DNA of 64,000 bases, taken from IMG/VR virus record IMGVR_UViG_3300045051_000014; one strand, given 5' to 3'. The stretch is from a virus (Duplodnaviria > Heunggongvirae > Uroviricota > Caudoviricetes). The notes beneath the pieces were generated by a model. That model was not told the origin of the DNA and searched no databases. It was given only the letters and a program-made list of their open reading frames with translations. How positions within the stretch are numbered: the first letter of the stretch is position 1; the number at the start of each line of letters is the position of its first letter. Shown one piece after another: positions 1 to 64,000 of this stretch. The translations under genes were made by a program, and so were the position numbers.

Positions 1-2
1 AT

Positions 3-404
3 CATGTGGATGCACTAATTGCTGTGCTAGAACGCGGTAAGATCGGTGAGCAATACTGCATCGGCGGTGGCACGCAGAAGACGAACATCGAAATCGCAAC
101 CTCCATCATCGGCTGTATCGGCGGTTAGTTCGAACAGATCGCGTTTGTCGAAGATCGCAAGGGACACGACTTCCGCTACGACATAGATAGTGATAAGCTC
201 TATCTCCACACCGGTTGGAAGCCAATACGTGCATTCCCGCGTGGACTTAGAGAAACTGTAGAATGGTATCGTAATAATATTGAATGGGTGAAATCATGCA
301 GAAGTGCCTCGGAATCATACTCGCAGGCGGCAAAAGCTCGCGCCTCTATCCCGCCACATTTGCTACGACCAAGCAAGTTCTCCCCATCTACGACAAGCCC
401 CTGA
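3..404 (+). pseudogene. rmlB: dTDP-glucose 4,6-dehydratase (RmlB) 3' portion; 5' end lies outside window; reading frame interrupted by in-frame TAG at 126-128
   Basis: Translation ...ERGKIGEQYCIGGGTQKTNIEIATSIIGCIGG*FEQIAFVEDRKGHDFRYDIDSDKLYLHTGWKPIRAFPRGLRETVEWYRNNIEWV matches conserved RmlB C-terminus (NIGG..., DRPGHDRRYAID, IRKTVEWY) on both sides of the stop. Confidence 0.6.
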
Positions 405-1183
405 TCTACTATCCCCTGTCAACTCTCATGTTGGCGGGGATTCGGGATTTTGTTGTAATCACTACGCCGGAAGAACAACAGGTCTTCAAGACGCTCCTAT
501 GGGATGCCGACGAGCGCATGGGCATCAACGTCCACTTTGCCGTACAGGACTATCCTCGCGGCATTGCCGACGCATTCAACGTGGTATCCAAGACCTATCC
601 CCAATTCGTTACCGAGTTCTCCAAGTTCGTATTGATCTTAGGGGATAACATCTTCTACGGCAGTGCTTTGAGCGAACTATTGGAAGACACCGTGGCAAGT
701 ACCCATGCCGCCTGTGTTGTCGCAAAAGTGAAAGATCCCGAAAGATTCGGTGTAATTACAATTGACGAGCGTTCGCAACCCATTGATATCGAAGAGAAAC
801 CAAAGCACCCTAAGTCTAATCTTGCTATAACTGGACTGTACGTTTTCGATTCCACCGTTTTCTACAGGGTCCGCGAACAGAAATTATCCCCTCGCGGAGA
901 ATTAGAGATAACGGATGTATTGAAAGATTACATGGTGAATGGTGATCTAAGAGTGGTTAGTCTTCTAAGAGGAATGATCTGGTTCGACACCGGTACCGCA
1001 GACTCGCTACTGGAAGCCGCTAATCTGGTACAGTCAATACAAAAACATCACGGATATATGGTTGGCAATCCACACGAAATCGCGTATAATAGAGGTTGGA
1101 TCGACCATGAATCACTAAGACTAACTGCGCAATTGTGCGAGAAGTCTGCATATGGTCAATACTTATTGGAGTTACTATCTTGA
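284..1183 (+). CDS. rmlA: glucose-1-phosphate thymidylyltransferase
   Basis: GIILAGGKSSRLYP, VLPIYDKPLIYYPLSTLMLAGIRD motifs typical of RmlA; alternative start ATG 296. Confidence 0.9.
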   Translation: MGEIMQKCLGIILAGGKSSRLYPATFATTKQVLPIYDKPLIYYPLSTLMLAGIRDFVVITTPEEQQVFKTLLWDADERMGINVHFAVQDYPRGIADAFNVVSKTYPQFVTEFSKFVLILGDNIFYGSALSELLEDTVASTHAACVVAKVKDPERFGVITIDERSQPIDIEEKPKHPKSNLAITGLYVFDSTVFYRVREQKLSPRGELEITDVLKDYMVNGDLRVVSLLRGMIWFDTGTADSLLEAANLVQSIQKHHGYMVGNPHEIAYNRGWIDHESLRLTAQLCEKSAYGQYLLELLS

Positions 1184-2484
1184 AACTGACACCTGAACAA
1201 CGGCACTTCTACATTCACGAACTCGCGAAAGAACTGCCGCCATGGGCGTATAACGCAGGCGCAGAGTTTGAACCGGGAAAGACTCCTGTGTATTACTCTG
1301 GTCCGTACATGGATCATCATGAGATTGAGGCAGCACTCAAGACATTCCTCACCGGCAAGTGGTTGGTGACGGGTGAAGAGGTCGCGAAGTTCCAGTGGAA
1401 GTTCGCACGCAAGTTTGGCGTGAAGTGGGCGCACATGGTCAACTCCGGTTCCTCTGCGAATCTGGTCATGATCGCCGCACTCAAGAGTTGGATGGGTTGG
1501 GACGAACATTCAGAAATCATCGTGTCGCCTGTGGGCTTCCCGACCACCATTGCACCTATCGTGCAGAACGGCATGAAGGCAGTGTTCGCAGACATTGAAC
1601 TCGACACGCTCAACTTCGACCTAGAAGATGTAGAGCGTAAGATCCGTAAGAACACGGTCGCTATCTTTGTCTCGCCTGTTCTCGGTAATCCGCCGAACAT
1701 GGATGAACTCAAGCGCATGTGCGACGATGCAGGCATTCTCCTGATCGGTGACAACTGCGACTCCCTCGGTACTAAGTGGAAGGGTAAGTGGCTGACGGAT
1801 TACTATGCCGCGTGGTCAACCTCCTTCTATCCCGCACATCACATGACAACCGGCGAAGGCGGAATGGTATGTTCAAATGACGAAGAAATCATCAAGCTTG
1901 CAAGACAGTTCTCATGGTGGGGAAGGGATTGTGTTTGCGTCGGCGCAGCCAATCTTAAGCCCTGCGGATCCTGTGGAAAGCGTTTCGACAACTGGCTCGC
2001 GCCTGACTATAATGGGATCGTTGACCATAAATACGTCTTCGCTCAGATGGGGTACAACCTCAAGCCGCTCGACTTTCAAGGTGCGATTGGTTCCGTTCAG
2101 CTAGACAAGTTCGATGAGATTCATCTGCACCGGCAGCAGTCCTACGACACCATTCGGGCTATCATCGAAACCTACGTGCCAGAAGTGACGGTAGTGGGTA
2201 ATCTGGATGAAGCCGAAGTCTCATGGTTTGGTGTGCCGATTCTCTGCGACAGTGCGGATGTAAAGACGCGCCTACAGGCTCACTTCGAAGCCAACAAGAT
2301 TCAGACGCGAAACTACTTCGCAGGCAACATTCTGCTTCACCCCGGCTACAAGCATCTAGACGACTTCAAGCGTTACCCTAATGCGAATCAGGCGTTGGAC
2401 CGCGTGTTCTTTGTGGGCGCAGCCCCGCACTACGGTCCTGAAATCTTCAACTGGTTTGAAACGGTACTCTCACAATGGACCTGA
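1135..2484 (+). CDS. PLP/PMP-dependent sugar aminotransferase/3-dehydrase, DegT/RfbH(E1)-like, with C-terminal Cys cluster
   Basis: YYSGPYMDHHEIEA...TGKWLVTGEEVAKF...NSGSSANL pattern of DegT/RfbH family; CxCx9CxxC cluster; start uncertain (overlaps rmlA end). Confidence 0.7.
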   Translation: MREVCIWSILIGVTILKLTPEQRHFYIHELAKELPPWAYNAGAEFEPGKTPVYYSGPYMDHHEIEAALKTFLTGKWLVTGEEVAKFQWKFARKFGVKWAHMVNSGSSANLVMIAALKSWMGWDEHSEIIVSPVGFPTTIAPIVQNGMKAVFADIELDTLNFDLEDVERKIRKNTVAIFVSPVLGNPPNMDELKRMCDDAGILLIGDNCDSLGTKWKGKWLTDYYAAWSTSFYPAHHMTTGEGGMVCSNDEEIIKLARQFSWWGRDCVCVGAANLKPCGSCGKRFDNWLAPDYNGIVDHKYVFAQMGYNLKPLDFQGAIGSVQLDKFDEIHLHRQQSYDTIRAIIETYVPEVTVVGNLDEAEVSWFGVPILCDSADVKTRLQAHFEANKIQTRNYFAGNILLHPGYKHLDDFKRYPNANQALDRVFFVGAAPHYGPEIFNWFETVLSQWT

Positions 2485-3329
2485 CCGTATTCGGGCATAC
2501 AGGATTCGTCGGCAGTCATTTCGTTCAGAGATACTGCCAGACGGACGACCTGTATCTGCCACCTCGCTATTCGCGTAGACCCAATCCATACAAGAAAACG
2601 GATATCCTATATCTAATCTCCACTACGCACAACTACCATGTGTTTGACGATCCGACTCTGGACGTTAAGACTAATCTGGTGGTGCTGACGGAAGCCCTAG
2701 AGTCTTGGAAGAACAACAATCCGGAAGGCGTATTCAACTTTGTGTCATCGTGGTTTGTCTATGGTGAACGGCATGGACTTGAACATAATAGGGCGGTGGC
2801 AGAAACCGCAGTATGTCGTCCAAAAGGTTTTTATTCTATCACAAAACACTGCGCGGAACAATTGGTAAGATCATTCGCAGAAACCCACAATCTGAGCTAC
2901 CGAATCCTACGGCTATGTAACATCCTAGGACCGGGAGACATGGGTGTATCTGCGAAGAAGAACGCGCTCCAATACCTGATCAATGAAATGAAGCACGACC
3001 GCCCAATCTCCATCTACGGGACGGGAGAGTTTACCCGCACCTACATGGACGTTCTGGATTGCGTCGAAGCCCTCCATCTAGTCATGGAAAAGGGTGAAGA
3101 GAACACCATCTACAACATCGGCACGGAACCGGCACAGAAGTTCATCGACCTAATCAAGACTGCCCATCAGTTGCTAGGTAGCAAGTCTGAGATTAACTAC
3201 ATCAAACCTAAGAAGTTCCATCAGCAGGTTCAGGTAGAGAACTTCTCCATGGACTGTTCCAAGCTTAAGAAGCTAGGATTTGAACCAAAATACAGCATCC
3301 TCGGAACGGTAGCCCGACTGTGTAAATAA
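2475..3329 (+). CDS. NAD(P)-dependent sugar-nucleotide epimerase/reductase (SDR fold)
   Basis: N-terminal Rossmann GHTGFVGSH; 284 aa; operonic with rml genes. Confidence 0.6.
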   Translation: MDLTVFGHTGFVGSHFVQRYCQTDDLYLPPRYSRRPNPYKKTDILYLISTTHNYHVFDDPTLDVKTNLVVLTEALESWKNNNPEGVFNFVSSWFVYGERHGLEHNRAVAETAVCRPKGFYSITKHCAEQLVRSFAETHNLSYRILRLCNILGPGDMGVSAKKNALQYLINEMKHDRPISIYGTGEFTRTYMDVLDCVEALHLVMEKGEENTIYNIGTEPAQKFIDLIKTAHQLLGSKSEINYIKPKKFHQQVQVENFSMDCSKLKKLGFEPKYSILGTVARLCK

Positions 3330-3356
3330 GCTAAATAGAGCATCAACCCTCCCACA

Positions 3357-4559
3357 GTGCGGAAGAAGATGCTCAAATTCAGCCAGTTCATCATAGAGAA
3401 TGTCGAAGACACGGCAAAACTCTCCCATCTGGAACACGCCGAAGACCATGTAATCAATGCCGGTTCTGCCGGTGTTCATCATGCCGTCCGGACGCTCGTT
3501 GGCGTTCACCATAAGCTTTTGGGGCATAACACCCCGGTCAAGCTCACCACCAAGTATGACGGCGCTCCATCCCTGATCTTCGGGCATCACCCGGAGTCTA
3601 AGAAGTTCTTTGTCGCTTCCAAGTCGGCATTCAACAAGACTCCTAAGATCAATTACACTCATGATGACGTAGACCGGAATCACGGTCACGCTCCCGGTCT
3701 AGCATCCAAGCTCAAGACCGCACTAGACCATCTTCCCAAGGTTACACCCAAGGGGCGCGTGTTTCAGGGTGACGTAATGTACACCAAGGGTGACGTTCAT
3801 TCGACGCAAACCCACCATTCCTTCAAGCCTAATACCATCAAGTATTCGGTCAAGAAGGATTCTCCGACCGGTCAGAAGGTGGAAAAGGCACACATTGGCG
3901 TGGCTGTTCACACCGAGTACAAGGGCGACGACCTCCATTCGCTCAAAGCTCACTTCGCTCCGGATACTTCCGACTTCAAGGATCATCCGGATGCTCACAT
4001 TATCGGAACCCACACTAAGGCTGATGCTGCGGACTATAAGCCAAAGGATCGTGTCAAGTTCTTCACCCATATCAAAAAGGCAAAGGACGCGGCTTCTGGT
4101 CAGTCTTTTGACCATCTTGATCACCCTGTCCGCGAACATGTCAAGACCTACATCAACCACACTGTTCGCACTGGAACTACTCCATCTGTCGGTGGACTCA
4201 TCAAGCATGTCGAGCAGAAGCACGAAGCTAAGAAGGATATGGTCAAAACTGATAAGTCTAAGCAAGCCATCGAAGCAACGAAACAGTCTCACCTATCGCA
4301 CATTGCGGCTCATAAGGAAGCTTTTGGGAACACTCTCGCGGTTCACAAGCACCTTCAAAACGCCAAGCACGTACTCGTCAAGGCACTCTCCAAGAGCGAC
4401 GAGTTCGACCACCACATCGGGGAAAAGGAATCGGGTCCGGAAGGACACGTTGCCATTGTGGGTTCTAAACCCACAAAATTAGTAGATCGTGGATCGGGTG
4501 GATTCGCCTCTGCCAACCTGAATGCCGGTGGAATCAAAGGCTTAAAGAAAGCTAAATAA
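3357..4559 (+). CDS. Lys/His-rich basic protein; possible covalent nucleotidyltransferase (ligase-like) fold
   Basis: 400-aa ORF; motifs in ligase order: KYDGAP (motif I-like), VFQGDVMY (III-like), EGHVAIVGSK..KLVDR (IV/V-like); otherwise low complexity K/H rich. Confidence 0.55.
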   Translation: MRKKMLKFSQFIIENVEDTAKLSHLEHAEDHVINAGSAGVHHAVRTLVGVHHKLLGHNTPVKLTTKYDGAPSLIFGHHPESKKFFVASKSAFNKTPKINYTHDDVDRNHGHAPGLASKLKTALDHLPKVTPKGRVFQGDVMYTKGDVHSTQTHHSFKPNTIKYSVKKDSPTGQKVEKAHIGVAVHTEYKGDDLHSLKAHFAPDTSDFKDHPDAHIIGTHTKADAADYKPKDRVKFFTHIKKAKDAASGQSFDHLDHPVREHVKTYINHTVRTGTTPSVGGLIKHVEQKHEAKKDMVKTDKSKQAIEATKQSHLSHIAAHKEAFGNTLAVHKHLQNAKHVLVKALSKSDEFDHHIGEKESGPEGHVAIVGSKPTKLVDRGSGGFASANLNAGGIKGLKKAK

Positions 4560-4590
4560 TACAGTTGGAAATTACCCACAGAGCGGTACA

Positions 4591-5865
4591 ATGTCTCACG
4601 CAACTTTCACCTTTGGACGCTTCAATCCGCCGACCGAATCCGGTCACGGCAAGCTAGTCTCTGCTGTTCAGGCTCATGCCGAGAAGACAGGCGGTAAGCA
4701 CTACATCTTCCCATCCCATTCTCAGGATCCAAAGAAGAACCCTCTGAGCCATGGTGACAAGGTGGGAGCCATGAAGAAGCTCTTCCCTTCGGCAAATATT
4801 GTATCCCACCCCGACGTAAAGAACGCAATTCATGCCCTCAAGCATCTTGAATCTAAGGGACATACACACGCAACGATGATCGTTGGTGATGACAGGGTGC
4901 ATGAATTCCACAAGCTACTCCATGCCTACAACGGCAAGGAATACAACTTCAAGAAGATCGAAGTCAAGTCCGCAGGACACCGCGACCCGGATGCAGAAGG
5001 CTCCGAGGGCATGTCCGCATCCAAGCTACGCGGTCTGGTCAAGAGCGGCAAGCGCGACGAGTTCATTTCCCATTACTCCGACAAGAAGCTCGGAGCCGAA
5101 ATTCATGACAAAGTGAAGGCAAACATGAGCGAATCCAAGGCGATGTTCATTCTCGGCGGTCCCGGTTCCGGAAAGGACTACGTGATCAACAATATCCTCA
5201 AGCGTTACGATCTGGTAGAAGTCCAGATGGATCAGATTCTCAACGGCGCAGTCAAGCCTCTGATCGAACAGGGTGTGGATCTTCTGATCAATGGTAATGC
5301 GGATAAGGATAAGATCATCCTTGTCAAGAGCATTCTTGAGAACTATTCGTTCTCACACACCATCGTTTCGGTTACTAATAAGGTGTCGCGTGAGCGCAAC
5401 GCCACTCGCGACCGTCCGTTGTCTGAGCAGACCCGCATTCGTAAGTGGTTGGATTGTGAGAACATTTCGCTGCCCAACTCATTCATCTTCAAGAACTCAC
5501 TCAACTTAGTAGAAGCTTCGAAGACCGAACTCAGCGATTTCCAGAATCAGATCGAAGCCTATCTCGGATTCCTCCAAGAGAACAAGTTCTACACCCTTGC
5601 CGAAGTCCTAGAGTGGGGAACCGATGAAACGGTTCGCACGTTTAAAGAAGCGACTCCCGGTGAGAGTGTCGTAGACACCAAACCAAAGCTTACCGTCAAG
5701 GCACTGCGTAAGCGTGGTGTAAAGGGTATGCCACCAAACGCATATGACTCTCGCGTGGGTGGAGTCCAGTATACTAACTACGCAGGTGGCGGTGCCTATA
5801 CGGGCGGCGCATTCGGCGGATTGGTTTCCAGCTATCAGCACGACAAGAATAAGAAGGTACTGTAA
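4591..5865 (+). CDS. fusion protein: N-terminal cytidylyltransferase-like (HxGH-type) domain + C-terminal P-loop nucleotide kinase-like domain
   Basis: FTFGRFNPPTESGHGKLV (PPAT/NMNAT-like T/HxGH), MSASKLRGL (ISxSxxR motif), later ILGGPGSGKDY Walker A of AK/Pnk type. Confidence 0.6.
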   Translation: MSHATFTFGRFNPPTESGHGKLVSAVQAHAEKTGGKHYIFPSHSQDPKKNPLSHGDKVGAMKKLFPSANIVSHPDVKNAIHALKHLESKGHTHATMIVGDDRVHEFHKLLHAYNGKEYNFKKIEVKSAGHRDPDAEGSEGMSASKLRGLVKSGKRDEFISHYSDKKLGAEIHDKVKANMSESKAMFILGGPGSGKDYVINNILKRYDLVEVQMDQILNGAVKPLIEQGVDLLINGNADKDKIILVKSILENYSFSHTIVSVTNKVSRERNATRDRPLSEQTRIRKWLDCENISLPNSFIFKNSLNLVEASKTELSDFQNQIEAYLGFLQENKFYTLAEVLEWGTDETVRTFKEATPGESVVDTKPKLTVKALRKRGVKGMPPNAYDSRVGGVQYTNYAGGGAYTGGAFGGLVSSYQHDKNKKVL

Positions 5866-5866
5866 C

Positions 5867-6889
5867 ATGTCTCAGAAAGCGTGGATGAACGCATACACCA
5901 AGGGATCGAAGGATATGCAGGCTCGGCTTGCCAAGATCCACAAGAACAATCCTGAGTTTCAGGATTTCGTCAAGAAGCACGGCTTCGGCGGCAACCTTTC
6001 CAAGAAGCAGTCTGAATTGCAGAGCAAGGGTTCTGTTCAGACGGTCAAGCCCGTCACACCCGCTTCGCCTGAGAAGAATCAGAACTTGGATCGTGAAGCT
6101 CTAATCAAGGCAGCAGCCGTTAAGTTGCGCAATCGTCGGCTTGCCAACTCTAATCGTGTGGCATTTGGCGGCGAATTAGGTGGAGACTTCTCCATGCATC
6201 GTGGTGGATGGCGGCGCTATTCCGAGTCCGTAGAAGAATCCGTTGCCGCTAACTTCCGTAAGATCGTTCCCGGTCTTGGAAAACTACAGGCAAAGAACCG
6301 CGCCATTGATCTAGACAATGAGCTAACGAAAGGCATTCAAAACAAGACCCTGACTCGCATACAGCGCATGGCAAAAGCAAAGCACATCGAACGTTTCGCT
6401 CGCGTGGCATCCGGTGAACCTGCATTTAAGAGAAATCCTGCTAACGGCTTCGGTGAGTCGGTAGACGAAGATATTGCCTACAAGGATGGCACGATTGCCA
6501 TGTACCGTGGTGGATGGATCGCAAAGCGTGATGGTAAGAAGATCGGCACCACCATGCCATCTGATAAGCACGCAAGGGAACTTTTAGATGCGACTCACAA
6601 GAGCCTCGCACAGAAGACCATGACGGCACTCAAGAGCAAAGCCAAGTCGGTCATGCAGGGATTTGCCGCACGCAAGTTGGCTACCGAGTCTGCCGCAAAT
6701 CGTCGGCGCATTCGTTCATGGGACTCAGCCGTTCTTCCTGTAGAACACGATCATCCCCTACATACAGAACACCCAAAGAAAAAGCTTGACGCTCTTAGAG
6801 CGGCAGGCAAACACGTAGAAGCACGCGAGCTAGAACGCTCATGGCTAAGAAAAGCAATGGCTAAAGCAAAGACGGAGAACTCAAAATGA
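5867..6889 (+). CDS. hypothetical Lys/Arg-rich basic protein with internal (M/I)xRGGW repeat
   Basis: long ORF, ATG after TAA of upstream gene, internal repeat AFGGELGGDFSMHRGGWRRY / AYKDGTIAMYRGGWIAKRDG. Confidence 0.6.
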   Translation: MSQKAWMNAYTKGSKDMQARLAKIHKNNPEFQDFVKKHGFGGNLSKKQSELQSKGSVQTVKPVTPASPEKNQNLDREALIKAAAVKLRNRRLANSNRVAFGGELGGDFSMHRGGWRRYSESVEESVAANFRKIVPGLGKLQAKNRAIDLDNELTKGIQNKTLTRIQRMAKAKHIERFARVASGEPAFKRNPANGFGESVDEDIAYKDGTIAMYRGGWIAKRDGKKIGTTMPSDKHARELLDATHKSLAQKTMTALKSKAKSVMQGFAARKLATESAANRRRIRSWDSAVLPVEHDHPLHTEHPKKKLDALRAAGKHVEARELERSWLRKAMAKAKTENSK

Positions 6890-7752
6890 GCAAGGCACTG
6901 AATGAACTCAAGAAGGCAACGATGGCATCCTATCTGTCCAAGGCAGGTGGTCGCGTGCGTTCCGGTACGAAGATTGGAATCGACTTTGAGAACGATGCCT
7001 ATCGTGACCTCAAGACGGTCAACCGTCATTCCGAATACAACGTAGACGGAAAGGAAAAGGATCCTGTGATCCGTGCCAAGGCTGAGAAGAGCATGAAGGT
7101 CAACACTGACCTTGCTAAGACGTTCAAGCGTGATGCTGCGAACCGCATCAAGGGTATTGCTCGCGCAGGACGCCTGTTGGCTAAGGAAGATACTGTCAAC
7201 GAAGCAGGCAAGAATCCTTACGGTCCCGGCTACAAGCTAATCGACAAGGACGGCAACGAACTCAAGGTCGGTCACAAGTTCATGCACACTTCGCATCACG
7301 AAGGCTCCAAGCCAGAGCATCACGAAATCACCGGATGGCAGTCGGGTGAGCAGCGTGGCAACTCTTCCTCTTCGGGTCGCGTTGCGGTCAGAGTCGGTAA
7401 GGGTAAGAAGGCTTACGACACCGAATACTTCCCTCATGTTTTCGGCATGAAGGTTGTCAAGGAAGATGTAGAGCCTGTCAACGAACTCAAGACTTCGACT
7501 CTCGCATCCGTCGCAACGAAGCGTTATGCACAGGCGCAGGCTGCACTCAAGGCAAAGGACTTCGGCGGATATGTCAAGGCAAAGGCTAAGTCCATCAAGG
7601 CAGCGGACGCAACCGTGCCTAAGAGTGGTTGGAGTCCAGAAGACGATGCCAAGAAGAATGAAGAAGTTGTGGTAGAATCTCCACAAGAAAAGTATCGCAA
7701 GATCAAGGAAGCCAAAGTCAAGGCAGCTTGCTCTTGCTCCAAGGGGAAGTAA
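6886..7752 (+). CDS. hypothetical Lys-rich basic protein
   Basis: ATGA overlap with upstream ORF; 288 aa, K-rich low complexity. Confidence 0.6.
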   Translation: MSKALNELKKATMASYLSKAGGRVRSGTKIGIDFENDAYRDLKTVNRHSEYNVDGKEKDPVIRAKAEKSMKVNTDLAKTFKRDAANRIKGIARAGRLLAKEDTVNEAGKNPYGPGYKLIDKDGNELKVGHKFMHTSHHEGSKPEHHEITGWQSGEQRGNSSSSGRVAVRVGKGKKAYDTEYFPHVFGMKVVKEDVEPVNELKTSTLASVATKRYAQAQAALKAKDFGGYVKAKAKSIKAADATVPKSGWSPEDDAKKNEEVVVESPQEKYRKIKEAKVKAACSCSKGK

Positions 7753-7753
7753 C

Positions 7754-8899
7754 ATGAGTCAGCTATTCACTAACGTCAGACCGGGCGATACCGTTCACTA
7801 CCTCACCCCACAGGGGCAGCGTGGTAAGGGCAAAGCCGTTCTCTCCTACGATACGCACGTTGTTGTGAATCGTGGTAAGGGACAGCCGCAGGTTGTCAAC
7901 GACAAGAACTATGTCAAGCATGAACGCAACGGCAAGGTCGTCGGCGCATTGCTGTCTCGCCTCAAGGAAGCAACGTGGCAGGGTGCCAACGATCCTTATA
8001 ATTGGGATCCGGTAATGCGTCAGCAGGTTTTCGCTGCCGCCGCGAAGAAGAACCGCGAGAAGCAGAAGGCAAAGGGTCAGCCTGTTCCTCATGAACTGGA
8101 AACTGGTCGTTCATACAAACCTAAGTACAATCCACCTCCTCGCCGTGGCACTGCCAACGAAGACTCGCATGACGCAGAGGGTAAGTCCGCTCGCGTTGCG
8201 AAGACTAAGCGACTCAAGAAGAAGCTGCACGAACTGAACACCAGTACGCTAGCATCTTATGTTTCTAAGGCTATTGCTGATCGTAAGAAGGCACAGGGCG
8301 GATTCGAAATGGCGGGTCGCATTCATACGGGCGAGCGCAAGAAGTATTTCCAAGACAAGATGTTTGCCAAAGTCAGCAAGCGCACGAAAGGCATTCAGAC
8401 GGCTGTGGGCAAGATTGCCAACAATCTGCCGCACGAACCACTCAAGGCACATGCCGATTCCGAGAGCGCAAAGCATGGTGGATGGAGCGGCATGGAAGCG
8501 CGTGAGTCTGAGTGGACCGCTAACATTCAAATGGCGAAGTCTTCGATCAAAACTCCAAGTGGTCACTACCTGATGCGCGATGGTCGCAAACTATCTGGTC
8601 CTCATTCACCAGAAGATGCAGTGAAGCACTACAAGGCTCTCAGTGCGCAGGGTACCGACACGAAGGGTGTGAAGATCGTTCATGTCAAGGAAACTCATTC
8701 GTTCGACGTAACGAACTCCCTGCTTTCCGAAGCCAAGGTGAAGGAAGCCGCAGCAAAGGCAATTTCCCTTTCCAAGAAGGCGAAGGGCAACAAGCATGTG
8801 GATACCGAACCCAAGCTAGATATACATGACAAGGGTGGCGGTGGACCGATGGGCGGTACGCATGAAGGACCGGAGGGTGGCGTCGATGCTAAGATTTAA
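7754..8899 (+). CDS. hypothetical Lys-rich basic protein
   Basis: 381 aa ORF immediately after previous stop; K/H rich. Confidence 0.6.
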   Translation: MSQLFTNVRPGDTVHYLTPQGQRGKGKAVLSYDTHVVVNRGKGQPQVVNDKNYVKHERNGKVVGALLSRLKEATWQGANDPYNWDPVMRQQVFAAAAKKNREKQKAKGQPVPHELETGRSYKPKYNPPPRRGTANEDSHDAEGKSARVAKTKRLKKKLHELNTSTLASYVSKAIADRKKAQGGFEMAGRIHTGERKKYFQDKMFAKVSKRTKGIQTAVGKIANNLPHEPLKAHADSESAKHGGWSGMEARESEWTANIQMAKSSIKTPSGHYLMRDGRKLSGPHSPEDAVKHYKALSAQGTDTKGVKIVHVKETHSFDVTNSLLSEAKVKEAAAKAISLSKKAKGNKHVDTEPKLDIHDKGGGGPMGGTHEGPEGGVDAKI

Positions 8900-9359
8900 G
8901 GAATATTTCACGGAAGAGGAACACATCGTCATTGATGTGGAGCCTACGTATACGCTTTCCAACATGGAAAAGGCGAATGCAGATCTTGATGCCGTGACCG
9001 AAGTTCCATTCGTCAACTCTGCGCTGTTTGTCAACGCAGTGCGTGGTACTCTGGAACGATATGGTGTCATTCTGCCTGCACACTCCAATATGCAGCAGCT
9101 TTCCATGGAAGGCGAGTGGGTCTATCAGCTAGGTGATTCCGGTCACTACGTCTACATGGTTCACAACCTGACACCAGATGGTGCGGTTGAGGGCTATGCT
9201 CAGATCGTGGATCAGGAAGAACTGGACGACCTCTCAGAACTTGGCATTCCAGAAACCATTGAACCAGAACAGCCAGATCGTACTGAACCTTCCGAGTGGA
9301 TGAAGTATCCAAAGGCACGTAGGGACGATGACTCAGGGAATGACGCAGAATACGCCTAA
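8886..9359 (+). CDS. hypothetical acidic protein
   Basis: ATG 8886 overlapping upstream stop; acidic C-terminus (EELDDLSELGIPE...). Confidence 0.5.
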   Translation: MLRFKEYFTEEEHIVIDVEPTYTLSNMEKANADLDAVTEVPFVNSALFVNAVRGTLERYGVILPAHSNMQQLSMEGEWVYQLGDSGHYVYMVHNLTPDGAVEGYAQIVDQEELDDLSELGIPETIEPEQPDRTEPSEWMKYPKARRDDDSGNDAEYA

Positions 9360-9364
9360 TACCT

Positions 9365-9748
9365 ATGGAACAACTTAATAATGATACTGTGTTGCTTTAC
9401 GCAATCAAAGCCTACGATAAGCTCAATTACGTAAAGTCTGAATTTGAAGAGGACTACAAGACATTTCGTTATGTCAAGAGACTTCTTCAACGATACCGGC
9501 AGTCAGGTGAGTTGAGAGAGAACTTAGTTCTCAATCATCTTAACCTGATCTACAATATGTTTGGGATTGAACCGGGAACCCGCTTACTATTCTTTAAGAT
9601 GGATGAGGCTGACTATGCAAGTCTCAAGACCTTTCTGGTCTACCTGAATACGATGCCTGATGTGGTGCATGGTATTGATGGAAGAGACATTCGTTCTTCG
9701 GATTATCCTGTGGATATGAGAATTGCTAATGTCTTAAGATCTCTTTGA
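9365..9748 (+). CDS. hypothetical protein
   Basis: 127 aa ORF, no recognisable motif. Confidence 0.5.
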   Translation: MEQLNNDTVLLYAIKAYDKLNYVKSEFEEDYKTFRYVKRLLQRYRQSGELRENLVLNHLNLIYNMFGIEPGTRLLFFKMDEADYASLKTFLVYLNTMPDVVHGIDGRDIRSSDYPVDMRIANVLRSL

Positions 9749-9813
9749 AATAACCCTTCAAAGAACCACACGGTTATTATACAGGTCGGAATTAGAACTG
9801 TCAAGGTCAAATC

Positions 9814-11808
9814 ATGGAAAAGTACAAATCAGTTTACCCAACTTTGCGACAGGCAAAAACTAAGTGGTCTAAGCCCTCTATTGTCGCCAAGCAGGGTGAA
9901 GGTCCGTCCCATGATTGGTACGAAATGATGAAGAAGGACGCTCGCGCCAAGCTAGCAGCATCCATTCATCAGGCGCATACTGGATCCATTCACAAGCAGG
10001 AACGTATTGTTCATGAGGGTAAGGTTCCTGTGTATGGTTTTTTGACGCAACTACAGAACATCCGCATGAAGGAAACCGGAGTGAAGAAGAGGAAGAACCG
10101 TATGACCAAAGACCCACGACCAACTGATTTCTCTCGTCCTGACCTTAAGGAAGAAGATAGAATCGGCAAGCAGACTCCTTCGGCTGAATCCATTGCGAAG
10201 AAGCACAACAAGGACATTGCCGAGATTCAGGCACAGATCGACAAGGGTATTAAGGTCGAGCGCGAACACACCAACTCAGACGCAGAGGCGCATGAGATTG
10301 CTCGCGACCATCTGGACGAGTTCCCTGACTACTATGATCGACTAGACAAGATGGAAAAGAAGGCAAAGAAAGATATGAAGGAAGGCTACGATCCCGAGAA
10401 GGAACAGATCAAGAATCGTATCGAAGCGCACAAGAGCGTGGCAGAGAAGATGGCAAAGGAACACGGCGAACAGTCAATGGAAGCCGCATTTCACCGTGCA
10501 CTAGTAAGGCGCTATCAGAAAGAGTTGGGTGAAGACAGCACACCGGTCAACGAAGCGACCATGGTGGGTAGTGGTCCTGACGCACAGAGACACGCAGACA
10601 AGTACATCACTCCATACGTGGGACAGAAAGAAACCCACACCTTGAAGAAAGATAATCAGCACATCCCTGCCAAGACCAAGGTTACGGTCCACGGTCACAA
10701 GGTTGTGGACGGTAAGTACCATGCTGTTGTTTCAGGTGGTGGTTCTTCCAAGAAGATCAACGTTCCATTCACACACGTTAACAAGCCGGTCGTCGCCAAG
10801 AACAAGGGTCTGGACTACGAAAGCAAGTTCGTAAAGACTCTGAACAAGCACGGTCTTATGTCTGGTAAGGGCGCAGGCTCAACATCTGGAAATGACTTCC
10901 ACCTAATCGACAAGAAGACGGGTAAGGTCCACCATGGTAAGGTTGCAGAACATGCCTATCAGGGTGAGTCTAAGAAAGATCTGTCTGCCGCATATGGTCA
11001 GGCATCCCTGTCACACCACCCGAAGAAGGGTTGGCACTTTAGCGACAAGGCGAAGGAAAGATTCCCACACTACACTGCTGCTATTGAAAAGGCAACGGTG
11101 ACGGTCGGAAAGACAAAGAAGCCACTGCTTAAGCATGTCAATGAGCAATTCGGTGCGCCACATCCTGTGAAGAAGTCCTCCCATAACGTGTACTCGGATC
11201 CAACCGATTTGCATCCCGCACACGCATACATGAAGGATCACCATGTTGACGTTCTTCATGTTGGAAGTCATGGCACATATCGCGCAGGACTTTCACACCA
11301 CAAGGACCGCACTCCACTAGGTCTTCCTAAGACTGAGGGTGAGGGTCGCTATCGTGTGCGCCAGAAGCATAGAAACTCTCTGACTGTTCAGTTCAACATT
11401 AAGAAGCTAGAGAAGTCTAGTGTTCATTTGGACAATCCAGAACACCTGAACGCCATCAAGAAGAAGCTAGGTCACTCTACTCTCAAGGAAGAGGTTGCCA
11501 ACTCTGTTGGTGGCGGCATGTCGCCAGTCATCGGTGGTGAGAGCAACATTCACGGCTTCGATCCTATCATGGGTAAGTCTTCTCGCCGCAAGACATTTGC
11601 AGGCAAGCAGGTATTCGTGGTTGATCCTACTACCTATCACAAAGCCTATCTCGGCAAGCGCAAGTACGAACACTACGAGAAGTATCTTGAGGGTTCGCCA
11701 TACTTCGAAGAGATTCGTGAGTATGGTCGCAAGAATTGGGATGAACCTATCATCCTACAGAACGAACAAACAGGCGCAATGGTGTACCTAAAATATGGAA
11801 GCAAATAA
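9814..11808 (+). CDS. large hypothetical Lys/His-rich protein
   Basis: 664 aa uninterrupted ORF, same compositional family as 3357-8899 block. Confidence 0.65.
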   Translation: MEKYKSVYPTLRQAKTKWSKPSIVAKQGEGPSHDWYEMMKKDARAKLAASIHQAHTGSIHKQERIVHEGKVPVYGFLTQLQNIRMKETGVKKRKNRMTKDPRPTDFSRPDLKEEDRIGKQTPSAESIAKKHNKDIAEIQAQIDKGIKVEREHTNSDAEAHEIARDHLDEFPDYYDRLDKMEKKAKKDMKEGYDPEKEQIKNRIEAHKSVAEKMAKEHGEQSMEAAFHRALVRRYQKELGEDSTPVNEATMVGSGPDAQRHADKYITPYVGQKETHTLKKDNQHIPAKTKVTVHGHKVVDGKYHAVVSGGGSSKKINVPFTHVNKPVVAKNKGLDYESKFVKTLNKHGLMSGKGAGSTSGNDFHLIDKKTGKVHHGKVAEHAYQGESKKDLSAAYGQASLSHHPKKGWHFSDKAKERFPHYTAAIEKATVTVGKTKKPLLKHVNEQFGAPHPVKKSSHNVYSDPTDLHPAHAYMKDHHVDVLHVGSHGTYRAGLSHHKDRTPLGLPKTEGEGRYRVRQKHRNSLTVQFNIKKLEKSSVHLDNPEHLNAIKKKLGHSTLKEEVANSVGGGMSPVIGGESNIHGFDPIMGKSSRRKTFAGKQVFVVDPTTYHKAYLGKRKYEHYEKYLEGSPYFEEIREYGRKNWDEPIILQNEQTGAMVYLKYGSK

Positions 11809-11811
11809 ATC

Positions 11812-12033
11812 ATGCAGTCAGCAGTACAAAAGAATCTATTCAAGTATCTCCCCAAGAATCTGCCCAAATCGGAAGAAAACCTAATAAAATCAATGGGTTT
11901 CGGTGAAAAGAATCTCCCCAAAAATCTATTCACGCAGGATCCAATCACGGCAGAAATCATCGAACTGCGCTCGCAACTCGCGGACGTAATGGATGAAATT
12001 AGAGATATGTCATGGGGTGAGGGTAAACTCTAA
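11812..12033 (+). CDS. hypothetical small protein
   Basis: 73 aa ORF, ATGA overlap with next gene. Confidence 0.4.
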   Translation: MQSAVQKNLFKYLPKNLPKSEENLIKSMGFGEKNLPKNLFTQDPITAEIIELRSQLADVMDEIRDMSWGEGKL

Positions 12034-12665
12034 TGTTCACTAAGCCAATGCTCTTTGCCATGTTTCCTAATTCAGCTAAGTCGAAGCTAGACCTCGACAT
12101 GTTGGTGATGGTACTTGACGATGCATTCACCAACGGACCTCTCAGGACGCTCAATCGCCGCGCATCATTCCTTGCGCAGCTTGCGCATGAATCTGGTCAG
12201 TTCACGGTAATCTCCGAGAACCTGAACTACTCGGCTACAGGACTACAGAAGGTATTCAAGAAATACTTTCCGACACCAGAACTCGCGAATGCCTATGCAA
12301 AGCAGCCGCAGAGAATTGCCAACCGTGTCTATGCAAATCGCATGGAGAACGGACCAGAAGAATCGGGTGACGGATGGAAGTACCGTGGGCGTGGGTTTAT
12401 TCAACTCACCGGCAAGCGAAACTATCGCCTTTGTGGGGCGGCGCTCGGTATTAACCTATTGGAAGACCCCGATTACGTATCGCGTTCGCCTATTGGAGCG
12501 ATAGAAACCGCCCTATGGTTCTGGACGGTCAATAACCTAAATACCTTCGCTGACCGTGATGATATCAAGGGTCAGACATTCAAGATCAATGGCGGAAGCA
12601 ACGGATTAGCAGAACGACTCAAATACTATGAAAATGCGAAGAGGGTCTTATCAGGTGGACAGTGA
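12033..12665 (+). CDS. endolysin, glycoside hydrolase family 19 (chitinase-like lysozyme)
   Basis: ASFLAQLAHESGQF catalytic motif of GH19 phage lysins; followed by holin/spanin genes. Confidence 0.8.
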   Translation: MFTKPMLFAMFPNSAKSKLDLDMLVMVLDDAFTNGPLRTLNRRASFLAQLAHESGQFTVISENLNYSATGLQKVFKKYFPTPELANAYAKQPQRIANRVYANRMENGPEESGDGWKYRGRGFIQLTGKRNYRLCGAALGINLLEDPDYVSRSPIGAIETALWFWTVNNLNTFADRDDIKGQTFKINGGSNGLAERLKYYENAKRVLSGGQ

Positions 12666-13078
12666 CCGAATCATCGAAGAAAAGAAAATCAGTAACGCGG
12701 TATCGCGAAGACTGGCTGGATCGCAAGTGGCGACCGGCAATGGGATGGATGTATCTGGTGGTATGTGTCACCGACTTCATCGTGTTTCCCATTCTTCATG
12801 CATGGTTTCAGTCTCAATACGGAACAGCAACGCTCGCATGGGATCCACTCACTCTTAAGGGCGGTGGATTGTTTCATGTAGCGATGGGTGCGGTTCTCGG
12901 TGTGGCAGCATGGTCGCGTGGTCAGGAGAAGATTACGAAATACCAGACCGGTTATTACAACCGTAGTGGAGTAGATGATGGGTATGGCAATGAATACATG
13001 GGCGAAGAAATTAGTGGGCATGACGAAGTGCCTGTGGAAAGTACGCAACCGAAGGAATTCTACAGATTCCGTGGATGA
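12662..13078 (+). CDS. holin candidate (2 TM segments)
   Basis: hydrophobic helices WMYLVVCVTDFIVFPILHAWF and LFHVAMGAVLGVAAW; position between endolysin and spanins. Confidence 0.5.
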   Translation: MTESSKKRKSVTRYREDWLDRKWRPAMGWMYLVVCVTDFIVFPILHAWFQSQYGTATLAWDPLTLKGGGLFHVAMGAVLGVAAWSRGQEKITKYQTGYYNRSGVDDGYGNEYMGEEISGHDEVPVESTQPKEFYRFRG

Positions 13079-13109
13079 TAGTCCACCGTCAGCATTAAAG
13101 GAACTCAAC

Positions 13110-13688
13110 ATGAAATTCTTCAATCCAGTAAGTCTAATTCCACCACAGTACAAGCTCGCGGCGTATATCGTCGCGGCAGTATTGGCAGTCAGCATTCTCT
13201 TTGGTGGTGGATTCAAGGTGGGACATACGTTCGCCACGAATCACTACACCGCAATCATTTCTGACATGGAAGCCGATGCCGCAAAGTTGCGTGCAGAAAA
13301 GGCAGAACTACAGGTTAAATTGACCGCCGAAATCGCAAATGTGAAAGAACGCATAATCACTAAATACGTGGACCGTGTGAAAGTCATCAAGCAGAAGGAG
13401 TATATCTACCGTGAACAAGCAACAAATAATGTCCCTGATCGCACTGAGCTTTCTAATGGTTGGGTGTACTTGCACGACTCCGCTGCCGGAAATACAGATG
13501 CCGACAGCACCAGAAGTGCTGATGCAACCGGCAGCGGAATTGAAGCCAATCAAGCCCTCGCAACCGTTACAGACAACTACGCCATTTGCCACGCAAACGC
13601 CGAGCAACTAACCGCGCTTCAAGAGTATGTCCGTGAAGTGCAACGAGTGGTTGCCCAAGCGAATGAAGCCCTAAGAAACAAGAAGTAA
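13110..13688 (+). CDS. i-spanin (Rz-like): N-terminal TM + coiled coil
   Basis: MKFFNPVSLIPPQYKLAAYIVAAVLAVSILFGG TM then coiled-coil; contains embedded +1 frame lipoprotein ORF. Confidence 0.6.
   Translation: MKFFNPVSLIPPQYKLAAYIVAAVLAVSILFGGGFKVGHTFATNHYTAIISDMEADAAKLRAEKAELQVKLTAEIANVKERIITKYVDRVKVIKQKEYIYREQATNNVPDRTELSNGWVYLHDSAAGNTDADSTRSADATGSGIEANQALATVTDNYAICHANAEQLTALQEYVREVQRVVAQANEALRNKK
13411..13611 (+). CDS. o-spanin (Rz1-like) lipoprotein embedded in i-spanin gene
   Basis: signal peptide with lipobox LMVGC, Pro-rich mature part; fully nested in a different frame. Confidence 0.6.
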   Translation: MNKQQIMSLIALSFLMVGCTCTTPLPEIQMPTAPEVLMQPAAELKPIKPSQPLQTTTPFATQTPSN

Positions 13689-13692
13689 AATC

Positions 13693-14076
13693 ATGGCAGA
13701 TGTAGATCAGAGAGTAGCAAACAACGAAGCCGCAATTAACAGACTTGATGTGGAATTGTCGGCATTGAAGGAAAAGGTTTCCTTCTTCAACGTCATCTAT
13801 GGTAAGTTCGATGTTACCCTAGGGAAGATACAGGAAATGATCGAAAATCGTAGATACGAAAACAACGAAGAAATCAAGGATGTGTACACACGCCTTGAAG
13901 CTTCGGAGCAACGCATTCTCACGGAAATGAAAGGAATCCGCGAAGAAATGAAGCGGCAGCACGACGAGTATCAGGCTAAGATTTCTGAGATTGACAAGTG
14001 GCGTTGGATCGTGGTCGGCGCAGCAGGCGTGGTCGGTTGGATTCTCAATAAGTTCTTCGGTTTGGGTGCCGGATAA
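13693..14076 (+). CDS. hypothetical coiled-coil protein with C-terminal TM segment
   Basis: 127 aa, C-terminal WRWIVVGAAGVVGWILNKFFGLGAG. Confidence 0.5.
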   Translation: MADVDQRVANNEAAINRLDVELSALKEKVSFFNVIYGKFDVTLGKIQEMIENRRYENNEEIKDVYTRLEASEQRILTEMKGIREEMKRQHDEYQAKISEIDKWRWIVVGAAGVVGWILNKFFGLGAG

Positions 14077-14116
14077 AGACTTGTAAATTAGCTCGCAGTG
14101 TGGTATCATACCATGC

Positions 14117-15151
14117 ATGAGCATCTATATTGATCGTAAGTACATCGGACTAATTCAATACCGATTAGAGGGTTTCGTTCAAAAGAAACCAGACCTCTAC
14201 AATTGCCGCTGCCCGTTCTGCCTCGACTCTAATAAGAGTAAGTCAAAGAAGCGCGGATACATCTACAAACTCCATGGCATCGAATCGTATGCTTACCGTT
14301 GTCATAATTGCGGTAAGTCTATCTCCATTGGACATTTGATCGAAGCCATTGACTCTAATGCATATAAGCAGTACGTCTTGGAGAAGTATACGTCAGGTGC
14401 TAATAAGCATTCACCCGTCGAGAAGCCGGAATTCGGCAGTCTGAAAGGAAATGCCGCAGAGTATTTCCGCAACCATCCAAAAAACCTAGGCATATCAAGT
14501 ATTTGCAGACTCCCTTCGGAGCATCCTGCAAGAACCTATATACTGAACCGACGCATTCCGGAGAAGTTCTGGAATGAAATCTACTACACCGACAAGTTCT
14601 ACGACTTCCTGAATGCCGACTTTCCTGATCATGGAAAGGAAGAGAAAGAAGTTCCCAACGATGCACGAATCGTGTTACTATACACGGATCGCGGTGGGTA
14701 TGTGACTCATGTGGCAGGACGCGCCATCGACCCTAATAATGGACTACGCTATGTTAGCATCAAAGTTTCGGACGTTGACAGAAAGATTTTCGGAGCGCAT
14801 CGACTTGATCTTAAACAACCCGCCTACGTGGTTGAAGGTCAGTTTGATAGCCTCTTTGTTGATAACTGTGTGGCAAGCGGTGACTCTAACCTTCTTGCTG
14901 TTGTGGATCACTTTGGGTCCGGTGATTGGACAGTAATATACGATAACGAGCCACGCAACAAGCAGATTGTGAAGGCTTTGGAATTGGCGATAGATAAGGG
15001 ATACAAGGTTGTAATCTTCCCGACCGATTTGGAACAGAAGGATATCAACGATATGGTTCTCGCAGGACATGACGCAATGGAATTGATTCGCGAGAACACT
15101 TACAAGGGTGCATTGGCAATGTTACGTTTTCAAAGGTGGAAAAGAGTATGA
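14117..15151 (+). CDS. DNA primase (zinc-finger + Toprim domain)
   Basis: CRCPFC...CHNCGK zinc ribbon; Toprim-like YVVEGQFDSLFVDN ... DNEPRNKQ acidic motifs. Confidence 0.6.
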   Translation: MSIYIDRKYIGLIQYRLEGFVQKKPDLYNCRCPFCLDSNKSKSKKRGYIYKLHGIESYAYRCHNCGKSISIGHLIEAIDSNAYKQYVLEKYTSGANKHSPVEKPEFGSLKGNAAEYFRNHPKNLGISSICRLPSEHPARTYILNRRIPEKFWNEIYYTDKFYDFLNADFPDHGKEEKEVPNDARIVLLYTDRGGYVTHVAGRAIDPNNGLRYVSIKVSDVDRKIFGAHRLDLKQPAYVVEGQFDSLFVDNCVASGDSNLLAVVDHFGSGDWTVIYDNEPRNKQIVKALELAIDKGYKVVIFPTDLEQKDINDMVLAGHDAMELIRENTYKGALAMLRFQRWKRV

Positions 15152-15822
15152 ATAAGATTGACGTTCTGAATGGCGGCTTTGTTCGCCTTGTGGATTCGAT
15201 GGGCAGCGACCTCTCTATTGTGCGCTCCGCTCGCGTATCCTACGATGCCGACTGGCGCGAAGGTGACGAACAGAAGGATGCGAAGCTTATCGCATACCTG
15301 ATGAAGAACCGACACACTTCGCCATTCGAATCGGTGACATTCACATTCGAAGTCAAGGCTCCTATCTTTGTGTTCCGTCAGTGGCACCGTCACCGCACAT
15401 GGGCATACAACGAAATCTCCGCACGCTACACCGAACTGGATGAAGGCTACTACGTTCCCGCAGTAGAGCAGATTACCACTCAGTCCAGTTCCAACAAACA
15501 GATGCGTACCAACGAACAGCATCCTCAAGCCGGATGGATGCGCCGCGAGATTGACGAACAGAATGAAGCGGCATTCACAACCTATCGAACACTCATTGCG
15601 AAGGGTTGCCCTCGCGAACTCGCACGCTCCGTACTTCCTGTCGGCGCGTACTCGCGTATGTTCGCATCCGTGAATCTTCACAACCTGTTCCACTTCCTGC
15701 GGCTACGGCTGCATGAGCATTCACAGTATGAAATCCGCGTCTATGCGGAAGCCATGCTACAGTTGATTGAGCCTATAGTTCCTGTAGCCGTAAAAGAATT
15801 CAAGAACACACTACAAGGATAA
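15136..15822 (+). CDS. thyX: FAD-dependent thymidylate synthase
   Basis: ThyX signature RQWHRHRTWAYNEISARY (RHRx7SxR). Confidence 0.9.
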   Translation: MEKSMNKIDVLNGGFVRLVDSMGSDLSIVRSARVSYDADWREGDEQKDAKLIAYLMKNRHTSPFESVTFTFEVKAPIFVFRQWHRHRTWAYNEISARYTELDEGYYVPAVEQITTQSSSNKQMRTNEQHPQAGWMRREIDEQNEAAFTTYRTLIAKGCPRELARSVLPVGAYSRMFASVNLHNLFHFLRLRLHEHSQYEIRVYAEAMLQLIEPIVPVAVKEFKNTLQG

Positions 15823-15825
15823 GTC

Positions 15826-17718
15826 ATGACTTCACGCCTACCCTCCATTTATCAGGATTACATTCATATCTCCCGTTACGCACGATTCCGTGACGATCTA
15901 GGACGGAGAGAAACATGGGATGAAACGGTTGACAGATATATCACATATTTTCAGAAATCATGTGATAACAACAAGAAGATTCCGTGGGAAGATCTTCGAC
16001 AGGGTATTCTGAATCTGGAAGCAATGCCGTCCATGCGTGCGCTCATGACCGCAGGACCGGCACTAGAGAAGGATCAGGTCGCAGGCTACAATTGCTCGTA
16101 TGCCGTCATCGACAATCCCAAGGTCTTCGATGAAATCATGTACATTCTGATGTGCGGCACCGGAGTCGGCTATTCGGTCGAGTCTCGCTACACGAACAAG
16201 CTGCCAGAGGTTCCAGATGAAATCCACGAAACAGAAACAACCATCGTCGTCCGTGATTCAAAGATTGGGTGGGCAACCGCATATCGCGAATTTATCTCTC
16301 TGCTCTATTCCGGTAAACTTGCTAAGTGGGATGTATCTAAGGTGCGAAAGGCAGGTGAACGACTTAAGACGTTTGGTGGGCGCGCTTCTGGTCCTGAACC
16401 TCTTGTCGATCTATTCGAATTCACTAGAAAGGTCTTCCAGAAAGCTAGAGGAAGAAAGCTTACAACGCTAGAGTGTTCCGACCTAGTATGTAAGATTGCA
16501 GATATCGTGGTTGTCGGCGGTGTTCGCCGCTCCGCACTGATCTGCCTGTCCGACCTGAACGATGACTATCTGCGTAATGCGAAGTCCGGTCAGTGGTGGG
16601 TTTCTGATCCGCATCGTCAGCTTGCAAATATCTCCGCAGTGTATGAGCGCAAGCCATCCATGGAAACGTTCATTCGCGAGTGGGTTGCATTGTACAACTC
16701 CAAGTCTGGTGAGCGTGGCATCTTCTCGCGTGAAGCATCACAGGCTGTTGCTGCGAAGTATGGTCGCCGCGACGAGAACGTTGACTATGGTACGAACCCA
16801 TGCTCTGAGATTATTCTGCGTCCTGACCAATTCTGTAATCTGAGTGAAACCGTGGCGCGTGCGGGTGACAGTCTTCCTGACCTTCTGCGCAAAGTTCGCC
16901 TTGCTACGATTCTCGGAACGCTACAGGCAACGCAAACTAACTTCCGTTATCTCTCTAAGCGTTGGAAGAACAACACGGAAGAGGAAGCTCTTCTCGGTGT
17001 GTCGCTGACTGGCATCATGGATCATCCTGTTCTGAATGGCAGTGCGGGTATCGAACTTGCAACCGAGTGGCTGACCGCAATGCGCGAAGAGGCTGTCAAG
17101 GTCAACAAGGAATTCGCGAAGATTCTCGGCATCAATCAGGCAGCGGCAATCACTTGCGTCAAACCATCTGGCACCGTGTCGCAGCTAGTCGATTCGGCTT
17201 CGGGTATCCATCCGCGCTATGCTCCGTACTACATCCGTCGCGTGCGTGGTGACAAGAAAGATCCACTCGCAGAGTTCATGGTATCGCATGGTTACACTGC
17301 GGAAGAGGACTTCTACGGCACTTCGCGTTGGGTGTTTGGGTTCCCCATCAAGGCACCGGAAGGCGCAATCGTCACGGCAGACGTAACCGCAATTCAGCAG
17401 CTAGAACTGTGGAAGGTCTATCAGGAACATTGGTGCGAACACAAGCCGTCGATCACGGTCTACGTGGGTGACGATGAATGGATGGAAGTCGGCGCGTGGG
17501 TCTATAAGAACATCGACACTCTATCCGGCGTATCCTTCCTGCCTCGCGACACCGGTACCTATCGTCAGGCACCGTATGAAGAAATCACGGAAGAGAAGTA
17601 CAAGGAACTGGCTGCGGGACAAAGCCTAGATATTGATTGGACGCAGTTCCGCGAGTTGACCGATAATACAGAGAGCGCAAAGACATTGGCTTGCTCTGCC
17701 GGGGTTTGCGAAATCTAA
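15826..17718 (+). CDS. ribonucleotide reductase, class II-like (single chain, ~630 aa)
   Basis: active-site GTNPCSEIIL (NPCxE), size and architecture of monomeric B12-type RNR. Confidence 0.75.
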   Translation: MTSRLPSIYQDYIHISRYARFRDDLGRRETWDETVDRYITYFQKSCDNNKKIPWEDLRQGILNLEAMPSMRALMTAGPALEKDQVAGYNCSYAVIDNPKVFDEIMYILMCGTGVGYSVESRYTNKLPEVPDEIHETETTIVVRDSKIGWATAYREFISLLYSGKLAKWDVSKVRKAGERLKTFGGRASGPEPLVDLFEFTRKVFQKARGRKLTTLECSDLVCKIADIVVVGGVRRSALICLSDLNDDYLRNAKSGQWWVSDPHRQLANISAVYERKPSMETFIREWVALYNSKSGERGIFSREASQAVAAKYGRRDENVDYGTNPCSEIILRPDQFCNLSETVARAGDSLPDLLRKVRLATILGTLQATQTNFRYLSKRWKNNTEEEALLGVSLTGIMDHPVLNGSAGIELATEWLTAMREEAVKVNKEFAKILGINQAAAITCVKPSGTVSQLVDSASGIHPRYAPYYIRRVRGDKKDPLAEFMVSHGYTAEEDFYGTSRWVFGFPIKAPEGAIVTADVTAIQQLELWKVYQEHWCEHKPSITVYVGDDEWMEVGAWVYKNIDTLSGVSFLPRDTGTYRQAPYEEITEEKYKELAAGQSLDIDWTQFRELTDNTESAKTLACSAGVCEI

Positions 17719-17734
17719 TTGACTGAGGTTTGTT

Positions 17735-18715
17735 ATGCCAAATTTTGTGACTAAGACGCTAAGAGCGGGTGGGTCAATCCACCCGCTCGTCATTCCACAT
17801 GCCCTAGGAACGAACGGTACCGGTCTGTTCAATCCATCCGTCTACAAGGATGGTAACGACCTATGGGTGAATGTGCGTCACTGCCAGTACACCATCTATC
17901 ATTCCGAGAAAAGCAAGTTCGAACACCAGTGGGGTCCGTTGTGCTACCTCTGTCCAGAGGATGACCTGACATTGACCACAACCAACTGGATGTGCAAACT
18001 CAATTCAGACCTTTCTATCGACAAGACGTATAAGGTAGACTTCTCTCGCTTCAATCAGCCGCCGAAGTGGGAATTCGTCGGTCTGGAAGATTGCCGCCTG
18101 TTCCGTTGGGATGGTAAGTTGTATCTCTGTGGCGTTAGGCGCGACACCACAACGAACGGTCAAGGTCGCATGGAACTATCTGAGATTCAGATGGTTGGTG
18201 ACACAATGACCGAAGTATCCCGCTACCGCATTCCGACTCCCGGCAACGTGGATTCGTATTGCGAGAAGAATTGGGTTCCGGTGGTTGACATGCCATACCA
18301 CTTCATCAAGTGGAGCAATCCAACCGAAGTGGTCAAGGTAGATGTAGAGAAGAAAACAACCGAACAGGTATTCATAGGAACTCATGTGCCTATGTGGTAT
18401 GATCTTCGCGGTGGCAGTCAGGTCATTCCGTTTGGCGACTATCGAATCACCATTGCGCATGTTCTGACTAAGTTCAACAAGACCGAAGCCGGTCGCAAGA
18501 ACGCGCAGTATCGTCACTGCTTTATCGTGTGGGATAAGGAATGGAACGTGGTGAAGTATGGCGCACTCTTCGATTTCATGGGTGCTGAGATTGAGTTCTG
18601 TTGTGGACTTGTGCAACATGGTAACGACTTCCTGATCACCTTCGGGTTTCAGGACAACGCAGCATATCTACTAAGAACGCCGCGCAAAGTGATTGAGGAA
18701 TTCATCAATGGATAA
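17735..18715 (+). CDS. hypothetical protein
   Basis: 326 aa ORF, RBS GAGG upstream; no recognisable motif. Confidence 0.55.
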   Translation: MPNFVTKTLRAGGSIHPLVIPHALGTNGTGLFNPSVYKDGNDLWVNVRHCQYTIYHSEKSKFEHQWGPLCYLCPEDDLTLTTTNWMCKLNSDLSIDKTYKVDFSRFNQPPKWEFVGLEDCRLFRWDGKLYLCGVRRDTTTNGQGRMELSEIQMVGDTMTEVSRYRIPTPGNVDSYCEKNWVPVVDMPYHFIKWSNPTEVVKVDVEKKTTEQVFIGTHVPMWYDLRGGSQVIPFGDYRITIAHVLTKFNKTEAGRKNAQYRHCFIVWDKEWNVVKYGALFDFMGAEIEFCCGLVQHGNDFLITFGFQDNAAYLLRTPRKVIEEFING

Positions 18716-19961
18716 GCTACAACTTGCTATCACAAAGTTCGCGACGGATCCTGAGAACGCAGAACTGAACTTCGAACTCGCTTTGCTATACGAAGAGATT
18801 CAGCAGACCGCTGCCGCTATCTCTTATTTCTCCCGCGCATCAGAACGCACACCCGATACGAACCTCGCCTACGAGTGTCTGTGTAAGGTTGGTCTGTGTT
18901 TTGAACGGCAGGGTCGCCGTGGCAATACCGTGCGCGGATTCTACAAGCACGCAATCTGCCTGATGCCGAAGCGCCCCGAAGCGTACTTCCTGCTATCGCG
19001 TTTCTACGAGCGAACCACCGACTACGTGAGTGCGTATCTCTATGCGCAGCAGGGATTAGAACTGGCAGACTTCAATCAGAAGCCTCTGCGCACTTCGGTC
19101 GAATATCCCGGCAAGTATGGTCTGCTCTTCGAAAAGGCAGTGAGCGCATGGTGGTGGGGTAAGTCGCAAGAGGCACGCGACCTGTTCCAAGAACTCAAGG
19201 GTTACGCTTCTGTCATGGATCAAACTCATTGGCAGGCAGTGCAGCGCAATCTCACTAGCTTGGGTGCCGGTCCCGTCGAACATGCGATTCGCCCATACAA
19301 CAAGTATGAGTATGCGCGTCTGCGTTACAAGTTCCCCGGCTCAGAAACGATTGAGCGAAACTACTCTCAGGTCTATCAGGACATGTTTGTTCTGGCAATG
19401 ACAGACGGCAAGCGCGATGGAACGTATGTCGAAGTCGGATCCGGCGATGCCACTCTCGGCAGCAACTCCAAGCTGCTAGAGGAATGGGGTTGGCGCGGCA
19501 TCGGCTTGGAGTGGAATCAGGAGTTGGTCAATACGCATTTGAAGTACCGCCGAAACACTGTGCTGAGACAAGACGCATTGCAGACGGACTACTCACTAAT
19601 CTGCGGTAAGCTTTGCGACGAGAAGGGAGTCATCGACTATCTACAGTTAGATTGCGAACCTTCCGAAGCTACGTACAAGATTCTCACGATGATTCCATTC
19701 GACACATACAAGTTCCGTGTCGTCACGTTCGAACATGATCACTATGTCGATATGACAGGTCAGTATCGTGAACTATCTCGCAACTATCTCAGATCGAAGG
19801 GTTACGTCATGGTGGTCAACGATGTATCACCCGACGAGAAGGCAACATTCGAAGACTGGTGGGTTAATCCGCAACTGGTTAAGCCGGAAACTCTTCTACG
19901 CATGAGACAAGTGACCGACAGCGTAACCAACATTAACAGGTACATGTTCCCAAATGACTAA
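18708..19961 (+). CDS. TPR-repeat protein with C-terminal methyltransferase-like domain
   Basis: N-terminal TPR-like helices; YVEVGSGDATLGSN glycine-rich SAM-binding-like motif. Confidence 0.5.
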   Translation: MDKLQLAITKFATDPENAELNFELALLYEEIQQTAAAISYFSRASERTPDTNLAYECLCKVGLCFERQGRRGNTVRGFYKHAICLMPKRPEAYFLLSRFYERTTDYVSAYLYAQQGLELADFNQKPLRTSVEYPGKYGLLFEKAVSAWWWGKSQEARDLFQELKGYASVMDQTHWQAVQRNLTSLGAGPVEHAIRPYNKYEYARLRYKFPGSETIERNYSQVYQDMFVLAMTDGKRDGTYVEVGSGDATLGSNSKLLEEWGWRGIGLEWNQELVNTHLKYRRNTVLRQDALQTDYSLICGKLCDEKGVIDYLQLDCEPSEATYKILTMIPFDTYKFRVVTFEHDHYVDMTGQYRELSRNYLRSKGYVMVVNDVSPDEKATFEDWWVNPQLVKPETLLRMRQVTDSVTNINRYMFPND

Positions 19962-21645
19962 TAAGATTGTTGACTTCTTCCCATACTACGATCCGACCGG
20001 CAGACAGGTCACGGAGCTACGCCTGCGCCTGTTCGAAAACATCGTGGACGAGTTCATCATCGTAGAAACCAATGTGACGCATAGCGGACTGCCTGCGCAG
20101 CAGGGACTAGAGAATCTGATTGACGAGATTGGTTTCCCCAAAGAGAAGATCCGCATCATCAAGCTAGACATTCCAGATGCGTCCGAACTGGATTCCATGA
20201 TCACGCAGATGGACATGTTGAATTGTTATGGTGGTAATGCGGCAAACAAGGAATCGGTTCTAGGTCGCGTGCGCGAGCGTCTACAGAAGGATGCCATTCT
20301 TAGCGTCTTCGAAGAGTATCCAGAAGACACGTTGTTCATTGTCAGTGATCAGGACGAAATCATTAATCCAGATTACATGCCATGGATCGTGTCTACGGTC
20401 AACCAGTATCCTCAGTACATTCTCAAGATCCCCATGGTGCAGCTTGCCGGTCGCGCAGATCTGAGAGTTTATGATGTTCTTACTAACAATCCTGTGCCGT
20501 GGAATACTTCCGTCAGTGTATTGAAGAAGAGTCATCTACGCCGTGTGTCGCCGTTGGGCATTCGTTCCTGCATTCAGAAGGTGTTCGAAACAATCTATCT
20601 CACTCTGGACGGTAACGTAGTTCAGGACGTTGGTTGGCACTTTACGTGGATGGGTGGTGCGAAGGAACGAGTCGCGAAAGTCGAAGGCTTTGCTCACCAT
20701 GACGATAAGTTCGACTTCCTTGTGACTGGTTCATACTCTAGTCCCGAAACGAAATCGGTGCTGTCTAACATGGTTCTGCGGGAAGGCTCAATGTCACCGT
20801 CCTGCAACAAGTTCGAAGTCCTACGTGACTACCCGAAGATGAATCTACCGAAGCTGATCTTCAAGCTACCTAGAGTGCGCGAGTATCTGCTTCCCAACCC
20901 ACCGATTCCATACGACTTCGATGAAGCCGTGAAGGAAATCGACATGGGTGGTCAGCCGGAAGTCTCGGCACGATTCGTCTATGATGAATTCGCATTAGAG
21001 AACACCTACGAGAAATACTGCCCTGTCAAGGACGGTGATGTAATCGTGGACATTGGCGCGAACATCGGACTGTTCCCGCTCACTCTCAAGTATCGCCACC
21101 CTCGGCGCGTCTACTGTGTGGAACCTTCTAATGGTCTGTTCGAAGTCCTCAAGAAGAACACTGCCAAGCTGCCGTTCCCTATCACGTATCTTCACTACGG
21201 TATCGGTGGTTCGACGGGCGAGAAGGAAATCACTAAGGACGATTGGATCTATGGTGAGCATGGCGCACCGACGTTCAAGACTAAGACGTTCAAGGATTTT
21301 ATTTCTGAGAACAACATCCACCACATTCACTTCTTCAAGATCGACTGTGAGGGTGGCGAGTACGATATCTTCACGGAAGAGAACTATGAATTCCTCACCC
21401 GAAATGTGGACTACATAACTGGTGAGTGGCATTTGGGTGGAATCGGCAATGGGGTGGAGAAGTTCATCAAGTTCAAGAACCTCTACCTGAAAGGCAAGAA
21501 CAACTTCCGCGTCTTCGAACCGTACCAGTTGAAGCGTGATATTACGAAGGACGTTCTGGACGATGCCTACGTGCAGAAGTATTTTGATTGGTGGGATCCT
21601 CGCGGCAATGGTGCGCAGTTTCTAATTTACATTGACCAACGGTGA
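19954..21645 (+). CDS. glycosyltransferase-like N-domain fused to FkbM-family methyltransferase
   Basis: VVDIGANIGLFPL...VYCVEPS matches FkbM MTase motif; 563 aa. Confidence 0.65.
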   Translation: MTNKIVDFFPYYDPTGRQVTELRLRLFENIVDEFIIVETNVTHSGLPAQQGLENLIDEIGFPKEKIRIIKLDIPDASELDSMITQMDMLNCYGGNAANKESVLGRVRERLQKDAILSVFEEYPEDTLFIVSDQDEIINPDYMPWIVSTVNQYPQYILKIPMVQLAGRADLRVYDVLTNNPVPWNTSVSVLKKSHLRRVSPLGIRSCIQKVFETIYLTLDGNVVQDVGWHFTWMGGAKERVAKVEGFAHHDDKFDFLVTGSYSSPETKSVLSNMVLREGSMSPSCNKFEVLRDYPKMNLPKLIFKLPRVREYLLPNPPIPYDFDEAVKEIDMGGQPEVSARFVYDEFALENTYEKYCPVKDGDVIVDIGANIGLFPLTLKYRHPRRVYCVEPSNGLFEVLKKNTAKLPFPITYLHYGIGGSTGEKEITKDDWIYGEHGAPTFKTKTFKDFISENNIHHIHFFKIDCEGGEYDIFTEENYEFLTRNVDYITGEWHLGGIGNGVEKFIKFKNLYLKGKNNFRVFEPYQLKRDITKDVLDDAYVQKYFDWWDPRGNGAQFLIYIDQR

Positions 21646-22325
21646 TAACAATGGATTACGTATTCAAAGATAGCTATGAGTTCACGACAGACTGGTTTAG
21701 CTCAAATGTGGTGTTGTGGAATGCGATTATCGCGAAGCATCAGCCTCGCCGCGTTCTTGAGATTGGCAGTTTCGAAGGACGTTCTGCCACCCATCTAGTA
21801 CAAGAGGTTAGAAAGTACCACAACGACCCGATTGAATTGGTCTGTGTCGATTCGTGGGAAGGTGGTGTCGAACATGCCGGAATCGACTTCAATTCGGTCG
21901 AAGGTCGATTCGACAGGAACATGCAGAAATTGGTGGATTCCACCTTTGATCTTTCTATCTGGAAGAAGAAGGGATTGTCACATGTCGCACTTGCCGAATT
22001 AATCATGGAGAATGCCGCGCCGTTTGATCTGGTCTACATCGACGGATCCCACATGGCATCTGACGTATTGCTAGACGCTACCATGGCATTCAAGTTGTTG
22101 AAGGTCGGCGGAATTCTGATATTCGATGACTATGAATATGGAACTCCCGAGCTTATGGATAAACCACATGAGCATCCGCACATTGCCATTGAAGCATTCA
22201 TCGAAGTGAATGCCAACAAGCTTGCGTTCGTACAATTCAAGTCAAAGGATGAATCCGGTAACGAAGTCAACCTTCGCGACCAAACAAGACTCTATCAGAT
22301 GTACCTAGAAAAGAAAGCCGACTAA
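21642..22325 (+). CDS. class I SAM-dependent O-methyltransferase
   Basis: VLEIGSFEGRSATHL (motif I) and LVYIDGSHMASDV...GGILIFDDY typical of Methyltransf_24/CmcI family. Confidence 0.7.
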   Translation: MITMDYVFKDSYEFTTDWFSSNVVLWNAIIAKHQPRRVLEIGSFEGRSATHLVQEVRKYHNDPIELVCVDSWEGGVEHAGIDFNSVEGRFDRNMQKLVDSTFDLSIWKKKGLSHVALAELIMENAAPFDLVYIDGSHMASDVLLDATMAFKLLKVGGILIFDDYEYGTPELMDKPHEHPHIAIEAFIEVNANKLAFVQFKSKDESGNEVNLRDQTRLYQMYLEKKAD

Positions 22326-22352
22326 ATATTCAATCATTCAAAGGAGTTTCTC

Positions 22353-22559
22353 ATGGCAGAACTAGAACGAGAATTGCACTGTGAGAATTGCGGTGGTCAT
22401 TGCCGCATCATCTACGATTCCGAACAGGTTCACTACGATCCCGAAACTTGCCCGTTCTGTGGCGAGATTGCCGGGACTGTTGTTGACGAAGATTGGGAAG
22501 AGTTCGAAGACGATGGACTAGGCGATGACGACGATGACAATGACTCTAATTGGAATTGA
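22353..22559 (+). CDS. small acidic zinc-ribbon protein
   Basis: CENCGGHC...CPFCGE, poly-D/E tail; RBS AAAGGAG. Confidence 0.45.
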   Translation: MAELERELHCENCGGHCRIIYDSEQVHYDPETCPFCGEIAGTVVDEDWEEFEDDGLGDDDDDNDSNWN

Positions 22560-23187
22560 TTATAGTCTGACTTGCCCTGCCGTCTGTGTCGCTAACAGTA
22601 AGAACTTTGACGACTGTTACTTCTACTTCCTGCATGAGAACAAGAAGCACCATGGGTTCACTTTCGAAGATCACATTCTAGGTGATCCTCATGACGAGTA
22701 CCTGACGGATCAGCAACGCTACGAGAACATTGCATCTTGGGTGCTGAACATCCTATCATCCTTCGACAAGGAATCGGTATACATACTCATTGAGGACTAC
22801 GCTTTCGCGGCAAAGGGACGAGTGTTCAACCTTGCTGAGAACTGCGGACTCCTCAAGTATCTCCTGTATAAGAACGGCTACAAGTTTGCTACCATTGCGC
22901 CTAGCGTCATTAAGAAGTACGCAACGGGCAAGGGCAACGCGAACAAGGAAGCCATGTGGCTTGCGTTTTTTGAATTGACCAACCGCGACCTTGTGGGTGT
23001 CTATGGTCCCAAGACCAGAACGCTTACCTCGCCGGTTACTGATATCATTGACTCCTACTATCTTACACGATGGATGCACGATAGCCTAGAAAACGAAGAA
23101 GAATCGGAGAAAATGAATCGTGGCACAAACAAAGCAAAACCAAAGCCAAAACCAAAGAAAGGAAAGCGAAGTGATAACCAATTGTGA
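22525..23187 (+). CDS. RuvC-like Holliday junction resolvase candidate
   Basis: N-terminal LIGIDYSLTCPAVCVA and later YILIEDYAF acidic motifs resembling RuvC fold nucleases. Confidence 0.45.
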   Translation: MTTMTMTLIGIDYSLTCPAVCVANSKNFDDCYFYFLHENKKHHGFTFEDHILGDPHDEYLTDQQRYENIASWVLNILSSFDKESVYILIEDYAFAAKGRVFNLAENCGLLKYLLYKNGYKFATIAPSVIKKYATGKGNANKEAMWLAFFELTNRDLVGVYGPKTRTLTSPVTDIIDSYYLTRWMHDSLENEEESEKMNRGTNKAKPKPKPKKGKRSDNQL

Positions 23188-23539
23188 TGCAATCGTTTTC
23201 GGCTCCTATCAACAGGAAGCCAATGTCCACACTATCATGACGTTCATGCAGTCCAAGCATGGTCACAAGGCAGAACCTCATGAGTGCGGACACCGATTCA
23301 ATATCGTGTTGTTTGATAAGCTAGAACCCGAAGAGAAGGACGTAGAAATCTTCACTGCCATTCTAGGCGACCCGAAGGGTTACGTCGAGCGCATGGGCAA
23401 GGCAGGATATCATGGTCTGGTAGTCAAGCAGAAGGCGTGCAAGGCAAAGGAAATCAAGGAAGTCTTTTCCAGAGTTCTTCATGGCTATGGCTTTGAAGAG
23501 AAACTAATTAAGAAGGTAATCCGCAAAACGGTGGTATAA
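23120..23539 (+). CDS. hypothetical protein (start uncertain; GTG 23171 or ATG 23237 possible)
   Basis: ORF overlaps upstream gene; RBS AAAGGAAAG before GTG 23171. Confidence 0.4.
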   Translation: MAQTKQNQSQNQRKESEVITNCDAIVFGSYQQEANVHTIMTFMQSKHGHKAEPHECGHRFNIVLFDKLEPEEKDVEIFTAILGDPKGYVERMGKAGYHGLVVKQKACKAKEIKEVFSRVLHGYGFEEKLIKKVIRKTVV

Positions 23540-23541
23540 TC

Positions 23542-24516
23542 ATGAAGCGATATATTGTGACGGGTGGCGCGGGATTTCTCGGCAGTCATCTGTGTGAACG
23601 TTTGATGGAACTGGATGAAACCTGTAAGGTATTTGCTGTAGATAACCTGTCATCTTCGAACGGTGACAATCTTCACAAGCTGCGCAAGTATGGCTACAAT
23701 CGTTTTGAGTTTGCTGAACTCGACGTATGCAAAGAGAATACGTGGTGGCAGTTGGATCATCATGGTCCCTTTGATGGCATCTTCAATCTGGCTTGCCCCG
23801 CATCCCCACCGTTCTATCAGAACATGCCCATTGAGACTACTCTCACTTGTGTACTAGGAGCGCACTATGCCTTGGAATACGCAACGAAATGGGGATGTAA
23901 AGTTCTCCAAACATCTACTTCGGAAGTTTACGGTGATCCAGAGGTTTCTCCTCAACCGGAATCGTACCGTGGCAAGGTCAATTGCTTTGGACCGCGAGCG
24001 TGCTACGATGAGGGCAAGCGTGCTGCCGAAGCTCTCTTCTTCGACTACCAGAAGCAAAGCGGTACAGATATTAGGGTGGTCCGTATTTTCAATACTTACG
24101 GTCCTCACATGCTTGCTAATGATGGTCGCGTGGTAAGCAACTTCATCATGCAGGGACTCAAGGGCGAAGACCTCACCATCTACGGTGACGGCACGCAGTC
24201 GCGTTCTTTCTGTTATGTCGAAGACCTGATCAACGCAATCATGATTGTCTGGAAGTCTAATTACAAGGCTCCGGTCAATATCGGTAATCCAAAAGAGTTC
24301 ACGATGCTTGAACTTGCGGAGAAGGTAATTAGAATTACAGGTGGTAAATCCAAATTAGTCTTTAAGGATCTGCCTACCGACGATCCTCTTCAACGCTGTC
24401 CCGACATTTCCCTAGCGAAATCATTGGGTTGGGTGGGACCGAGAATTGAACTTGACGAGGGGCTACGAAATACTGTACAATACTTCCTGAGTCGAGCATT
24501 ATCGACTAGGAGATAA
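23542..24516 (+). CDS. UDP-glucuronate decarboxylase-like NAD-dependent epimerase/dehydratase (SDR)
   Basis: IVTGGAGFLGSHLCERL Rossmann motif, catalytic YDEGKRAAE (YxxxK); length 324 aa like UXS/ArnA C-domain. Confidence 0.8.
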   Translation: MKRYIVTGGAGFLGSHLCERLMELDETCKVFAVDNLSSSNGDNLHKLRKYGYNRFEFAELDVCKENTWWQLDHHGPFDGIFNLACPASPPFYQNMPIETTLTCVLGAHYALEYATKWGCKVLQTSTSEVYGDPEVSPQPESYRGKVNCFGPRACYDEGKRAAEALFFDYQKQSGTDIRVVRIFNTYGPHMLANDGRVVSNFIMQGLKGEDLTIYGDGTQSRSFCYVEDLINAIMIVWKSNYKAPVNIGNPKEFTMLELAEKVIRITGGKSKLVFKDLPTDDPLQRCPDISLAKSLGWVGPRIELDEGLRNTVQYFLSRALSTRR

Positions 24517-24517
24517 T

Positions 24518-24763
24518 ATGAAGTATACTTACAGTGATCTAGTGAGCAAGCTGCGTGACGGCGTGCTGAACATTACCTTTGAGAAGGTTGACGGTACGGA
24601 GCGCACAATGCAGTGTACGCTGCGTCCGGAATATCTGCCGGAACAGTATCGCAACAAGGCACCCATGCTGACCGAGACTGCGCCTGAGACAATCTCTGTG
24701 TGGGACACCGAGAACTCCGGTTGGCGCTCGTTCCGCGTCGATAACGTTCGCGCAGTATTCTAA
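24518..24763 (+). CDS. hypothetical small protein; domain paralogous to C-terminus of ORF 38219-38959
   Basis: ITFEKVDGTERTMQCTL...WRSFRVDNV vs VTFTKADGSKRTMHCTL...WRSFRKERV. Confidence 0.5.
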   Translation: MKYTYSDLVSKLRDGVLNITFEKVDGTERTMQCTLRPEYLPEQYRNKAPMLTETAPETISVWDTENSGWRSFRVDNVRAVF

Positions 24764-25818
24764 TGGCTGTCAAGCAAGTCAGAACTCGGCGCGTCCATGC
24801 GCCGGTTGACCATGAGCCGAAGTGGACCGACAAGGCACTTCCGCAGCGCATTGATATCATCAAGGCGTTGAACTGGTACAACACGGAACGCGACGAGAAG
24901 GATGCTGCAAAGATCCTCAAGACGACTCCCGGCATTGCGCGTGAGTTCCTGACGCTTGCGTGGACAGTGCGCATGAAAGAGCGCGGCTTCCCTGTGCTGA
25001 AAGAATCCGAAGCGACGGTGCTACGGATGACGCACGCATTTCGCGAACGGCTGAAAGCTGCGAAGCCTGTACTGGTTGACAAGACCAACGTGGTTTCCAT
25101 TCAGGAACGCATTCAGGGTAAGACCAACGAAATCATTGGCGAAATGGAAGGCTTGATTGATGACTACGGAATCCGTGGTGATCACACTAAGCTGAATGCC
25201 TATCAGTGGATGGTGGACAACGATGTGAAGCCAATTCACGCCAATCGCATTGCCGACCATTTCCGCGAGTGCAGCAAGGAAGTCCTGCTTGCCGCGTCTG
25301 GTAAGGATGCGTTCCTCAAGGAAGCGTATCACAACTTCACCAAACCGCGCATTCTCAATCTGCTGCACACGTATGCCGCGATTGTCAAGGATGCGGAACG
25401 ACTTGCTGCCAATGCTTCCAAGCAGCGCAAGCCACGCAAGAAAAAGCCGGTGTCCTTCGAAAAGATGGTTGCCAAGATCAAGTACAAGGTCAAGGATGAC
25501 AGCCTCAAGCTGCAATCCGTGGATCCGGTCAAGATCGTGGGTGCCATTCAGTTGTGGGTTTACAACACTAAGACTCGTAAGCTAGGCGTGTACAATGCCG
25601 AAGACGAGTCGGGTTTGAAGGTGAAGGGAACCAGTATCAAGAACTACGTCGAAAGTACGTCAGTTTCGAAGACGTTGCGCAAGCCTGACAAGACCCTGCC
25701 GTTGGTGGTAGATGGCGGCAAGATCCAGTTGAGAAAGGTGCTAGATGGCATCAATTCGAAACCGATTAAGATGAATGGAAGAATTGGCAAGGACACCCTG
25801 TTACTCCGTGTTGTATGA
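24763..25818 (+). CDS. hypothetical protein
   Basis: 351 aa ORF, ATGG overlap with upstream stop. Confidence 0.6.
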   Translation: MAVKQVRTRRVHAPVDHEPKWTDKALPQRIDIIKALNWYNTERDEKDAAKILKTTPGIAREFLTLAWTVRMKERGFPVLKESEATVLRMTHAFRERLKAAKPVLVDKTNVVSIQERIQGKTNEIIGEMEGLIDDYGIRGDHTKLNAYQWMVDNDVKPIHANRIADHFRECSKEVLLAASGKDAFLKEAYHNFTKPRILNLLHTYAAIVKDAERLAANASKQRKPRKKKPVSFEKMVAKIKYKVKDDSLKLQSVDPVKIVGAIQLWVYNTKTRKLGVYNAEDESGLKVKGTSIKNYVESTSVSKTLRKPDKTLPLVVDGGKIQLRKVLDGINSKPIKMNGRIGKDTLLLRVV

Positions 25819-25834
25819 GTTTGAAATAGAACGC

Positions 25835-25996
25835 ATGGTCCGTGACAGGGATCTAATGCGTGCCGGTGGCAACTATCCTGCCGCAGACCGAATGCGGCAG
25901 GAGATTGAATCCATCGTGGATGGAAACTATCGGGTTGCCCTGTTGGACGAGCCGGAAGGCACCTTCTGGTACTGGACGACTTCGAAACCTAAATAG
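25835..25996 (+). CDS. hypothetical small protein
   Basis: short ORF, weak. Confidence 0.3.
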   Translation: MVRDRDLMRAGGNYPAADRMRQEIESIVDGNYRVALLDEPEGTFWYWTTSKPK

Positions 25997-26032
25997 AAGG
26001 TTCCTCAACCCTGCCTAAGAGGATTCCCGCCA

Positions 26033-26575
26033 ATGGTTAAAGTTCTCAGCAACCACATGAGGGGCGTAGATCGCGTCCTTCTTCGTCGTTATGCTAATTG
26101 GGTGCTTCGTAAATTCGTCCGTCCTAGCGTCCTGAACAAATCAACCATTATCATTAAGGTCATTACCGCAAACGAACTCACCGACCGTTCCGATTATTCA
26201 GACTTCACCGATGCGAAGGCATGGATGACGTATGATGGAATTGTGGACGGCAAGAAAAAGTTCACCGTGATCCTGAATGCGGCGCGTCAGGGTAAGAAGT
26301 CCAAGACACCGTGGGTCCGCATCAAGATGCTCATGATGAACGTCGGACATGAAATGATTCACATCAAGCAGTATCTCAACAACGAACTGTTTGACTACGT
26401 GGACGGCAAGGCACGTTACAAGGGACAGGTGTTCCACCTAGGTCACTCAGACGACCTAGAGAAGTATTTCGACTCCCCATGGGAAATCGAAGCCTACGGC
26501 AGAGAGTATGGATTGTACAAAGTGTTTGTACGTAAACTGAAAGATGAACTGAAAGAGAAGAACAAAAAGAAATGA
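26033..26575 (+). CDS. zinc-metallopeptidase-like protein (HExxH)
   Basis: MMNVGHEMIHIKQY motif. Confidence 0.5.
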   Translation: MVKVLSNHMRGVDRVLLRRYANWVLRKFVRPSVLNKSTIIIKVITANELTDRSDYSDFTDAKAWMTYDGIVDGKKKFTVILNAARQGKKSKTPWVRIKMLMMNVGHEMIHIKQYLNNELFDYVDGKARYKGQVFHLGHSDDLEKYFDSPWEIEAYGREYGLYKVFVRKLKDELKEKNKKK

Positions 26576-26778
26576 ATGGACAACGAATACCACTGCGCAA
26601 GGGTGAAAAACTCTTAACGTTTAAAAACAAGATAAACGGGATCGTCTATTACAGTACGAATCGCTATAAGCCCATGATCCATGAGGGTCAGGAAATGCTA
26701 CCTGTATTCCAACGTGCCGCGCCCCCAAATGCGCGGCATTTGCTTTTAGTGTCCAAGGCAGCATTAGAGCGCATCTGA
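26572..26778 (+). CDS. hypothetical small protein
   Basis: 68 aa, ATGA overlap. Confidence 0.4.
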   Translation: MNGQRIPLRKGEKLLTFKNKINGIVYYSTNRYKPMIHEGQEMLPVFQRAAPPNARHLLLVSKAALERI

Positions 26779-26910
26779 GCGGCTTTCAGCCCTCACCCGC
26801 TAGCCTAGGATACCCCTAAATTTGCGCCTCGCTACGGGCTTCCTATTGCGTCCTACGCAATTTAACAATAATTGTTCACGTTTCCGGATGCGTTCATGTT
26901 TACTGAACAC

Positions 26911-26985
26911 CGTAAGTCCTTGATTTATAAGGCTTTTATAGTGAACAAACACCCCTCTCGTAAGTCATTGATTCTTAAAGGGTTT
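26911..26985 (+). repeat. two copies of intergenic element CGTAAGTCCTTGATT-N6-AGGGTT
   Basis: cgtaagtccttgatttataagg (26911-) and cgtaagtcattgattcttaaagggtt (26960-26985). Confidence 0.6.
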
Positions 26986-27025
26986 CCTGTGTTGCGTATT
27001 TGGGTGGTTTTGATATGATTAGAGT

Positions 27026-27322
27026 ATGGAAAGCAAACGTAAGACCCCGCGACTGGAAATCAACCTTCCTGCGATTACCATTGGTGATTGCATCAAGGCG
27101 TTCGACTTCGAACCCTGCAAGGGTCGCCCCGACATGTACGTTGTCGGCATCGTGAAGGATATCGGTTGGATTCGCAACGAATACATCGGTTTCACGATTG
27201 ACTGCGTGTACGACTCTGTGGCAGAATCGGTGAACAAGCCGGAATACTCGCGAGTCGGTCAGACGGTCTATGTGCCGGTCCAGACTCTTTTCGATTACGA
27301 CGGTCGCGTGACGCGCATCTAA
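27026..27322 (+). CDS. hypothetical early protein
   Basis: 98 aa ORF downstream of repeated intergenic element. Confidence 0.5.
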   Translation: MESKRKTPRLEINLPAITIGDCIKAFDFEPCKGRPDMYVVGIVKDIGWIRNEYIGFTIDCVYDSVAESVNKPEYSRVGQTVYVPVQTLFDYDGRVTRI

Positions 27323-27323
27323 T

Positions 27324-27563
27324 ATGACTACTCCCGTTCTCAAGTTCGCGTCGGTTGCGGAAGCGGTTGCTCACTTCCACGCGCAGGGTTTCAAGACCGT
27401 GTTGGAAAACGCGGGTCATTCAAAGTGCCGCCTCATGATGAAGCATGGCGATATCATGGTCATTCGGCACATGGGTCTTCTTGACGTTGAAGCGCATGAA
27501 GACGATGGTTTCTGGCAAGACAAGCTCACCGATTGGGCGAGCGATGGCGCGGAGTTCCTGTAA
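27324..27563 (+). CDS. hypothetical small protein
   Basis: 79 aa. Confidence 0.45.
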   Translation: MTTPVLKFASVAEAVAHFHAQGFKTVLENAGHSKCRLMMKHGDIMVIRHMGLLDVEAHEDDGFWQDKLTDWASDGAEFL

Positions 27564-27772
27564 TGTCTACTGGCAAGTATGCGGCGTATGAATATCACGG
27601 TGGTCCGTATGACCGTGGCAGTGCGGATTACTACTATTGGCGTCCGCGTCACCCGCACAAGTATCCGAATGGTACGTACAACGGTCCCGAAGTCACCGAC
27701 CTGACTCCGGAAGAAATCGAAGCGTACAATGCCGGTTACGATGAATGCAATGATCGAAAGGATTGGGGTTAA
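27563..27772 (+). CDS. hypothetical small protein
   Basis: start ATG 27563 overlapping upstream TAA. Confidence 0.45.
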   Translation: MSTGKYAAYEYHGGPYDRGSADYYYWRPRHPHKYPNGTYNGPEVTDLTPEEIEAYNAGYDECNDRKDWG

Positions 27773-27776
27773 TACC

Positions 27777-27974
27777 ATGGCTGAAAATAATGCTCTCAAG
27801 CTTGCTTCCGCGAGCGATATCAAGACTCTCATTCAGTGTGATGCGGTGACTCATGCCGAAGCACTGGAACGAGTCGATGCAGTCCTTGCACGCAAGGTCA
27901 TGACTGATGGCAAGCGTGCGCGATGGAATCGACTGCGCGAGTGGATCGTCAAGGCTCAAACTGAGGCAGCGTAA
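27777..27974 (+). CDS. hypothetical small protein
   Basis: 65 aa. Confidence 0.45.
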   Translation: MAENNALKLASASDIKTLIQCDAVTHAEALERVDAVLARKVMTDGKRARWNRLREWIVKAQTEAA

Positions 27975-28165
27975 TGTCTAACGCGCCCACACCGTTGACC
28001 ATTCCGAAGGTCTGGAAGTTGCTCGACGCTGCACGTTGGATGCGTGACAACAACATTCCGCGTTGCGATGGTATGTCGCACGATGAATACATTGCGAGTC
28101 TGCAAAAGATCATATCAGACAAGTGCGATGAAGTGGACCGGCTGTTTAACAGGAATGCCGCGTAA
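27974..28165 (+). CDS. hypothetical small protein
   Basis: ATGT overlap chain. Confidence 0.4.
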   Translation: MSNAPTPLTIPKVWKLLDAARWMRDNNIPRCDGMSHDEYIASLQKIISDKCDEVDRLFNRNAA

Positions 28166-28365
28166 TGATTCTTAAGGGTAAGACGTTGAAGGGTAAGAAC
28201 CGCATTCGGGAGCATGGCACCGAATGGGAAACCCTTACGTCTTCGCCATCCGTGTTGTTTGACGCAAGACCGGGACCGTGGCTGTTTGTCGCGCCCGTTG
28301 GCAAGCCTCATGACGCACGATGGATTCACGCATTACACGATGACAATTTTGAGATAATCGGATGA
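28165..28365 (+). CDS. hypothetical small protein
   Basis: 66 aa. Confidence 0.4.
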   Translation: MILKGKTLKGKNRIREHGTEWETLTSSPSVLFDARPGPWLFVAPVGKPHDARWIHALHDDNFEIIG

Positions 28366-28712
28366 TCGCTGCACCCAAGGTTGGTTCACTCATTCGCGTG
28401 CAGACTAAGTTCGGTCTGCGCGAAGGCACTGTCGTCCCCAACGAAAAGTGGGAAAAGGCAGACACGTTCTGCATGACTGGCGACGAGCATATCCGCGTGC
28501 GCAATATCGCACTGGTCAATGTCGTCACCATAGAATACATCAAGGGTGCGCCGTCGCATGATGCGGTGCGTGCATTCCGCGTCAAGTCTACGGACAAAAA
28601 GCGCGAGTACATCGTGACGGTGCGCGGCAACAAGTTCGACTGCAACTGCACCGGTTTCACCTATCATCACAAATGCAAGCATGTCGAAGGCGTGCGAAGG
28701 AAAATCAAATGA
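28362..28712 (+). CDS. hypothetical protein
   Basis: 116 aa; C-terminal CNCTGFTYHHKCKH cysteine/histidine cluster. Confidence 0.5.
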   Translation: MIAAPKVGSLIRVQTKFGLREGTVVPNEKWEKADTFCMTGDEHIRVRNIALVNVVTIEYIKGAPSHDAVRAFRVKSTDKKREYIVTVRGNKFDCNCTGFTYHHKCKHVEGVRRKIK

Positions 28713-29578
28713 AAATTCAAATCATGAACGACCTCCATTTGGAGTTCGACAATCAGGGACCGGTCCTCGCACTTCCGGGTGGCGAAGTCCTTTTGCTTCC
28801 CGGTGACGTTGCCGTGGCAGACTATCTGCGCAAGGAACGCACGGACAAGATGGCGAAAAAGCATGAGCGGGTTGCGCGGGAATTCTTTTTCCACGAATGC
28901 GCAAAGTACGAGCGTGTCTATTACATCATGGGCAACCATGAGCATTACAATGGCATCTTCGATTACACGGTCGAAATCATGCGTGAGTTCCTACAGGGAA
29001 CGAACGTAACCATTCTGGATAACGAATGGGTTGACCTTGATCATAACTGCGGTTGGCAGTTGTTCGGCGGCACGCTCTGGACTGATTACAACAATCAGGA
29101 CTGGTTCGCGATGCACGCTGCGAAGGACAAGATGAATGACCACCATATCATCAAGAAACTCAAGCCGGTTGCGAATCCGTATGGCGAAATGATGGGAAGG
29201 TTCCTTCCTGTTGACGCTTATGCGGAACACAACAAGACGCTAGAGGCTCTTGAGAATGGCATCTATGACATGGCGCGAATCGACAGACCCACGATTGTCA
29301 TGACGCACCATGCGCCAACGCATCAGAGCATCATGCCGCAGTATGCGGGCGATCTACTCAATGCTGCGTATGCTAGCGACTTGAGCGAACAGATCATGAG
29401 ACTAAGCAATATTAAGTATTGGTTCCACGGTCACATGCATGACAGCATCGAATACACGGTGGGCGAGTGTCAGGTTAAGTGTAATCCTAGGGGTTACAAC
29501 TACTATGCGCTCAATCCTAATTTCAAGCAGCACTACGAATTAGATTTGTATGCTGACGCGAAACCTGATATACTGTAA
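28709..29578 (+). CDS. calcineurin-like metallophosphoesterase
   Basis: IMNDLHLEF (motif I), later MGNHEHY (GNHE) and GHMH motifs. Confidence 0.75.
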   Translation: MKIQIMNDLHLEFDNQGPVLALPGGEVLLLPGDVAVADYLRKERTDKMAKKHERVAREFFFHECAKYERVYYIMGNHEHYNGIFDYTVEIMREFLQGTNVTILDNEWVDLDHNCGWQLFGGTLWTDYNNQDWFAMHAAKDKMNDHHIIKKLKPVANPYGEMMGRFLPVDAYAEHNKTLEALENGIYDMARIDRPTIVMTHHAPTHQSIMPQYAGDLLNAAYASDLSEQIMRLSNIKYWFHGHMHDSIEYTVGECQVKCNPRGYNYYALNPNFKQHYELDLYADAKPDIL

Positions 29579-29601
29579 CCCTCTAATCGGAGAACTTCGT
29601 A

Positions 29602-30099
29602 ATGTCTAAGTCTAAGTGTAAGCCAATTGAAACAGATCCGTTCACCAATAATTCTGGTCATACTTTTAATCCCGGTGATCCGGCGATTGCGGTGACAAAG
29701 GGTTGGGGTTCCGCGAATCTGCGCATCGGCAAGTATCTCGGTGTGCGCTACTACCCGTCTTATTGGAACAAGGAAAAGTATCCGAAGGGTGCGCCTTGCG
29801 TGGTCATGGAAGTGGTGAAGTCTTCGAAGAAACTCGTTCATAAGGAAACGGGTGTGGACTACGACCATAAGGCAGAGAATGCCCTGTCGTATCCGAAGTA
29901 TCCTACCGCACGTTACAACACACCTGAATTCACGGCACAGTACGATGAATACAAGGCAGCGGTTACTGCACGCGGCGAGAAGATTGCGGAACTGCGTAAG
30001 GATTACGAGTACCGTGACTACAACTATCTCAGCCGCACGATGTTGCAGTTGAACAAGATTTATCCGGCAGACATTGCTCTGCGCGATGTGGTCCTCTAA
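29602..30099 (+). CDS. hypothetical protein
   Basis: 165 aa ORF, RBS GGAGAA. Confidence 0.5.
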   Translation: MSKSKCKPIETDPFTNNSGHTFNPGDPAIAVTKGWGSANLRIGKYLGVRYYPSYWNKEKYPKGAPCVVMEVVKSSKKLVHKETGVDYDHKAENALSYPKYPTARYNTPEFTAQYDEYKAAVTARGEKIAELRKDYEYRDYNYLSRTMLQLNKIYPADIALRDVVL

Positions 30100-30110
30100 G
30101 GGAGACTGTC

Positions 30111-30296
30111 ATGATGACTAAGGTTTTGGCTCTTATCGCTCTTGTTGTTCTGTTTCTGATTATCGGTCCTGCCCTGTTCATTTGGGGTACGAACGAACTT
30201 CTGGAACAGGCAGGATCGACGTATCAGATTCCGTGGAACTTCTGGACATGGCTCGCTGCATTTGTAGTCATGCCGAAGGTTTCTGTTAAGAGTTAA
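30111..30296 (+). CDS. small membrane protein
   Basis: two hydrophobic segments. Confidence 0.4.
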   Translation: MMTKVLALIALVVLFLIIGPALFIWGTNELLEQAGSTYQIPWNFWTWLAAFVVMPKVSVKS

Positions 30297-30301
30297 TCAA
30301 T

Positions 30302-30547
30302 ATGACCATCAAGCGCAAGTCTGAAATGTCAACCCGCCCCGTCATCGACTTGACGGGACCGGAAGGAAATGCATATGTCCTATTGGGGTATGCGCGTCGA
30401 TGGGGCAAAGAACTCGGCAAGAACACCACACTCATTCACAAGGAAATGACGGAAGGTGACTACCACAATCTAGTGCGAGTCTTCGAACGCGAGTTTGGTG
30501 ATTACTGCGATATCATCGGTGCTGATGAATTCGTGGACGACCTGTAA
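30302..30547 (+). CDS. hypothetical small protein
   Basis: 81 aa. Confidence 0.45.
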   Translation: MTIKRKSEMSTRPVIDLTGPEGNAYVLLGYARRWGKELGKNTTLIHKEMTEGDYHNLVRVFEREFGDYCDIIGADEFVDDL

Positions 30548-30786
30548 TGCCTTACGTAGAAGTGTATGTCGATTCTCAGGACGTTATTGACGACCTGACA
30601 GATGACGATATCATCGAAGAATTGCAGGGTCGCGGCTATGATTGCAGCACTCTCCAAAAGGATACGGTGGCAGTCGATATCAACAAGACCATACTGAAAC
30701 TGTATGAGTTGAAGCGGATCAATAGTCCGGAATTCGATGATGTGTTCACTGAGTTTGTTTACAATACGATAGGAAGGATTATATGA
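30547..30786 (+). CDS. hypothetical small acidic protein
   Basis: 79 aa. Confidence 0.45.
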   Translation: MPYVEVYVDSQDVIDDLTDDDIIEELQGRGYDCSTLQKDTVAVDINKTILKLYELKRINSPEFDDVFTEFVYNTIGRII

Positions 30787-30953
30787 AGAGAGTCGATTGG
30801 TTATTGCTTGCAGCGTGGGTAGCCTACGTGGTCTTTTTGGGACCATGGCTTATCTCCGCGCCAAGTTGGATCGCAGTTGGGTTAGGCTTTGGTCTACTGA
30901 TTGCGCTTGTGGTTGTCACGTTCAAGAGGTTTGGAAAGATTCATTATGAATAA
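30783..30953 (+). CDS. small membrane protein (56 aa, not in ORF track)
   Basis: MKRVDWLLLAAWVAYVVFLGPWLI...; ATGA overlaps. Confidence 0.35.
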   Translation: MKRVDWLLLAAWVAYVVFLGPWLISAPSWIAVGLGFGLLIALVVVTFKRFGKIHYE

Positions 30954-31842
30954 GCGTATTCTCGCCGCAGCCGTTATTGCTGCACTGTCCCTTTCGTCCC
31001 TGACGGGTTGCGATAAGGTTCCTGCCGGTAATGTCGGTGTGAAGGTCTATCTTCTCGGTAACTCCAAGGGTGTTGACGTTGAAGAACTGTCACCGGGACG
31101 CTATTGGATTGGCATCAACGAAGAACTCTATCTGTTCCCGACGTTCCAACAGAACTATACGTGGACGTATGATTGGGTGGACGACAACAACGACGGCAAG
31201 CGTGATCCGGATGAAGTAGTGGACGAGTCCATTGCTTTCCAGACGAAGGAAGGCTTGGGTGTCGCTGCCGATATTGGTATCTCGTACACCGTGGACCCGA
31301 CAAAGGTTTCGGTCCTCTTCCAGAAGTACCGTAGGGGTATCGAAGAGATTACCGACCTGTATCTGCGCAACATGGTCCGCGACACTTTCGTAAAGGTCGC
31401 AGGCTCACGCTCCATCGAAGACGTATACGGTGCGGGTAAGGAAGCGTTGCTCAAGGAAGTCGAAGACCGCGTTCGCGTGGAAGTCGCTCCGTTCGGTATC
31501 ATCGTAGAGAAGTTGTATTGGGCAGGTTCGCCACGACTTCCGCAGACGGTCATTCAGTCCATCAACGCGAAGATCGAAGCTACGCAGAAGGCGCAGCAGC
31601 GTGAGAACGAGATTCAGCAGACGAAGGCGGAAGCTGAGAAGGCAATCGAACAGGCGCGTGGTGAGGCTGAGTCTCGCCTGATCAATGCGAAGGCAGAAGC
31701 CGACGCGATTCGCATCAAGGGTGAAGCTCTTGCCGAGAATCCAAAGTTGGTTGAACTGTCGGCAATCGAAAAGTGGAACGGCGTACTGCCGACCATTACC
31801 GGTGGCGCAGTGCCTTTCGTTCAGGTTCCGCAGGGTAAGTAA
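30946..31842 (+). CDS. SPFH/band-7 (prohibitin/stomatin-like) lipoprotein
   Basis: signal peptide with lipobox LTGC; SPFH core then coiled-coil KAEAEKAIEQARGEAE. Confidence 0.8.
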   Translation: MNKRILAAAVIAALSLSSLTGCDKVPAGNVGVKVYLLGNSKGVDVEELSPGRYWIGINEELYLFPTFQQNYTWTYDWVDDNNDGKRDPDEVVDESIAFQTKEGLGVAADIGISYTVDPTKVSVLFQKYRRGIEEITDLYLRNMVRDTFVKVAGSRSIEDVYGAGKEALLKEVEDRVRVEVAPFGIIVEKLYWAGSPRLPQTVIQSINAKIEATQKAQQRENEIQQTKAEAEKAIEQARGEAESRLINAKAEADAIRIKGEALAENPKLVELSAIEKWNGVLPTITGGAVPFVQVPQGK

Positions 31843-32151
31843 TTGACCCCTGACCTGATCAACGGTCTGTTTGAACTGTGCGGGGCGGCATTTGTCGCCC
31901 TGCACATTCGGCAGATTCGCAGGGACAAGAAGGTGGCGGGAGTCTCTATTCCCGCCATCGTCTTTTTCACCAGTTGGGGATTTTGGAATTTGTTCTACTA
32001 TCCGCATCTGGATCAATGGCTCTCGTTTGCCGGTGGCATTGCGATTGTCATTACGAACATGGTGTGGGTTGGATATCTTCTATACTATTCGCGTAAGCCG
32101 AAGAGTGAACTGGAAGAGTATTACGATGAATACGATTGGAGTGATAGATAG
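31843..32151 (+). CDS. membrane protein, probable partner of SPFH protein
   Basis: 3 predicted TM helices; immediately downstream of SPFH gene. Confidence 0.55.
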   Translation: MTPDLINGLFELCGAAFVALHIRQIRRDKKVAGVSIPAIVFFTSWGFWNLFYYPHLDQWLSFAGGIAIVITNMVWVGYLLYYSRKPKSELEEYYDEYDWSDR

Positions 32152-32153
32152 TA

Positions 32154-32330
32154 TGAGCGGCAATTTCACAGTCTTGACTCCGGAACAGGAAGAGCGTCTT
32201 AAGAAATTAGAGACTTTCTACTATAAGGTGCGTCAGCTAGCCAATAGTTCTAATTTGAATCAGTATCCACTGATCTATCAGGCGCTATCGGAAGTTGACC
32301 CCAAGTGGAACGAAGGAAGTTCAAATTAGA
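32154..32330 (+). CDS. hypothetical small protein (58 aa)
   Basis: MSGNFTVLTPEQEERLKKLETFYYK... Confidence 0.4.
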
Positions 32331-32331
32331 C

Positions 32332-32360
32332 TTGACAAGTGATCAATTAGTCTGTATACT
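32332..32360 (+). promoter_or_regulatory. sigma70-like promoter TTGACA-N17-TATACT (drives Ro60 leader RNA)
   Basis: -35 TTGACA 32332-32337, -10 TATACT 32355-32360; spacer contains GATCAATTAGTCTG. Confidence 0.6.
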
Positions 32361-32742
32361 TATAGGCTAATGGGATGATTACAGCAAACCAAATAATACA
32401 GTAAGTCACTGGCATGGAGTTGAGGGTTCGCCCGAAGGCTCCCGTAAAGTGCCAGACAGCAGAAGTCAACTGTGTAAAATACGACTGGCTCCCGACGAGA
32501 TTCGGGATAAGGTTTGGAAGGCTCCGTAAAACTTCTTCATCCCGATTGTTTATGTTTTGAGACTTCATGCAGCAAACCCAATACTTTGATAGGTAAAAAG
32601 CGAAGTCTGGTTGAATGAGAGAATCGGTTCAGCAAACCAAATTCGCCGCGTAAGCGGCTTCAAAGAACTCCCGCAAGGGGAGTCCGTAAGGGACTATAAT
32701 CACTCGCGATTCTGTTTGTAATAGGTAGGAAGGAATAGTAAA
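32361..32742 (+). ncRNA. structured non-coding leader / candidate Y RNA-like RNA(s) upstream of TROVE (Ro60) gene
   Basis: no convincing ORF; three consecutive GNRA-tetraloop hairpins (gccgc-GTAA-gcggc 32635-48; tccc-GCAA-gggg 32659-70; agtcc-GTAA-ggact 32671-84), gcc-CGAA-ggc 32428-37, three copies of CAGCAAACC(C)AAAT. Confidence 0.45.
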
Positions 32743-34167
32743 ATGAACGCATCAGCAAAGAACGCATTTGTATCCGCAGCACTCTCAGTGCCGGTTGAGG
32801 CTCGTACTGAAAATGGTATGAAGGCTCAGAAGTCCACCATGTCCGCAATCGTAGACCTGTTCTACATCGTCGGATCTTCGCGTGGTAAGAATCTTTCGCG
32901 CCAGTTCGAATCGGCAATGCAGCAGGATGAAGATCTTGCGCTCCGTATCGCACTGTGGGCGCGTGACGCTCGCGGTGGTGCCGGTGAGCGTGAAGTGTTC
33001 AAGTTCCTCTTGACGCACCTTGAACAGTCGCGTCCGGACTTCCTGTTGAATTCGGGTTTCTTGGCAAAGGTGCCGGAACTCGGACGTTGGGACGACTTGC
33101 TCGTTCTGACTGAGCCACGCATCAAGGCGAAGGCATTCAACCTGATCAAGTCTGCGCTTGAGTCTGGCAACGGACTGTGCGCAAAGTGGATGCCACGTAA
33201 GGGCAAGATTGCGCGTGAGCTTCGCGAAGCATTCGGTATGTCGCCAAAGGCATACCGCAAGACTCTTGTTGGTCTTTCCAACACGGTTGAGCAGAAGCTT
33301 TGTGCGCGTGAATTCGACAAGATCGAATACTCGCACGTTCCTTCGCTCGCAATGTCGCGCTACATGAAGGCATTCTCCAAGAATGACGCAGAGCGTTTCG
33401 TTGCATACCGTGAGTCCTTGAAGAAGGGCGAAACGAAGATCAACGCGAAGGGTGTCTACCCATACGATATCATCAAGGCTCTTCGCCACGGTGCGGACTC
33501 CGCAGTGTGCGATGCGCAGTGGGATGCATTGCCTGACTACATGACTGACGCGAACGTTCTGCCTATGGTAGACGTTTCAGGATCCATGGAGTGTTCGGTT
33601 GGTGGCAACGCTAACCTGTCTTGCCTCGACGTTTCGCTTTCACTCGGACTTTACACTTCGGGACGTAACAAGGGTGCGTTCAAGGACATGTTCCTTACGT
33701 TCTCTGGCGACACGGAACTCAAGAAGGTCAAGGGTACACTCTCGCAGCGTATGGCTCAGATGAACTCTTCTGAGTGGGGCATGAACACGAATCTGCACAA
33801 GGCATTCGACCGAATCCTTGACGTTGCAGTAAAGGGCAACGTGCCACAGGCAGACATGCCAACGGTTCTGTTGATCATGTCGGACATGCAGTTTGACCAG
33901 TGTGCGAAGTACGATGACTCTGCTATGCAGATGATCGAACGCAAGTACGCTGCGGCAGGCTACAAGGTTCCTGTCATCGTGTTCTGGAACATCAGTGCCG
34001 GTGGCAAGGACAACTCGCCAGTATCCTTCAACAAGAAGGGTGTTGCGCTAGTCTCCGGTTGCTCGCCTGCAATCATGAAGGCTGTCCTCGCGGCAGACTT
34101 GGATGATATCTCGCCCGAGACAATCGTGCGCGATGCGGTCGCAATCCCACGGTACGACTACACCTAA
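32743..34167 (+). CDS. rsr: TROVE-domain Ro60-like (Rsr) RNA-binding protein with vWA/MIDAS C-domain
   Basis: 474 aa; HEAT-like TROVE region; MIDAS motif MVDVSGSMECSVGG; RBS AGGAAGGA; terminator downstream. Confidence 0.8.
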   Translation: MNASAKNAFVSAALSVPVEARTENGMKAQKSTMSAIVDLFYIVGSSRGKNLSRQFESAMQQDEDLALRIALWARDARGGAGEREVFKFLLTHLEQSRPDFLLNSGFLAKVPELGRWDDLLVLTEPRIKAKAFNLIKSALESGNGLCAKWMPRKGKIARELREAFGMSPKAYRKTLVGLSNTVEQKLCAREFDKIEYSHVPSLAMSRYMKAFSKNDAERFVAYRESLKKGETKINAKGVYPYDIIKALRHGADSAVCDAQWDALPDYMTDANVLPMVDVSGSMECSVGGNANLSCLDVSLSLGLYTSGRNKGAFKDMFLTFSGDTELKKVKGTLSQRMAQMNSSEWGMNTNLHKAFDRILDVAVKGNVPQADMPTVLLIMSDMQFDQCAKYDDSAMQMIERKYAAAGYKVPVIVFWNISAGGKDNSPVSFNKKGVALVSGCSPAIMKAVLAADLDDISPETIVRDAVAIPRYDYT

Positions 34168-34188
34168 AAGGTGGTATTACGCTAAATA

Positions 34189-34228
34189 AGAATCACGCAG
34201 GGCTATTTCGCTTTGCGTGATTCTTTTG
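34189..34228 (+). terminator. rho-independent terminator after rsr
   Basis: 11-bp stem agaatcacgca/tgcgtgattct followed by TTTTG. Confidence 0.55.
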
Positions 34229-34241
34229 CGAGCGCCCATGC

Positions 34242-34802
34242 ATGGACACCGTTCCACAAGTTCACACTCTTCTGAGCGTCTTCACGCCGGAAGAGTGTTC
34301 GCGCATTATCGCATTTGGTCTTAACGGACCACTGACTCCCGGCTATTCACCGGGAATGCGCATTGACCCCGACCGACGTTCCTCTTTTATTCGTTTCATC
34401 TATCCGGATGAAGGTACACATTGGATCTTTTCGCGCCTCTGGAAGACTCTAGAGCATTCGGGGTTTTCCGAAGGTATTACGACTCTTAACTTTGCTCAAT
34501 TCACTGAGTATAAGGCAGAGTACGGTGGTCACTTCTCCCTGCATCGGGATACGGAAGTTTTCTATCACGCCACGGATACTACGCATATGAAGCGCAAGGT
34601 CACACTTGTAATTCAACTTAGTGATCCGGATACTTACGAAGGCGGCGACCTTGAATTCGTGTACGGGAAGAATCAAAGTTTGTATGGACAACGATGCCAT
34701 GGTTGTGCTATACTGTTTCCAGCTAAGACGCTTCATAAGGCTAATAGAGTCACAAAAGGCGAGCGATATTCGCTAGTCGCGTGGTTCGAAGGTCCGAAGT
34801 AG
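34242..34802 (+). CDS. 2OG-Fe(II) oxygenase, prolyl 4-hydroxylase-like
   Basis: HRDTE (HxD) ... H...; KRKVTLVIQLSD..YEGGDLEF pattern of P4Hc domain. Confidence 0.7.
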   Translation: MDTVPQVHTLLSVFTPEECSRIIAFGLNGPLTPGYSPGMRIDPDRRSSFIRFIYPDEGTHWIFSRLWKTLEHSGFSEGITTLNFAQFTEYKAEYGGHFSLHRDTEVFYHATDTTHMKRKVTLVIQLSDPDTYEGGDLEFVYGKNQSLYGQRCHGCAILFPAKTLHKANRVTKGERYSLVAWFEGPK

Positions 34803-34860
34803 AATTAGAGCTTGGATGCCTATATACTCGGTGTTGCACCGCAGCAAAAAGGATGGTATA

Positions 34861-35127
34861 ATGGACAAAGGAAAACGTCAGCAAAGACTAATCCAAAAGG
34901 TCCGGAATCTATCGAAGTGGTTGAAACGGGAACGAGTAAAGGCAAAACGGTCAGGTGTCAGGTTCGGAATAGAGAATGAGAAGAATGCACACATTGAAGC
35001 GAATCACGGTAAACGTTGTTCTTGCGATTTGTGCTGTAATCCACGCCATTCAAGATTCCATAAAGGAACAGGACGCTTGACCCTCCAAGAGAGGAAAGCA
35101 AATGAGAAAGTTTATGACGAAGATTAG
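34861..35127 (+). CDS. hypothetical small basic protein
   Basis: K/R rich, CSCDLCCNPRH. Confidence 0.3.
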   Translation: MDKGKRQQRLIQKVRNLSKWLKRERVKAKRSGVRFGIENEKNAHIEANHGKRCSCDLCCNPRHSRFHKGTGRLTLQERKANEKVYDED

Positions 35128-35276
35128 TTACGAAGCGATGATGGTGTTTGCGTTGGTGGTCTGTGTGGCTACCGTCGCGGCAGCATGGTTACACGCATTC
35201 GGACACATGGGACAATAACAGGGAAGATCGAAGGTGGAAGCAGTCACCATATGACTGCGATTTGAGGATGAATAGT

Positions 35277-36218
35277 ATGAAGTTGAAAGTAATGTTGATG
35301 GTCGCGATGCTTGCCCTTTCGGGTACAGCATATGCCGGTCTTGACGTAGATGGTAATTGCGGTGTCGGCAGCGGCGCAGGGCAAGCCAAGTGCGTTAAGG
35401 GTGGTGACGGTGGTGGATCCAACGGTGGTGGTGGCGGTGGAAGTGCGGCAGTCGAATCGACTAACACGAACACCAATACGAACACGCAGCTACAGGGTCA
35501 GGTACAAGGGCAGCAACAGGCTGCGGTTGCCGTGATCGCTGTCGGTAACGGTGGTTCGCTTGGAACTCCTGATAGTCAGAGCGTAGGCACTCAGTCTACA
35601 TCCGGCACAGGTGGCGTCACGATTGCCGGTAACGCAACGGCTCCGTTCTCCAACGGCAACTACGTTGAGAATAACAGTCAGGTGGGTGACGTAACTTCTG
35701 GTGACGTAACATCTACGAACACTAACACTGCCAATGGTGGTGCCGGTGGTCAGGGTGGAACGGGTGGACAGGCAGTTTCGGCTGCGGTTGTCGAAGCGGG
35801 TGCCGCAAGTGCGGTAGTCGAGTCTGGTGCAGTCCAGTACACTTACACTGAGCGTCTACAGGCTCCGTCCATTGGTCAGGGTTCGTTCGCAATCGCGGGT
35901 TGCTCCGTTGCCGGTAATGCCGGTGGTAGCGGTCCCGGTTGGAGTGGATTCCTTGGCTTCGGTTTTACACCTTCGCAGTGTTATGACTTCATGCTCGCAC
36001 AGGCTTATCAGTCGATTGGCGAAAAGAAAGCCGTCTGCGATATCCTGCGTAACAGCAAGGCAGGCAAGCGTCAGGAGAAGCGTGGTATCGTTCTCCCTGA
36101 GTGTAAGCCAGAAGTAGTTGCAGTGCCGGTACCAGTGGTAGTCCCACCGGTTGACCTGTCACCGTATGCTACGAAGGAAGAATTGAACCGTGCGTTCAAG
36201 GCTTCACAGTCCAAGTAA
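35277..36218 (+). CDS. secreted Gly/Thr/Ala-rich low-complexity protein
   Basis: signal peptide MKLKVMLMVAMLALSGTAYA; (TN)5 repeat, poly-G; C-terminal Cys pair. Confidence 0.55.
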   Translation: MKLKVMLMVAMLALSGTAYAGLDVDGNCGVGSGAGQAKCVKGGDGGGSNGGGGGGSAAVESTNTNTNTNTQLQGQVQGQQQAAVAVIAVGNGGSLGTPDSQSVGTQSTSGTGGVTIAGNATAPFSNGNYVENNSQVGDVTSGDVTSTNTNTANGGAGGQGGTGGQAVSAAVVEAGAASAVVESGAVQYTYTERLQAPSIGQGSFAIAGCSVAGNAGGSGPGWSGFLGFGFTPSQCYDFMLAQAYQSIGEKKAVCDILRNSKAGKRQEKRGIVLPECKPEVVAVPVPVVVPPVDLSPYATKEELNRAFKASQSK

Positions 36219-36228
36219 CTGAAACAGG

Positions 36229-36260
36229 AGAGGGCGGGAGAAATCCCGCCCTCTTTCATT
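36229..36260 (+). terminator. rho-independent terminator
   Basis: 11-bp GC-rich stem agagggcggga-GAAA-tcccgccctct then TTCATT. Confidence 0.55.
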
Positions 36261-36436
36261 ATGAAAGATGAAAGATTGGAAATTCTTAGTGATTTGGTTA
36301 GGTCTGGTGTGCCTGTGGATTTCAGTCAAGCCATCGAAGTGATAGAGTATCAAGAGCGACTTAAGGCAACCAGAAAAATTACCAGATTAGAAAAGATCAA
36401 GAATTACTTCCGTAAAATTTATCATGAACAGACTTG
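36260..36436 (+). CDS. hypothetical small protein (58 aa)
   Basis: ATGA overlap with MazG start. Confidence 0.3.
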
Positions 36437-36801
36437 AAGAACTACTCATTATCCTTTCCGAAGAATGCGCCGAAGTACAGCAGGCAGCAATCAAGTGCGT
36501 GCGTTTCGGAAAGGCATCTACGCATCCAGATAGTTCTGAATCTAATCAATTGAAATTAGAACGTGAGATTGGCGACTTCATGGCAATGGTGCGATTGCTT
36601 ACCGAAGAATATAATCTCAATATGGACAACATCATTGAATCGGCTGACGCAAAGCTAATCAAGGTTGAGAAGTTCATGAAGAACAAAAAGGGATTGACTG
36701 CGCCGGAACTAGCCGAAGCATTCTCACACCGCACCCTGCCGCCTCTTTCAACGTCCGTTGAAAAGCCGCACCGCAGAAATCCCCGGCGAAAAACGCGGTA
36801 A
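36424..36801 (+). CDS. mazG: MazG-like nucleoside triphosphate pyrophosphohydrolase
   Basis: LEELLIILSEECAEVQQAAIK EExxE metal-binding motif. Confidence 0.75.
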   Translation: MNRLEELLIILSEECAEVQQAAIKCVRFGKASTHPDSSESNQLKLEREIGDFMAMVRLLTEEYNLNMDNIIESADAKLIKVEKFMKNKKGLTAPELAEAFSHRTLPPLSTSVEKPHRRNPRRKTR

Positions 36802-36804
36802 ATT

Positions 36805-36830
36805 TGTAAGTCCTTGATTTCCAAAGGGTT
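36805..36830 (+). repeat. intergenic element TGTAAGTCCTTGATTTCCAAAGGGTT
   Basis: same consensus, upstream of AAA ATPase gene. Confidence 0.6.
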
Positions 36831-36904
36831 ATTGTTATTGCTTAATCTTACCTCTTCCTGTAGACTTATCTTATAGGTTGATGATTTTAAGCAAGGAATA
36901 ATAC

Positions 36905-37789
36905 ATGCCGCGTGGCGTACCGAAAGCGGGTTTCCGCATGACAAAGAACCGAAAGCGTAACATGGGCAAGGGTGCCTCTGCCGCGTCGGTTGTCGCTGTC
37001 ACTTCTAATCCCATGTACCGTGAACCGGAAGTGCAGGAAACGGAAGACCAGATTCGGAACAAGTTGGAAGAGCGTTTCGCCGCTATGACCATGATGGTCG
37101 AAAGCGCGATTAAGGGTGACGTTCGCGCCATCATTTTCTCCGGTCCCGCAGGCGTGGGCAAGTCGCATGAAGTTCATGCGGCGTTGGAAAGGCTCAAGCC
37201 GTATCATACGATCATTCACGGTTTCGTTCGCCCGACCGGTCTGTACAAGACTCTGTACGAATACCGTCAGCCGGGATCAGTGGTTGTGCTAGATGACGCT
37301 GACTCCATCTTTGGCGACGACATTTCGCTGAACATTCTCAAGGTCGCGTGCGACACTACGCGCAAGCGTGAAATCTCTTGGCTGTCTGAAATCCGCATGG
37401 AAGATGAGGGTGGCGACAAGCTGCCGCGCAGCTTCGAATTCGAAGGCACGATCATATTCATTACGAATCAGGACTTCGACTACCTGATCGAAAAGGGTTC
37501 GAAGCTCGCTCCGCACCTTTCGGCTCTTGTGTCGCGTTCCATGTATCTCGACATGAAGATGCATTCGAAGCGTGACTACATCGTGCGCATCAAGCAGGTA
37601 CTTGAAAAGGGTATGCTGCGCGAGTACGGTCTGTCGGCAGTCGATGAAAAGGAAATCATGGACTTCATCACTTCGCACATGGACAACATCCGCGAACTCT
37701 CGCTGCGAATGGTGGTCAAGATCGCGAACCTCAAGAAGTCGCGCCCGACTAAGTGGCACTCGCTCGCTAAGGTCTTCTGCGTCAAGTAA
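36905..37789 (+). CDS. AAA-family ATPase
   Basis: Walker A GPAGVGKSHEV, Walker B VVVLDDADS. Confidence 0.75.
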   Translation: MPRGVPKAGFRMTKNRKRNMGKGASAASVVAVTSNPMYREPEVQETEDQIRNKLEERFAAMTMMVESAIKGDVRAIIFSGPAGVGKSHEVHAALERLKPYHTIIHGFVRPTGLYKTLYEYRQPGSVVVLDDADSIFGDDISLNILKVACDTTRKREISWLSEIRMEDEGGDKLPRSFEFEGTIIFITNQDFDYLIEKGSKLAPHLSALVSRSMYLDMKMHSKRDYIVRIKQVLEKGMLREYGLSAVDEKEIMDFITSHMDNIRELSLRMVVKIANLKKSRPTKWHSLAKVFCVK

Positions 37790-37790
37790 T

Positions 37791-38051
37791 ATGAATATCA
37801 CACAAGATGAAAAAACGAAGTTCATCGAACTTCTGAACCGTGCCGCGAATCGCATCATCACGTATGCGAACAAGAATCACCGACCGCATTCTGGTGGTGG
37901 CGACGAGCGGGATTACTACACGGCTGAAATGGAAACAGCCGATGAAAACGGAATTGAGTTCCGTTGCGAATTCAACGGCTCATGCCACTGTCACCCGGAA
38001 ACGGATTACAATTACATCACTCTTCCTTGGGAAGAGATTCTTAGGGACTAA
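37791..38051 (+). CDS. hypothetical small protein
   Basis: 86 aa; CHCHPE. Confidence 0.45.
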   Translation: MNITQDEKTKFIELLNRAANRIITYANKNHRPHSGGGDERDYYTAEMETADENGIEFRCEFNGSCHCHPETDYNYITLPWEEILRD

Positions 38052-38054
38052 CAC

Positions 38055-38204
38055 ATGTTCACAATCATTTCGACACTTATCTTTCTTTTGCTCATGCTCA
38101 TGTGGCGTAAGGACGATTGGCTCAATCTGCTAATCAAGTTCTCGCTCGCATTCATGACGGGTTGGGGTGGATATCTTATCTACTCTAATCAGATGTTCGG
38201 CTAA
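38055..38204 (+). CDS. small membrane protein (49 aa)
   Basis: two hydrophobic helices. Confidence 0.3.
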   Translation: MFTIISTLIFLLLMLMWRKDDWLNLLIKFSLAFMTGWGGYLIYSNQMFG

Positions 38205-38218
38205 CAGGAGTTTATATC

Positions 38219-38959
38219 ATGGGTACTCGCTCACTCACTTATTTTTATCAGGACGGCAAGCCGTTCTGTGGTTTCTACCGTCAGATGGATGGTTATCCGG
38301 ACGGGCATGGTGTCGAACTCGGTGAGATTCTTGCGCCGATTACTCTGGTCAATGGATACCAAATGCACATGAAGGCAGGCACGCACGCCAACGGTCCCGG
38401 CTGTCTTGCCGCACAGGTTATCGCTTCGCTCAAGAATGAGCAGGGGCTAGGTGGCATCTACATGATCGCACCGACTCCCGAAGAGGATTCGGAAGGTTGG
38501 CAGGAATATGAATATCACATCTTCCTCGACACGGTGGGTGAAGGTTTCAATTCGACGTTCGTTGGACGCATCGAATGCCGTGATCCGGAGCGTGTGATCT
38601 TCTCTGGTGACTTCAAGAGTTTCCTCAAGTGGGCGCGTAAGCCTAAGATGAAGGATGGCGAATACGTCCCGGTTATCGTACTGCCGACGAGCGGTGTCGA
38701 TATCACAAAGCACGCGAAGCCTGAACTCAAGGATGCGCTCAAGAAAGGTATCGTCAGTGTCACCTTTACGAAGGCTGACGGTTCGAAGCGCACGATGCAT
38801 TGCACGCTGAATGGCGAACTGATTCCGGAAGATAAGCGTCCGATTGGTAACTCCGTGCATCTGGTCAAGGATCCGGATCTGTTCAAGGTCTTCGATCTTG
38901 ACAAGCAGGATTGGCGTTCGTTCCGCAAGGAACGTGTACTGAACTACGAGGTAGTCTAA
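38219..38959 (+). CDS. hypothetical protein; C-terminal domain paralogous to ORF 24518-24763
   Basis: 246 aa; shared VTFTKADGSKRTMHCTL...WRSFR motif. Confidence 0.6.
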   Translation: MGTRSLTYFYQDGKPFCGFYRQMDGYPDGHGVELGEILAPITLVNGYQMHMKAGTHANGPGCLAAQVIASLKNEQGLGGIYMIAPTPEEDSEGWQEYEYHIFLDTVGEGFNSTFVGRIECRDPERVIFSGDFKSFLKWARKPKMKDGEYVPVIVLPTSGVDITKHAKPELKDALKKGIVSVTFTKADGSKRTMHCTLNGELIPEDKRPIGNSVHLVKDPDLFKVFDLDKQDWRSFRKERVLNYEVV

Positions 38960-38960
38960 T

Positions 38961-39125
38961 ATGAACGGTCCTGCATTGATCAAGTACGCACTCTACGGTG
39001 TGTTGGGTATGGAACTCGCATTCTCCGGTGTTAACATCATCGACAGTCCGTTCCGTTTTCTCGGCATCATCCTCACGGTGGTTGTGATTGAAAACCTCGG
39101 CATCATCCAGTCGCGGAGATTCTAA
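38961..39125 (+). CDS. small membrane protein (54 aa)
   Basis: hydrophobic. Confidence 0.3.
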   Translation: MNGPALIKYALYGVLGMELAFSGVNIIDSPFRFLGIILTVVVIENLGIIQSRRF

Positions 39126-39126
39126 C

Positions 39127-39375
39127 ATGACTGAGAAAAAGTATCCGCGCAAGTTTCGCCTGACGGTCTATCTTGCCGAAGGTGTCGATCCCATCAGGGG
39201 CAATCCCATCACGGTTAACGATGAATTCGAAGAGGCGAAATGGGGTTCCGCATTGCGAGACTTCAAGAGCATGTCTTATCTTGGGCTAACACAGGCTGAT
39301 GGATTTGGTGGTGTAGACAACATCTACATCAATCCGAAATACATCGTCGCTATTCGCCTCGCGGATGTAGAATAA
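39127..39375 (+). CDS. hypothetical small protein
   Basis: 82 aa. Confidence 0.45.
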   Translation: MTEKKYPRKFRLTVYLAEGVDPIRGNPITVNDEFEEAKWGSALRDFKSMSYLGLTQADGFGGVDNIYINPKYIVAIRLADVE

Positions 39376-39716
39376 TGAGCTACGCAATCGGAAACATCAT
39401 CTACGGCATTCCTCTTGATCTAGATGAAGAGGATCTTCCCGAAGACCACATTCTGCGCGAAGCGGTCGATGGTGAGTATGACGGGTTCCTATCCTATTAC
39501 TCAGGCAGCGGCGATATACCGGCAGCGTTTGGTGTGGAGATTGACTCATTCGATGAATGTTGTTTCTCCATCGACATTAGCAGTTTGCGTCTGGCACCGA
39601 CCGACGCGCAACTCCGACAGTACGAAAGACTGTTGGAACATGTCGATCAAGAGGTCAAAGCCGAATTAGAAAAATTTGGTGAGCCTCGCACATTCATCCT
39701 TTGGAGTACATCGTAA
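39375..39716 (+). CDS. hypothetical acidic protein
   Basis: 113 aa, ATGA overlap. Confidence 0.45.
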   Translation: MSYAIGNIIYGIPLDLDEEDLPEDHILREAVDGEYDGFLSYYSGSGDIPAAFGVEIDSFDECCFSIDISSLRLAPTDAQLRQYERLLEHVDQEVKAELEKFGEPRTFILWSTS

Positions 39717-39961
39717 TGAAACTACTTGACACCGCACAAACCAAATATCTCGACTCAATGGAGAAGCGTGCGTTCCCCGCGTGCTTCACCGGATCAAAAC
39801 AGTTTGAAGCGTGGCAGGAAGTCGAATCCATTGCACACACAAAGCCGCGTGCGCTCCCATGCCGGGACTGCGCGGTAGACTATCATAAGCGCATGGTCAT
39901 GGAAGGTCGCTGCGCATTGGCGGGAATCCCGAAGATCACCCGAATCATGGATAAGGCGTAA
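39716..39961 (+). CDS. hypothetical small Cys-containing protein
   Basis: 81 aa. Confidence 0.45.
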   Translation: MKLLDTAQTKYLDSMEKRAFPACFTGSKQFEAWQEVESIAHTKPRALPCRDCAVDYHKRMVMEGRCALAGIPKITRIMDKA

Positions 39962-39984
39962 CAGGAAGGCTCACAAGCCACGAT

Positions 39985-40062
39985 CCGAGGGTACCCGCTA
40001 CCCTAGCCTATCCGGACCCCAAAACCCGTCCTAGGGCTTCCTAGGCGGTCCTACGGGGCGCT
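39985..40062 (+). repeat. GC-rich ~80-bp module (ACCCGCTA..CCTAGG..GGCGGTCCTA) preceding the CGTAAGT element; paralogs at 26786-26880, 50330-50406, 58490-58579
   Basis: shared strings acccgctag, cctagg, gctacgggct, aggcggtcctag. Confidence 0.5.
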
Positions 40063-40136
40063 CGTAAGTCCTTGATTCTATTAGGGTTTTTACGGGTCAA
40101 ATAGCCCCTTCGTAAGTCCTTGATTTCGTTGGGGTT
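40063..40136 (+). repeat. two copies of CGTAAGTCCTTGATT-N6-(A/G)GGGTT element
   Basis: 40063-40088 and 40111-40136. Confidence 0.6.
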
Positions 40137-40197
40137 TTTCTTATTGCGTTATATCTCTTATCTTGCTAAGATGGTTATACAAGGTAAGGAAATAGAT

Positions 40198-40920
40198 ATG
40201 CTGAATCGCAAAGTCTCCGAATGGTCAAACACCGAATGCAAATTCGTGGATAAGGGTCGCGTGACTGAGCATGTCGGTCGCTCGCTTTACGTGGCGAACG
40301 AAACGGTCCAGATCATGTCGGACGTATGGGATACCGAAACGTTCCTGTATTCGATCCGCGACGATGGCACGCTTTCCCGCGATTGCGTCGGCTACTGCGA
40401 CAATCCGGAACTCAATCCGGTGTACGAAATCGACGCGACCGAAGAGGCGTTCGAACTCTATCGCGCCAAGCAGGAAGCGGACAAGTACGAATCGTTGGTG
40501 CATAACACCAATGCGGACTACGCGAATCCGGCATTCAAGGGTCGCGTTGTCAAGGTTGTCCGTGGGCGTAACGCTCCGGTCGGCAAGGTTGGCAAGGTTG
40601 TGGTCGTCATCGAACGTCCGTATGGCATGGGCTATCGCTCGGTCATGCGTCCGAAGCTCGGTATCGCGCTTTCCGCGAAGACGGTCGAAAAGGTCATGCC
40701 GAATGGTAAGGTCTTCCAGAACCATGCCGACATGATATGGGTTTGGGCGCACAATTGCGAAGTCGAAGTGCCGCAGACGGCAGACCTCGCGAAGTGCCGC
40801 CAGATGGCGCAGGATTTTGCGAAGTCTCAGGTGAAGGCGCTCCGTGCGCGTCAGGAAGAGGCGTTCAAGTATCATGCGCCGCGAATGCAGGGTTATCGTC
40901 GCGTAGTGGAATGGGCGTAA
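40198..40920 (+). CDS. hypothetical protein
   Basis: 240 aa; RBS AAGGAAA 7 nt upstream; downstream of repeated intergenic element. Confidence 0.55.
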   Translation: MLNRKVSEWSNTECKFVDKGRVTEHVGRSLYVANETVQIMSDVWDTETFLYSIRDDGTLSRDCVGYCDNPELNPVYEIDATEEAFELYRAKQEADKYESLVHNTNADYANPAFKGRVVKVVRGRNAPVGKVGKVVVVIERPYGMGYRSVMRPKLGIALSAKTVEKVMPNGKVFQNHADMIWVWAHNCEVEVPQTADLAKCRQMAQDFAKSQVKALRARQEEAFKYHAPRMQGYRRVVEWA

Positions 40921-41002
40921 AGCCTAAGAAAGACGGGCGAAAAGTTAAGCGGTTGATTGGCAAGGGATTTTTCGGGTTGACTTCTGACTAAATCTCTGTA
41001 GA

Positions 41003-41221
41003 ATGGTATACATGATGACGAAAAATGTGAAGCAGACGGTGCGCGAAGTCGCAACGGAACTTTCGATGCAGGGTTTCCTGCTAGAGCATGAAGTCACGTT
41101 GAAAGGCGATTGGGAATCGGCTAAGTTGGATAAGACCGTATTGTATGCGGTGGCATCCAAGTTGCAGGAACAAATCGCGGCTCTTCTGGTGGCGGCAGGA
41201 CAGGCAGAAAAAGATGCTTGA
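41003..41221 (+). CDS. hypothetical small protein
   Basis: 72 aa. Confidence 0.4.
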   Translation: MVYMMTKNVKQTVREVATELSMQGFLLEHEVTLKGDWESAKLDKTVLYAVASKLQEQIAALLVAAGQAEKDA

Positions 41222-41330
41222 CAGGATGACGGTTTGGATGTATGCTAATGAGGATGCGATAGTCTGTGTGATGGTCGCATTCGTATTAGGGATAATCTTC
41301 GCTCGGTTGGTCTGGTAAGACAAATTAGAC

Positions 41331-41359
41331 TTGACAGGGCTTCGATTAGTCTGTATACT
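41331..41359 (+). promoter_or_regulatory. sigma70-like promoter TTGACA-N17-TATACT, near-identical to 32332 promoter, upstream of tRNA array
   Basis: AGACTTGACA...GATTAGTCTGTATACT shared 10-mer flanks with the rsr promoter. Confidence 0.6.
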
Positions 41360-41438
41360 GTATGGTCTAAGGTAAGGTGCGGCACCGATTACTGCCGCAG
41401 GATTAGGTAGAAGGCGCAAAAAATATTTGCAAAATCGC

Positions 41439-41467
41439 TTGACTTAGAGAGATTTTTCAAGTAAACT
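41439..41467 (+). promoter_or_regulatory. sigma70-like promoter TTGACT-N17-TAAACT
   Basis: -35 41439-41444, -10 41462-41467. Confidence 0.45.
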
Positions 41468-41606
41468 GTGCTATATATTGTAGAGAGTGGATTCGCCGCT
41501 CCCGCTAGTCGGTAGGGTCGCAAAAGACCCCAAGCTGCCCCTCAACGGGTATGTGTAAAAGGCGAATGTTTGAAGTGGTAAACTTGGCTAGTCCCAAGTT
41601 TTTTTG
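41468..41606 (+). ncRNA. candidate small RNA between promoter 41439 and terminator 41579
   Basis: no ORF; internal hairpins (ggtc-gcaaaa-gacc; aacttgg..ccaagtt). Confidence 0.4.
41579..41606 (+). terminator. rho-independent terminator ending a ~135-nt promoter-driven transcript
   Basis: stem aacttgg/ccaagtt, loop ctagtc, T7 run. Confidence 0.6.
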
Positions 41607-41805
41607 CCCCTACGAAAAGTGGGGATGCCGCAAAAGGTTCTTTTACAATTAGAACAAATAGTGATTAAGGCGCACTTACTGCCTTGCGAGGACTTTTTGC
41701 TCGCTAAATTGTAAGGTAAATCACTTCCTGTCTTCGGATGGGCGTGCCTATCAAGGGTGCCATGACTACGTTAACGTCATCCCGCAATCGGTAAGCGGGA
41801 ACTAT

Positions 41806-41881
41806 GCAAGCGTCGTCTAACGGCTAGGATACTAGACTTTCAATCTGGAAGATGCGGGTTCGAATCCCGTCGCTTGCTCCA
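41806..41881 (+). tRNA. tRNA-Glu(TTC)
   Basis: manual fold: acceptor gcaagcg/cgcttgc, anticodon loop cTTTCaa, T-arm gcgggTTCGAATcccgt, CCA encoded. Confidence 0.75.
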
Positions 41882-42069
41882 ATTTTTCGGAGCGCGGTTA
41901 ATTCTCGCGTTCGAATACTGAGTCGGAAAAAGTCGGGGTTCAATTCCCTGTCATGCGCTTCGGTGTATGGTGGTGTAACGGCAGCACAGTTCCATTTGAG
42001 AGATTCGCGTCACCCGTCGCGACAAGCGAGGTCTGTAACAACAGGCTGAAATTACGGGTAATGAACAAT

Positions 42070-42145
42070 TCCGGGTTGACTAGAGTGGTAATAGCCGCGA
42101 CTGTTAATCGCGTATTCGTAGGTTCGATCCCTACACCCGGAGCCA
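42070..42145 (+). tRNA. tRNA-Asn(GTT)
   Basis: acceptor tccgggt/acccgga, anticodon stem cgcga/tcgcg loop ctGTTaa, T-loop TTCGATC, CCA. Confidence 0.75.
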
Positions 42146-42153
42146 ATTTTTAT

Positions 42154-42228
42154 GGTCCCTTGGTATAACGGCTATTATGCGAAGCTGTCTACTTCGCGAA
42201 ACGGGTTCGACTCCCGTAGGGATCGCCA
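42154..42228 (+). tRNA. tRNA-Asp(GTC)
   Basis: acceptor ggtccct/agggatc, anticodon loop ctGTCta, T-arm acgggTTCGACTcccgt, CCA. Confidence 0.65.
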
Positions 42229-42232
42229 ATTT

Positions 42233-42306
42233 GGGGAGTTAGTATAACGGGATTATTTCTCGCTTGCACCGAGAAGACAAGGGTTCGATTCCCTTACTCT
42301 CCACCA
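42233..42306 (+). tRNA. tRNA-Ala(TGC)
   Basis: acceptor ggggagt/actctcc with G3-U70, anticodon loop ctTGCac, CCA. Confidence 0.8.
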
Positions 42307-42311
42307 ATCAT

Positions 42312-42388
42312 GGGTCTGTCGTATAACGGCATATTATATTCGGCTCTTAACCGATAAGATTAGGGTTCGATTCCCTACAGACCCACCA
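42312..42388 (+). tRNA. tRNA-Lys(CTT)
   Basis: perfect acceptor gggtctg/cagaccc, loop ctCTTaa, T-loop TTCGATT. Confidence 0.7.
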
Positions 42389-42396
42389 ATTACTAT

Positions 42397-42481
42397 GGTC
42401 AAGTATACCGTTAAAGACGCGGAACCGGCTGTAACCCGGTTGTCTCAGACTGGCTAGGAGCGTTACCTAGATTGACCACCA
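42397..42481 (+). tRNA. tRNA-Tyr(GTA)-like, long variable arm, non-canonical T-loop AGCGTTA
   Basis: anticodon stem accgg/ccggt loop ctGTAac; variable hairpin gtc-tca-gac; T-stem ctagg/cctag; one acceptor mismatch. Confidence 0.45.
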
Positions 42482-42491
42482 ATTCATCGTC

Positions 42492-42567
42492 GGGTTCATG
42501 GCGTAACGGCGAGCGCATCGGGCTTTTACCCCGTAAGGTCAGGGTTCGAATCCCTGTGAACCCACCA
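42492..42567 (+). tRNA. tRNA-Lys(TTT)
   Basis: perfect acceptor gggttca/tgaaccc, loop cTTTTac, T-arm agggTTCGAATccct. Confidence 0.7.
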
Positions 42568-42571
42568 ACAT

Positions 42572-42666
42572 GTTCCTGTGGTGTAACGGCAGCACTCCAC
42601 TCTTATAAGGTGGCAATGGCGGCAGATTACCGCATGGTCTAGGTTCGAATCCTAGCAGGAACACCA
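42572..42666 (+). tRNA. atypical 95-nt tRNA-like gene, anticodon ambiguous (TAT or GAT depending on which internal hairpin is the anticodon arm)
   Basis: perfect acceptor gttcctg/caggaac + ACCA, canonical T-arm ctaggTTCGAATcctag, D-arm gtgtaacggcagcac, but two internal hairpins (ccact-cttataa-ggtgg and gcgg-cagatta-ccgc). Confidence 0.45.
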
Positions 42667-42673
42667 GAACAAT

Positions 42674-42748
42674 GCCGGTGTCATCTAATGGCGAAGATGG
42701 TCGCCCGATTAGCGACTCATAAGGGTTCAAGTCCTTTCACCGGTACCA
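42674..42748 (+). tRNA. tRNA-Ile(GAT)-like (C33 instead of U33)
   Basis: perfect acceptor gccggtg/caccggt, anticodon stem gtcgc/gcgac loop ccGATta, T-loop TTCAAGT. Confidence 0.55.
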
Positions 42749-42756
42749 ATTTATTT

Positions 42757-42833
42757 CGGGGTTTAGCTCAGTCTGGTAGAGCGTCTGCTTTGGGAGCAGA
42801 ATGTCAAGTGTTCGAATCACTTATCCCCGACCA
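42757..42833 (+). tRNA. tRNA-Pro(TGG)
   Basis: D-arm gctcagtctggtagagc, anticodon stem tctgc/gcaga loop ttTGGga, T-loop TTCGAAT. Confidence 0.7.
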
Positions 42834-42839
42834 ATTTCT

Positions 42840-42918
42840 GCGAGCGTGGCGTAACAGGCAAACGCGGCAGACTTAAAATCTGCGACATTTGTGAGTTCGA
42901 ATCTCACCGTTCGCACCA
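42840..42918 (+). tRNA. tRNA-Leu(TAA), class-I length (7-nt variable loop, no long arm), A73
   Basis: acceptor gcgagcg/cgttcgc, D gcgt-aacaggcaa-acgc, anticodon gcaga/tctgc loop ctTAAaa, T-arm gtgagTTCGAATctcac. Confidence 0.65.
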
Positions 42919-42927
42919 AAGTATAAT

Positions 42928-43002
42928 GCGGGTAAGGTGTTAATAGATACACGGCGGTCTTCCAAACCTCAGTTGTGGGCGCGATACCCACTACCCGCTC
43001 CA
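42928..43002 (+). tRNA. tRNA-Gly(TCC), T-loop CGCGATA
   Basis: acceptor gcgggta/tacccgc, loop ctTCCaa, discriminator U + CCA; resembles phage-type tRNA-Gly. Confidence 0.7.
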
Positions 43003-43131
43003 ATTTGCTCGTTGATCGGTGAGCCTGACGGCAGATCCGCAAATGTCAAATGCGTTGGTTCGCATTCCGGCTCTCTCCATACAGCGGGAGAGTATCGGGT
43101 AAGACGGTTCGATTCCGCAGCAAAACAATTT

Positions 43132-43207
43132 GTCCTCATAGCATAACGGAAAGTGCGTCGGGCTTCTACCCCGTTCGGTGTGGGTTCGATTCCTACTGAG
43201 GACACCA
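43132..43207 (+). tRNA. tRNA-Arg(TCT)
   Basis: perfect acceptor gtcctca/tgaggac, loop ctTCTac, T-arm gtgggTTCGATTcctac. Confidence 0.7.
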
Positions 43208-43213
43208 AATTAT

Positions 43214-43289
43214 GTTGGGTTAGTATAACGGCTATTACAGCAGTCTCCAAAACTGCACGATGGGAGTTCGAATCTCTCACCCAACGCCA
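43214..43289 (+). tRNA. tRNA-Trp(CCA)
   Basis: perfect acceptor gttgggt/acccaac, anticodon gcagt/actgc loop ctCCAaa, G73. Confidence 0.8.
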
Positions 43290-43301
43290 ATCACAAACAA
43301 T

Positions 43302-43379
43302 GGGACGTTGAAGGGAACTGGTATACCTTTCACGCTTAGAACGTGAAGCTTCTCGGTTCGAATCCGAGGCGTCCTACCA
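43302..43379 (+). tRNA. tRNA-Leu(TAG), class-I length, A73
   Basis: D aagg-gaactggtat-acct, anticodon tcacg/cgtga loop ctTAGaa, 5-nt variable, T-arm ctcggTTCGAATccgag. Confidence 0.6.
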
Positions 43380-43530
43380 ATGCATAGGTTGTCAACAAAC
43401 CTCAATAGACGTAAGAGAAAACCTTACGGTGATGAAATCGTGTTGAACGCACTCTTCATGCGTCATAGTCTTAAAGCGATAAGACAGGAGCGTTGTCTCG
43501 GATACGTAACCGGGGCGGCTATTCAACAAT

Positions 43531-43605
43531 GCCCTCTTAGTATAACGGAAAGAATACTTCGCTACGAACGAAGAGGTAGGGGTTCGATTCCCTTAGAGGG
43601 TACCA
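43531..43605 (+). tRNA. tRNA-Arg(ACG)
   Basis: anticodon cttcg/cgaag loop ctACGaa, T-loop TTCGATT. Confidence 0.7.
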
Positions 43606-43610
43606 ACATT

Positions 43611-43685
43611 GTCTCTGTAGTGTAATGGAAAACACGCAACTCTCCGAAGGTTGTAATTCAGGCTCGACTCCTGACAGGGACACCA
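43611..43685 (+). tRNA. tRNA-Arg(CCG), T-loop CTCGACT
   Basis: acceptor gtctctg/cagggac, anticodon caact/ggttg loop ctCCGaa. Confidence 0.65.
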
Positions 43686-43687
43686 AT

Positions 43688-43762
43688 GGTGATATCGTAC
43701 AACGGCTAGTACCGAAGTCTCATAAGCTTTTAATGATGGTTCGATTCCATCTATCACCACCA
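43688..43762 (+). tRNA. tRNA-Met or Ile2 (CAT), elongator-type
   Basis: perfect acceptor ggtgata/tatcacc (G1-C72 so not initiator), loop ctCATaa. Confidence 0.7.
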
Positions 43763-43768
43763 AATTAC

Positions 43769-43843
43769 GCCGAGTAAGCATTGCAAGCGATGCAGGGGTC
43801 TTGTAAGCCTCAGAATGCGGGGCAGTACCGCAACACGGCACCA
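43769..43843 (+). tRNA. tRNA-Thr(TGT), non-canonical T-loop GGCAGTA
   Basis: acceptor gccgagt/acacggc (one A-A mismatch), D gcat-tgcaagcg-atgc, loop ctTGTaa. Confidence 0.5.
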
Positions 43844-43848
43844 ACTAT

Positions 43849-43924
43849 GTAAGCGTGGCAGACCGGCAGATGCAGCAGGTTGCAACCCTGTTTTAAGTAG
43901 GTTCGACTCCTATCGCTTACTCCA
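43849..43924 (+). tRNA. tRNA-Cys(GCA)
   Basis: perfect acceptor gtaagcg/cgcttac, loop ttGCAac, U73, T-loop TTCGACT. Confidence 0.75.
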
Positions 43925-44020
43925 AACAAGCTGATGCGGGGTTCGACACCCCTGATGATCGCTAGAGGGTTGCAAACTTCTAACGACTAATGAAGGACGC
44001 TCATCGGCTCTAAACACAAT

Positions 44021-44094
44021 GCCCGATTCGTAAAATGGCATTACCTCGCTTTTACACGGCGAAGTTGGCAGTTCGATTCTGTCATCGGGTACCA
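44021..44094 (+). tRNA. tRNA-Val(TAC)
   Basis: acceptor gcccgat/atcgggt, D gtaa-aatggca-ttac, anticodon tcgct/ggcga loop ttTACac. Confidence 0.7.
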
Positions 44095-44165
44095 AACACA
44101 GCAAACGTTATGCGTTTCAAAGGGAGCGGCTGCAAAGCAAACTGGCTTCCACCAATTCAGACAAT

Positions 44166-44241
44166 AGCGGAAGGGTGAAACGGTTTACATTCTAGCCTCA
44201 TAAGCTAGAGACATTGGGTTCGACTCCCATGACCGCTACCA
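44166..44241 (+). tRNA. tRNA-Met(CAT)-like with imperfect acceptor (5 bp + AA/GA mismatches at 6-67,7-66)
   Basis: anticodon ctagc/gctag loop ctCATaa, T-loop TTCGACT, ACCA end. Confidence 0.45.
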
Positions 44242-44247
44242 AACAAT

Positions 44248-44328
44248 GTCCCAAAGAGAGCGAACGGAACGCCTGTTGCCATTGGCAATGCAAGCTAGCT
44301 ACGGTTTCGATGCCGTTGCGGGACACCA
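44248..44328 (+). tRNA. tRNA-like element, anticodon undetermined (possible pseudogene)
   Basis: acceptor gtccc(aa)/(gc)gggac + ACCA, aacgg D-loop, no clean 7-nt anticodon loop, odd T-region tttcgatg. Confidence 0.3.
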
Positions 44329-44333
44329 ATTAC

Positions 44334-44407
44334 GTCCGATTAGCTTAAAAGTGAAGCACCGTGCTGATAACGCGGAGAAGTAGGAGCATTACCTACATTG
44401 GACACCA
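44334..44407 (+). tRNA. tRNA-Ile(GAT), T-loop AGCATTA
   Basis: acceptor gtccgat/attggac, D gctt-aaaagtg-aagc, anticodon ccgtg/cgcgg loop ctGATaa (canonical Ile loop). Confidence 0.6.
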
Positions 44408-44512
44408 ACTACATTCAGCGCACAAACTCTTGCCATTTAAACGGGCGAGTATGCAGAGTGCGGTCCTGCGTCAACAGGGCGAAGCGATTTTGACGAATCG
44501 TAGACTGCGTGC

Positions 44513-44587
44513 GCCGCCATAGTATAATGGTCATTACAAGGTCTTGGTAAGACTTGAATCACAGTTCGATTCTGTGTGGTGGCACCA
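44513..44587 (+). tRNA. tRNA-Thr(GGT)
   Basis: acceptor gccgcca/tggtggc, loop ttGGTaa, T-arm cacagTTCGATTctgtg. Confidence 0.75.
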
Positions 44588-44592
44588 ACAAT

Positions 44593-44678
44593 GCGGAAGT
44601 AGCCTAGCGGTTAGGCACTTGCTTGCCAAGCAAGAGTGCGAAAGCCAAACGCGAGTTCGAATCTCGTCTTCCGCTCCA
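44593..44678 (+). tRNA. tRNA with anticodon GCC (Gly) but 86 nt with ~16-nt variable region
   Basis: perfect acceptor gcggaag/cttccgc, class-II-like D-arm gcc-tagcggtta-ggc, anticodon cttgc/gcaag loop ttGCCaa, extra agtgcgaaagccaaac before T-arm. Confidence 0.5.
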
Positions 44679-44679
44679 A

Positions 44680-45279
44680 TTAGCGTGGATCGTACCTGTA
44701 ATCAGAATGATACATGTTGACGATCCCGCGTCTTAGCTCAGAAGTAAGTTCAAGGTTAGGTATGAAGTTCGGCTTTTCGTTTTCAACGGGAATGTCGATT
44801 GCCATGCCGCCGAAGATACCAATGAGTTTTCTGGCTTCCGATTCGAAGTCATGAAAGTTGAGAACGTTCATGTTAGGATGATCAAACCAATCGGACTGCG
44901 GCTTGAAGCCAATAATGTCGGTGCGTTGAATCCTCTCTAGCAGACGATCCGGATGATTCATCTTATCTCTTAGATGTTGCGGAAGAGCGTTGTATGATTC
45001 TTCATCCAACGGTTCCGGCATACGAATACCAGTGAATGATTCGGGAAACAGTTTGATCAGGACGGTTCGATACGTGCGCAGAAAGTTGTACGCGGATACG
45101 AAACGTTCTACAGGGTCACGCCAGAAAGCGTAACCACTTGAATCTAAATACGCAGTGCTTGGAGTCTCATGCAGACTTCCGACATTCCTGCCGTAAGGTT
45201 TCAATAAGTTTCGAATGGTAGTCGAACCAGTTTTCGGCACCAGATAGAATGCGTGCTTGTTGTCATGACTAATGATCAT
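44680..45279 (-). CDS. sulfotransferase-family protein (PAPS-binding PKTGSTT motif)
   Basis: N-terminal FYLVPKTGSTTIRNLL resembles sulfotransferase 5'-PSB loop; only sizeable minus-strand gene, embedded in tRNA array. Confidence 0.55.
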   Translation of the reverse strand: MIISHDNKHAFYLVPKTGSTTIRNLLKPYGRNVGSLHETPSTAYLDSSGYAFWRDPVERFVSAYNFLRTYRTVLIKLFPESFTGIRMPEPLDEESYNALPQHLRDKMNHPDRLLERIQRTDIIGFKPQSDWFDHPNMNVLNFHDFESEARKLIGIFGGMAIDIPVENEKPNFIPNLELTSELRRGIVNMYHSDYRYDPR

Positions 45280-45439
45280 GCACGTATTTAGGGGAAGATC
45301 ATGAACTTCGAAAGAAACAGAGCATATTACTGGCGGCAGGCGCGAGCATGTTTCAAAGCCGGTTTCAAGTTCCTTCGAAGAGCAATCTTCCTTCCAAAAA
45401 GATAATGTCTCTTAAGCTAATCTAGTGAAAGCGCAGGTC

Positions 45440-45590
45440 TGAAAAGCCTGATAGGTTGGAGCGTAACCAACAGGGGACACCAGTTTCGGGATGTTTACAG
45501 CAAACCAAATACCTCGCCAAATCTGAGGGGCTGTCCAATGGGGACTGTGCGCTAGGGTTCGAATCCCTGCCTACTAGCACAACCATCCCG
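45440..45590 (+). ncRNA. tRNA-like / Y RNA-like module (ACAGCAAACCAAAT + T-arm-like GGTTCGAATCCC, no CCA)
   Basis: motif at 45497-45510; hairpins cctc..gagg, gtcc-aatg-ggac; TTCGAAT T-loop at 45557-45571 without matching acceptor. Confidence 0.4.
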
Positions 45591-45775
45591 TCTAATTGAT
45601 TGTCGCGTCACTGAAATTGAACGTGCGGACATATCGCAGCACTGAGGACATATGTTATTCCCCGCGTGGGCGAGCTTGGAGTCTTCTGCCGACAATCAAC
45701 TTTATAGAGTCAACGGATGAAATGACCTCCCTTGTGGTGCGGCAATAGCCGTATAAAAAATCCGTCGAATTCAAT

Positions 45776-45852
45776 GCACCGGTCTTCTAATAGGATAGGA
45801 AAACAGGTTCTCAACCTGTGCAATGACGGTTCGAATCCGTTCCGGTGTACCA
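45776..45852 (+). tRNA. tRNA-Glu(CTC)
   Basis: acceptor gcaccgg/ccggtgt, anticodon acagg/cctgt loop ttCTCaa, T-loop TTCGAAT. Confidence 0.65.
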
Positions 45853-45859
45853 AACATAA

Positions 45860-45934
45860 CAGGATGTAAGTCAACAGCAGACGACCTCGCTTGGAACGAG
45901 GAGGCAGTAGGGGCAGCACCTACCATCCTGACCA
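45860..45934 (+). tRNA. tRNA-Pro(TGG) second copy, T-loop GGCAGCA
   Basis: perfect acceptor caggatg/catcctg, anticodon cctcg/cgagg loop ctTGGaa. Confidence 0.55.
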
Positions 45935-45986
45935 ATTCATACTACATAGTAGACCATATGGACTACTTTGTAGTCCAAAGATCAAT

Positions 45987-46063
45987 GGTAAGTGTAGCAT
46001 AGTGGCTAATGCCCAAGACTGTGAATCTTGAAGACGCGGGTTCGAATCCCGTCGCTTACCCCA
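45987..46063 (+). tRNA. tRNA-His(GTG) with encoded G-1
   Basis: extra 5' G pairing with C73, loop ctGTGaa, T-arm gcgggTTCGAATcccgt. Confidence 0.75.
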
Positions 46064-46083
46064 AACACAAATGGAGCGAAACC

Positions 46084-46269
46084 ATGGCTGCGAAGAACGA
46101 TGTAACAGGTGATAGTATCAAAACTAAGACTGGCAATCCTGATGCGTATGCAAAGGGTTGGGATCGAATCTTCGGCAGTAAACGAACAAAGGACCGTACA
46201 CCTTCCGGTGAGCTTGCTGAACCGGTGCGCCGCAGGGCTGCGAACAAAGTACGGGCTAAGAACAATTGA
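46084..46269 (+). CDS. small basic protein (61 aa) nested between tRNA genes
   Basis: ATG with GGAG RBS 7 nt upstream; MAAKNDVTGDSIKTKTGNPDAYAKGWDRIFG... Confidence 0.35.
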   Translation: MAAKNDVTGDSIKTKTGNPDAYAKGWDRIFGSKRTKDRTPSGELAEPVRRRAANKVRAKNN

Positions 46270-46350
46270 TGGGTTGACGGTGCCGGTAACTGTCCCTAGT
46301 CTTTGAAACTAGTGCATTGCGCGTAGGTTCGACTCCTACCCCATCAGCCA
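46267..46350 (+). tRNA. tRNA-Gln(TTG) with enlarged D-loop and 10-nt variable region
   Basis: perfect acceptor tgatggg/cccatca, anticodon ctagt/actag loop ctTTGaa, T-arm gtaggTTCGACTcctac. Confidence 0.5.
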
Positions 46351-46616
46351 ATTTGCCTCTAGAGCAAAAACAACGAGTCATGTTACGTTGTAAAATAAGA
46401 ACATGCAACCATGTGCTGAAAGCAGACGGCTAACGTGCTGTCTCTCTAGCACCCACCGTTGTAGGTGGGAGTGCGGAGTGGAGTAAGAGTGGTGGTAGTA
46501 ATTGATTCCGAGATAGTTCAATAGGCAGAACAACCTCACGCTAAGAGGGAGACAGGGTTCGAATCCCACCGGAATTAGTGGCGCGGCTTCCAAGAATACC
46601 AAACGCGCCCAACTTT

Positions 46617-46690
46617 TCTCCTCTCGTCTAACGGCAGGACGCAACGCTCTGAACGTTGCTATCGTGGTTCGAATCCATGGGGGAGAGCCA
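46617..46690 (+). tRNA. tRNA-Gln(CTG)
   Basis: acceptor tctcctc/ggggaga, D gtct-aacggca-ggac, anticodon caacg/cgttg loop ctCTGaa. Confidence 0.7.
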
Positions 46691-46699
46691 AATTTAAAT

Positions 46700-46787
46700 G
46701 GAAGGTTGTCCGAGAGGCTTATGGACCCTGTTTGCTAAACAGTGGGGCGTTAAAACCACACAGGTTCGAATCCTGTACCTTCCGCCA
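46700..46787 (+). tRNA. tRNA-Ser(GCT), class II
   Basis: perfect acceptor ggaaggt/accttcc, G73, loop ttGCTaa, long variable arm, T-arm acaggTTCGAATcctgt. Confidence 0.7.
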
Positions 46788-46795
46788 AAACAAAT

Positions 46796-46883
46796 GGAAG
46801 ATTGACCGAGAGGCTTATGGTTCCCGCTTGGAAAGCGGTGAGATGTAAAAGTCACGCAGGTTCGAATCCTGCATCTTCCGCCA
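46796..46883 (+). tRNA. tRNA-Ser(GGA), class II
   Basis: perfect acceptor ggaagat/atcttcc, G73, anticodon ccgc/gcgg loop ttGGAaa, long variable arm. Confidence 0.7.
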
Positions 46884-47001
46884 AATGCAGTATAGGAAAG
46901 TATCCGAATCCAAGAGAGCCTATACCTCGCTGACGGATTCAGCCGCGCTACGTGTTGAAATGCACGGTAAAGCCGACGCGGACAAAAGTAATCGGCACAT
47001 T

Positions 47002-47075
47002 CGTCCCTTAGTATAGAAGCAATACGTTGCCTTGACATGGCAGAAAAGATGGAGCGTTACCATCAGGGACGACCA
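47002..47075 (+). tRNA. tRNA-Val(GAC), T-loop AGCGTTA
   Basis: perfect acceptor cgtccct/agggacg, D gtat-agaagca-atac, anticodon ttgcc/ggcag loop ttGACat. Confidence 0.6.
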
Positions 47076-47080
47076 ATTAT

Positions 47081-47168
47081 GGAAGGTTGGCAGAGAGGCT
47101 AATTGCCGCTGTTTCGAAAGCAGATGGGTGTAAAAACCACACAGGTTCAAATCCTGTACCTTCCGCCA
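47081..47168 (+). tRNA. tRNA-Ser(CGA), class II
   Basis: paralogous to Ser(GCT) gene (same acceptor and T-arm), loop ttCGAaa. Confidence 0.65.
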
Positions 47169-47173
47169 GATAT

Positions 47174-47250
47174 GCGAGTGTGATGTAACTGGCAAACGTG
47201 TTCGGCTCAAACCCGAATTTCTGTGGGTTCGAATCCCACCACTCGCACCA
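47174..47250 (+). tRNA. tRNA-Leu(CAA), class-I length, A73
   Basis: perfect acceptor gcgagtg/cactcgc, anticodon ttcgg/ccgaa loop ctCAAac, 5-nt variable, T-arm gtgggTTCGAATcccac. Confidence 0.65.
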
Positions 47251-47255
47251 ACTAC

Positions 47256-47332
47256 GCGCCTATGACGGAACAGGCATACGTCTAACGTTGAGAACGTTAG
47301 TTTTGTGGGTTCGAATCCCACTAGGCGCACCA
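47256..47332 (+). tRNA. tRNA-Leu(GAG), class-I length, A73
   Basis: perfect acceptor gcgccta/taggcgc, anticodon taacg/cgtta loop ttGAGaa, same T-arm as Leu(CAA). Confidence 0.65.
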
Positions 47333-47624
47333 ATTTACTGAGTCGAGCTAACGCAGGCAACTGAGGAAGTTCGCGACTCACGCAGGAATCGTGTGGGAGC
47401 CGAAAGGCGTCTTACCACCGTGATATAGTGAGCAACACAAACAGAGCGTGGGAAATTCCTGCCTATACGTTCGGGTTGTGGCAAAGATGAATGTTAGCAT
47501 AGAACAGAATCGCGGCTACGGACTCAGTAATTCGAAATAGCTAACCCATACGTGTCAAAAGGATATGTCCGAAACAAGCGTAATTCGAATGAGGCTTGTT
47601 AGACGGTGGGTTGGCGGTACCTAT

Positions 47625-47701
47625 ACCCTTGTAGTTTCAACGGACAGAACACCCCGGTCCTAACGGGTCCAATGCAGGTTCGAATCCTGTCAAGGGTACC
47701 A
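47625..47701 (+). tRNA. tRNA-Arg(CCT)
   Basis: perfect acceptor acccttg/caagggt, loop gtCCTaa, T-loop TTCGAAT. Confidence 0.6.
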
Positions 47702-47709
47702 CACATTAC

Positions 47710-47784
47710 GCCGCCATCGTATAATGGCTATTACGGATGTTTCGTAAGCATCCTATCTCAGTTCGACTCTGAGTGGCGGCACCA
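47710..47784 (+). tRNA. tRNA-Thr(CGT)
   Basis: acceptor gccgcca/tggcggc, anticodon gatgt/gcatc loop ttCGTaa, T-loop TTCGACT. Confidence 0.75.
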
Positions 47785-47787
47785 GTT

Positions 47788-47840
47788 AAATGTCCAGTAT
47801 AGTGTACAAATACCCCGGTTTTGTCCATTATAGTGTACAA
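47788..47840 (+). repeat. direct repeat GTCCA(G/T)TATAGTGTACAA x2
   Basis: 47790-47807 and 47823-47840. Confidence 0.5.
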
Positions 47841-47849
47841 GTCTATTAT

Positions 47850-47937
47850 GGAAGACTAACCCAACAAGGTTGGGACTCGCCTTGAAAGCGATGGGATGTC
47901 GAAAGGCATTGGGGCGCGATACCTCAGTCTTCCGCCA
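47850..47937 (+). tRNA. tRNA-Ser(TGA), class II, T-loop CGCGATA
   Basis: perfect acceptor ggaagac/gtcttcc, G73, loop ctTGAaa, long variable arm. Confidence 0.6.
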
Positions 47938-47944
47938 ATTTGGG

Positions 47945-48075
47945 GAAACGTCCAGCAAATCAAAATACTTTACTTGTAATAAAGCAAAACCGTTTCCCGC
48001 CGATTTGAGAAAGCGTACAGCAAACCAAAGCAATCCTCTGTAAAAGGACAGGATGGGGTTCGAATCCCCACGCGC
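47945..48075 (+). ncRNA. tRNA-like / Y RNA-like module (ACAGCAAACCAAAG + T-arm tggggTTCGAATcccca, no CCA)
   Basis: motif at 48017-48030; T-arm at 48055-48071; no D/anticodon arms. Confidence 0.4.
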
Positions 48076-48194
48076 TCCACCGTTCGACGGAGCAGTAGTG
48101 TAATGGTAGCACGGTAACGCAAAAAACGCTTTCTGCCCTTTCCTAAATAGTCCTATTCGGGACTATGTGGTAAATAGTCCCTTGGAGGACTATC

Positions 48195-48512
48195 ATGGCT
48201 ACCACAAAATTCTCCCCAATGACCATTCTCGGATCCATCATGTCGCTCGCAGCATTCGCGAGCCTTGTCATTGGATTCAATTCTTATTTCATGACCAAAG
48301 CCGAAGCCGACGAAATCATCGGTAAGGTGACACGGCAGCAGCAGGTGGATCGGGTAGAAACCGACCTCACTGTAATTGAATTAGAAATGAAGTTTCTGGA
48401 AGAGTCCCTCAAGGACGATCCCACCGACGAAAAGGCAAGAAAGCGCCTAGAATACCTAGAAGAGCGCCAACTGATTCTTGAGAAGTATCAGCTAGAACTT
48501 CAAAAAGAATAA
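48195..48512 (+). CDS. hypothetical protein, N-terminal TM helix + coiled coil
   Basis: 105 aa; GGAGG RBS embedded in second of two tandem hairpins. Confidence 0.5.
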   Translation: MATTKFSPMTILGSIMSLAAFASLVIGFNSYFMTKAEADEIIGKVTRQQQVDRVETDLTVIELEMKFLEESLKDDPTDEKARKRLEYLEERQLILEKYQLELQKE

Positions 48513-48561
48513 GCCTAAATAAGACACTCACTATTCGTTCCAATTGTAAAGGATCACCAAC

Positions 48562-49677
48562 ATGCTACGCTTCAAAGAACACCTGATTGAGAAAGAGATT
48601 GCGGAATACGCTTTCGTGTTTGAGGATTTTGTTGCCCTAGGCGAACAGTCCCTAGACGAAATGAAGCTGACCGATATCCCTGTCAAGGTAGAGGGTCCAA
48701 AGGTCAATCGTGACAAGACCCCACCTACGGGTGTTCCGAAGCCAGAGCAGAAGGGTGGCAACCACTGGCAGAAGCTCCGCAAGGGTGCTGCGTCTTATTT
48801 CTCTAAGTCTCCCGAAGAACAGAAGAAAGCGCAGGAACACGCCCACAAGGTTCTAGGTCACACAGCCCTCATGGGCGACGAGGCTTCCAACCCGAAGCTC
48901 GCTAAGAGTGGTAAGACGATGCCCGAGTTCCGTACTAAGGGACTCACGCTAGCACCGTCCACCCATTCTGGCATCGACGTATGCCCTAACGCATCGTCCG
49001 AGTGTAAGGCATCGTGCCTAGGCTCCGAAGCCGGTCGCGCACACATGGCAAAGGATGCGCGAGTCAAGCGTACCCACAAGTTGTTTGACCATCCAGAACA
49101 TTTCTATGCCAAGCTTGACTCAGAGATTTCCTCTGCGAAGAGCGCGGCACACAAGGCAGGGCAGAAGCTTGCAGTTCGCCTGAACGTTGCTTCCGACATT
49201 CCTCATGAGCATCTTGCTCGCGGTCTGTTCGACAAGCATAAGGATGTTCACTTCTACGACTACACTAAGATCACCGGAAGAGCGAACCACAAGAACAAGC
49301 CTGACAACTATCACCTGACGCTTTCTTCGACGGGTCTGAACCACAAGGAAAGCAACTGGTCGCATGTGCGCAAGCACCTAGACAATGGTGGTGTGGCAGC
49401 AATGGCATTCCACATCAATGCGAAGAGTCACGCAGGCAAGGCTACGGCACTGCCGACACACGTACACGATGAAGAGACAGGAAAGAAGTATAGAGTTATC
49501 GACGGCGACGAGCATGATCATCGTCACCTTGACAAAGCCTACCATGGTATCCCTGATCATGAGGGAGTCATTGCCGGTCTTAAGTTCAAGGGCGGCGAAG
49601 GCAACATGGAGAAGGCAGGCAACTTTGCAGTGAAGCATGAAGGCGGCATTGCGGTTGCTAAGAAGGGGCAGAACTAA
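48562..49677 (+). CDS. hypothetical His/Lys-rich protein
   Basis: 371 aa ORF. Confidence 0.6.
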   Translation: MLRFKEHLIEKEIAEYAFVFEDFVALGEQSLDEMKLTDIPVKVEGPKVNRDKTPPTGVPKPEQKGGNHWQKLRKGAASYFSKSPEEQKKAQEHAHKVLGHTALMGDEASNPKLAKSGKTMPEFRTKGLTLAPSTHSGIDVCPNASSECKASCLGSEAGRAHMAKDARVKRTHKLFDHPEHFYAKLDSEISSAKSAAHKAGQKLAVRLNVASDIPHEHLARGLFDKHKDVHFYDYTKITGRANHKNKPDNYHLTLSSTGLNHKESNWSHVRKHLDNGGVAAMAFHINAKSHAGKATALPTHVHDEETGKKYRVIDGDEHDHRHLDKAYHGIPDHEGVIAGLKFKGGEGNMEKAGNFAVKHEGGIAVAKKGQN

Positions 49678-49689
49678 TTTCGATTAGTC

Positions 49690-49718
49690 TTGCCTTTGTG
49701 GGCAAGGCATGATATAAT
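49690..49718 (+). promoter_or_regulatory. sigma70-like promoter TTGCCT-N17-TATAAT overlapping an inverted repeat
   Basis: preceded by GATTAGTCT; spacer tgcctttgtgggcaaggca is palindromic. Confidence 0.45.
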
Positions 49719-49744
49719 GTTCTTGCCTCTAATTTGAGGAAAGA

Positions 49745-50323
49745 GTGTGTTTTATGACTCCTAAGATTCTAATTGCAGACAGCGCAGGCAACCCTAAAGA
49801 TTGGGTTTCTCTTGACTACGCAACCCACTACCTCGCATCCGATAAGGTTGTGTGGCAGGCAGGTTCGATCATCAAGACCTACCGTGGCGGCTACAATGCT
49901 GCGACGGGCGAACGCTCGACTCTGGACATTCACTCCATCCTAGGTATTTCCGGTAAGCTGCTAGGCGACAAGTTCTTCACCAGAACTTCCGTCTACACCG
50001 ACCGTGAGATTCTCTACGCTCGCGACAGATACCTCTGCGCGTACTGTGGAGAAGAGTTCGATGCGTACAAGCTTACCATCGACCACGTAATGCCGCAGTC
50101 TCGCGGTGGACGTAACGTTTGGCAGAACTGTGTTACTGCGTGCAAGACATGCAACCACAAGAAAGCCGACCGCACGCCAGAAGAGGCGAAGATGAAGTTG
50201 CTGTATGTTCCATACGCTCCTAACATGTTCGAAAAGATGATTCTTAAGAACCGCAACATCCTTGCGGATCAGATGGACTTCCTCAAGGCTCGCGTCCCTA
50301 AGACCTCTAGAGTCTTCCTGTAA
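49745..50323 (+). CDS. HNH endonuclease
   Basis: CAYCG...TIDHVMPQSRGG...NCVTACKTCNHKK HNH/zinc motif. Confidence 0.7.
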   Translation: MCFMTPKILIADSAGNPKDWVSLDYATHYLASDKVVWQAGSIIKTYRGGYNAATGERSTLDIHSILGISGKLLGDKFFTRTSVYTDREILYARDRYLCAYCGEEFDAYKLTIDHVMPQSRGGRNVWQNCVTACKTCNHKKADRTPEEAKMKLLYVPYAPNMFEKMILKNRNILADQMDFLKARVPKTSRVFL

Positions 50324-50406
50324 GCCGTTCGGCAGGCTCCCTAGGCTACCCTACCGGTGCCTAGGTGCGCCCCGCTACGGGCTTTATAGGCGGTCCTAGG
50401 GCATAT

Positions 50407-50432
50407 CGTAAGTTGTTGATTTATAAGGGGTT
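50407..50432 (+). repeat. intergenic element CGTAAGTTGTTGATTTATAAGGGGTT
   Basis: consensus copy followed by TATAAT box and ORF 50474. Confidence 0.55.
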
Positions 50433-50473
50433 GAAACACTTGTGTTTTAGCCCCTTTTTGCTATAATGGTTGT

Positions 50474-50863
50474 ATGACTACTAAGCCTGTCTTTTGGATT
50501 CAGGGACTCCATATTACTGAGGGTCCGGAACTCCTGCGCAAGTGTTTCACCGAAACTCGTATCTGGCGCGGCAACGATCCGCGTCCGATTGTTCTCGGCG
50601 GCGACGGTTATTGGCAGTGGGGCGTTTCTGCGTACCGCAACAACCACAAGGGTTTTTGTTGGACTCAGGCTCTTCACGATGGTCTGGAAGGTTTCCATTC
50701 GACCATCTTTCACAGTGACCCCGACGCACGTTTTTGCGTGCATTCGGGTCATGCCGACTATGCTCACGTTGAGCGTATTTGGAATCTGGTCAACGAAAAT
50801 GTTGCAGTGCCAGATGATTTCCCCGACGAGTTCGGCGGCATCGGCAAGGCAGGAGTTTGCTAA
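50474..50863 (+). CDS. hypothetical protein
   Basis: 129 aa, TATAAT-like box upstream within repeated element. Confidence 0.5.
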   Translation: MTTKPVFWIQGLHITEGPELLRKCFTETRIWRGNDPRPIVLGGDGYWQWGVSAYRNNHKGFCWTQALHDGLEGFHSTIFHSDPDARFCVHSGHADYAHVERIWNLVNENVAVPDDFPDEFGGIGKAGVC

Positions 50864-50867
50864 GATT

Positions 50868-51317
50868 ATGGGAATTCTATATATTATCAGGGGTGTGTCT
50901 GGTTCGGGCAAGACGACTCTCGCGCAGAAGATGGCAATCGAAAAGGGTTGCCAGTATTTTGAAGCTGACATGTGGTTCGTGCGCGGCGACGGTGAATACA
51001 TTTTCGACGCTCGCGAACTGCCGCGAGCGCACCGGTGGTGTCAGGATCAGGTGCGCAATGAGATTGCGAACGGTCGGGATGTTATCGTGTCGAACACGTT
51101 CACCCGCGAATGGGAAATGCAGGAGTACATTCGCTGCGCTTCCCTTCACAACTATCACACGGTAGTCATTGAGTGCCGTGGACAGTATCCGAATGTACAT
51201 GGATTGACCGAAGAGGCAGTAGCGAAACAGGTAGCACGCTTCGAAAGCAATGACGAGATTCGCGCAAGGAATTCTCGTTATGACGATGGACACGTTACCT
51301 TTCTACTGAATGATTGA
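50868..51317 (+). CDS. P-loop polynucleotide kinase-like protein (Pnk kinase-domain-like)
   Basis: Walker A IIRGVSGSGKTTLA at N-terminus, ~150 aa; adjacent to RNA-ligase-like and phosphoesterase genes. Confidence 0.55.
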   Translation: MGILYIIRGVSGSGKTTLAQKMAIEKGCQYFEADMWFVRGDGEYIFDARELPRAHRWCQDQVRNEIANGRDVIVSNTFTREWEMQEYIRCASLHNYHTVVIECRGQYPNVHGLTEEAVAKQVARFESNDEIRARNSRYDDGHVTFLLND

Positions 51318-52203
51318 AATGCATGTGATAGACAGACAGTTGCGCGAGTTTGCTGAGTCCAATCCGGACTTAGTATCCGTTCGCGTTTCTCTTCGCTATC
51401 CGCGTCTGCGCGTAGTGAAGTACAAGCACAAGGTTTTCTACAAGTCTCTCTGGACTCCTGAGTTGTGCGAAATGCGCGGCTTAGTTGTCGATGAAGACTG
51501 GAACGTGATCGTGCGTCCGTTCCGCAAGATTTTCAACCGCTTCGAAAACGGCACCGACTTCCCATTGGATGCCGACGTTGCGGCTGCGCGTAAGGTCAAT
51601 GGCTTTATGGCAGGCTTGACGGTGGACGATGAATACGGAACGATTGTTTCGACAACGGGTTCGTTGGATTCGCCATTCGTTGCGATGGCTGAGAAGTATT
51701 TGCTGCCGTTGAAGGATCGCGGTCTGATCAACGGTGTGACCTATCTGTTCGAAATTGTGGACCCACAGGATCCGCATATCATCGAAGAGAAGGTCGGTGC
51801 GTACCTGATTGGTGCGCGAGCAGTCTGTTCGAAGATCACGCTCCTAGAGTGTGACTTGGACGAGATTGCAGCAGGAATGGGTGTCATGCGTCCCGAGTGG
51901 AAGCGTGCGCCGTTCGCTGAAATTGTCGCGGAGACTAAGGCTTGCAAGCATGAGGGTTTCGTGTGTTACGACACTTCGAACGGTCATGCGCTCAAGATCA
52001 AGTCTCCGTATTATCTAACTAAGAAGTTCTTTTCGCGGGTTCGACCAGAGAAGTTGACGGTGGATTGGCTACAGGCTAATCGCGGTAACTTTGATGAAGA
52101 GTTCTACGGATTGATCGACTATATCTCTGCAAGCCGAGACTTTTTCGTTGCTATGTCTCCGGAAGATCGGCGTGCATACATTGAGGATTATTTGTCACTA
52201 TGA
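51310..52203 (+). CDS. ATP-dependent RNA ligase-like nucleotidyltransferase (motif I KVNG)
   Basis: AAARKVNGFMAGL lysine-nucleotidylation motif variant; 297 aa. Confidence 0.45.
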   Translation: MIEMHVIDRQLREFAESNPDLVSVRVSLRYPRLRVVKYKHKVFYKSLWTPELCEMRGLVVDEDWNVIVRPFRKIFNRFENGTDFPLDADVAAARKVNGFMAGLTVDDEYGTIVSTTGSLDSPFVAMAEKYLLPLKDRGLINGVTYLFEIVDPQDPHIIEEKVGAYLIGARAVCSKITLLECDLDEIAAGMGVMRPEWKRAPFAEIVAETKACKHEGFVCYDTSNGHALKIKSPYYLTKKFFSRVRPEKLTVDWLQANRGNFDEEFYGLIDYISASRDFFVAMSPEDRRAYIEDYLSL

Positions 52204-52769
52204 CTGAACGTATTTGGTTTACGTCCGACACACATTTCGGACACAAGAACATTTTGAAGTTTTGCCCTGAGTCTCGACCGGTTAAGACCGTAGAAGAGCA
52301 TGATGCGCGATTGATTCGAAACTGGCAGGAGCAAGTCGCTCCGCAGGATCGCGTCTATCACTTGGGCGACTTTTTCTTCTGCAACGGCGACCGGGCTAAG
52401 AGAATTCTTGACCAGTTGCCGGGACAGATTCACTTCATTCACGGCAACCACGACAAGGTGATTTCGTCTAACCACGATATCCGCTCGCGGTTCGTATCCG
52501 TGTCTGACTACAAGGAACTGCGGATTGAGGAAATCAAGGTCTGCCTGTTCCACTTCCCTATCTACGAGTGGCATCACATCCACTACGGATCGTTCCACTT
52601 CTACGGTCACGTTCACGGTTCGGTACAAGTACCGGGTCGCGCAATGGACGTAGGTGTGGATACCCGTCCCGGTGGCGACATGAAGCTTTGGTCTTGGGAA
52701 GAGTTGAAGAGACTCATGCTCAAGCGTGAGATTCGTACCCACCACAACAACGTAAAGGTTGAAATGTAA
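52200..52769 (+). CDS. calcineurin-like metallophosphoesterase (candidate RNA 2',3'-phosphatase)
   Basis: WFTSDTHFGHKNI, YHLGDFF, IHGNHD motifs. Confidence 0.75.
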   Translation: MTERIWFTSDTHFGHKNILKFCPESRPVKTVEEHDARLIRNWQEQVAPQDRVYHLGDFFFCNGDRAKRILDQLPGQIHFIHGNHDKVISSNHDIRSRFVSVSDYKELRIEEIKVCLFHFPIYEWHHIHYGSFHFYGHVHGSVQVPGRAMDVGVDTRPGGDMKLWSWEELKRLMLKREIRTHHNNVKVEM

Positions 52770-53094
52770 TATGAGTCTTGATGTAAGTCTTGTTAAAGTG
52801 ATGCCAACCGAAATCTATTCGGACAACATCACCCATAATTTGAATAAGATGGCACAGGAAGCCGGATTGTATGACGCACTCTGGCGACCTGATGAAAACG
52901 GTCTTACGACTGCGGCTGATCTTATTCCATTTCTGGAAGAGGGATTGCGCAAGCTTTGTGCAGACCCCGCACACTATGAGCAATTCAATCCGGCAAACGG
53001 GTGGGGTAGCTACGTTGGTTTGAAGGTATTCGTCCGCGACTACCTAGAAGCCTGCCGTGCCAATCCGGATGCAAAAGTAGAAGTGAGTAGATAA
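52759..53094 (+). CDS. hypothetical protein
   Basis: 111 aa. Confidence 0.45.
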   Translation: MKCNMSLDVSLVKVMPTEIYSDNITHNLNKMAQEAGLYDALWRPDENGLTTAADLIPFLEEGLRKLCADPAHYEQFNPANGWGSYVGLKVFVRDYLEACRANPDAKVEVSR

Positions 53095-53095
53095 C

Positions 53096-53521
53096 ATGCG
53101 TAAAGAATTAGACGATGCATTGTGTGAAAAGTATCCCAAGATTTTCGAACAGAGACATTGGGATATGAGCAAGACCTGTATGTGTTGGGGATTCCCCGGT
53201 GACGGGTGGTACGACATTCTCGACAACCTTTGCGGTGCCATTCAGGACTATTGCGATAACGTGAAACGCTACGATGAAGAGACTAAGCTATTGGTTCCGG
53301 CTTGCAAGCAAGTTGTGGCAACACAAGTCAAAGAGAAGTTCGGTGAACTCCGTTTCTACTTCGAAGGTGGAAACGAGACTATTCATGGAATGATAACAAT
53401 GGCAACCTACATGAGCAAGCGCACCTGCGAAGAGTGTGGTAAGCCGGGAAAGATTCGTCCCGGTGGATGGGTTCGAACCCTCTGCGATAAGCACGCGAAG
53501 AGAAAGCATGTTCGTTCTTAA
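53096..53521 (+). CDS. hypothetical Cys-rich protein
   Basis: 141 aa, CEECGKPGK. Confidence 0.45.
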   Translation: MRKELDDALCEKYPKIFEQRHWDMSKTCMCWGFPGDGWYDILDNLCGAIQDYCDNVKRYDEETKLLVPACKQVVATQVKEKFGELRFYFEGGNETIHGMITMATYMSKRTCEECGKPGKIRPGGWVRTLCDKHAKRKHVRS

Positions 53522-53900
53522 TAAGAAAGACCTAGAGTACAGTTGGTTCTCCGGTACGGGTGCCGGTGGGCAGCACAGGAACAAGCACATGAATTGCTTG
53601 CGCCTCAAGCATGTCCCATCCGGCATTCAGACGACCGGACAGAATCATCGGGATCGAATCTCTAATGAGCGTGAAGCCATGGAGAAGTTGATCGCTCGCG
53701 TGCGCTCGTTCTATCATCCCGAAGTGCAGAAGGAACGCTTCCGCGCAAAGGAACAGGTTCGTTCTTATCGCGAGCCTGACAACATCGTGAAGGATCATGC
53801 ATCCGGCGAAGTGTTCTCTTACAAGGAAATCGTCTTAGATGCGGACCCCGAAGAATTAGAAAAAGCCATGGCAGCAAGGCGCAATGCGCTAAGTGCCTGA
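53508..53900 (+). CDS. peptidyl-tRNA hydrolase / ArfB-like class-I release-factor-domain protein (GGQ motif)
   Basis: SGTGAGGQHRNKHMN GGQ motif; ~130 aa like ArfB/YaeJ. Confidence 0.7.
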   Translation: MFVLNKKDLEYSWFSGTGAGGQHRNKHMNCLRLKHVPSGIQTTGQNHRDRISNEREAMEKLIARVRSFYHPEVQKERFRAKEQVRSYREPDNIVKDHASGEVFSYKEIVLDADPEELEKAMAARRNALSA

Positions 53901-53921
53901 TTGTTAAGCTAGATTACATGC

Positions 53922-53950
53922 TTGACTTTTCCATGAACATCGTGAGATAA
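53922..53950 (+). promoter_or_regulatory. sigma70-like promoter TTGACT-N17-GATAAT upstream of DNA ligase
   Basis: -35 53922-53927, -10 53945-53950. Confidence 0.5.
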
Positions 53951-53957
53951 TAGTAAT

Positions 53958-54848
53958 ATGAGTAAAACATTCAAACCGATTCTTGCCGGTAAGTTCGACG
54001 CAAGTAAACAGAAGTTTCCTGTACTCGCATCCGCAAAGCTTGACGGCGTGCGCTGCATCATCATCGACGGTGTTGCAATGTCGCGAAGCCTCAAGCCGAT
54101 TCCGAATGAATACGTTCAGAAACAGATCGGCAAGAAAGTCTACAATGGACTCGACGGCGAACTCATGGTCGGGTTTGTCGGCGGCAAGGATGTATACCGC
54201 AACACAGTCTCCGCAGTCATGTCCGAAGACGGCGAACCGAATTTCACCTTTTGGGTGTTCGACAAGGTTCCGCAGAATCCTGAGCGTGCAGACGGTTATT
54301 CAGATCGTCTAGACTCCATCAAGAAGTTCGACGGTGCGCCGCACATCAACGTGCTACCGCATACCCTGATCAAAGATATGGATGCGCTCGACAAGTTCGA
54401 AGCGAAGCAACTAGAGCGCGGCTTGGAAGGCGTGATTCTGCGTTCGCCGCATGGTCCTTACAAGTTCGGTAGATCGTCCACCAACGAAGGCACGCTACTG
54501 AAACTCAAGCGATTCGAAGACTCCGAAGCGACGATCATCGGCGTTGAGGAACTTCTGTCGAATCAGAACGATGCGAAGACCAACAAGCTTGGACACACTG
54601 AGCGTTCCTCACACAAAGAAAACATGGTGCCTATGGGTACGATGGGTGCGCTCAACGTTCGCGACCTCAAGACAAAGGTGGAATTCTCCATCGGCACCGG
54701 CTTCGATGCGGTCACAAGGGATACCTTCTGGAAGACCCGCAATACCGTCATCGGCAAGATCGTGAAATATAAGTATTTTGCAAGTGGTTCGAAGGACAAA
54801 CCGCGATTCCCGGTATTCCTTGGCTTCCGTGACGAGAGGGATATGTAA
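53958..54848 (+). CDS. ATP-dependent DNA ligase (small phage-type)
   Basis: motif I ASAKLDGVRCI (KxDGxR); 296 aa; promoter TTGACT-N17-GATAAT upstream. Confidence 0.7.
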   Translation: MSKTFKPILAGKFDASKQKFPVLASAKLDGVRCIIIDGVAMSRSLKPIPNEYVQKQIGKKVYNGLDGELMVGFVGGKDVYRNTVSAVMSEDGEPNFTFWVFDKVPQNPERADGYSDRLDSIKKFDGAPHINVLPHTLIKDMDALDKFEAKQLERGLEGVILRSPHGPYKFGRSSTNEGTLLKLKRFEDSEATIIGVEELLSNQNDAKTNKLGHTERSSHKENMVPMGTMGALNVRDLKTKVEFSIGTGFDAVTRDTFWKTRNTVIGKIVKYKYFASGSKDKPRFPVFLGFRDERDM

Positions 54849-54850
54849 TT

Positions 54851-55030
54851 ATGGACCCCGTAACAATCTTATTGTACATTGTGGCAATTCCGGTAGCACT
54901 AGGAATTGTCGCAGCAGTCCTATGGTTCATCTTTAAGTTATTCTGGATCATCGGTCTGATCGTCTTCAAGCTTGCGATTATCGCACTGGCAATCGCAGCC
55001 CTAGTTGGTCTAGGAATCCTGTTGACATGA
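54851..55030 (+). CDS. small membrane protein (59 aa)
   Basis: two TM helices. Confidence 0.3.
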   Translation: MDPVTILLYIVAIPVALGIVAAVLWFIFKLFWIIGLIVFKLAIIALAIAALVGLGILLT

Positions 55031-55476
55031 TCATCGAAATCCTAGCATGGTTCACCGTTGTTGGTCTTCCAATTCTAGGATTGGTGGCAATCTGGTTCCT
55101 TTGGCGAAAGCTTTTCCCAAAGACGGATGACGCACCCACACCACTCCACGATCTACGCTACGCACACACCGCGCCGCCGCCCGAATACGTGGAACCGACT
55201 GTCACCGTGACCACAACAAATGATACACCCGAATGGAATTCGATTGACGAGCAAAGCTTTATGAAGGAAGAGGAAGTAGACTGCCGTAAGATCGTAGAAC
55301 CGGGAACTCGCGTCTGGCGCGTCTATCGCAGCGAAGACCATAAGAACTGGATCGAATGCGAGCCTACACTTACGGAACGATCTGCGGTCAACTATGCGGA
55401 ATATGTCAAGAGCATGTATCCCGGCAATCTCGTACAAGTCACAGACCCTTGCGGGATCATTCTAATCCATGAATAA
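55027..55476 (+). CDS. hypothetical protein with N-terminal TM helix
   Basis: 149 aa. Confidence 0.5.
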   Translation: MIIEILAWFTVVGLPILGLVAIWFLWRKLFPKTDDAPTPLHDLRYAHTAPPPEYVEPTVTVTTTNDTPEWNSIDEQSFMKEEEVDCRKIVEPGTRVWRVYRSEDHKNWIECEPTLTERSAVNYAEYVKSMYPGNLVQVTDPCGIILIHE

Positions 55477-55942
55477 GGAACTCTGCAATCGCGTGCTTTC
55501 GCTTTGTGATTCGTGGACATGGAAGCGATACGATTTCCAGAGTCCATCGGGCATACCGTTCCACTATAGCGGCAGTGCTGTACGCAGAAACGATCCACTC
55601 TATAAGGAACTGTTGGACTATCTTCTACAGGTAGAACCAGAATTTGCGAACTACGATGTTTCCATATCCATCAACAAATATGAAGTTGGTGACTATATGG
55701 GTAAGCATCGGGATCGAATGCCAACACGACTGCGCACCTTTCTAGTCCAGTTGAGCGAACCTTCCTCTTATGAAGGTGGCGACTTGACGGTAGATGATAA
55801 GATCAGTTCAAGAGAACAAGGCGCGACCAACACATTTGATTCACAGGAAGTCTGGCACTCAGTAGGCAAAGTTCTAAGTGGAATTAGATACAGCATCGTC
55901 TTTTGGGGTTACAAGAAAGAGCTTGACAGTTCCACCGATTAG
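55469..55942 (+). CDS. 2OG-Fe(II) oxygenase, prolyl 4-hydroxylase-like (paralog of 34242-34802)
   Basis: HRDRMP (HxD) ... YEGGDLTV ... H. Confidence 0.65.
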   Translation: MNKELCNRVLSLCDSWTWKRYDFQSPSGIPFHYSGSAVRRNDPLYKELLDYLLQVEPEFANYDVSISINKYEVGDYMGKHRDRMPTRLRTFLVQLSEPSSYEGGDLTVDDKISSREQGATNTFDSQEVWHSVGKVLSGIRYSIVFWGYKKELDSSTD

Positions 55943-55951
55943 CTATATACT
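55923..55951 (+). promoter_or_regulatory. sigma70-like promoter TTGACA-N17-TATACT upstream of natV-nadV
   Basis: GCTTGACAGTTCCACCGATTAGCTATATACT; same GATTAG..TATACT architecture. Confidence 0.55.
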
Positions 55952-56001
55952 ATTAGGCAGAGGATAGACCTCTACCGTTTTTACTCTAAGGGAGCCTTAG
56001 A

Positions 56002-57063
56002 ATGACAAGCCAAACGCACATGTCCGTGTTCATCGGACGTTTTCAGCCGCCGCACAAGGCGCACATTGACACCATTCGGTACGCACTGAAATTCTCCGAC
56101 AAGGTGCTAATTCTAATCGGATCCGCATTCAAGCCATCCGACACTCGCAATCCGTTTTCTCATATCGAACGCAGTCACATGATCAAGACTTGCTTCGATG
56201 CTGACGTTCAAAAGCGTCTTATCTTCGACTATATCTCCGACCATCCATACAACGATCTTGCGTGGGTGAAGAATGTCCAGACTGCCATCGACAATGCTTA
56301 CTACAATAACTTCGGTTGGCAGGACAAGCAGGACATTACTCTGATTGGACACCACAAAGACGAGTCCTCTTACTACCTCGACCTGTTCCCGTCTTACAAG
56401 CAAGCCGAAATGGAAAACCTGTACGGTCTGGATTCCACGAACATTCGTGGACTCTGGTTCGCAGGCAAGGATGCGTGGAAGAACGGCAACATGAAACTGG
56501 TATCACACTCCGTTCCGCAGCCTGTCATGATTCATCTGAATGAAGTCATGAAGGAAGATCGCTACCAGACGCTAGTGAAGGAATACGAGTTTCTGCGCAC
56601 CTACAAGCTACAGTGGTCGCAGGCTCCGTATCCGCCAACCTTTGTCACCGCAGACGCAGTAGTGTCCTGCCTCGGTCACGTTCTACTGGTACAGCGCAAG
56701 GCTGCGCCGGGAGAGGGACTGTGGGCATTGCCGGGAGGCTTCCTCAATCAGTACGAAACGGTGCGTGAGTGCGCCGCTCGCGAACTAGAGGAAGAGACTA
56801 AGATCAAGGTGCCACCCGCACGGCTGCGCGGTTCGATTCGCACAGAGAAGCGATACGATCATCCCGGCAGAAGCCTGCGTGGACGCACGATCACCACCGC
56901 ATTCCACTTCGACCTCTTTGGCGAACGCTCGCTTCCGAAGGTCAGGGGTTCCGACGATGCTGCCGCAGCACGATGGTTCCCTCTCAACGAACTTGTTCGA
57001 CTACAGGACAAGATGTATGAAGATCACTACCATATCGTAACTGATCTTCTCGGCTTGGGTTGA
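56002..57063 (+). CDS. natV: bifunctional NMN adenylyltransferase / Nudix hydrolase (NadM-Nudix)
   Basis: FIGRFQPPHKAH (HxGH), Nudix box GGFLNQYETVRECAARELEEETKI. Confidence 0.85.
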   Translation: MTSQTHMSVFIGRFQPPHKAHIDTIRYALKFSDKVLILIGSAFKPSDTRNPFSHIERSHMIKTCFDADVQKRLIFDYISDHPYNDLAWVKNVQTAIDNAYYNNFGWQDKQDITLIGHHKDESSYYLDLFPSYKQAEMENLYGLDSTNIRGLWFAGKDAWKNGNMKLVSHSVPQPVMIHLNEVMKEDRYQTLVKEYEFLRTYKLQWSQAPYPPTFVTADAVVSCLGHVLLVQRKAAPGEGLWALPGGFLNQYETVRECAARELEEETKIKVPPARLRGSIRTEKRYDHPGRSLRGRTITTAFHFDLFGERSLPKVRGSDDAAAARWFPLNELVRLQDKMYEDHYHIVTDLLGLG

Positions 57064-57105
57064 AGATAGACTTCGACTCGTTTTCAAATGTTAAGGAGTT
57101 TAACA

Positions 57106-58475
57106 TGCGTACCAACTTACTACTAAACACAGACTCGTACAAGGCTTCCCACTGGCTCCAATACCCACCGGGAACAGAGTACGTCTATTCATACATCGAA
57201 TCTCGCGGCGGTCTTCATGACGCGACCGTGTTCTTCGGTCTACAGGCATTCATCAAGGAATACCTCACCGAATCCATCTGCCTCAAGGATATCTACGAAG
57301 CGAAGGAATTCTTTGAGGCACATGGCGAGCCGTTCCACTTCCACGGATGGAACTACATTCTGCGCAAGCACAATGGATATCTGCCGGTGCGTATCTCCGC
57401 GCTGCCAGAAGGAATGCGCGTGCCTGTCGGTACGCCGCTAGTCACCATCGTCAACACGGACCCTGAGTGCTTCTGGCTTACATCGTATCTGGAAACCGCA
57501 CTGCTTCGCGCAGTCTGGTATCCGACGACCGTTGCGACAATCTCACACTACATCAAGACGATCATCAAGCGCGAACTGGAAGACACTGGCGATGTTGCCG
57601 GTCTGCCGTTCAAGCTGCATGACTTCGGTGCGCGTGGCGTATCATCCAATGAATCTTCGATGCTAGGTGGCATGGCGCATCTGGTCAACTTCCAAGGCTC
57701 CGACACCGTAATGGGTATCGTCGGCGCGAAGCGTTGGTACAACGAGCCAATGGCAGGCTTCTCCATTCCGGCAGCAGAACACTCCACGATTACTACATGG
57801 GGTAAGACTCGCGATGGTGAGACTGCGGCATACGCCAACATGGTAGCCAAGTATGGTAAGCCGGGAACGATCTTCGCGGTTGTCTCCGACTCCTACGATA
57901 TCTACAAGGCGTGCGAAGAGATTTGGGGTGGAACGCTCAAGCAGCAAGTCATCGACTCCGGTGCGACTCTCGTAGTCCGTCCTGACTCTGGTGATCCGGT
58001 TGCAGTCACACTTCGCTGCATTCAGATCCTTGACGAGAAGTTCGGTCACACGGTCAACGCGAAGGGATTCAAGGTTCTCAATCACGTTCGACTGATTCAG
58101 GGTGACGGTGTGAACCCAAGTTCCATCGAAGCCATCCTGATGAACTTCAAGGCGCATGGCTACAGCGCAGACAACATTGCGTTCGGCATGGGCGGCGCGT
58201 TGCTACAGCACATGAACCGCGACACGCAGGAGTTCGCAATGAAGGCGAGCGCAATCCGAGTCAACGGCGAATGGCGCGATGTATCGAAGTCGCCAATCGG
58301 TCAGGCTTCGAAAAAGTCGAAGGGTGGACGGTTCACTGTAACATGGGACCGCGACGGTTGGCAGACGATGCCACTGGACGAGACTGTGGAGAATATGTTA
58401 AGTCCGGTCTTCGAAGACGGCAAGCTTTTGCGGGATACGTCTTTTGCACAGGTACGGTATAACAGCACCCTGTAA
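57106..58475 (+). CDS. nadV: nicotinamide phosphoribosyltransferase
   Basis: N-terminal NLLLNTDSYKASHW and overall NAMPT architecture, 456 aa. Confidence 0.85.
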
Positions 58476-58579
58476 GACTAATAGGAGCCGTCTGGCAGGC
58501 TTTTGGGGAGTACCCGCTAGGGTAGCCTAGGGTACCCCAAATAGCCCCAAAACGCCCTATAAGCGGTCCTAGAGGCACC

Positions 58580-58605
58580 CGTAAGTGCTTGATTCTATTA
58601 GGGTT
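58580..58605 (+). repeat. intergenic element CGTAAGTGCTTGATTCTATTAGGGTT
   Basis: consensus copy after nadV. Confidence 0.55.
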
Positions 58606-59034
58606 ATTGGGTCTAATCTAAGTTACTGATTCTTAAAAGCTTTTTCGTGTTGCATTCTCGGTCCAGTTTGATATACTGGTATTACAGAGTGAGGAAACGG
58701 ACATGAGTTAGTCGATAGGGTAACGGTTGCGTCTAGGGGTAAGTTGTGGTGACACCTAGATAGCCGCGCACAGCACCATGACCGGTTGCAGCAAAATGAC
58801 CCCGCTGTAACTGAGAAGTGTCTAGCCTAGACGGTAAATTGGTGGGGTTCGCAACTGGCACAAGGCGATAACAAATTGTGAAACTGCCCTACTCTGTAGA
58901 ACTGGATCGCGCCGTGCGGTCATATACAAGAGTCGAATATAGACTGCAACGGCGCACTTGGGAAGAGGATTCGAACGACGGCGGGACAGATGGTAGCTTT
59001 GTAAAGCACTGTCCCGCCGAATTTCAAACTGACT

Positions 59035-59451
59035 ATGGCTCACATGAATCAAGAACGCAAAGCGAAACTCTCTCCCGCAATCAAGGCGCATTGTGCCAAG
59101 TATGGCATGAAGGCTTCGATTGGCGTGCGTCATCACTCGACGCTCGTTGTCAACATCAAGTCGGGCAAGCTCGACCTCTGCCAGAATTTCTACGATACGC
59201 AGGCTGCGGAGTATTCGCGCCGCTATCCGCATCACCCGGCTATGGAACTGCCGAAGTCCATTCAGGTCAATCCGTACTGGTCGCATGAACATTTCTCAGG
59301 CAAGTGCCGCGAATTCATCGTCGGCTTGCTTAACCTCATGAACATCGGCAATCACGACAATTCCGACGCGCAGGTAGACTACTTCGATGTGGGTTGGTAC
59401 CGCGACGTTAACATTGGATCGTGGAACAAGCCTTATCAGGTGACTCGCTAA
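59035..59451 (+). CDS. hypothetical protein
   Basis: 138 aa; preferred over overlapping frame 58878-59288. Confidence 0.5.
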   Translation: MAHMNQERKAKLSPAIKAHCAKYGMKASIGVRHHSTLVVNIKSGKLDLCQNFYDTQAAEYSRRYPHHPAMELPKSIQVNPYWSHEHFSGKCREFIVGLLNLMNIGNHDNSDAQVDYFDVGWYRDVNIGSWNKPYQVTR

Positions 59452-59786
59452 TGAAAATCTACAATCGCAACGATGCGGCGGCTCGTAAGGTTCTTGCCAT
59501 TGTCAAGCGTCTGGCTAAGAACAGCAAGGATGATTCTTGTATCGTGGTTGAGTCCTATGTGAACTGCCGCGAGCAGGGTTTCGCCCTCGCATCGTGCGAC
59601 GACCGCAAGGTTGCATTCTCAGAATTCCGCCGCAGTGACGATATCGTTGTGTACACTGGCGCACGCGCTGACTTCGCTTTCAATACGAACATTCCCGGCG
59701 ATGAAGTCTACGAGTCTGCGCGATTCTTCCGCTACAATCAGCATGAAGCCGCTGCAAAGTTCATCGTCAAGTTTCTGGAATCGTAA
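59451..59786 (+). CDS. hypothetical protein
   Basis: 111 aa, TAATG overlap. Confidence 0.5.
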   Translation: MKIYNRNDAAARKVLAIVKRLAKNSKDDSCIVVESYVNCREQGFALASCDDRKVAFSEFRRSDDIVVYTGARADFAFNTNIPGDEVYESARFFRYNQHEAAAKFIVKFLES

Positions 59787-59996
59787 ATGATGAACATGAC
59801 CGAAAACAAACTCGCGAAGGGTGCATTCCTTTCGAAGCGGCTCAAGCAGTGCGTCATCAATGGCGTGCCGGAAGAGCAGGCTAACAACGTGTACGCGGGA
59901 TACTGTGAAGGTTTCCTGATGTACCTCGCAAACCGCTTTCCAGAAGTCCGCAAGGAAATGGAAGAGCGTGTTGCCTATGACGGGTTCAAGCGATGA
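59787..59996 (+). CDS. hypothetical small protein
   Basis: 69 aa. Confidence 0.4.
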   Translation: MMNMTENKLAKGAFLSKRLKQCVINGVPEEQANNVYAGYCEGFLMYLANRFPEVRKEMEERVAYDGFKR

Positions 59997-60268
59997 ATAA
60001 CCAGATTTTCAAATACGGTCCATTGCGGGTTCAGGAATACCCTGACGATTGGCAGCGACTCGATACCCCGGAGTTTTCCAAGTTTCTACACGTTGGAATT
60101 CAGAACGGCGAAGTCTACGCATGGTTCGAAGTCAATCCTCGCGCCGCGCAGGTACCAACCGAAGTGATCATCATCGGCACCGGTTGGGATGTTCCGGAAG
60201 ATGGTGAATATCTCGGAACCGTCATTGGTGCCAACGGATTTGTCTGGCATCTTTACCGGAAACTCTAA
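59993..60268 (+). CDS. hypothetical small protein
   Basis: 91 aa. Confidence 0.45.
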   Translation: MNNQIFKYGPLRVQEYPDDWQRLDTPEFSKFLHVGIQNGEVYAWFEVNPRAAQVPTEVIIIGTGWDVPEDGEYLGTVIGANGFVWHLYRKL

Positions 60269-60269
60269 C

Positions 60270-60482
60270 ATGAAGTCTTACGTTCTCCGTGCGGGTTCGA
60301 AGTATACTCTTGTTCAGGACACTCCTAACAAGAAGATCATCACACCGGCAGTCGCAGACCGCGACATTTCGTTCGACGGCTGCGAATTGGTGGAAGTGGA
60401 TACAGTCACAAAGATCCTGCACTTCCGCACCGGCAATCGGCACTATTATGCCAACAACTCCAACGTGAGTGTGATACACTAA
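60270..60482 (+). CDS. hypothetical small protein
   Basis: 70 aa. Confidence 0.4.
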   Translation: MKSYVLRAGSKYTLVQDTPNKKIITPAVADRDISFDGCELVEVDTVTKILHFRTGNRHYYANNSNVSVIH

Positions 60483-60709
60483 TGGACAGAAAGTTTAATG
60501 ATCTTCTTACGGCTGAATCACTCTCAGAAGAGTATGAGGCATGGTGTAAGAATTTCGTCAATCGCAATAACAACGATCTGCGCTTCGGGCAGTACATCTG
60601 GAATAAATACGGTATACTTGGGAAGTCCGCACCTGAGATATTTTACGCCGAAAACGTAGGTGATGCCTACTGGCGAATTGTGGACGTTTTGATCCAACAG
60701 GAAATTTGA
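60482..60709 (+). CDS. hypothetical small protein
   Basis: 75 aa. Confidence 0.4.
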   Translation: MDRKFNDLLTAESLSEEYEAWCKNFVNRNNNDLRFGQYIWNKYGILGKSAPEIFYAENVGDAYWRIVDVLIQQEI

Positions 60710-60909
60710 TCATGTCACGCACATGGAAACGGGATGATTCTGGTCGCAAGAATCAGGGCGATACTCTTAGAGATAAGAGGCGCAATAAGTATAAGAACAC
60801 CCACCGAGAAGATGCCGTAAATCCGGATTCGTATGATCGGATGAAATTGAATCAGGAGTTTCGACGTAACTCTAATTTCAATTATGGGCTTGACAGCGAC
60901 TCAGATTAG
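60706..60909 (+). CDS. hypothetical small basic protein
   Basis: 67 aa. Confidence 0.4.
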   Translation: MIMSRTWKRDDSGRKNQGDTLRDKRRNKYKNTHREDAVNPDSYDRMKLNQEFRRNSNFNYGLDSDSD

Positions 60910-60918
60910 TGCTATACT
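60890..60918 (+). promoter_or_regulatory. sigma70-like promoter TTGACA-N17-TATACT
   Basis: GGCTTGACAGCGACTCAGATTAGTGCTATACT. Confidence 0.55.
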
Positions 60919-60961
60919 GGCTGTGTTGATTTGATTTATCATTTGAATTTGAGGTTTTGTA

Positions 60962-61417
60962 ATGTCTAAGGCTACTAAGTATTTTGAACTCTTCTCGGCT
61001 CTCCGCGCAGGCGGCGACAAGGGCGTTTCCCCTGCCGCATTGCAGAAGGCAACCGGGTTCAATCAGGGTGCGCTTGCCGTGTACATTCACGCACTGCGCC
61101 ATCAGTTCGGTGCGGTCATCGAATCCGTCCGTAACGGTCGCACCGTGACTGCGTACCGGCTCACCAATGCCGACGAACTCGCATCCAAGATTCTGCCGAC
61201 TCGCAAGCCGCGCACCATCAAGGCGAAGGCTAAGACTTCCAAGGCTCCGACGCAGCCGCGCAAGGGTTCGATCCTTCGCACTGCCAAGGTTGAGAAGGTC
61301 ACGAAGGCTCCGATTGCGCGTGACGACGGTTCGATTCCGGTTCTCGACGCGGACCTCGACATTGCCGAAATCGGCGCGTCGGAACTTGACGACATTCGCC
61401 ACTCGCTCGGTATCTAA
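60962..61417 (+). CDS. hypothetical early protein, possible winged-helix DNA-binding N-domain
   Basis: 151 aa; strong promoter 60890-60918 upstream; K/A/P-rich linker. Confidence 0.55.
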   Translation: MSKATKYFELFSALRAGGDKGVSPAALQKATGFNQGALAVYIHALRHQFGAVIESVRNGRTVTAYRLTNADELASKILPTRKPRTIKAKAKTSKAPTQPRKGSILRTAKVEKVTKAPIARDDGSIPVLDADLDIAEIGASELDDIRHSLGI

Positions 61418-61556
61418 TCCATGAAGAATTGGCAATATTACGGTTTGCAATCCAACATCATGATTGCCTGTTCCTTTTCAGCCGATTGGACGGTTGCGAA
61501 GGCAGTGTTTCTCGCACTGGCAGTTCTGAACCTGTTCCTCGCGTGGACGACTCGCA

Positions 61557-61826
61557 ATGACTAATCTGCGCAAGGATGGTTTACCGGTAGTTCCCATTTG
61601 CATCGAATGTGAGCATTGGTACGATTCCGTGTTCGATTCATGTAACTCGCCCAATCGGGCGCGGGACTTCGACCCTGTATATGGCTATACGTACAAGTCG
61701 CTTCGATGCCGCGATGCGCGTGCCAGTAACGACCTGTGCGGCACTGCCGGTGCATGGTACGAGCCGCGCAAGCCGGAACCAAAACCGACGATTCGGCAGC
61801 GCATTCGACGGTGGCTTTTCAGCTAA
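61557..61826 (+). CDS. hypothetical Cys-rich small protein
   Basis: CIECEHW...CNSP. Confidence 0.45.
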   Translation: MTNLRKDGLPVVPICIECEHWYDSVFDSCNSPNRARDFDPVYGYTYKSLRCRDARASNDLCGTAGAWYEPRKPEPKPTIRQRIRRWLFS

Positions 61827-61856
61827 ATACTCTTGCCTAATACGGGAGGGTATGTT

Positions 61857-62024
61857 ATGATGAACCTAACAAGAGAATCCACCCACTACTTTATCGTGTC
61901 AAACATCTGGATTGCTACTGGCGTTCTGGCAACCCATATGCACGATATCCTGTTCGCAGGCGCACTAGGATTGTTCTGGTTCTTCTACGGCATCTGGATT
62001 AGTAAGAAGGAACGCGAAGAGTAA
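61857..62024 (+). CDS. small membrane protein
   Basis: two hydrophobic helices. Confidence 0.4.
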   Translation: MMNLTRESTHYFIVSNIWIATGVLATHMHDILFAGALGLFWFFYGIWISKKEREE

Positions 62025-62141
62025 GGTTTCATATGATTTTGATATTGCTGTTTATAGCAGTCATGGTGTGGGGCTGCGCAATGTGGCTCAAGCAGATTGC
62101 GAAAACCCTTGATGAAATCAAGGATAAGATGTGAGGTTGTT

Positions 62142-62585
62142 ATGAAGAAATTGATTGTAGTTGCCATTGCTGCCGCCCTGTTAAGTGGGTGTGGTCCTTC
62201 ACCCGAAGAAATTGCTTCAAGGGAACGAGCCGCCGAAGAACAAAAGCACAATCAGCGCAAAGCGGAGGCTATGGATGCTATCAACCGCGCACCCTTCCCA
62301 TGTGGTGAAATTGTGCGTCTTGAAGAAGATTTCGCAGACCGCGCCACATGTTCAAACGGCGAAGTCTATATTATCCGATATATCAATATGCCTGTCGGTA
62401 AAAAGGTTGCTATCAGTTGCTCCGCATTTGACAAGCCAGAATTCAGACGACTTATTGAGAAGTATGCGAATCGGCGCATCACAAAGGAAGCCTGTATTAC
62501 TGCCGCCAACCCATATGACGCATTCCAAACGGTAATGGTTGCTATGGGATATCGCGAAGATGCATATGGTAGATGGTCAAAGTGA
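62142..62585 (+). CDS. lipoprotein
   Basis: signal peptide with lipobox LLSGC. Confidence 0.5.
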   Translation: MKKLIVVAIAAALLSGCGPSPEEIASRERAAEEQKHNQRKAEAMDAINRAPFPCGEIVRLEEDFADRATCSNGEVYIIRYINMPVGKKVAISCSAFDKPEFRRLIEKYANRRITKEACITAANPYDAFQTVMVAMGYREDAYGRWSK

Positions 62586-62836
62586 CCCGCCGCGACGAAC
62601 TCATGACCCATGCTAACTGGCTACAAGAGCATGGGTATTACAAGCACATGTCTATTATCAGTTTGATTGATATGTTAGAGCGTAATCAATCGAAACTTTC
62701 TATGCAAAAACAGCCTGTCCAGATTCCGAATTCCCTATATAATAGAGTAGAATCTGGACAGGAAAGTTCGAATGAAGATGCCACAAATGGCTCGCGAGGG
62801 CAAGAATCAATACGGGAATCCAAAACCCAAGAGTGA
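62573..62836 (+). CDS. hypothetical small protein
   Basis: 87 aa. Confidence 0.35.
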   Translation: MVKVTRRDELMTHANWLQEHGYYKHMSIISLIDMLERNQSKLSMQKQPVQIPNSLYNRVESGQESSNEDATNGSRGQESIRESKTQE

Positions 62837-63296
62837 GTGCGATAGATGCCATGAGCATCTACCTGCGAACAAGTTCTCATACATCAAGAAAGAGAATCCA
62901 TCTTTGGGACGGCGCACGATCTGTAAGGCATGTTCAAGCGTCCGCGCCGAGAAAGAACGCGAGCGGCGCAAGTCTAATTGGAAATACAAACCTGCTCTAG
63001 CAATGCTCAATAACTCTAAGCAACGCGCCAAAGCCGCAGGCATCTTGCATTCCATCACGATTGATGATATAATCATACCTGATGTGTGTCCTATACTTGG
63101 AATTAAACTTGAGGTTGGGGATCGCAAGAACCACAACAACGCACCTAGTATTGACCGAGTTGACAACACCAAAGGTTACACCAAAGATAACATCATGATT
63201 GTATCTTGCCGCGCTAACATGTTAAAGAAAGATGCAACCATTGATGAACTGATTCAAATGGGTAAATATTTTGAACATATTTTTCCTAGACCGTGA
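62772..63296 (+). CDS. HNH homing-type endonuclease
   Basis: SIDRVDNTKGYTKDNIMIVSCRANMLK HNH_3-like motif; N-terminal Cys/His zinc motif. Confidence 0.65.
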   Translation: MKMPQMAREGKNQYGNPKPKSECDRCHEHLPANKFSYIKKENPSLGRRTICKACSSVRAEKERERRKSNWKYKPALAMLNNSKQRAKAAGILHSITIDDIIIPDVCPILGIKLEVGDRKNHNNAPSIDRVDNTKGYTKDNIMIVSCRANMLKKDATIDELIQMGKYFEHIFPRP

Positions 63297-63804
63297 TCCA
63301 CAAGTCGCAGCACGCTACCACTGCGATAAGCATGTTGTGAAATTAATTCTGGAATCTGCGCAGTTGCTTTCGACTGCGCATCGGGTTCTGGACGGCGACT
63401 CTAAGGGAGTGTTGCCTGATGAAAGAAATGAAGTTCTCTATAGAGCTACCCACCGTAATCACCCGTCTGCTGTATGGGTTAGACGCGAACTTGATCACTA
63501 TCGTTGGGTTCATGATCTACTATATTTTCTTATTGGTGAGTTCCGTTATCGCTACGGCAAGCCACACGCCACAGAGCGTCTACAGCCCTATCTTCTAGAC
63601 GCGCCGCAAAATATTCCTACGGACGGTCCTTTCATCATGGAGGATCCGCCTCAGTGTATGCCGGATGACTGCAAGGGTCCAGACACCGTGGCTGCGTACC
63701 GTACCTATTACGCAAAGCATAAATACCACATTGCCAATTGGAAACGGCGCGGCAGTCCGGAGTGGTGGAATGAAACGGTTCAAGGAATTCATAGCGGAAA
63801 GTAG
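63271..63804 (+). CDS. hypothetical conserved protein
   Basis: 177 aa; FFLDRDPQVAARYHCDKHVVKLILESAQLLSTAH. Confidence 0.55.
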   Translation: MNIFFLDRDPQVAARYHCDKHVVKLILESAQLLSTAHRVLDGDSKGVLPDERNEVLYRATHRNHPSAVWVRRELDHYRWVHDLLYFLIGEFRYRYGKPHATERLQPYLLDAPQNIPTDGPFIMEDPPQCMPDDCKGPDTVAAYRTYYAKHKYHIANWKRRGSPEWWNETVQGIHSGK

Positions 63805-64000
63805 TCTTCATGTCTTCGACATAGACGACACGCTATTCCATACGACCGCAAAGGTCCACGTAAAGAAAGACGGCAAGACCGTCCAGAAGCTCTCTTCGGC
63901 TGAGTATAACAGTCACTCGCTCCCACCGGGACACGAATATGACTATCACGAATTCCACTCAGCCCACAAATTTAACACCGAATCGAAGCCTGTCCACCGC
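63770..64000 (+). CDS. HAD-superfamily phosphatase (partial, 3' end outside window)
   Basis: HVFDIDDTLFHT matches HAD motif I DxDxT. Confidence 0.5.
   Translation, partial: MKRFKEFIAESSLHVFDIDDTLFHTTAKVHVKKDGKTVQKLSSAEYNSHSLPPGHEYDYHEFHSAHKFNTESKPVHR

Follow-up and report, generated by a model that had tools for sequence, protein, structure and literature searches.

Classical amber (UAG) mutants, such as those of phages T4 and lambda, carry a one-base substitution that converts a sense codon to TAG and truncates the product. TAG has been reassigned to sense in recoded crAss-like and Lak phages, whose genomes contain many in-frame TAGs, gain clearly in coding density under genetic code 15, often encode a tRNA-CUA and typically read TAG as Gln (bioRxiv 10.1101/2021.08.26.457843; PMC9523058). 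The criterion for calling such a phage recoded is a coding-density gain of >10% for contigs of 5-100 kb, together with a better gene map (bioRxiv 10.1101/2021.08.26.457843; PMC9523058). We analyzed a 64,000-nucleotide stretch of Caudoviricetes DNA (IMG/VR record IMGVR_UViG_3300045051_000014, hereafter the window) in which a gene for RmlB is interrupted by an in-frame TAG.

The amber mutants of T4 and lambda are the closest real-world analogue of this locus: one base differs, the gene is a phage gene, the product would be truncated, and a host with a Ser-inserting suppressor would restore the wild type, as the ancestral codon here is TCG. Unlike those mutants, the allele described here is found in one metagenome-derived copy and in zero public assemblies. 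The window resembles the crAss-like and Lak phages in having an in-frame TAG in a conserved gene of a large, tRNA-rich phage. However, it has one such TAG, no comparable density gain and no tRNA-CUA, it uses TAG as a terminator, and its ancestral codon specifies Ser (10.1101/2021.08.26.457843; PMC9523058). The window thus differs from TAG-recoded phages in every defining feature that can be tested here.

The interrupted gene, rmlB, is predicted to encode dTDP-glucose 4,6-dehydratase. Its start lies upstream of the window, and the visible 3' part (positions 3-404, plus strand) comprises codons 221-353 of 353, the C-terminal third of the protein. Translated from base 3, the frame reads HVDALIAVLERGKIGEQYCIGGGTQKTNIEIATSIIGCIGG, then the TAG at 126-128, then FEQIAFVEDRKGHDFRYDIDS and onward to its own terminator, a TGA at 402-404. 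The TAG replaces the TCG codon of Ser262, base 127 being A here and C in a public contig. With the stop masked, the fragment aligned to PDB 6bi4 over residues 246-344 with no gap at the TAG (E 2.3e-23), to PDB 1g1a (E 8.4e-22) and to the family model TIGR01181 (E 1e-27, profile positions 223-319 of 321), where the score fell under the whole-protein cut-off because the window edge cuts the gene. Taken alone, the 41 aa upstream of the TAG matched 6bi4 residues 246-285 (E 8.5e-6), and the downstream part matched 1g1a residues 289-348 (E 8e-16) and 6bi4 residues 290-344 (E 1.1e-10). Because both flanks are significant, colinear, in the same frame and one codon apart, a chance match is ruled out.

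These alignments confirm what a sequence-only reading of the window had proposed, namely an in-frame TAG at 126-128 with RmlB similarity on either side. Its description of the region as conserved holds for the flanking blocks. The TAG codon itself aligns to a position between them that varies across the family (T in 6bi4, D in 1r66) and that adjoins an insertion in the 1g1a alignment; Ser at this position is conserved among close phage relatives only, not across the wider RmlB family. The full-length 353-aa protein, read from sister contigs (L001/L005) that include the part beyond the window, carries both the GxxGxxG NAD-binding motif (GGLGFIGS near residue 7) and the YxxxK catalytic motif (Y149-A-A-S-K153). 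The family model, the solved structures and a colinear C-terminal domain all identify the gene as rmlB.

As in characterized RmlB proteins (TIGR01181; PDB 6bi4, 1g1a), the phage frame encodes a typical RmlB C-terminal domain and lies beside rmlA in a sugar-nucleotide cluster; unlike them, it is phage-borne and overlaps the beginning of rmlA through a 35-codon tail. The rmlA gene (glucose-1-phosphate thymidylyltransferase; 296-1183, plus strand) is intact and matched TIGR01207 from residue 6 (E 4.7e-102) as well as Pfam NTP_transferase. Its ATG at 296 creates a 109-base overlap (296-404) with rmlB in different frames. The final ~35 codons of rmlB (300-404) have no RmlB homology and are an other-frame reading of the rmlA start, and this tail and its stop are kept in all relatives. 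Public gene callers start rmlA at 428, which avoids the overlap and loses the N-terminal LAGGKSSRL nucleotide-binding loop. Because of this choice, exact look-ups of RmlA proteins starting at 296 and 284 were unmatched, and the protein starting at 428 was matched. An intact gene for an RfbH/DegT-type PLP enzyme (1180-2484, plus strand) follows. Positions 1-5865 hold a phage sugar-nucleotide set made up of rmlB, rmlA, the RfbH-like enzyme and three further genes, encoding a short-chain dehydrogenase related to RmlB (2475-3329), a DUF6267 protein (3357-4559) and a cytidylyltransferase-like protein (4591-5865). A further epimerase/dehydratase is encoded at 23542-24516.

The window as a whole has a dense, almost wholly plus-strand gene map in the standard code, and its phage-type genes include those for ribonucleotide reductase, the DUF6267 protein and NAMPT. 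Gene calls on sister contigs place UvsX, DnaB and a family B DNA polymerase immediately before the start of the window and add a GP88-family protein to its gene content. A megablast search of window positions 1-6000 against 50,697 phage records returned no match, and a protein search with the ribonucleotide reductase returned distant matches only (~60% identity). There is no close relative among sequenced phage isolates.

Near-identical sequences are available in public metagenome assemblies. An exact-protein look-up retrieved JGI contig Ga0453684_0000425 (sample 3300044712), a 172,269-bp contig of a large tRNA-rich phage, four overlapping pieces of which (L005, L008, L009 and L012) jointly span window positions 1-62,203. 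Over this length the window is the reverse strand of the contig (~65,017 to 1,018) and is identical to it except at base 127, A vs C. An IMG/VR contig (L001) compared with window positions 1-1501 showed two mismatches, one of which is again base 127, where C gives TCG (Ser). An intact 353-aa rmlB ending at window position 404 is present in Ga0453684_0000425, JGI 3300042876, Logan SRR24010765 and Logan SRR24010766, and the RmlB proteins of the first three are mutually identical; the full-length gene in sister contigs L001, L005 and L007 shares its end point with the window gene. The 261-aa truncated RmlB had no exact match in a collection of ~15 billion proteins, in which the intact protein occurs on 3 contigs. 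Pattern scans that allowed any base at 127 returned only TCG contigs from viral and metagenome collections and zero from genome contigs. The TAG is therefore unique to this copy.

Ser262 is also kept at greater distances. Codon 262 is TCG in a relative with 87% nucleotide identity (L003), TCC in one with 81% (L002) and TCG in one with ~75% (L004), and Ser262 is present in nine of nine members of the 90%-identity protein cluster, which are 89-93% identical and free of frameshifts. Every relative has an intact rmlB. Per 23 kb, other samples differed from the window at ~2 sites in addition to base 127. Real variation between samples was observed at two positions only, 1468 (A here, C in 3300042876; Met vs Leu in the RfbH/DegT-like enzyme), which is the sole other variant near the TAG site, and 31088 (T here, G in 3300042876). 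The differences at 127 and 1468 are both C-to-A.

The TAG is a one-base substitution, C to A, in the middle of a conserved TCG (Ser262) of an otherwise intact phage rmlB. We propose that it most likely arose in this sequence copy, whether as an error in base calling, in the consensus or in the record, or through another alteration. We give roughly 70% probability to an error or alteration in this copy. The TAG would then not be a property of the phage, which uses the standard code with TAG as an ordinary terminator. The lack of any further difference over 62 kb, compared with ~2 sites in 23 kb between samples, suggests that the window and the public contig are one assembly, altered here at a single base, and for this reason we infer a technical cause instead of a real rare allele. 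Taken literally, the sequence would encode a 261-aa RmlB without its C-terminal 92 residues, including the conserved DRKGHDFRY, and such a protein would be inactive.

It may instead be that a real amber allele, rare or very recent in the phage population, has knocked out rmlB. The loss would be tolerated, as RmlB is available from many hosts or as the phage can do without the sugar pathway. We consider this possible but unlikely. The variants at 1468 and 31088 demonstrate that single nucleotides do vary between samples, TCG becomes TAG in one step, and the rest of the gene is undamaged, as a fresh mutation predicts. However, the allele is in no public assembly, the protein collection does not contain the truncated RmlB, relatives clearly conserve both Ser262 and the gene as a whole, and over 62 kb the window and the public contig are otherwise identical.

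The sequence-only reading had offered readthrough or suppression as one option, next to a sequencing error and a pseudogene. In that account an amber suppressor tRNA of the phage or host, programmed readthrough or a code 15-like reassignment would yield full-length RmlB. We regard it as very improbable. Of the three stops, TAG is the least used in the window, which would favor decoding: of 91 plus-strand reading frames, about 9 end in TAG, 56 in TAA and 26 in TGA. However, TAG is a bona fide terminator here, ending complete genes supported by both the gene caller and Pfam, such as those for two 2OG-Fe(II) oxygenases at 34242-34802 and 55469-55942. In a crude ORF tiling, coding density rose only from 0.859 under code 11 to 0.892 under code 15, below the >10% criterion. 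Plus-strand genes fell from 73 to 57 as antisense ORFs increased; the gain is made of spurious antisense ORFs that displace real plus-strand genes, and the gene map was not improved.

From the ORF tiling and stop usage, no other recognizable gene in the window requires TAG as sense. A search for other in-frame TAGs in conserved genes, which the sequence-only reading had suggested as a check, found none within the window; the codon in rmlB is the sole case, and it is not shared with relatives. One same-frame ORF pair split by a TAG (25775-25996 and 25997-26575) was considered and rejected, as the first member is a 46-aa call and the second an independent 180-aa gene that has its own ATG. Pyrrolysine decoding found no support either, as the window lacks a CTA tRNA and relatives have Ser at the site.

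The large tRNA set of the phage is a further point in favor of decoding. The array (41806-47784, plus strand) comprises 32 confident tRNA genes, four more at relaxed thresholds and two weak tRNA-like matches nearby. Using ARAGORN at default and relaxed settings, the Rfam tRNA model and inspection, we found the CTA anticodon in none of the 36 tRNA genes and two weak matches in the window. This upholds the earlier statement that the array has no CTA-anticodon tRNA and extends it to the atypical tRNA-like genes that had been left unassigned; the suppressor tRNA that was to be looked for is not in the window. The scan covered the window, and ~108 kb of the phage genome lies beyond it, which leaves some room for a suppressor encoded elsewhere. 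The weak matches (46507-46574 and 48009-48078, plus strand) scored 22.3 and 26.5 bits against an Rfam threshold of 29 and have good T arms and degenerate D and anticodon arms. The predicted anticodon loop of one is ACGCUAA, with GCU as the anticodon, and that of the other is 6 nt long; neither presents CUA.

Several tRNAs of the array have unusual structures. In an 84-nt tRNA at 46267-46350 (plus strand), whose anticodon is UUG (Gln), the D stem is apparently 6 bp long and the extra arm is short, and the selenocysteine tRNA model (33.7 bits, sub-threshold) outscores the general tRNA model on it; not far away, positions 46617-46690 encode an ordinary tRNA-Gln(CUG). The tRNA-Ile(UAU) at 42572-42666 (plus strand, 95 nt) and the tRNA-Gly(GCC) at 44593-44678 (plus strand, 86 nt) have long extra arms that are unusual for their identities. 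Many tRNAs of the array encode the 3' CCA. A 1.1-kb gap amid these plus-strand genes is occupied by an ORF for 199 aa with a faint sulfotransferase match (44680-45279, minus strand), the only gene-called minus-strand ORF observed in the window.

A release-factor-like protein might also be taken to favor decoding. The gene at 53508-53900 (plus strand) encodes 130 aa that correspond to a single domain of the class I release factors (RF1/RF2), the GGQ peptidyl-tRNA hydrolase domain, and the product matched PrfB (E 1e-15) and PrfH (E 4e-10) and contains the motif GAGGQHRNK. It does not have the codon-recognition domains and so is unable to read stop codons, and we rejected it as a code-change factor. 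Its neighbors encode an AAA_33 kinase-like protein (50868-51317), a T4 Rnl1-like RNA ligase (51310-52203), a metallophosphatase (52200-52769) and a DNA ligase (53958-54848). Judged by these similarities, the cluster looks like a module for RNA/tRNA repair and ribosome rescue.

A real TAG allele with partial readthrough or suppression in the infected cell, as by a non-canonical suppressor from the part of the phage genome beyond the window, is likewise highly improbable. If it were true, the allele would mark the onset of TAG reassignment in a 50% G+C phage that otherwise uses the standard code. A long-standing pseudogene, with rmlB decaying in this lineage, is scarcely credible: the in-frame stop is what speaks for it, and against it the part of the gene inside the window is, apart from that base, 100% identical to the intact copies, the nine cluster members are intact, and one changed base takes the place of the several disabling changes or relaxed conservation that decay would leave. 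Among the three options of the sequence-only reading, an error or single point change is thus the one that the comparison supports, base 127 being the sole difference over 62,203 positions; readthrough or suppression is unsupported, given that the window has no CTA tRNA, uses TAG to terminate genes and shows no genome-wide recoding signal; and a pseudogene applies only in the trivial sense of one fresh nonsense change with no other lesion.

Between tRNA-Leu(gag) and tRNA-Arg(cct), the array also contains a 194-nt RNase P RNA-like gene (47336-47529, plus strand). It scored 48.2 bits against Rfam RNaseP_arch (gathering score 84; E ~1e-12), and it has the core P4-type motifs GAGGAA..UC and ACAGAA..GGCUA, whereas the specificity domain is largely missing. 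By pattern scan, the element also occurs in six phage contigs of IMG/VR, with five distinct sequences and always inside tRNA arrays (L015, ~4780-5020; L016, ~222-425; L017, ~142-345; L018 and L019, minus strand; L020). In an alignment of the five sequences, 15 of the 53 predicted pairs show compensatory changes. The element is a candidate for a minimal RNase P RNA encoded by a phage. The literature that we searched, a limited set from which novelty is not implied, held no description of a phage-encoded RNase P RNA. This element merits attention far more than the TAG.

For rmlB, near-identical public contigs, once compared, settled the question of recoding or suppression. A lone in-frame stop in a conserved gene is, as a caution, not evidence for either. 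If the allele were real, it would be an ordinary amber knock-out. In the phage itself, rmlB and the neighboring sugar-nucleotide genes are intact and are written in the standard code.

Follow-up and report, generated by a model that had tools for sequence, protein, structure and literature searches.

Marine T4-like phages, which kill picocyanobacteria and SAR11 on a large scale, carry genes for a DUF6267 protein and its 'cytidyltransferase' neighbour that rank among their most broadly conserved genes without a known function. In cyanophages these form the conserved gene pair T4-GC_71 (a hypothetical protein with DUF6267) and T4-GC_190 (labelled 'cytitidyltransferase' or NMNAT-like, and virion-associated), found across upwards of 450 genomes of T4-like marine phages. 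A second relevant system is that of the T4 internal proteins, which are highly basic and carry the capsid-targeting sequence (CTS) MKTYQEFIAE (PMC8442874), a decapeptide with aromatic residues at positions 4 and 7, an aliphatic one at 8 and Glu at 10; residues 4 and 7 govern targeting, and residues 8 and 10 processing (PMC9026906). The CTS cargo comprises IPI, IPII and IPIII, while Alt, an enzyme delivered with the DNA, has a different propeptide.

The window examined here is a stretch of 64,000 nucleotides from an uncultured T4-like myovirus (IMG/VR record IMGVR_UViG_3300045051_000014). Its positions 3357-11808 hold a block of open reading frames, all confirmed and all on the + strand, that we regard, with a probability of roughly 0.6, as a cluster of genes for head-internal, injected proteins, nucleic-acid or nucleotide-processing enzymes among them. 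An earlier note on this DNA saw no obvious analogue of the block among phage modules, but this view has to be given up: ORF 3357 belongs to Pfam DUF6267, ORF 4591 falls in PHROG 'cytidyltransferase' families, the former occurs in 467 and the latter in 555 phage records of the collection searched, and the pair is syntenic with, and orthologous to, T4-GC_71 (31-36% identity) and T4-GC_190 (37-50%). The block as a whole is syntenic with T4-like phages, sharing with the cyanophages the gene order, a location flanked by the gp41/MazG and gp61/NrdA modules, and a DUF7207 gene. There are also clear differences: the CTS-like leader is on DUF6267 here but on the cytidyltransferase in cyanophages; ORF 4591 has a P-loop kinase where T4-GC_190 has an SH3-like C-domain, the kinase being wholly missing there; and the Lys-rich genes that follow show no sequence relationship to those of cyanophages. 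The pair itself was already known, and what is new is the leader, on DUF6267 and on three other reading frames of the window.

As regards composition, the block had been described as seven consecutive, extremely Lys/His-rich, low-complexity proteins, a description that survives only in part. Six of the eight reading frames in 3357-11808 are strongly basic (net charge +11 to +35, pI 9.3-10.4), but the run is broken by two that are not, at 8886-9359 (pI 4.4) and 9365-9748 (pI 6.1). Lysine is indeed abundant in the basic ones (10.4-15.3%, against 5-8% in ordinary enzymes of the window) and their hydrophobic content is low (0.22-0.30, against 0.32-0.39 elsewhere), but really high histidine is confined to ORF 3357 (10%) and ORF 9814 (6.9%). 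Low complexity does not hold, as entropy in 30-residue segments is on average just a little lower (3.48-3.58 versus 3.6-3.76 bits) and ORFs 3357 and 4591 give confident globular domains in predicted models.

Four reading frames of the window, all on the + strand, begin with a CTS-like decapeptide: the DUF6267 protein (MLKFSQFIIE, 3369-3398), an acidic protein of the block (MLRFKEYFTE, 8886) and, outside the block, a GP88-family Lys/His-rich protein of 371 aa (MLRFKEHLIE, 48562..49677) and an HAD-type (DxDxT) phosphatase-like protein (MKRFKEFIAE, 63770..64000), which is cut by the window end and whose full-length orthologue in locus L011 has 202 aa. All four agree with the T4 determinants at positions 4, 7 and 8 and have Glu at 10, that at 48562 having His at position 7. 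When the six frames of the window were searched with a strict leader pattern, three out of three matches were starts of long + strand reading frames. The leaders of the HAD-like and DUF6267 proteins closely resemble that of T4, the former being identical to it at 7 of 10 residues. The DUF6267 leader is present in 111 of the 120 closest homologues, while the HAD family keeps its leader in 39 loci, with F at position 4 in 38 of them, F/Y at position 7 in 38, L/I/V at position 8 in all 39 and E at position 10 in 36, followed by a spacer of variable length. Judged by its sequence, the leader on DUF6267 agrees with the T4 CTS at the positions that determine its function; in further support, residues 1-23 are disordered in the AF2 model of this protein. 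A leader is absent from ORFs 4591, 5867, 6886, 7754 and 9814, and packaging of these would follow from their position, their composition and the data on homologues.

Cyanophage DUF6267 proteins have no such leader, and the cyanophage cytidyltransferases carry one instead (S-SZBM1_140, MRFRQFIIE; Syn9 gp184, MKKFSAFLSE; S-CREM1_218, MKRYTNFLSE). This orthologue of ORF 4591 appears in four virion proteomes: S-SZBM1_140 was found in virions together with its neighbour _139 (PMC9146016), as were S-CREM2 ORF154-156 (PMC10665884) and the 'NMNAT' of S-SCSM1 and of S-CBWM1 (PMC9602691). Genes directly 3' of the cytidyltransferase yield virion peptides in two cyanophages, and DUF6267, whose copies in S-SZBM1 and S-CREM2 have no leader, is absent from the virion lists of those two phages. 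Authors of the proteome papers (including PMC9602691) warn that proteins without a structural role may, if abundant, come along in virion preparations. Together with the T4-type leader, the proteomic detection of the ORF 4591 orthologue makes internal proteins with enzymatic domains, one of the ideas offered in the earlier note, the most favoured reading.

Compared with the T4 CTS cargo, one of the closest known systems, the proposed cargo shares highly basic mature proteins, a variable and fast-evolving gene content and a T4-like background, and as with Alt it would include enzymes delivered with the DNA. However, the block proteins have no sequence homology to IPI, IPII, IPIII or Alt, and no block ORF gave an internal-protein match (T4 IPI/IPII/IPIII) in Pfam or PHROG; the candidates, at 157-664 aa, are much larger than the T4 internal proteins and include ligase-like, NMNAT-like-kinase fusion, HAD phosphatase-like and GP88-family proteins; and several block members are leaderless. 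The head module lies outside the window, and none of the best 80 T4-like loci listed in a scan with T4 gp21 for the prohead protease is of this clade. We infer that the phage has a gp21-type protease because of its T4-like core synteny and because gp21 is called a core gene in a review (PMC9026906).

The DUF6267 protein itself (396 aa, 3369..4559, +) occupies a frame that opens at GTG 3357. Its true start is probably ATG 3369, as those of two later genes are probably ATG 5867 and ATG 8886, because the N-termini of orthologues agree. It matches positions 2-374 of the 376 in the Pfam profile (PF19782) and scores 319 bits, the cut-off being 27 (E 6.6e-95). The ligase-type motifs previously noted are present and are not due to chance: numbering from GTG 3357, they are KYDG (aa 66-69; putative motif I, 3552-3563), FQGDVMY (136-142; putative motif III, QGD, within 3762-3782) and EGHVAIVGSK (362-371; putative motif IV, EGHV, 4440-4451), to which may be added KLVDR (putative motif V, 4476-4490), and K66, D68, G69, Q137, D139, H185, T186, Y188, E362, G363, V365, K374, V376 and R378 do not vary across 43 homologues. 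These columns are also invariant in the cyanophage homologues, which share 31-36% identity. In the AF2 model strand 62-66 ends with the KxDG lysine, and a KxDG lysine at a strand end is also found in ATP-dependent RNA ligases of Rnl2/Rnl5 type (T4 Rnl2, T. brucei REL1, Naegleria NgrRnl), and QGD (137-139), HTxY (185-188), EGxV (362-365) and KLVDR (374-378) are on predicted strands in the canonical order of motifs III, IIIa, IV and V, to which they were assigned by pattern rather than by residue-level superposition.

On the other hand, identity to these ligases is only 10-13%, no ligase was matched in Pfam, NCBIfam or PHROG or found among PDB sequences (phmmer, hmmsearch), hhalign against T4 Rnl2 was negative (probability 0.1), and Foldseek gave nothing significant. 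The protein also differs from the Rnl2/Rnl5 type in having a 115-residue helical bundle (aa 229-344) between motifs IIIa and IV, no lysine in motif IV, KLVDR as motif V without its second lysine, neither an OB nor any other C-terminal domain, and extra invariant His-rich motifs (HLEHxED, HGH). We describe DUF6267 as a putative, remote member of the ligase/capping-type lysine nucleotidyltransferases with an invariant KxDG lysine. A ligase-type fold would give this family a biochemically testable identity.

Such a protein might be a nick-sealing replicative DNA ligase, standing in for the gp30 that T4-like cyanophages lack. Marine cyanophages are without several replication genes including gp30 (review, PMC2993671), and the counts fit: a tblastn search with T4 gp30 gave 2645 phage records, with Synechococcus phages outside the ten commonest organisms and so in fewer than 63 records, whereas DUF6267 occurs in 367 Synechococcus phage records. 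This is nevertheless quite improbable here, given that the phage has an ATP-dependent DNA ligase of its own at 53958-54848 (PF01068 + PF14743; PHROG 114, E 1.7e-64), that DUF6267 is without the OB domain, and that a capsid-targeting leader would be unexpected on a replication enzyme.

ORF 4591 (424 aa, 4591..5865, +) joins, as had been proposed, an NMNAT/PPAT-like nucleotidyltransferase to a P-loop kinase in one fusion protein. The N-domain (aa 1-180) has a Rossmann-like fold and both signatures of the HxGH family, (H/T)xGH in GRFNPPTESGH (around 4633-4647; TESGH aa 15-19) and ISxTxxR as MSASKLR (5011-5031; aa 141-147), with G18, H19, S142, K145 and R147 invariant. The one-residue insertion in TxxGH is particular to the clade of ORF 4591; the cyanophage homologues, and also P0226, P0231 and P0236, have canonical PPTxGH. 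The C-domain (aa 181-335) combines a Walker A motif, GGPGSGKDY (5155-5181; aa 189-197), with an NMP-kinase/Pnk-like fold, and the disordered tail (aa 355-424) holds a conserved GTDxxRxxxxxxTPGE motif. The protein matches the PHROG 'cytidyltransferase' families (E 1e-50 and 1e-40), one PHROG profile (455) spanning both it and the DUF6267 protein; Pfam CTP_transf_like (PF01467) is carried by a few homologues but gave no match to ORF 4591 at E<0.1.

An HxGH Rossmann nucleotidyltransferase and a P-loop kinase also share one polypeptide in NadR/NadM-type NMN adenylyltransferases and in eukaryotic CoA synthase (PPAT + dephospho-CoA kinase), and ORF 4591 has the GRFxPP...GH and SxxxxR motifs. One might accordingly suppose that it is NadR-like (NMN adenylyltransferase + ribosylnicotinamide kinase) and, whether packaged or not, rebuilds NAD+ as cofactor salvage and counter-defence; it shares a GRF(N/Q)PP signature with the NadM-Nudix protein of the window, and cyanophage papers and some annotations use an NMNAT or NadR-like label. 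However, ORF 4591 differs in having no HTH domain, an adenylate-kinase-like P-loop (GGPGSGKD) and the TxxGH insertion. Its shortfall against CTP_transf_like, the absence of the kinase from the cyanophage orthologues, and the presence in the same phage of separate, bona fide NAMPT (57060-58475) and NadM-Nudix (56002-57063) proteins all count against such a role, which would in addition leave the conserved DUF6267 partner without one; we consider it distinctly unlikely.

It could also be that the pair belongs to a second RNA-repair system that is cytoplasmic and unpackaged, the kinase phosphorylating 5'-OH ends and DUF6267 sealing them much as T4 Pnkp and Rnl1 do, in which case the N-terminal motif would serve oligomerisation, regulation or some other purpose. 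The genome does encode kinase, HAD phosphatase-like and ligase-like proteins that could jointly heal and seal ends, the HAD protein matching PHROG 415 'polynucleotide kinase' (E 1.4e-10). Unlike in T4, though, the predicted activities are on three separate, divergent proteins, two of them with capsid-targeting leaders, and a canonical Rnl1-like ligase (51310-52203) already lies beside an AAA_33 kinase (50589-51317) elsewhere in the window. Moreover, the leader fits the T4 determinants and tracks with virion detection, known healing-and-sealing pathways make no use of an HxGH domain, and the kinase fold cannot tell polynucleotide from small-molecule kinases. On this evidence an unpackaged repair system seems rather unlikely, though it deserves to be kept in mind.

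Downstream follow three Lys-rich proteins, all on the + strand: A (Lys/Arg-rich, 340 aa, net charge +33, 5867..6889), B (288 aa, K 15.3%, with a repeated motif (L/V)xELxxST(L/M)AS(Y/V), 6886..7752) and C (381 aa, net charge +29, 7754..8899), of which B and C have an ELxTSTLASY motif in common. There is some case for regarding these as compositional artefacts or decaying genes of an A-rich stretch, in that AT skew peaks over the block (0.13-0.22), Pfam and PHROG searches with all three were without matches, and the cyanophage proteins encoded at this position are not homologous to them. We think this highly improbable. The frames stay open, and relatives, though they split and fuse them differently, have recognisable homologues with 34-72% identity (A forms one protein with B in L004, of 564 aa, and one with C in L005, of 686 aa, identity being 40-72% over parts), the stops and starts abut or overlap (5865/5867, 6886/6889, 7752/7754), and the virion peptides from genes just 3' of the cytidyltransferase are further evidence against it. 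The Lys-rich genes are conserved but quickly diverging, and relatives split or fuse them in different ways.

The two non-basic members come next. The acidic protein (157 aa, net charge -23, 8886..9359, +) gave no family match in searches that included Pfam and PHROG, and its orthologues in L004 and L005 retain the leader at 57-60% identity. The DUF7207 protein (127 aa, 9365..9748, +; Pfam E 2.8e-32) has homologues in S-MbCM7, S-SZBM1, Syn9 and C48C1, and in cyanophages its gene adjoins one for a 'virion structural/head protein'. The block ends with the composite Lys/His-rich ORF 9814 (664 aa, 9814..11808, +), which has conserved N- and C-parts, the former with DUF5661 (10183-10362, +, Pfam), and an inserted domain of about 300 aa (10531-11433, +). 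Relatives without the insert have 394-434 aa, and homologues overall range from 375 to 1011 aa. The insert occurs elsewhere as a stand-alone K/H-rich protein, in many cases with a CTS-like leader; its family (103 cluster representatives) has no match in Pfam or among PDB sequences, and has a PD-(D/E)xK-like invariant pattern (E, D, ExK).

If the block does encode head-internal, injected proteins, the leader would dock them onto the scaffolding core of the prohead and a gp21-type protease would cut it off after Glu10, the mature basic proteins remaining in the head with the DNA and being ejected into the cell at infection. Leaderless ORF 4591 might ride along as the partner of DUF6267, while the Lys-rich proteins 5867-8899 and ORF 9814 would be the counterpart of the T4 basic internal proteins, with variable payload domains. 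Most speculatively, the cargo (a ligase-like enzyme, a kinase, an HAD phosphatase-like protein and a nuclease-like domain) could heal and seal the ends of nucleic acids, or rebuild nucleotide cofactors, within minutes of infection and ahead of phage gene expression. The T4-type leader turns a loose proteomic observation, that NMNAT-like proteins recur in virions, into a specific model, which predicts N-terminal cleavage and leader-dependent packaging; if true, it would bring enzyme cargo of environmental phages under the T4 internal-protein/Alt paradigm, and a leader combined with Lys/His-rich composition would be a simple sequence rule for injected proteins in metagenomes. A bolder version, which we consider possible but doubtful, is that a large aquatic T4-like clade uses the leader to pre-load its capsid with a complete nucleic-acid end-processing kit (DUF6267 as a ligase family not recognised before, the kinase-adenylyltransferase fusion, the HAD 3'-phosphatase-like protein and the PD-(D/E)xK-like nuclease), injected with the genome so as to mend phage DNA or host tRNA, or to disable defences that target nucleic acids, ahead of any phage gene expression, with the leader moving between partners across lineages and Lys/His-richness marking the cargo class.

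Finally, the DUF6267 gene and ORF 4591 have an upstream element in common, which, like the PHROG profile spanning both proteins, speaks for a functional link between them. The first copy, a candidate late-type promoter and 5' leader (3330..3362, +), consists of GCTAAATA, 14 nt and then CCACAGTGCGG, and ends 6 nt before ATG 3369; the second, GCTAAATA ... CCACAGAGCGG, lies at 4551..4586 (+), upstream of ATG 4591. The late promoter TATAAATA does not occur in the window, a point against the head-protein reading. CCTAAATA is found 47 nt upstream of the GP88-family gene. CTAAATA has 11 occurrences on the + strand and a single one on the - strand, and the same promoter-like arrangement is seen 5' of the orthologues in L004 and L005.

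The block at 3357-11808 comprises eight plus-strand ORFs (named here by start coordinate), whose stop and start codons abut or overlap. It probably represents a head-internal, injected-protein cluster of a T4-like phage, made up of basic proteins and enzyme cargo with a T4-type leader, a reading to which we would assign a probability of roughly 60%. Six of the ORFs (3357/3369-4559, 4591-5865, 5867-6889, 6886-7752, 7754-8899 and 9814-11808) are strongly basic, with 10.4-15.3% Lys (as against 5-8% in the ordinary enzymes of the window), pI values of 9.3-10.4, net charges of +11 to +35 and a low hydrophobic content (0.22-0.30). The earlier note had described consecutive ORFs rich in both Lys and His; this holds for basicity and Lys in six of the eight, but two small ORFs, encoding an acidic 157-aa protein (8886-9359) and a DUF7207 protein (9365-9748), interrupt the run, and only ORF 3357 (10%) and ORF 9814 (6.9%) stand out in their His content. 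Nor did composition analysis bear out the suggestion that these proteins are of low complexity, at least in the usual sense of the term. When the block and 24 kb of the window were compared by megablast with 50,697 phage records, no meaningful match and no close relative emerged; a protein encoded on a 172,287-bp metagenomic contig is 100% identical to that of ORF 9814.

The motifs previously read in ORFs 3357 and 4591 are all present where they had been placed, and structure prediction, to which the earlier note had looked for a possible refutation, gave confident folds for both, which excludes their being disordered low-complexity proteins. For ORF 3357 (likely start ATG 3369; residues are numbered from the GTG at 3357), a match to Pfam DUF6267 (E 6.6e-95) and PHROG 455, the AlphaFold2 model, based on 43 homologues, has a pLDDT of 88.3 and a pTM of 0.84, disorder being limited to residues 1-23 and 396-400. 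The invariant residues of DUF6267, namely K66-x-D68-G69 (at a strand end), Q137-G-D139, H185-T-x-Y188, E362-G-x-V365 and K374-L-V-D-R378, sit, on a mapping by pattern, on the expected elements in canonical order, and the same columns are invariant in cyanophage homologues of 31-36% identity. DUF6267 is, as judged from motifs and model, predicted to be a divergent member of the ligase/capping superfamily of lysine nucleotidyltransferases, to which its relationship is remote: no ligase was found on searching PDB chains with the ORF 3357 sequence and profile, the DUF6267 alignment did not match T4 Rnl2 in hhalign, and Foldseek with the model recovered no ligase relationship. A helical insertion (residues 229-344) accounts for matches to unrelated helical bundles, the protein lacks both an OB domain and a C-terminal domain, motifs IV and V depart from the ligase consensus, and ligases have nothing corresponding to HLEHxED and HGH, two further invariant motifs rich in His. 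For what is a large DUF family, the ligase/capping reading is a new and testable assignment. In one homologue (P0014, 519 aa) DUF6267 is fused to an additional C-terminal domain of about 120 aa, in which a GNAT-like RxxGxG motif can be made out by eye.

The proposed fusion in ORF 4591 of an NMNAT/PPAT-like nucleotidyltransferase to a P-loop kinase is upheld by the AlphaFold2 model, which has two well-predicted domains (pLDDT 80-94) followed by a disordered tail (355-424), by the invariance of the signatures GRFNPP-T-x-x-GH (canonical PPTxGH in remoter homologues) and S-x-S-K-x-R, and by an adenylate-kinase-like Walker A, GGPGSGKD. The fold and motif assignments predicted for both proteins are supported by these results, with the reservation already made as to the remoteness of DUF6267. 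Cyanophage orthologues of ORF 4591 lack the kinase and have a different C-domain, while the tail motif GTDxxRxxxxxxTPG(E/Q) (window 5617-5670) is common to this clade and the cyanophage cytidyltransferases; a strict pattern finds it in 68 of 120 ORF 4591 homologues and in none of the DUF6267 homologues, and it may be a docking peptide. In some contigs (P0201, P0221) the kinase is a separate gene, and extra C-terminal domains vary among ORF 4591 homologues (DUF5824, DUF5661, PF23876, PF19846).

The impression that this pair of enzymes has no obvious analogue among phages proved mistaken. Directly downstream of the block lie genes for a gp61-like primase, NrdA and thymidylate synthase, and upstream of it in a 172.6-kb relative (L004) are gp43 polymerase, UvsX and gp41 helicase. 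The same gene order is seen in T4-like cyanophages (e.g. S-MbCM7, S-SZBM1 and Syn9), where gp41, MazG, a hypothetical gene, T4-GC_71 (the orthologue of ORF 3357), T4-GC_190 ‘cytitidyltransferase’ (that of ORF 4591) and several small genes are followed by a ‘virion structural/head protein’, a DUF7207 homologue, gp61 and NrdA. ORF 4591 matches the ‘cytidyltransferase’ families PHROG 3041/395, and the tblastn counts were 467 phage records for DUF6267 and 555 for the ORF 4591 nucleotidyltransferase, the majority from Synechococcus and Prochlorococcus myophages; pelagiphage HTVC008M and Methylophilales phage Melnitz are among the remainder. Given this synteny and these records, the pair does have an analogue, and is an uncharacterised module that is widespread among aquatic T4-like phages; a literature search found no paper mentioning DUF6267 or ‘cytitidyltransferase’.

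In T4, the capsid-targeting sequence MKTYQEFIAE guides the internal proteins, which are highly basic, into the prohead and is cleaved off afterwards (PMC8442874), residues 4 and 7 serving targeting and residues 8 and 10 processing, with Glu at position 10 (PMC9026906). Plus-strand leaders of this type, almost identical to one another, occur in the window on the DUF6267 protein (MLKFSQFIIE, 3369), the acidic protein (MLRFKEYFTE, 8886), a Lys/His-rich GP88-family protein (MLRFKEHLIE, 48562; gene 48562-49677, K 11.9%, H 8.1%, PHROG 1617, of unknown function) and a Lys/His-rich HAD-type (FDIDDT) phosphatase-like protein (MKRFKEFIAE, 63770, with seven of ten residues as in T4; gene 63770-64000, cut by the window end, PHROG 415 ‘polynucleotide kinase’). 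The positions conserved among them are exactly the T4 determinants 4, 7, 8 and 10, and a strict form of the pattern, sought in all six frames of the 64 kb, gave three matches, all at the starts of long ORFs. The HAD-type protein, full-length at 202 aa in another relative (L011, 3001-3609), keeps the leader in 39 viral contigs, with F at position 4 in 38/39, F/Y at position 7 in 38/39, L/I/V at position 8 in 39/39 and E at position 10 in 36/39, and between the leader and the fold's first strand lies a spacer whose length varies. In the DUF6267 model the leader is disordered. Literature on ‘capsid targeting sequence’ together with ‘cyanophage’ yielded nothing beyond one T4 review, and a scan for a T4 gp21-type prohead protease in this clade gave, among the matches listed, close T4 relatives only.

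Among the closest 120 homologues of DUF6267, 111 have the leader, as against none of 120 ORF 4591 homologues, and the DUF6267 protein of the cultured phage C48C1 bears it too, but in cyanophages this placement is reversed, the leader being absent from DUF6267 and carried by the cytidyltransferase (MRFRQFIIE in S-SZBM1_140, MKKFSAFLSE in Syn9 gp184 and MKRYTNFLSE in S-CREM1_218). Mass spectrometry of purified S-SZBM1 virions detected _140, its downstream neighbour _139 and _136 (PMC9146016); the S-CREM2 cytidylyltransferase ORF154 was detected with the following two gene products, ORF155 and ORF156 (PMC10665884), and ‘NMNAT’ proteins are present in S-SCSM1 and S-CBWM1 virions (PMC9602691). The authors of these proteomes noted the recurrent detection without proposing a targeting mechanism, and warned that co-purification was possible. 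The block is likened to T4 leader-borne cargo through its T4-type leader, and we infer packaging of its proteins from that leader and the proteomics of homologues.

A conserved non-coding element, (G)CTAAATA, 14-18 nt, CCACAG(A/T)G(C/T)GG, 5-8 nt and ATG, stands in front of the genes for DUF6267 and ORF 4591, as it does in front of the orthologous genes (window 3330-3362 and 4551-4586, also 48514-48521; upstream of 10001 and 11224 in L004 and of 3013 in a further relative, L005). CTAAATA occurs 11 times on the plus strand of the window and once on the minus strand, eight of the 11 lying 31-60 nt before an ORF start, and the element may be a promoter of T4-late-like type together with a 5' leader; TATAAATA, the consensus of T4 late promoters, does not occur in the window. 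Because of the leader swap, a PHROG 455 profile that spans both proteins and this common upstream element, the evidence suggests that the DUF6267 and ORF 4591 proteins act, and perhaps travel, together. The GP88 protein has a Cys cluster, CPNASSECKASC, and CCTAAATA lies 47 nt upstream of its gene.

As to what such cargo might do, the T4-type leader would load fast-evolving basic proteins and enzymes into the head for later injection, where, speculatively, they might heal and seal ends at the very start of infection or, alternatively, serve a cofactor-linked counter-defence at that same stage. A role for DUF6267 as substitute replicative DNA ligase was rejected, since the window encodes a canonical small ATP-dependent DNA ligase (53958-54848) and DUF6267 is therefore not needed for this purpose here; at a coarse level, though, the phages with gp30-type ligases and those with DUF6267 form complementary sets. 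Likewise, ORF 4591 is not the phage's sole route to NAD, as a NadM-Nudix NMNAT (56002-57063) and NAMPT (57060-58475), an NAD+ salvage pair, are also encoded. With the ligase and an Rnl1-like RNA ligase (51310-52203) adjoining an AAA_33 kinase (50589-51317), they form a canonical counter-defence/repair set (50589-52203, 53958-54848, 56002-58475).

Relatives retain ORFs 5867, 6886 and 7754, which diverge fast (34-72% identity over parts, versus 64-79% for the enzymes); 5867 and 6886 form a single 564-aa ORF in L004, 5867 and 7754 a single 686-aa ORF in L005, and 6886 and 7754 have in common a repeated short motif, ELxxST(L/M)AS(Y/V). Pfam, PHROG and NCBIfam searches with these three and 8886 gave no match, and comparison of the Lys-rich ORFs with their positional counterparts in five cyanophage-type loci revealed no homology. 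The ends of ORF 9814 are conserved and include DUF5661, a domain that certain homologues of ORF 4591 likewise carry as a fusion, while an insert of about 300 aa (aa 240-540, window 10531-11433) is absent from its closest relatives. This insert, for which Pfam and PDB sequences gave no match, is one of a family with 103 cluster representatives. Most of these are Lys/His-rich proteins of about 300 aa that stand alone, and many start with the leader; the family's invariant E97, D122 and E146-x-K148, the sole basis for the comparison, suggest a resemblance to PD-(D/E)xK nucleases. Apart from the acidic 8886 protein, the families that carry the leader are Lys/His-rich and poor in hydrophobic residues.

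Nucleotide-sugar biosynthesis genes (DegT-type aminotransferase, epimerases) lie at 284-3329, immediately preceding the block, and at 23542-24516, with others in L004 at 4981-9525, including a nucleotidyltransferase and a dTDP-sugar isomerase. A DUF2828/DUF7788 protein at 32743-34167 matches PHROG 850 ‘RNA-binding protein’ (E 2.9e-147). Outside the block, a further Lys-rich basic protein (24763-25818; K 12.8%, pI 9.9; PHROG 11903, of unknown function) weakly resembles the N-terminal part of ORF 9814 (E about 0.02-0.05).

Follow-up and report, generated by a model that had tools for sequence, protein, structure and literature searches.

Promoters stimulated by the DNA-bending protein IHF include lambda PL with its distant UP element, Mu Pe, and Pseudomonas Pu. 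E. coli also carries RIB/RIP (BIME-1) elements, each an IHF site between REP palindromes, located at the 3' ends of transcription units. T4-type phages contain promoter-early stem-loops, or PeSLs (Arbiol et al. 2010, PMC2839356; Comeau et al. 2014, PMC4122927). We analyzed a family of repeats in a 64,000-nucleotide stretch of phage DNA, the whole of which we call the window, and conclude, with a probability of about 0.6, that they are composite regulatory cassettes of a T4-like myovirus, combining a GC-rich module, one or more IHF-type sites, and a sigma-70-type promoter. These units best match PeSL-type promoter/terminator cassettes in which a putative IHF site takes the place of the usual AT-rich upstream region.

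The phage is a novel T4-like myovirus of roughly 170 kb. The window encodes a gp61-type primase, and a 172-kb contig of the same phage, which is also represented by a 169-kb contig, carries gp43 polB, UvsX, and a gp41-type helicase just upstream of the window region. An Rz-like spanin, a ribonucleotide reductase (RNR) closest to those of roseophages, and a faint match to a GTA holin point to a proteobacterium as the probable host.

All seven copies of the element listed in an earlier, sequence-only reading were confirmed on the + strand; counting the C of CGTAAG, the one listed at 26960 begins at 26959. A search for the literal AGGGTT-containing pattern at ≤3 mismatches caught just three copies (0 in 100 shuffles), the reasons being a 6- to 7-nt spacer before GGG and a degenerate second half; with the 14-mer GTAAGTCCTTGATT, also at ≤3 mismatches, all seven were recovered. 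Three additional degenerate copies lie at 40944 (TTAAGCGGTTGATT), 53888 (CTAAGTGCCTGATT), and 58617 (CTAAGTTACTGATT). Every one of the ten is intergenic or at a gene end and on the coding strand, a strong positional and strand bias rather than the generic, unbiased repeat that the earlier reading had set as its counter-case. Three copies (26911, 40063, and 58580) are distal, each upstream of a proximal copy, at distances of 48, 48, and 37 bp; in the window and in other contigs this distance is 46 to 48 or 37 bp, a difference of one helical turn. The remaining seven copies are promoter-proximal, and in all of them a sigma-70-type -35 hexamer (TTGCGT, TTGCTT, TTGTGT, TTGCAT, or TTGACT) has its first base at element position 34 (35 in a single copy) and is followed after 16 to 18 nt by a -10 hexamer (TAnnnT or GATAAT):

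26992-27019, + strand: sigma-70-type promoter; TTGCGT, 16 nt, TATGAT, with a TG-n extended -10; ATG at 27026
36838-36866, + strand: sigma-70-type promoter; TTGCTT, 17 nt, TAGACT; gene start at 36905
40144-40172, + strand: sigma-70-type promoter; TTGCGT, 17 nt, TAAGAT; heads small ORFs and a 32-tRNA array
40942-41004, + strand: degenerate IHF-type site plus promoter (40977-41004; TTGACT, 16 nt, TAGAAT)
50440-50467, + strand: sigma-70-type promoter; TTGTGT, 16 nt, TATAAT
53886-53951, + strand: the most degenerate element (start 53888) and its promoter; TTGACT, 18 nt, GATAAT
58650-58677, + strand: sigma-70-type promoter; TTGCAT, 16 nt, TATACT, with an extended -10

The last of these is predicted to drive the conserved ORF-free region 58684-59025. 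Promoters with an IHF-type site mostly have TTGCNT, whereas those without one have the consensus TTGACA. Relatives L005, L121, and L286-L292 share this -35 register, as do further contigs (e.g., L037, L050, L085, L111, and L191). Among 347 motif instances, TTG falls at position 34 in 31, against a background of about 7 per position, and 21 of these 31 have TAnnnT at the correct spacing. The layout of the 36805 unit is unchanged in its orthologues in L290 and L291; the promoter at 40144-40172 reads TTGTGT, 16 nt, TATACT in L291, and that at 50440-50467 reads TTGACT, 17 nt, TATAAT in L121. In three-way footprints, the -10 and start region are invariant.

The sequence-only reading had taken the element itself as a promoter for a phage-encoded or modified RNA polymerase, unlike sigma70 promoters, and had read TTGATT as resembling a -35 box; in such a model AGGGTT would serve as a downstream box. 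TTGATT does match TTGACA at four of six positions, a good -10 lies 16 to 18 nt past it in 7 of 169 motif instances from other viral contigs (about 1.6 expected), and no core promoter was found after the element at the three distal copies. However, no window copy has TAnnnT, or any usable -10, 16 to 18 nt after TTGATT; the ordinary sigma-70-type pair lies 18 nt further downstream at all seven proximal copies, and its fixed register places TTGATT at about -60 to -55, not at -35. This pair recurs at the same register in related phages. There is therefore no call for a phage-encoded or re-specified polymerase, and the window proteins scanned include none identified as an RNA polymerase or sigma factor. 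Nor is the element phage-specific, as had been proposed: the extended motif is also present in hundreds of further viral contigs, including unrelated phages of many hosts, and in plasmids and bacterial chromosomes, a distribution that rules out a phage-specific polymerase specificity. We therefore regard a promoter within the element as highly improbable. What stands of the proposed bipartite unit is a composite cassette with a module after the upstream gene and a promoter for the downstream genes; TTGATT as a promoter box does not.

Instead, the conserved 15-mer and AGGGTT together would form an upstream element spanning about -70 to -36. The opposite strand of each copy reads AATCAA-N4-TTA, which is the IHF core WATCAANNNNTTR. 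The window holds 12 occurrences of this core where 2.2 would be expected; none of 100 shuffles reached 12, and 8 of the 12 are element copies. The four elements of the IHF consensus given in PMC1874591 are present in most of the ten copies, in the exact register of lambda H'. The AA/TT kink step is at 14-15 in 9/10 copies and WATCAA or WATCAR at 19-24 in 9/10 (53888 needs a 1-nt shift); TTA stands at 29-31, and the A-rich tract at 5-10 is clear in about half of the copies and weak at 26959 and 50407.

26909-26943, - strand: distal IHF-type site (element 26911); H' register ATAAAA / TT / AATCAA / TTA
26957-26991, - strand: proximal IHF-type site (element 26959), 48 bp past the distal one; AATCAATGACTTA, with an exact WATCAANNNNTTR
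36803-36837, - strand: single IHF-type site (element 36805), directly after the stop at 36801
40061-40095, - strand: distal IHF-type site (element 40063) with all four consensus elements; CCGTAAAAACCCTAATAGAATCAAGGACTTACGAG compared with lambda H'
40109-40143, - strand: proximal IHF-type site (element 40111), 48 bp from the distal one
40942-40976, - strand: degenerate IHF-type site (element 40944); AATCAACCGCTTA
50405-50439, - strand: single IHF-type site (element 50407); AATCAACAACTTA
element start 53888, - strand: degenerate IHF-type site; AATCAGGCACTTAG
58578-58612, - strand: distal IHF-type site (element 58580); AATCAAGCACTTA, invariant in L121 and L128
58615-58649, - strand: proximal IHF-type site (element 58617), 37 bp from the distal one; AATCAGTAACTTA

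We infer that the element is a binding site for IHF, whose presence in the host is assumed. In both the orthologue comparison and an unbiased scan, the core positions that vary freely are N1N2 of the IHF consensus; between L121 and the element at 50407, changes fall solely at N1N2 and at one spacer base. Conservation exceeds the E. coli IHF consensus at the CG before TAAG, GT at N3N4, and CC beside the kink step, so another factor or an added constraint is possible. The conserved 30-mer could thus be bound by a different protein, whether a phage activator or repressor or a host factor, at a class-I-type site at about -55. T at position 7 in 108 of 117 unconstrained cases, the GG at positions 21-22 and flanking C that are also kept beyond the IHF consensus, a palindromic subset (TAAGTCC-N11-GGACTTA), and tandem phase-locked sites typical of cooperative regulators all fit such a protein. 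We nevertheless consider it unlikely, given that most copies hold the IHF-site elements in the lambda H' register, that the variable positions are those unread by IHF, and that neither the window nor the related contigs examined yielded an HU/IHF-like gene. The motif also spreads over phages of Alpha-, Beta-, and Gammaproteobacteria and over plasmids and chromosomes, which favors a universal host protein. GTDB genomes hold 36 exact 22-mers against about 1 expected, 31 of them in Proteobacteria sensu lato, Nitrospirota, or Nitrospinota. The motif appears in settings typical of IHF sites, among them iterons and a DnaA box and, in a Burkholderia phage, an intergenic region next to the integrase.

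These bacterial matches also bear on whether the element acts as RNA. It would then supply the 3' arm and the U-rich tail of a hairpin serving as a (bidirectional) terminator or as a processing signal, and the cassette would be a terminator plus a promoter that needs no DNA-bending protein. Of 35 cases in bacterial genomes, at least 17 have the 22-mer abutting, on the opposite strand, the CCA end of a tRNA or tmRNA gene, and in 13 of 35 it pairs with an upstream AAGGACYYACG arm and is followed by a T-run, making a plausible tRNA terminator; the distal copy forms a good hairpin in L005 and L014, and copy 40063 folds at -12.8 kcal/mol (z = -2.0). Most window copies, however, show no folding advantage over shuffles (-0.7 to -5 kcal/mol, z -0.4 to +1.5), and the window copies lack the upstream partner arm, which is present in only 4 of 117 viral instances, and N1N2 changes between orthologues are uncompensated. 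Because the motif is antisense to tRNAs but sense to phage genes, a site in DNA fits better than an RNA signal, and we consider the RNA explanation distinctly unlikely.

Four copies had been described as following a GC-rich module, and it is indeed present and homologous at all four, starting 8 to 25 nt past the gene stops at 26778, 39961, 50323, and 58475. One further feature, from the terminator scan, is listed with the modules:

26786-26860, + strand: GC-rich, CTAG-rich module copy 1 (by alignment), 8 nt past the stop at 26778
39985-40060, + strand: GC-rich module copy 2 (by alignment), with three TCCTAsG spaced 10-11 bp
50330-50404, + strand: GC-rich module copy 3, directly 3' of an HNH endonuclease gene (stop 50323)
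58500-58577, + strand: GC-rich module copy 4, downstream of the NAMPT gene (stop 58475)
50425-50461, + strand: intrinsic-terminator hairpin, 14 pairs plus a T-run (-20.2 kcal/mol, z = -5.2)

CTAG is under-represented in the window (149 observed vs 248 expected), yet clustered in these modules. A 48-nt spacer with small palindromes (26861-26908) separates copy 1 from element 26911, and copy 4 (z = -2.1) contains a long hairpin (GGGGAGTACCCGCTAGG-GTAG-CCTAGGGTACCCC). A terminator or insulator is plausible for the module. Its folding energies are weakly better than those of shuffles (z -0.7 to -2.1), and no consensus RNA fold of the modules was found; they have no U-tracts, which makes the terminator role a guess. 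The hairpin at 50425-50461 overlaps the promoter -35 and spacer, and its stem is kept in L121 through compensatory changes.

Homology to L121 breaks inside or beside cassettes, for example with 53084-53942 replaced and an insertion at 55921/55923. These direct repeats in a plastic small-ORF/tRNA region are likely substrates for PeSL-type recombinational shuffling. A stronger version would have the repeats kept mainly as recombination substrates or by concerted evolution, the 30-mer having no regulatory role of its own. In its favor, the cassettes are dispersed direct repeats within a plastic region, indel and replacement boundaries relative to L121 coincide with them, and PeSLs are documented as mediating such exchanges (PMC4122927). 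Against it, the same motif and -35 register occur in L050, L085, and L111, which otherwise have no nucleotide similarity to the window by blastn, and orthologues differ less in the motif than in its flanks, indicating selection on the sequence itself. We find this version very unlikely.

In the cassette that we favor, the parts would run 5' to 3' as a GC-rich, CTAG-rich module of ~75 nt, probably a terminator, RNA 3'-end, or insulator; one or two putative IHF sites of ~34 bp (CGTAAGTCCTTGATT-N6-AGGGTT; on the opposite strand, A-tract ... AA/TT ... AATCAA-N4-TTA); and a presumed host sigma-70-type promoter whose -35 hexamer begins 18 bp past TTGATT. IHF on about -70 to -36 would introduce a U-turn centered near -54, folding upstream DNA onto RNA polymerase and so boosting promoters with an imperfect -35 (TTGCNT). 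Where a second site is present, 3.5 or 4.5 helical turns upstream, it would add another, oppositely phased bend. An IHF footprint adjoining the -35 could also repress instead of activate.

Among known systems, the hexamers TTGCTT and TTGCGT hold a TGCTT-like core of the MotA box of T4 middle promoters (PmSLs in phage nt-1), but the -10 spacing is that of sigma-70 (16-18 nt past the hexamer) and not the MotA register, for which a search (TGCKT-N13-15-TAnnnT) found no match. RIB/RIP (BIME-1) elements, compared by layout, likewise have GC-rich palindromic units beside an IHF consensus site right after stop codons; here the GC module is one-sided and the element is phage-borne and promoter-fused. 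With lambda attP H', the canonical IHF site, the element shares the A-tract, AA/TT kink step, WATCAA, and TTR in identical register; natural E. coli IHF sites are far less uniform than this motif. As in IHF-stimulated promoters, the site is upstream of the promoter on a fixed helical face, but the putative site, at about -70 to -36, directly adjoins the -35 and so lies nearer to it than classic IHF sites do, and unlike H' and those promoters it can be tandem, 37 or 46-48 bp apart. PeSLs resemble the cassettes in their T4-like genome; as short composite terminator/promoter cassettes in direct orientation, between small ORFs of hyperplastic regions; in the sigma-70-like -35/-10 pair (nt-1 type TTGYVH-N17-TAWWAT); in a stem-loop overlapping or just upstream of the promoter (here 50425-50456); and as indel sites between close relatives. 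Mini-circles and recombination are features of PeSLs. Unlike PeSLs, four copies here have a 75-nt CTAG-rich GC module with no single conserved hairpin and no U-tract, and where PeSLs have an AT-rich upstream region, these cassettes have one or two IHF-type sites at a fixed register.

The sequence-only reading had listed seven copies of an intergenic element, CGTAAGTCCTTGATT-N6-AGGGTT, all of which were found on the + strand. When the literal bipartite pattern was searched with up to 3 mismatches, only 3 copies matched (compared with 0 in 100 shuffles), owing to degeneracy of the pattern's second half. All seven were recovered with the 14-mer GTAAGTCCTTGATT, also allowed up to 3 mismatches, and this search combined with inspection of sigma-70-like promoters added three degenerate copies, at 40944, 53888, and 58617. 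All 10 copies are on the coding strand, either between genes or at the end of a gene, and they lie within 26.9-58.6 kb amid small ORFs and tRNAs; positions 1-26 kb, and likewise the 10 kb of core replication genes preceding the window, contain none. The four GC-rich modules which had been placed after gene stops are present, are mutually homologous, and start about 8-25 nt past the stop codon.

Element copies (by start) and GC-rich modules in the window. Proximal copies have a core promoter, whose -35 hexamer is given; distal copies have none.
26786-26860: GC-rich module
26911, + strand: distal copy, 48 bp upstream of a proximal copy
26959, + strand: proximal copy, TTGCGT
36805, + strand: proximal copy, TTGCTT
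39985-40060: GC-rich module
40063, + strand: distal copy, 48 bp upstream of a proximal copy
40111, + strand: proximal copy, TTGCGT
40944, + strand: proximal copy, TTGACT
50330-50404: GC-rich module
50407, + strand: proximal copy, TTGTGT
53888, + strand: proximal copy, TTGACT
58500-58577: GC-rich module
58580, + strand: distal copy, 37 bp upstream of a proximal copy
58617, + strand: proximal copy, TTGCAT

The proposal that TTGATT serves as the -35 box of a special polymerase did not hold, as a usable -10 is missing 16-18 nt beyond it in every copy. Alignment of the sequence downstream of the seven proximal copies revealed a -35-like hexamer beginning at element position 34 (35 at 53888), and in 7/7 a -10 of TAnnnT or GATAAT type follows 16-18 nt past the -35, with a TG-n extended -10 in two. 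Because TTGATT lacks a usable -10 and the -35/-10 pair lies further downstream, TTGATT falls at about -60 to -55, and the whole CGTAAGTCCTTGATT-N6-AGGGTT unit occupies about -70 to -36. We consider a sigma-70-type promoter 18 bp downstream of TTGATT highly probable. In relatives, distal and proximal copies are separated by 46-48 or 37 bp, which therefore form two classes one helical turn apart.

Other promoter types and regulator sites were tried and rejected. A sigma-54 promoter would show GG-N10-GC (-24/-12), which was not found downstream of any proximal copy. A T4 MotA-dependent middle promoter has a MotA box, TGCTT, centred at -30 and ~12 bp from the -10, whereas here no TGC[T/G]T-N13-15-TAnnnT was found and the spacing is of the sigma-70 type. 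By-eye comparison with sigma-32, sigma-E, Fis, CRP, NtcA, CtrA, and DnaA boxes yielded none that fits.

In three cassettes (a full cassette being a module, one or more IHF-type sites, and a promoter), an ATG at 27026, 50474, or 53958 lies only 6 nt past the predicted -10 (TATGAT-TAGAGT-ATG, TATAAT-GGTTGT-ATG, and GATAAT-AGTAAT-ATG, respectively). This layout is kept in relatives and suggests leaderless mRNAs; the coding status of the ORF at 50474 is doubtful. A second promoter class, near-consensus TTGACA-17-TATACT, occurs at 32332, 41331, 55923, and 60890 (and 49690) in a conserved frame, aaATTAGAC-TTGACA-N8-GATTAGTCTG-TATACT, without an IHF-type site; the (G)ATTAG(A/T)C boxes, which recur in it, resemble an operator.

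On the opposite strand, the element resembles a binding site for IHF. The reverse complement of its 15-mer, AATCAAGGACTTACG, matches the IHF core WATCAANNNNTTR exactly, as do 8/10 copies; the exceptions read AATCAG (58617) and AATCAGG/TTAG (53888). This core occurs 12 times in the window versus 2.2 expected, a count reached in 0/100 shuffles, and 8 of the 12 are element copies. The proline-intercalation sites of IHF are two AA (or TT) steps at a 9-bp spacing; together with WATCAA, TTR, and an A-tract on the 5' side they make up the four elements of a canonical site (PMC1874591). Aligned to H', the 35-bp IHF site of lambda attP, 9/10 copies are in register: positions 19-24 read AATCAA or AATCAG, positions 29-31 read TTA, and positions 14-15 read AA or TT, a step which thus precedes the AA of ATCAA by nine bp; at 53888 a 1-nt shift is needed for a fit. 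The A-tract (H' positions 5-10) reads AAAAAC, AAAAAT, AAAAAG, or ATAAAA in 5 copies and is a partial AATAAC in 2 more, while it is weak at 26959, 50407, and 53888; the "AGGGTT(TTT)" half of the original pattern is the complement of this A-tract plus its neighbours. Orthologous cassettes differ at N1N2 of the IHF consensus and in the N6 spacer. A tblastn search with E. coli HU, IhfA, and IhfB found no HU or IHF genes in the window or in the compared relatives. The element, with the distribution described below, fits a putative site of a conserved host architectural protein, for which IHF is the obvious candidate. We know of no use of IHF by T4 itself.

The motif also occurs outside this phage. 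When IMG/VR is scanned for the exact 15-mer, ~100 chance matches are expected, so single matches are uninformative and a real family must be recognized by conserved flanks and multicopy loci. Among the matches listed (110 distinct), the flanks are nonrandom (T-T-W-A-W-G-G ... T-rich), and further copies were present at 43 of the 120 loci among the matches listed. A second scan, with three motif positions freed, gave 117 instances, of which 108 have T at position 7; positions 8-9 are variable, and only 9 instances have a tRNA neighbour and only 4 a hairpin partner. Positions 24-28 are T-rich across viral contigs, and a relaxed form of the motif can be written CGTAAGTNNTTGATTT. Its contexts include iteron arrays, a DnaA box, the iteron region of a P2-like Pseudomonas phage, an integrase-adjacent region of Burkholderia phages, and the iteron origin of small E. 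coli plasmids. TTG stands at position 34 in 31/347 motif instances against a background of ~7 per position, with a TAnnnT -10 in 21 of these 31, and the fixed motif-to--35 register recurs in five compared contigs (L037, L050, L085, L111, and L191) which have little or nothing else in common with the window. An unrelated viral contig, L052 (IMGVR_UViG_3300049489_000428), carries the IHF-type motif at 706, 1449, and 4111, with a different conserved box, GGTCATCTATATGA, at a fixed distance downstream in three intergenic regions; motif and box could represent a putative IHF-assisted promoter of another type. A literature search on the motif string returned unrelated primers only.

A 22-mer version, CGTAAGTCCTTGATTTWWAWGG, was found 36 times in 185,579 GTDB species genomes versus ~1 expected, 31/36 being in Proteobacteria sensu lato, Nitrospirota, or Nitrospinota, a taxon distribution which would support IHF indirectly. 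In at least 17 of the 35 copies at the GTDB loci compared (L138-L172), the exact 22-mer adjoins the 3' CCA end of a tRNA or tmRNA on the antisense strand (e.g., L163:1480-1624, L168:430-545, and L159:560-700), and these flanking copies occur beside diverse tRNA genes in Beta-, Alpha-, and Zetaproteobacteria, Nitrospirota, Desulfobacterota, and others. In 13/35 bacterial copies an AAGGACYYACG arm lies upstream, so that the 22-mer there pairs into a hairpin which precedes a T-run on the tRNA strand and resembles a terminator. Integrated elements could have produced such an arrangement, a reading which is unsupported because no integrase is among the neighbours checked; most of these are housekeeping or regulatory genes (NAD-dependent ligase, sigma factor, sigma-54 activator) or lack a Pfam hit.

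The regularity at tRNA flanks keeps alive both a role as an RNA hairpin and a constraint beyond IHF, and it merits a systematic survey as an unexplained link. One such reading holds that a ~30-bp super-consensus, C-GTAAGT-YR-TTGATTT-WWAA-GG-n-TTTT, is a distinct DNA module of wide mobility, or else is bound by a conserved factor not yet recognised, linking phage promoters (in fixed register), plasmid and phage iteron origins, and tRNA/tmRNA 3' flanks (as half of a terminator hairpin), with the CTAG-rich module as a second, clade-specific element working with it. We regard this reading as improbable. In the window copies the partner arm is absent and folding is mostly no better than in shuffles.

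The GC-rich module is also present in related contigs (L005, L014, L121, L123, L124, L128, and L286-L292). It comprises three blocks, CCCGCTAGG(C/G)TA(G/C)CCTA, GCGCC(T/C)CGCTACGGGCTT, and TCCTAGG-N4-TCCTA(G/C)GG, the last consisting of direct repeats ~10-11 bp apart. CTAG is depleted in the window (149 observed versus 248 expected), yet it is clustered in these modules. Local module hairpins are kept by compensatory changes between the window and the relative L121, e.g., GCCCCGCTACGGGC versus GCCTCACCAGAGGC. No common fold was found across module paralogues; when 8 modules were given to RNAalifold, the sole helix was TAGG/CCTA, 4 bp long, and covariation was absent. Folding energies of the modules relative to shuffles range from z = -0.7 to -2.1, and single-sequence folds of element and modules are mostly no better than shuffles. 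Rfam searches returned only tRNAs at the gathering threshold and nothing meaningful at E<=10 (39940-40220) or E<=1 (58450-59150). The module could terminate transcription, protect RNA 3' ends, act as an insulator, or bind protein and be brought to the polymerase by an IHF bend; by analogy with promoter-early stem-loops (PeSLs), we would rank a terminator or 3'-end role first.

The cassette at 50.4 kb contains an intrinsic terminator, a hairpin at 50425-50456 plus a T-run, which overlaps the -35 and spacer of its promoter. This hairpin has z = -5.2 and is kept by compensatory changes in L121; no stem-loop was found at cassettes 36805, 40944, and 53888. The description of the cassette as a terminator side joined to a promoter side was, in our judgment, right. 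Directly upstream of the 50.4-kb cassette is an HNH homing-endonuclease gene (49745-50323), whose stop codon precedes the start of the GC module by 7 nt. A further region (58684-59025, + strand) is ORF-free and is predicted to be transcribed from the promoter at 58650-58677. It ends in a hairpin, GGCGGGACAG...CTGTCCCGCC, then GAATTT, and a three-way alignment with L121 and the contig L128 contains blocks of 100% identity; RNAalifold predicted 82 pairs, among which 17 persist although both partners have changed, and no Rfam match was found at E<=1. The region is a candidate for a novel structured phage RNA of ~340 nt.

The same phage is present on contigs of 169 and 172 kb (Logan SRR26046407_123207 and JGI Ga0453684_0000425), on which a family-B polymerase, a UvsX with a T4_UVSX_C domain, and a gp41-type helicase are encoded just upstream of the window. 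Given these genes, the contig sizes, and a gp61-type primase within the window (~40% identity to cyanophage gp61), we identified it as a novel T4-like myovirus. Among 50,697 cultured-phage records (INPHARED) only tRNA hits and no close nucleotide relative were found, and it is therefore without a close cultured relative. Essentially all genes are on the + strand. ARAGORN predicted 32 tRNA genes at 41806-47784, with extra Rfam tRNA hits at 44166, 44334, and 45407, a set which is unusually complete given a T4-like genome of ~170 kb; among them a tRNA-Ile(tat) of 95 nt may contain an insert. Other window proteins include a class II RNR, NAMPT, NadM, an RnlA-like ligase, and an Rz-like spanin. Hints of a proteobacterial host come from this spanin, from a faint GTA-holin match, and from the RNR, whose closest counterparts are roseophage and HMO-2011 enzymes. 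Amid the replication genes (window 1-26000 and contig L136) lies a nucleotide-sugar biosynthesis cluster consisting of a DegT aminotransferase, two epimerases, an NTP transferase, a cytidylyltransferase, and an FkbM methyltransferase/glycosyltransferase fusion, which may serve DNA or virion glycan modification.

Taken together, the cassettes would be IHF-assisted sigma-70 promoter cassettes of PeSL type, a reading drawn from sequence comparison to which we assign a probability of about 0.6. If IHF acts at them, the promoter cassettes of an environmental T4-like lineage have come to include a host DNA-bending protein in a fixed helical register, and this would provide a testable model for strengthening promoters with a weak -35 or for tying promoters to host physiology during takeover. 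In contigs of uncultured phages, the near-invariant motif would also serve as a tag by which promoters and origins, and possibly hosts as well (IHF-bearing Proteobacteria), can be found.

The best-matching known counterparts of the cassettes are PeSLs, repeats of T4-type phages which combine promoter and terminator and mediate modular shuffling (PMC4122927). They differ in that the window cassettes carry one or more IHF-type sites where PeSLs have an AT-rich upstream region; from -70 to -36 there is the conserved IHF-type motif, of which only the A-tract is AT-rich. The long CTAG-rich module is likewise new. The likeness lies in the T4-like genome, in the sigma-70-type promoter, with the -35 and -10 boxes that PeSLs place ~17 bp apart found at 7/7 proximal copies, and in the location in a plastic region, where breakpoints relative to the close relative L121 fall at or beside the window cassettes (53084-53942 replaced and an insertion at 55921/55923). 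A stem-loop, which in PeSLs lies just upstream of the promoter, is clear at 50425-50456.
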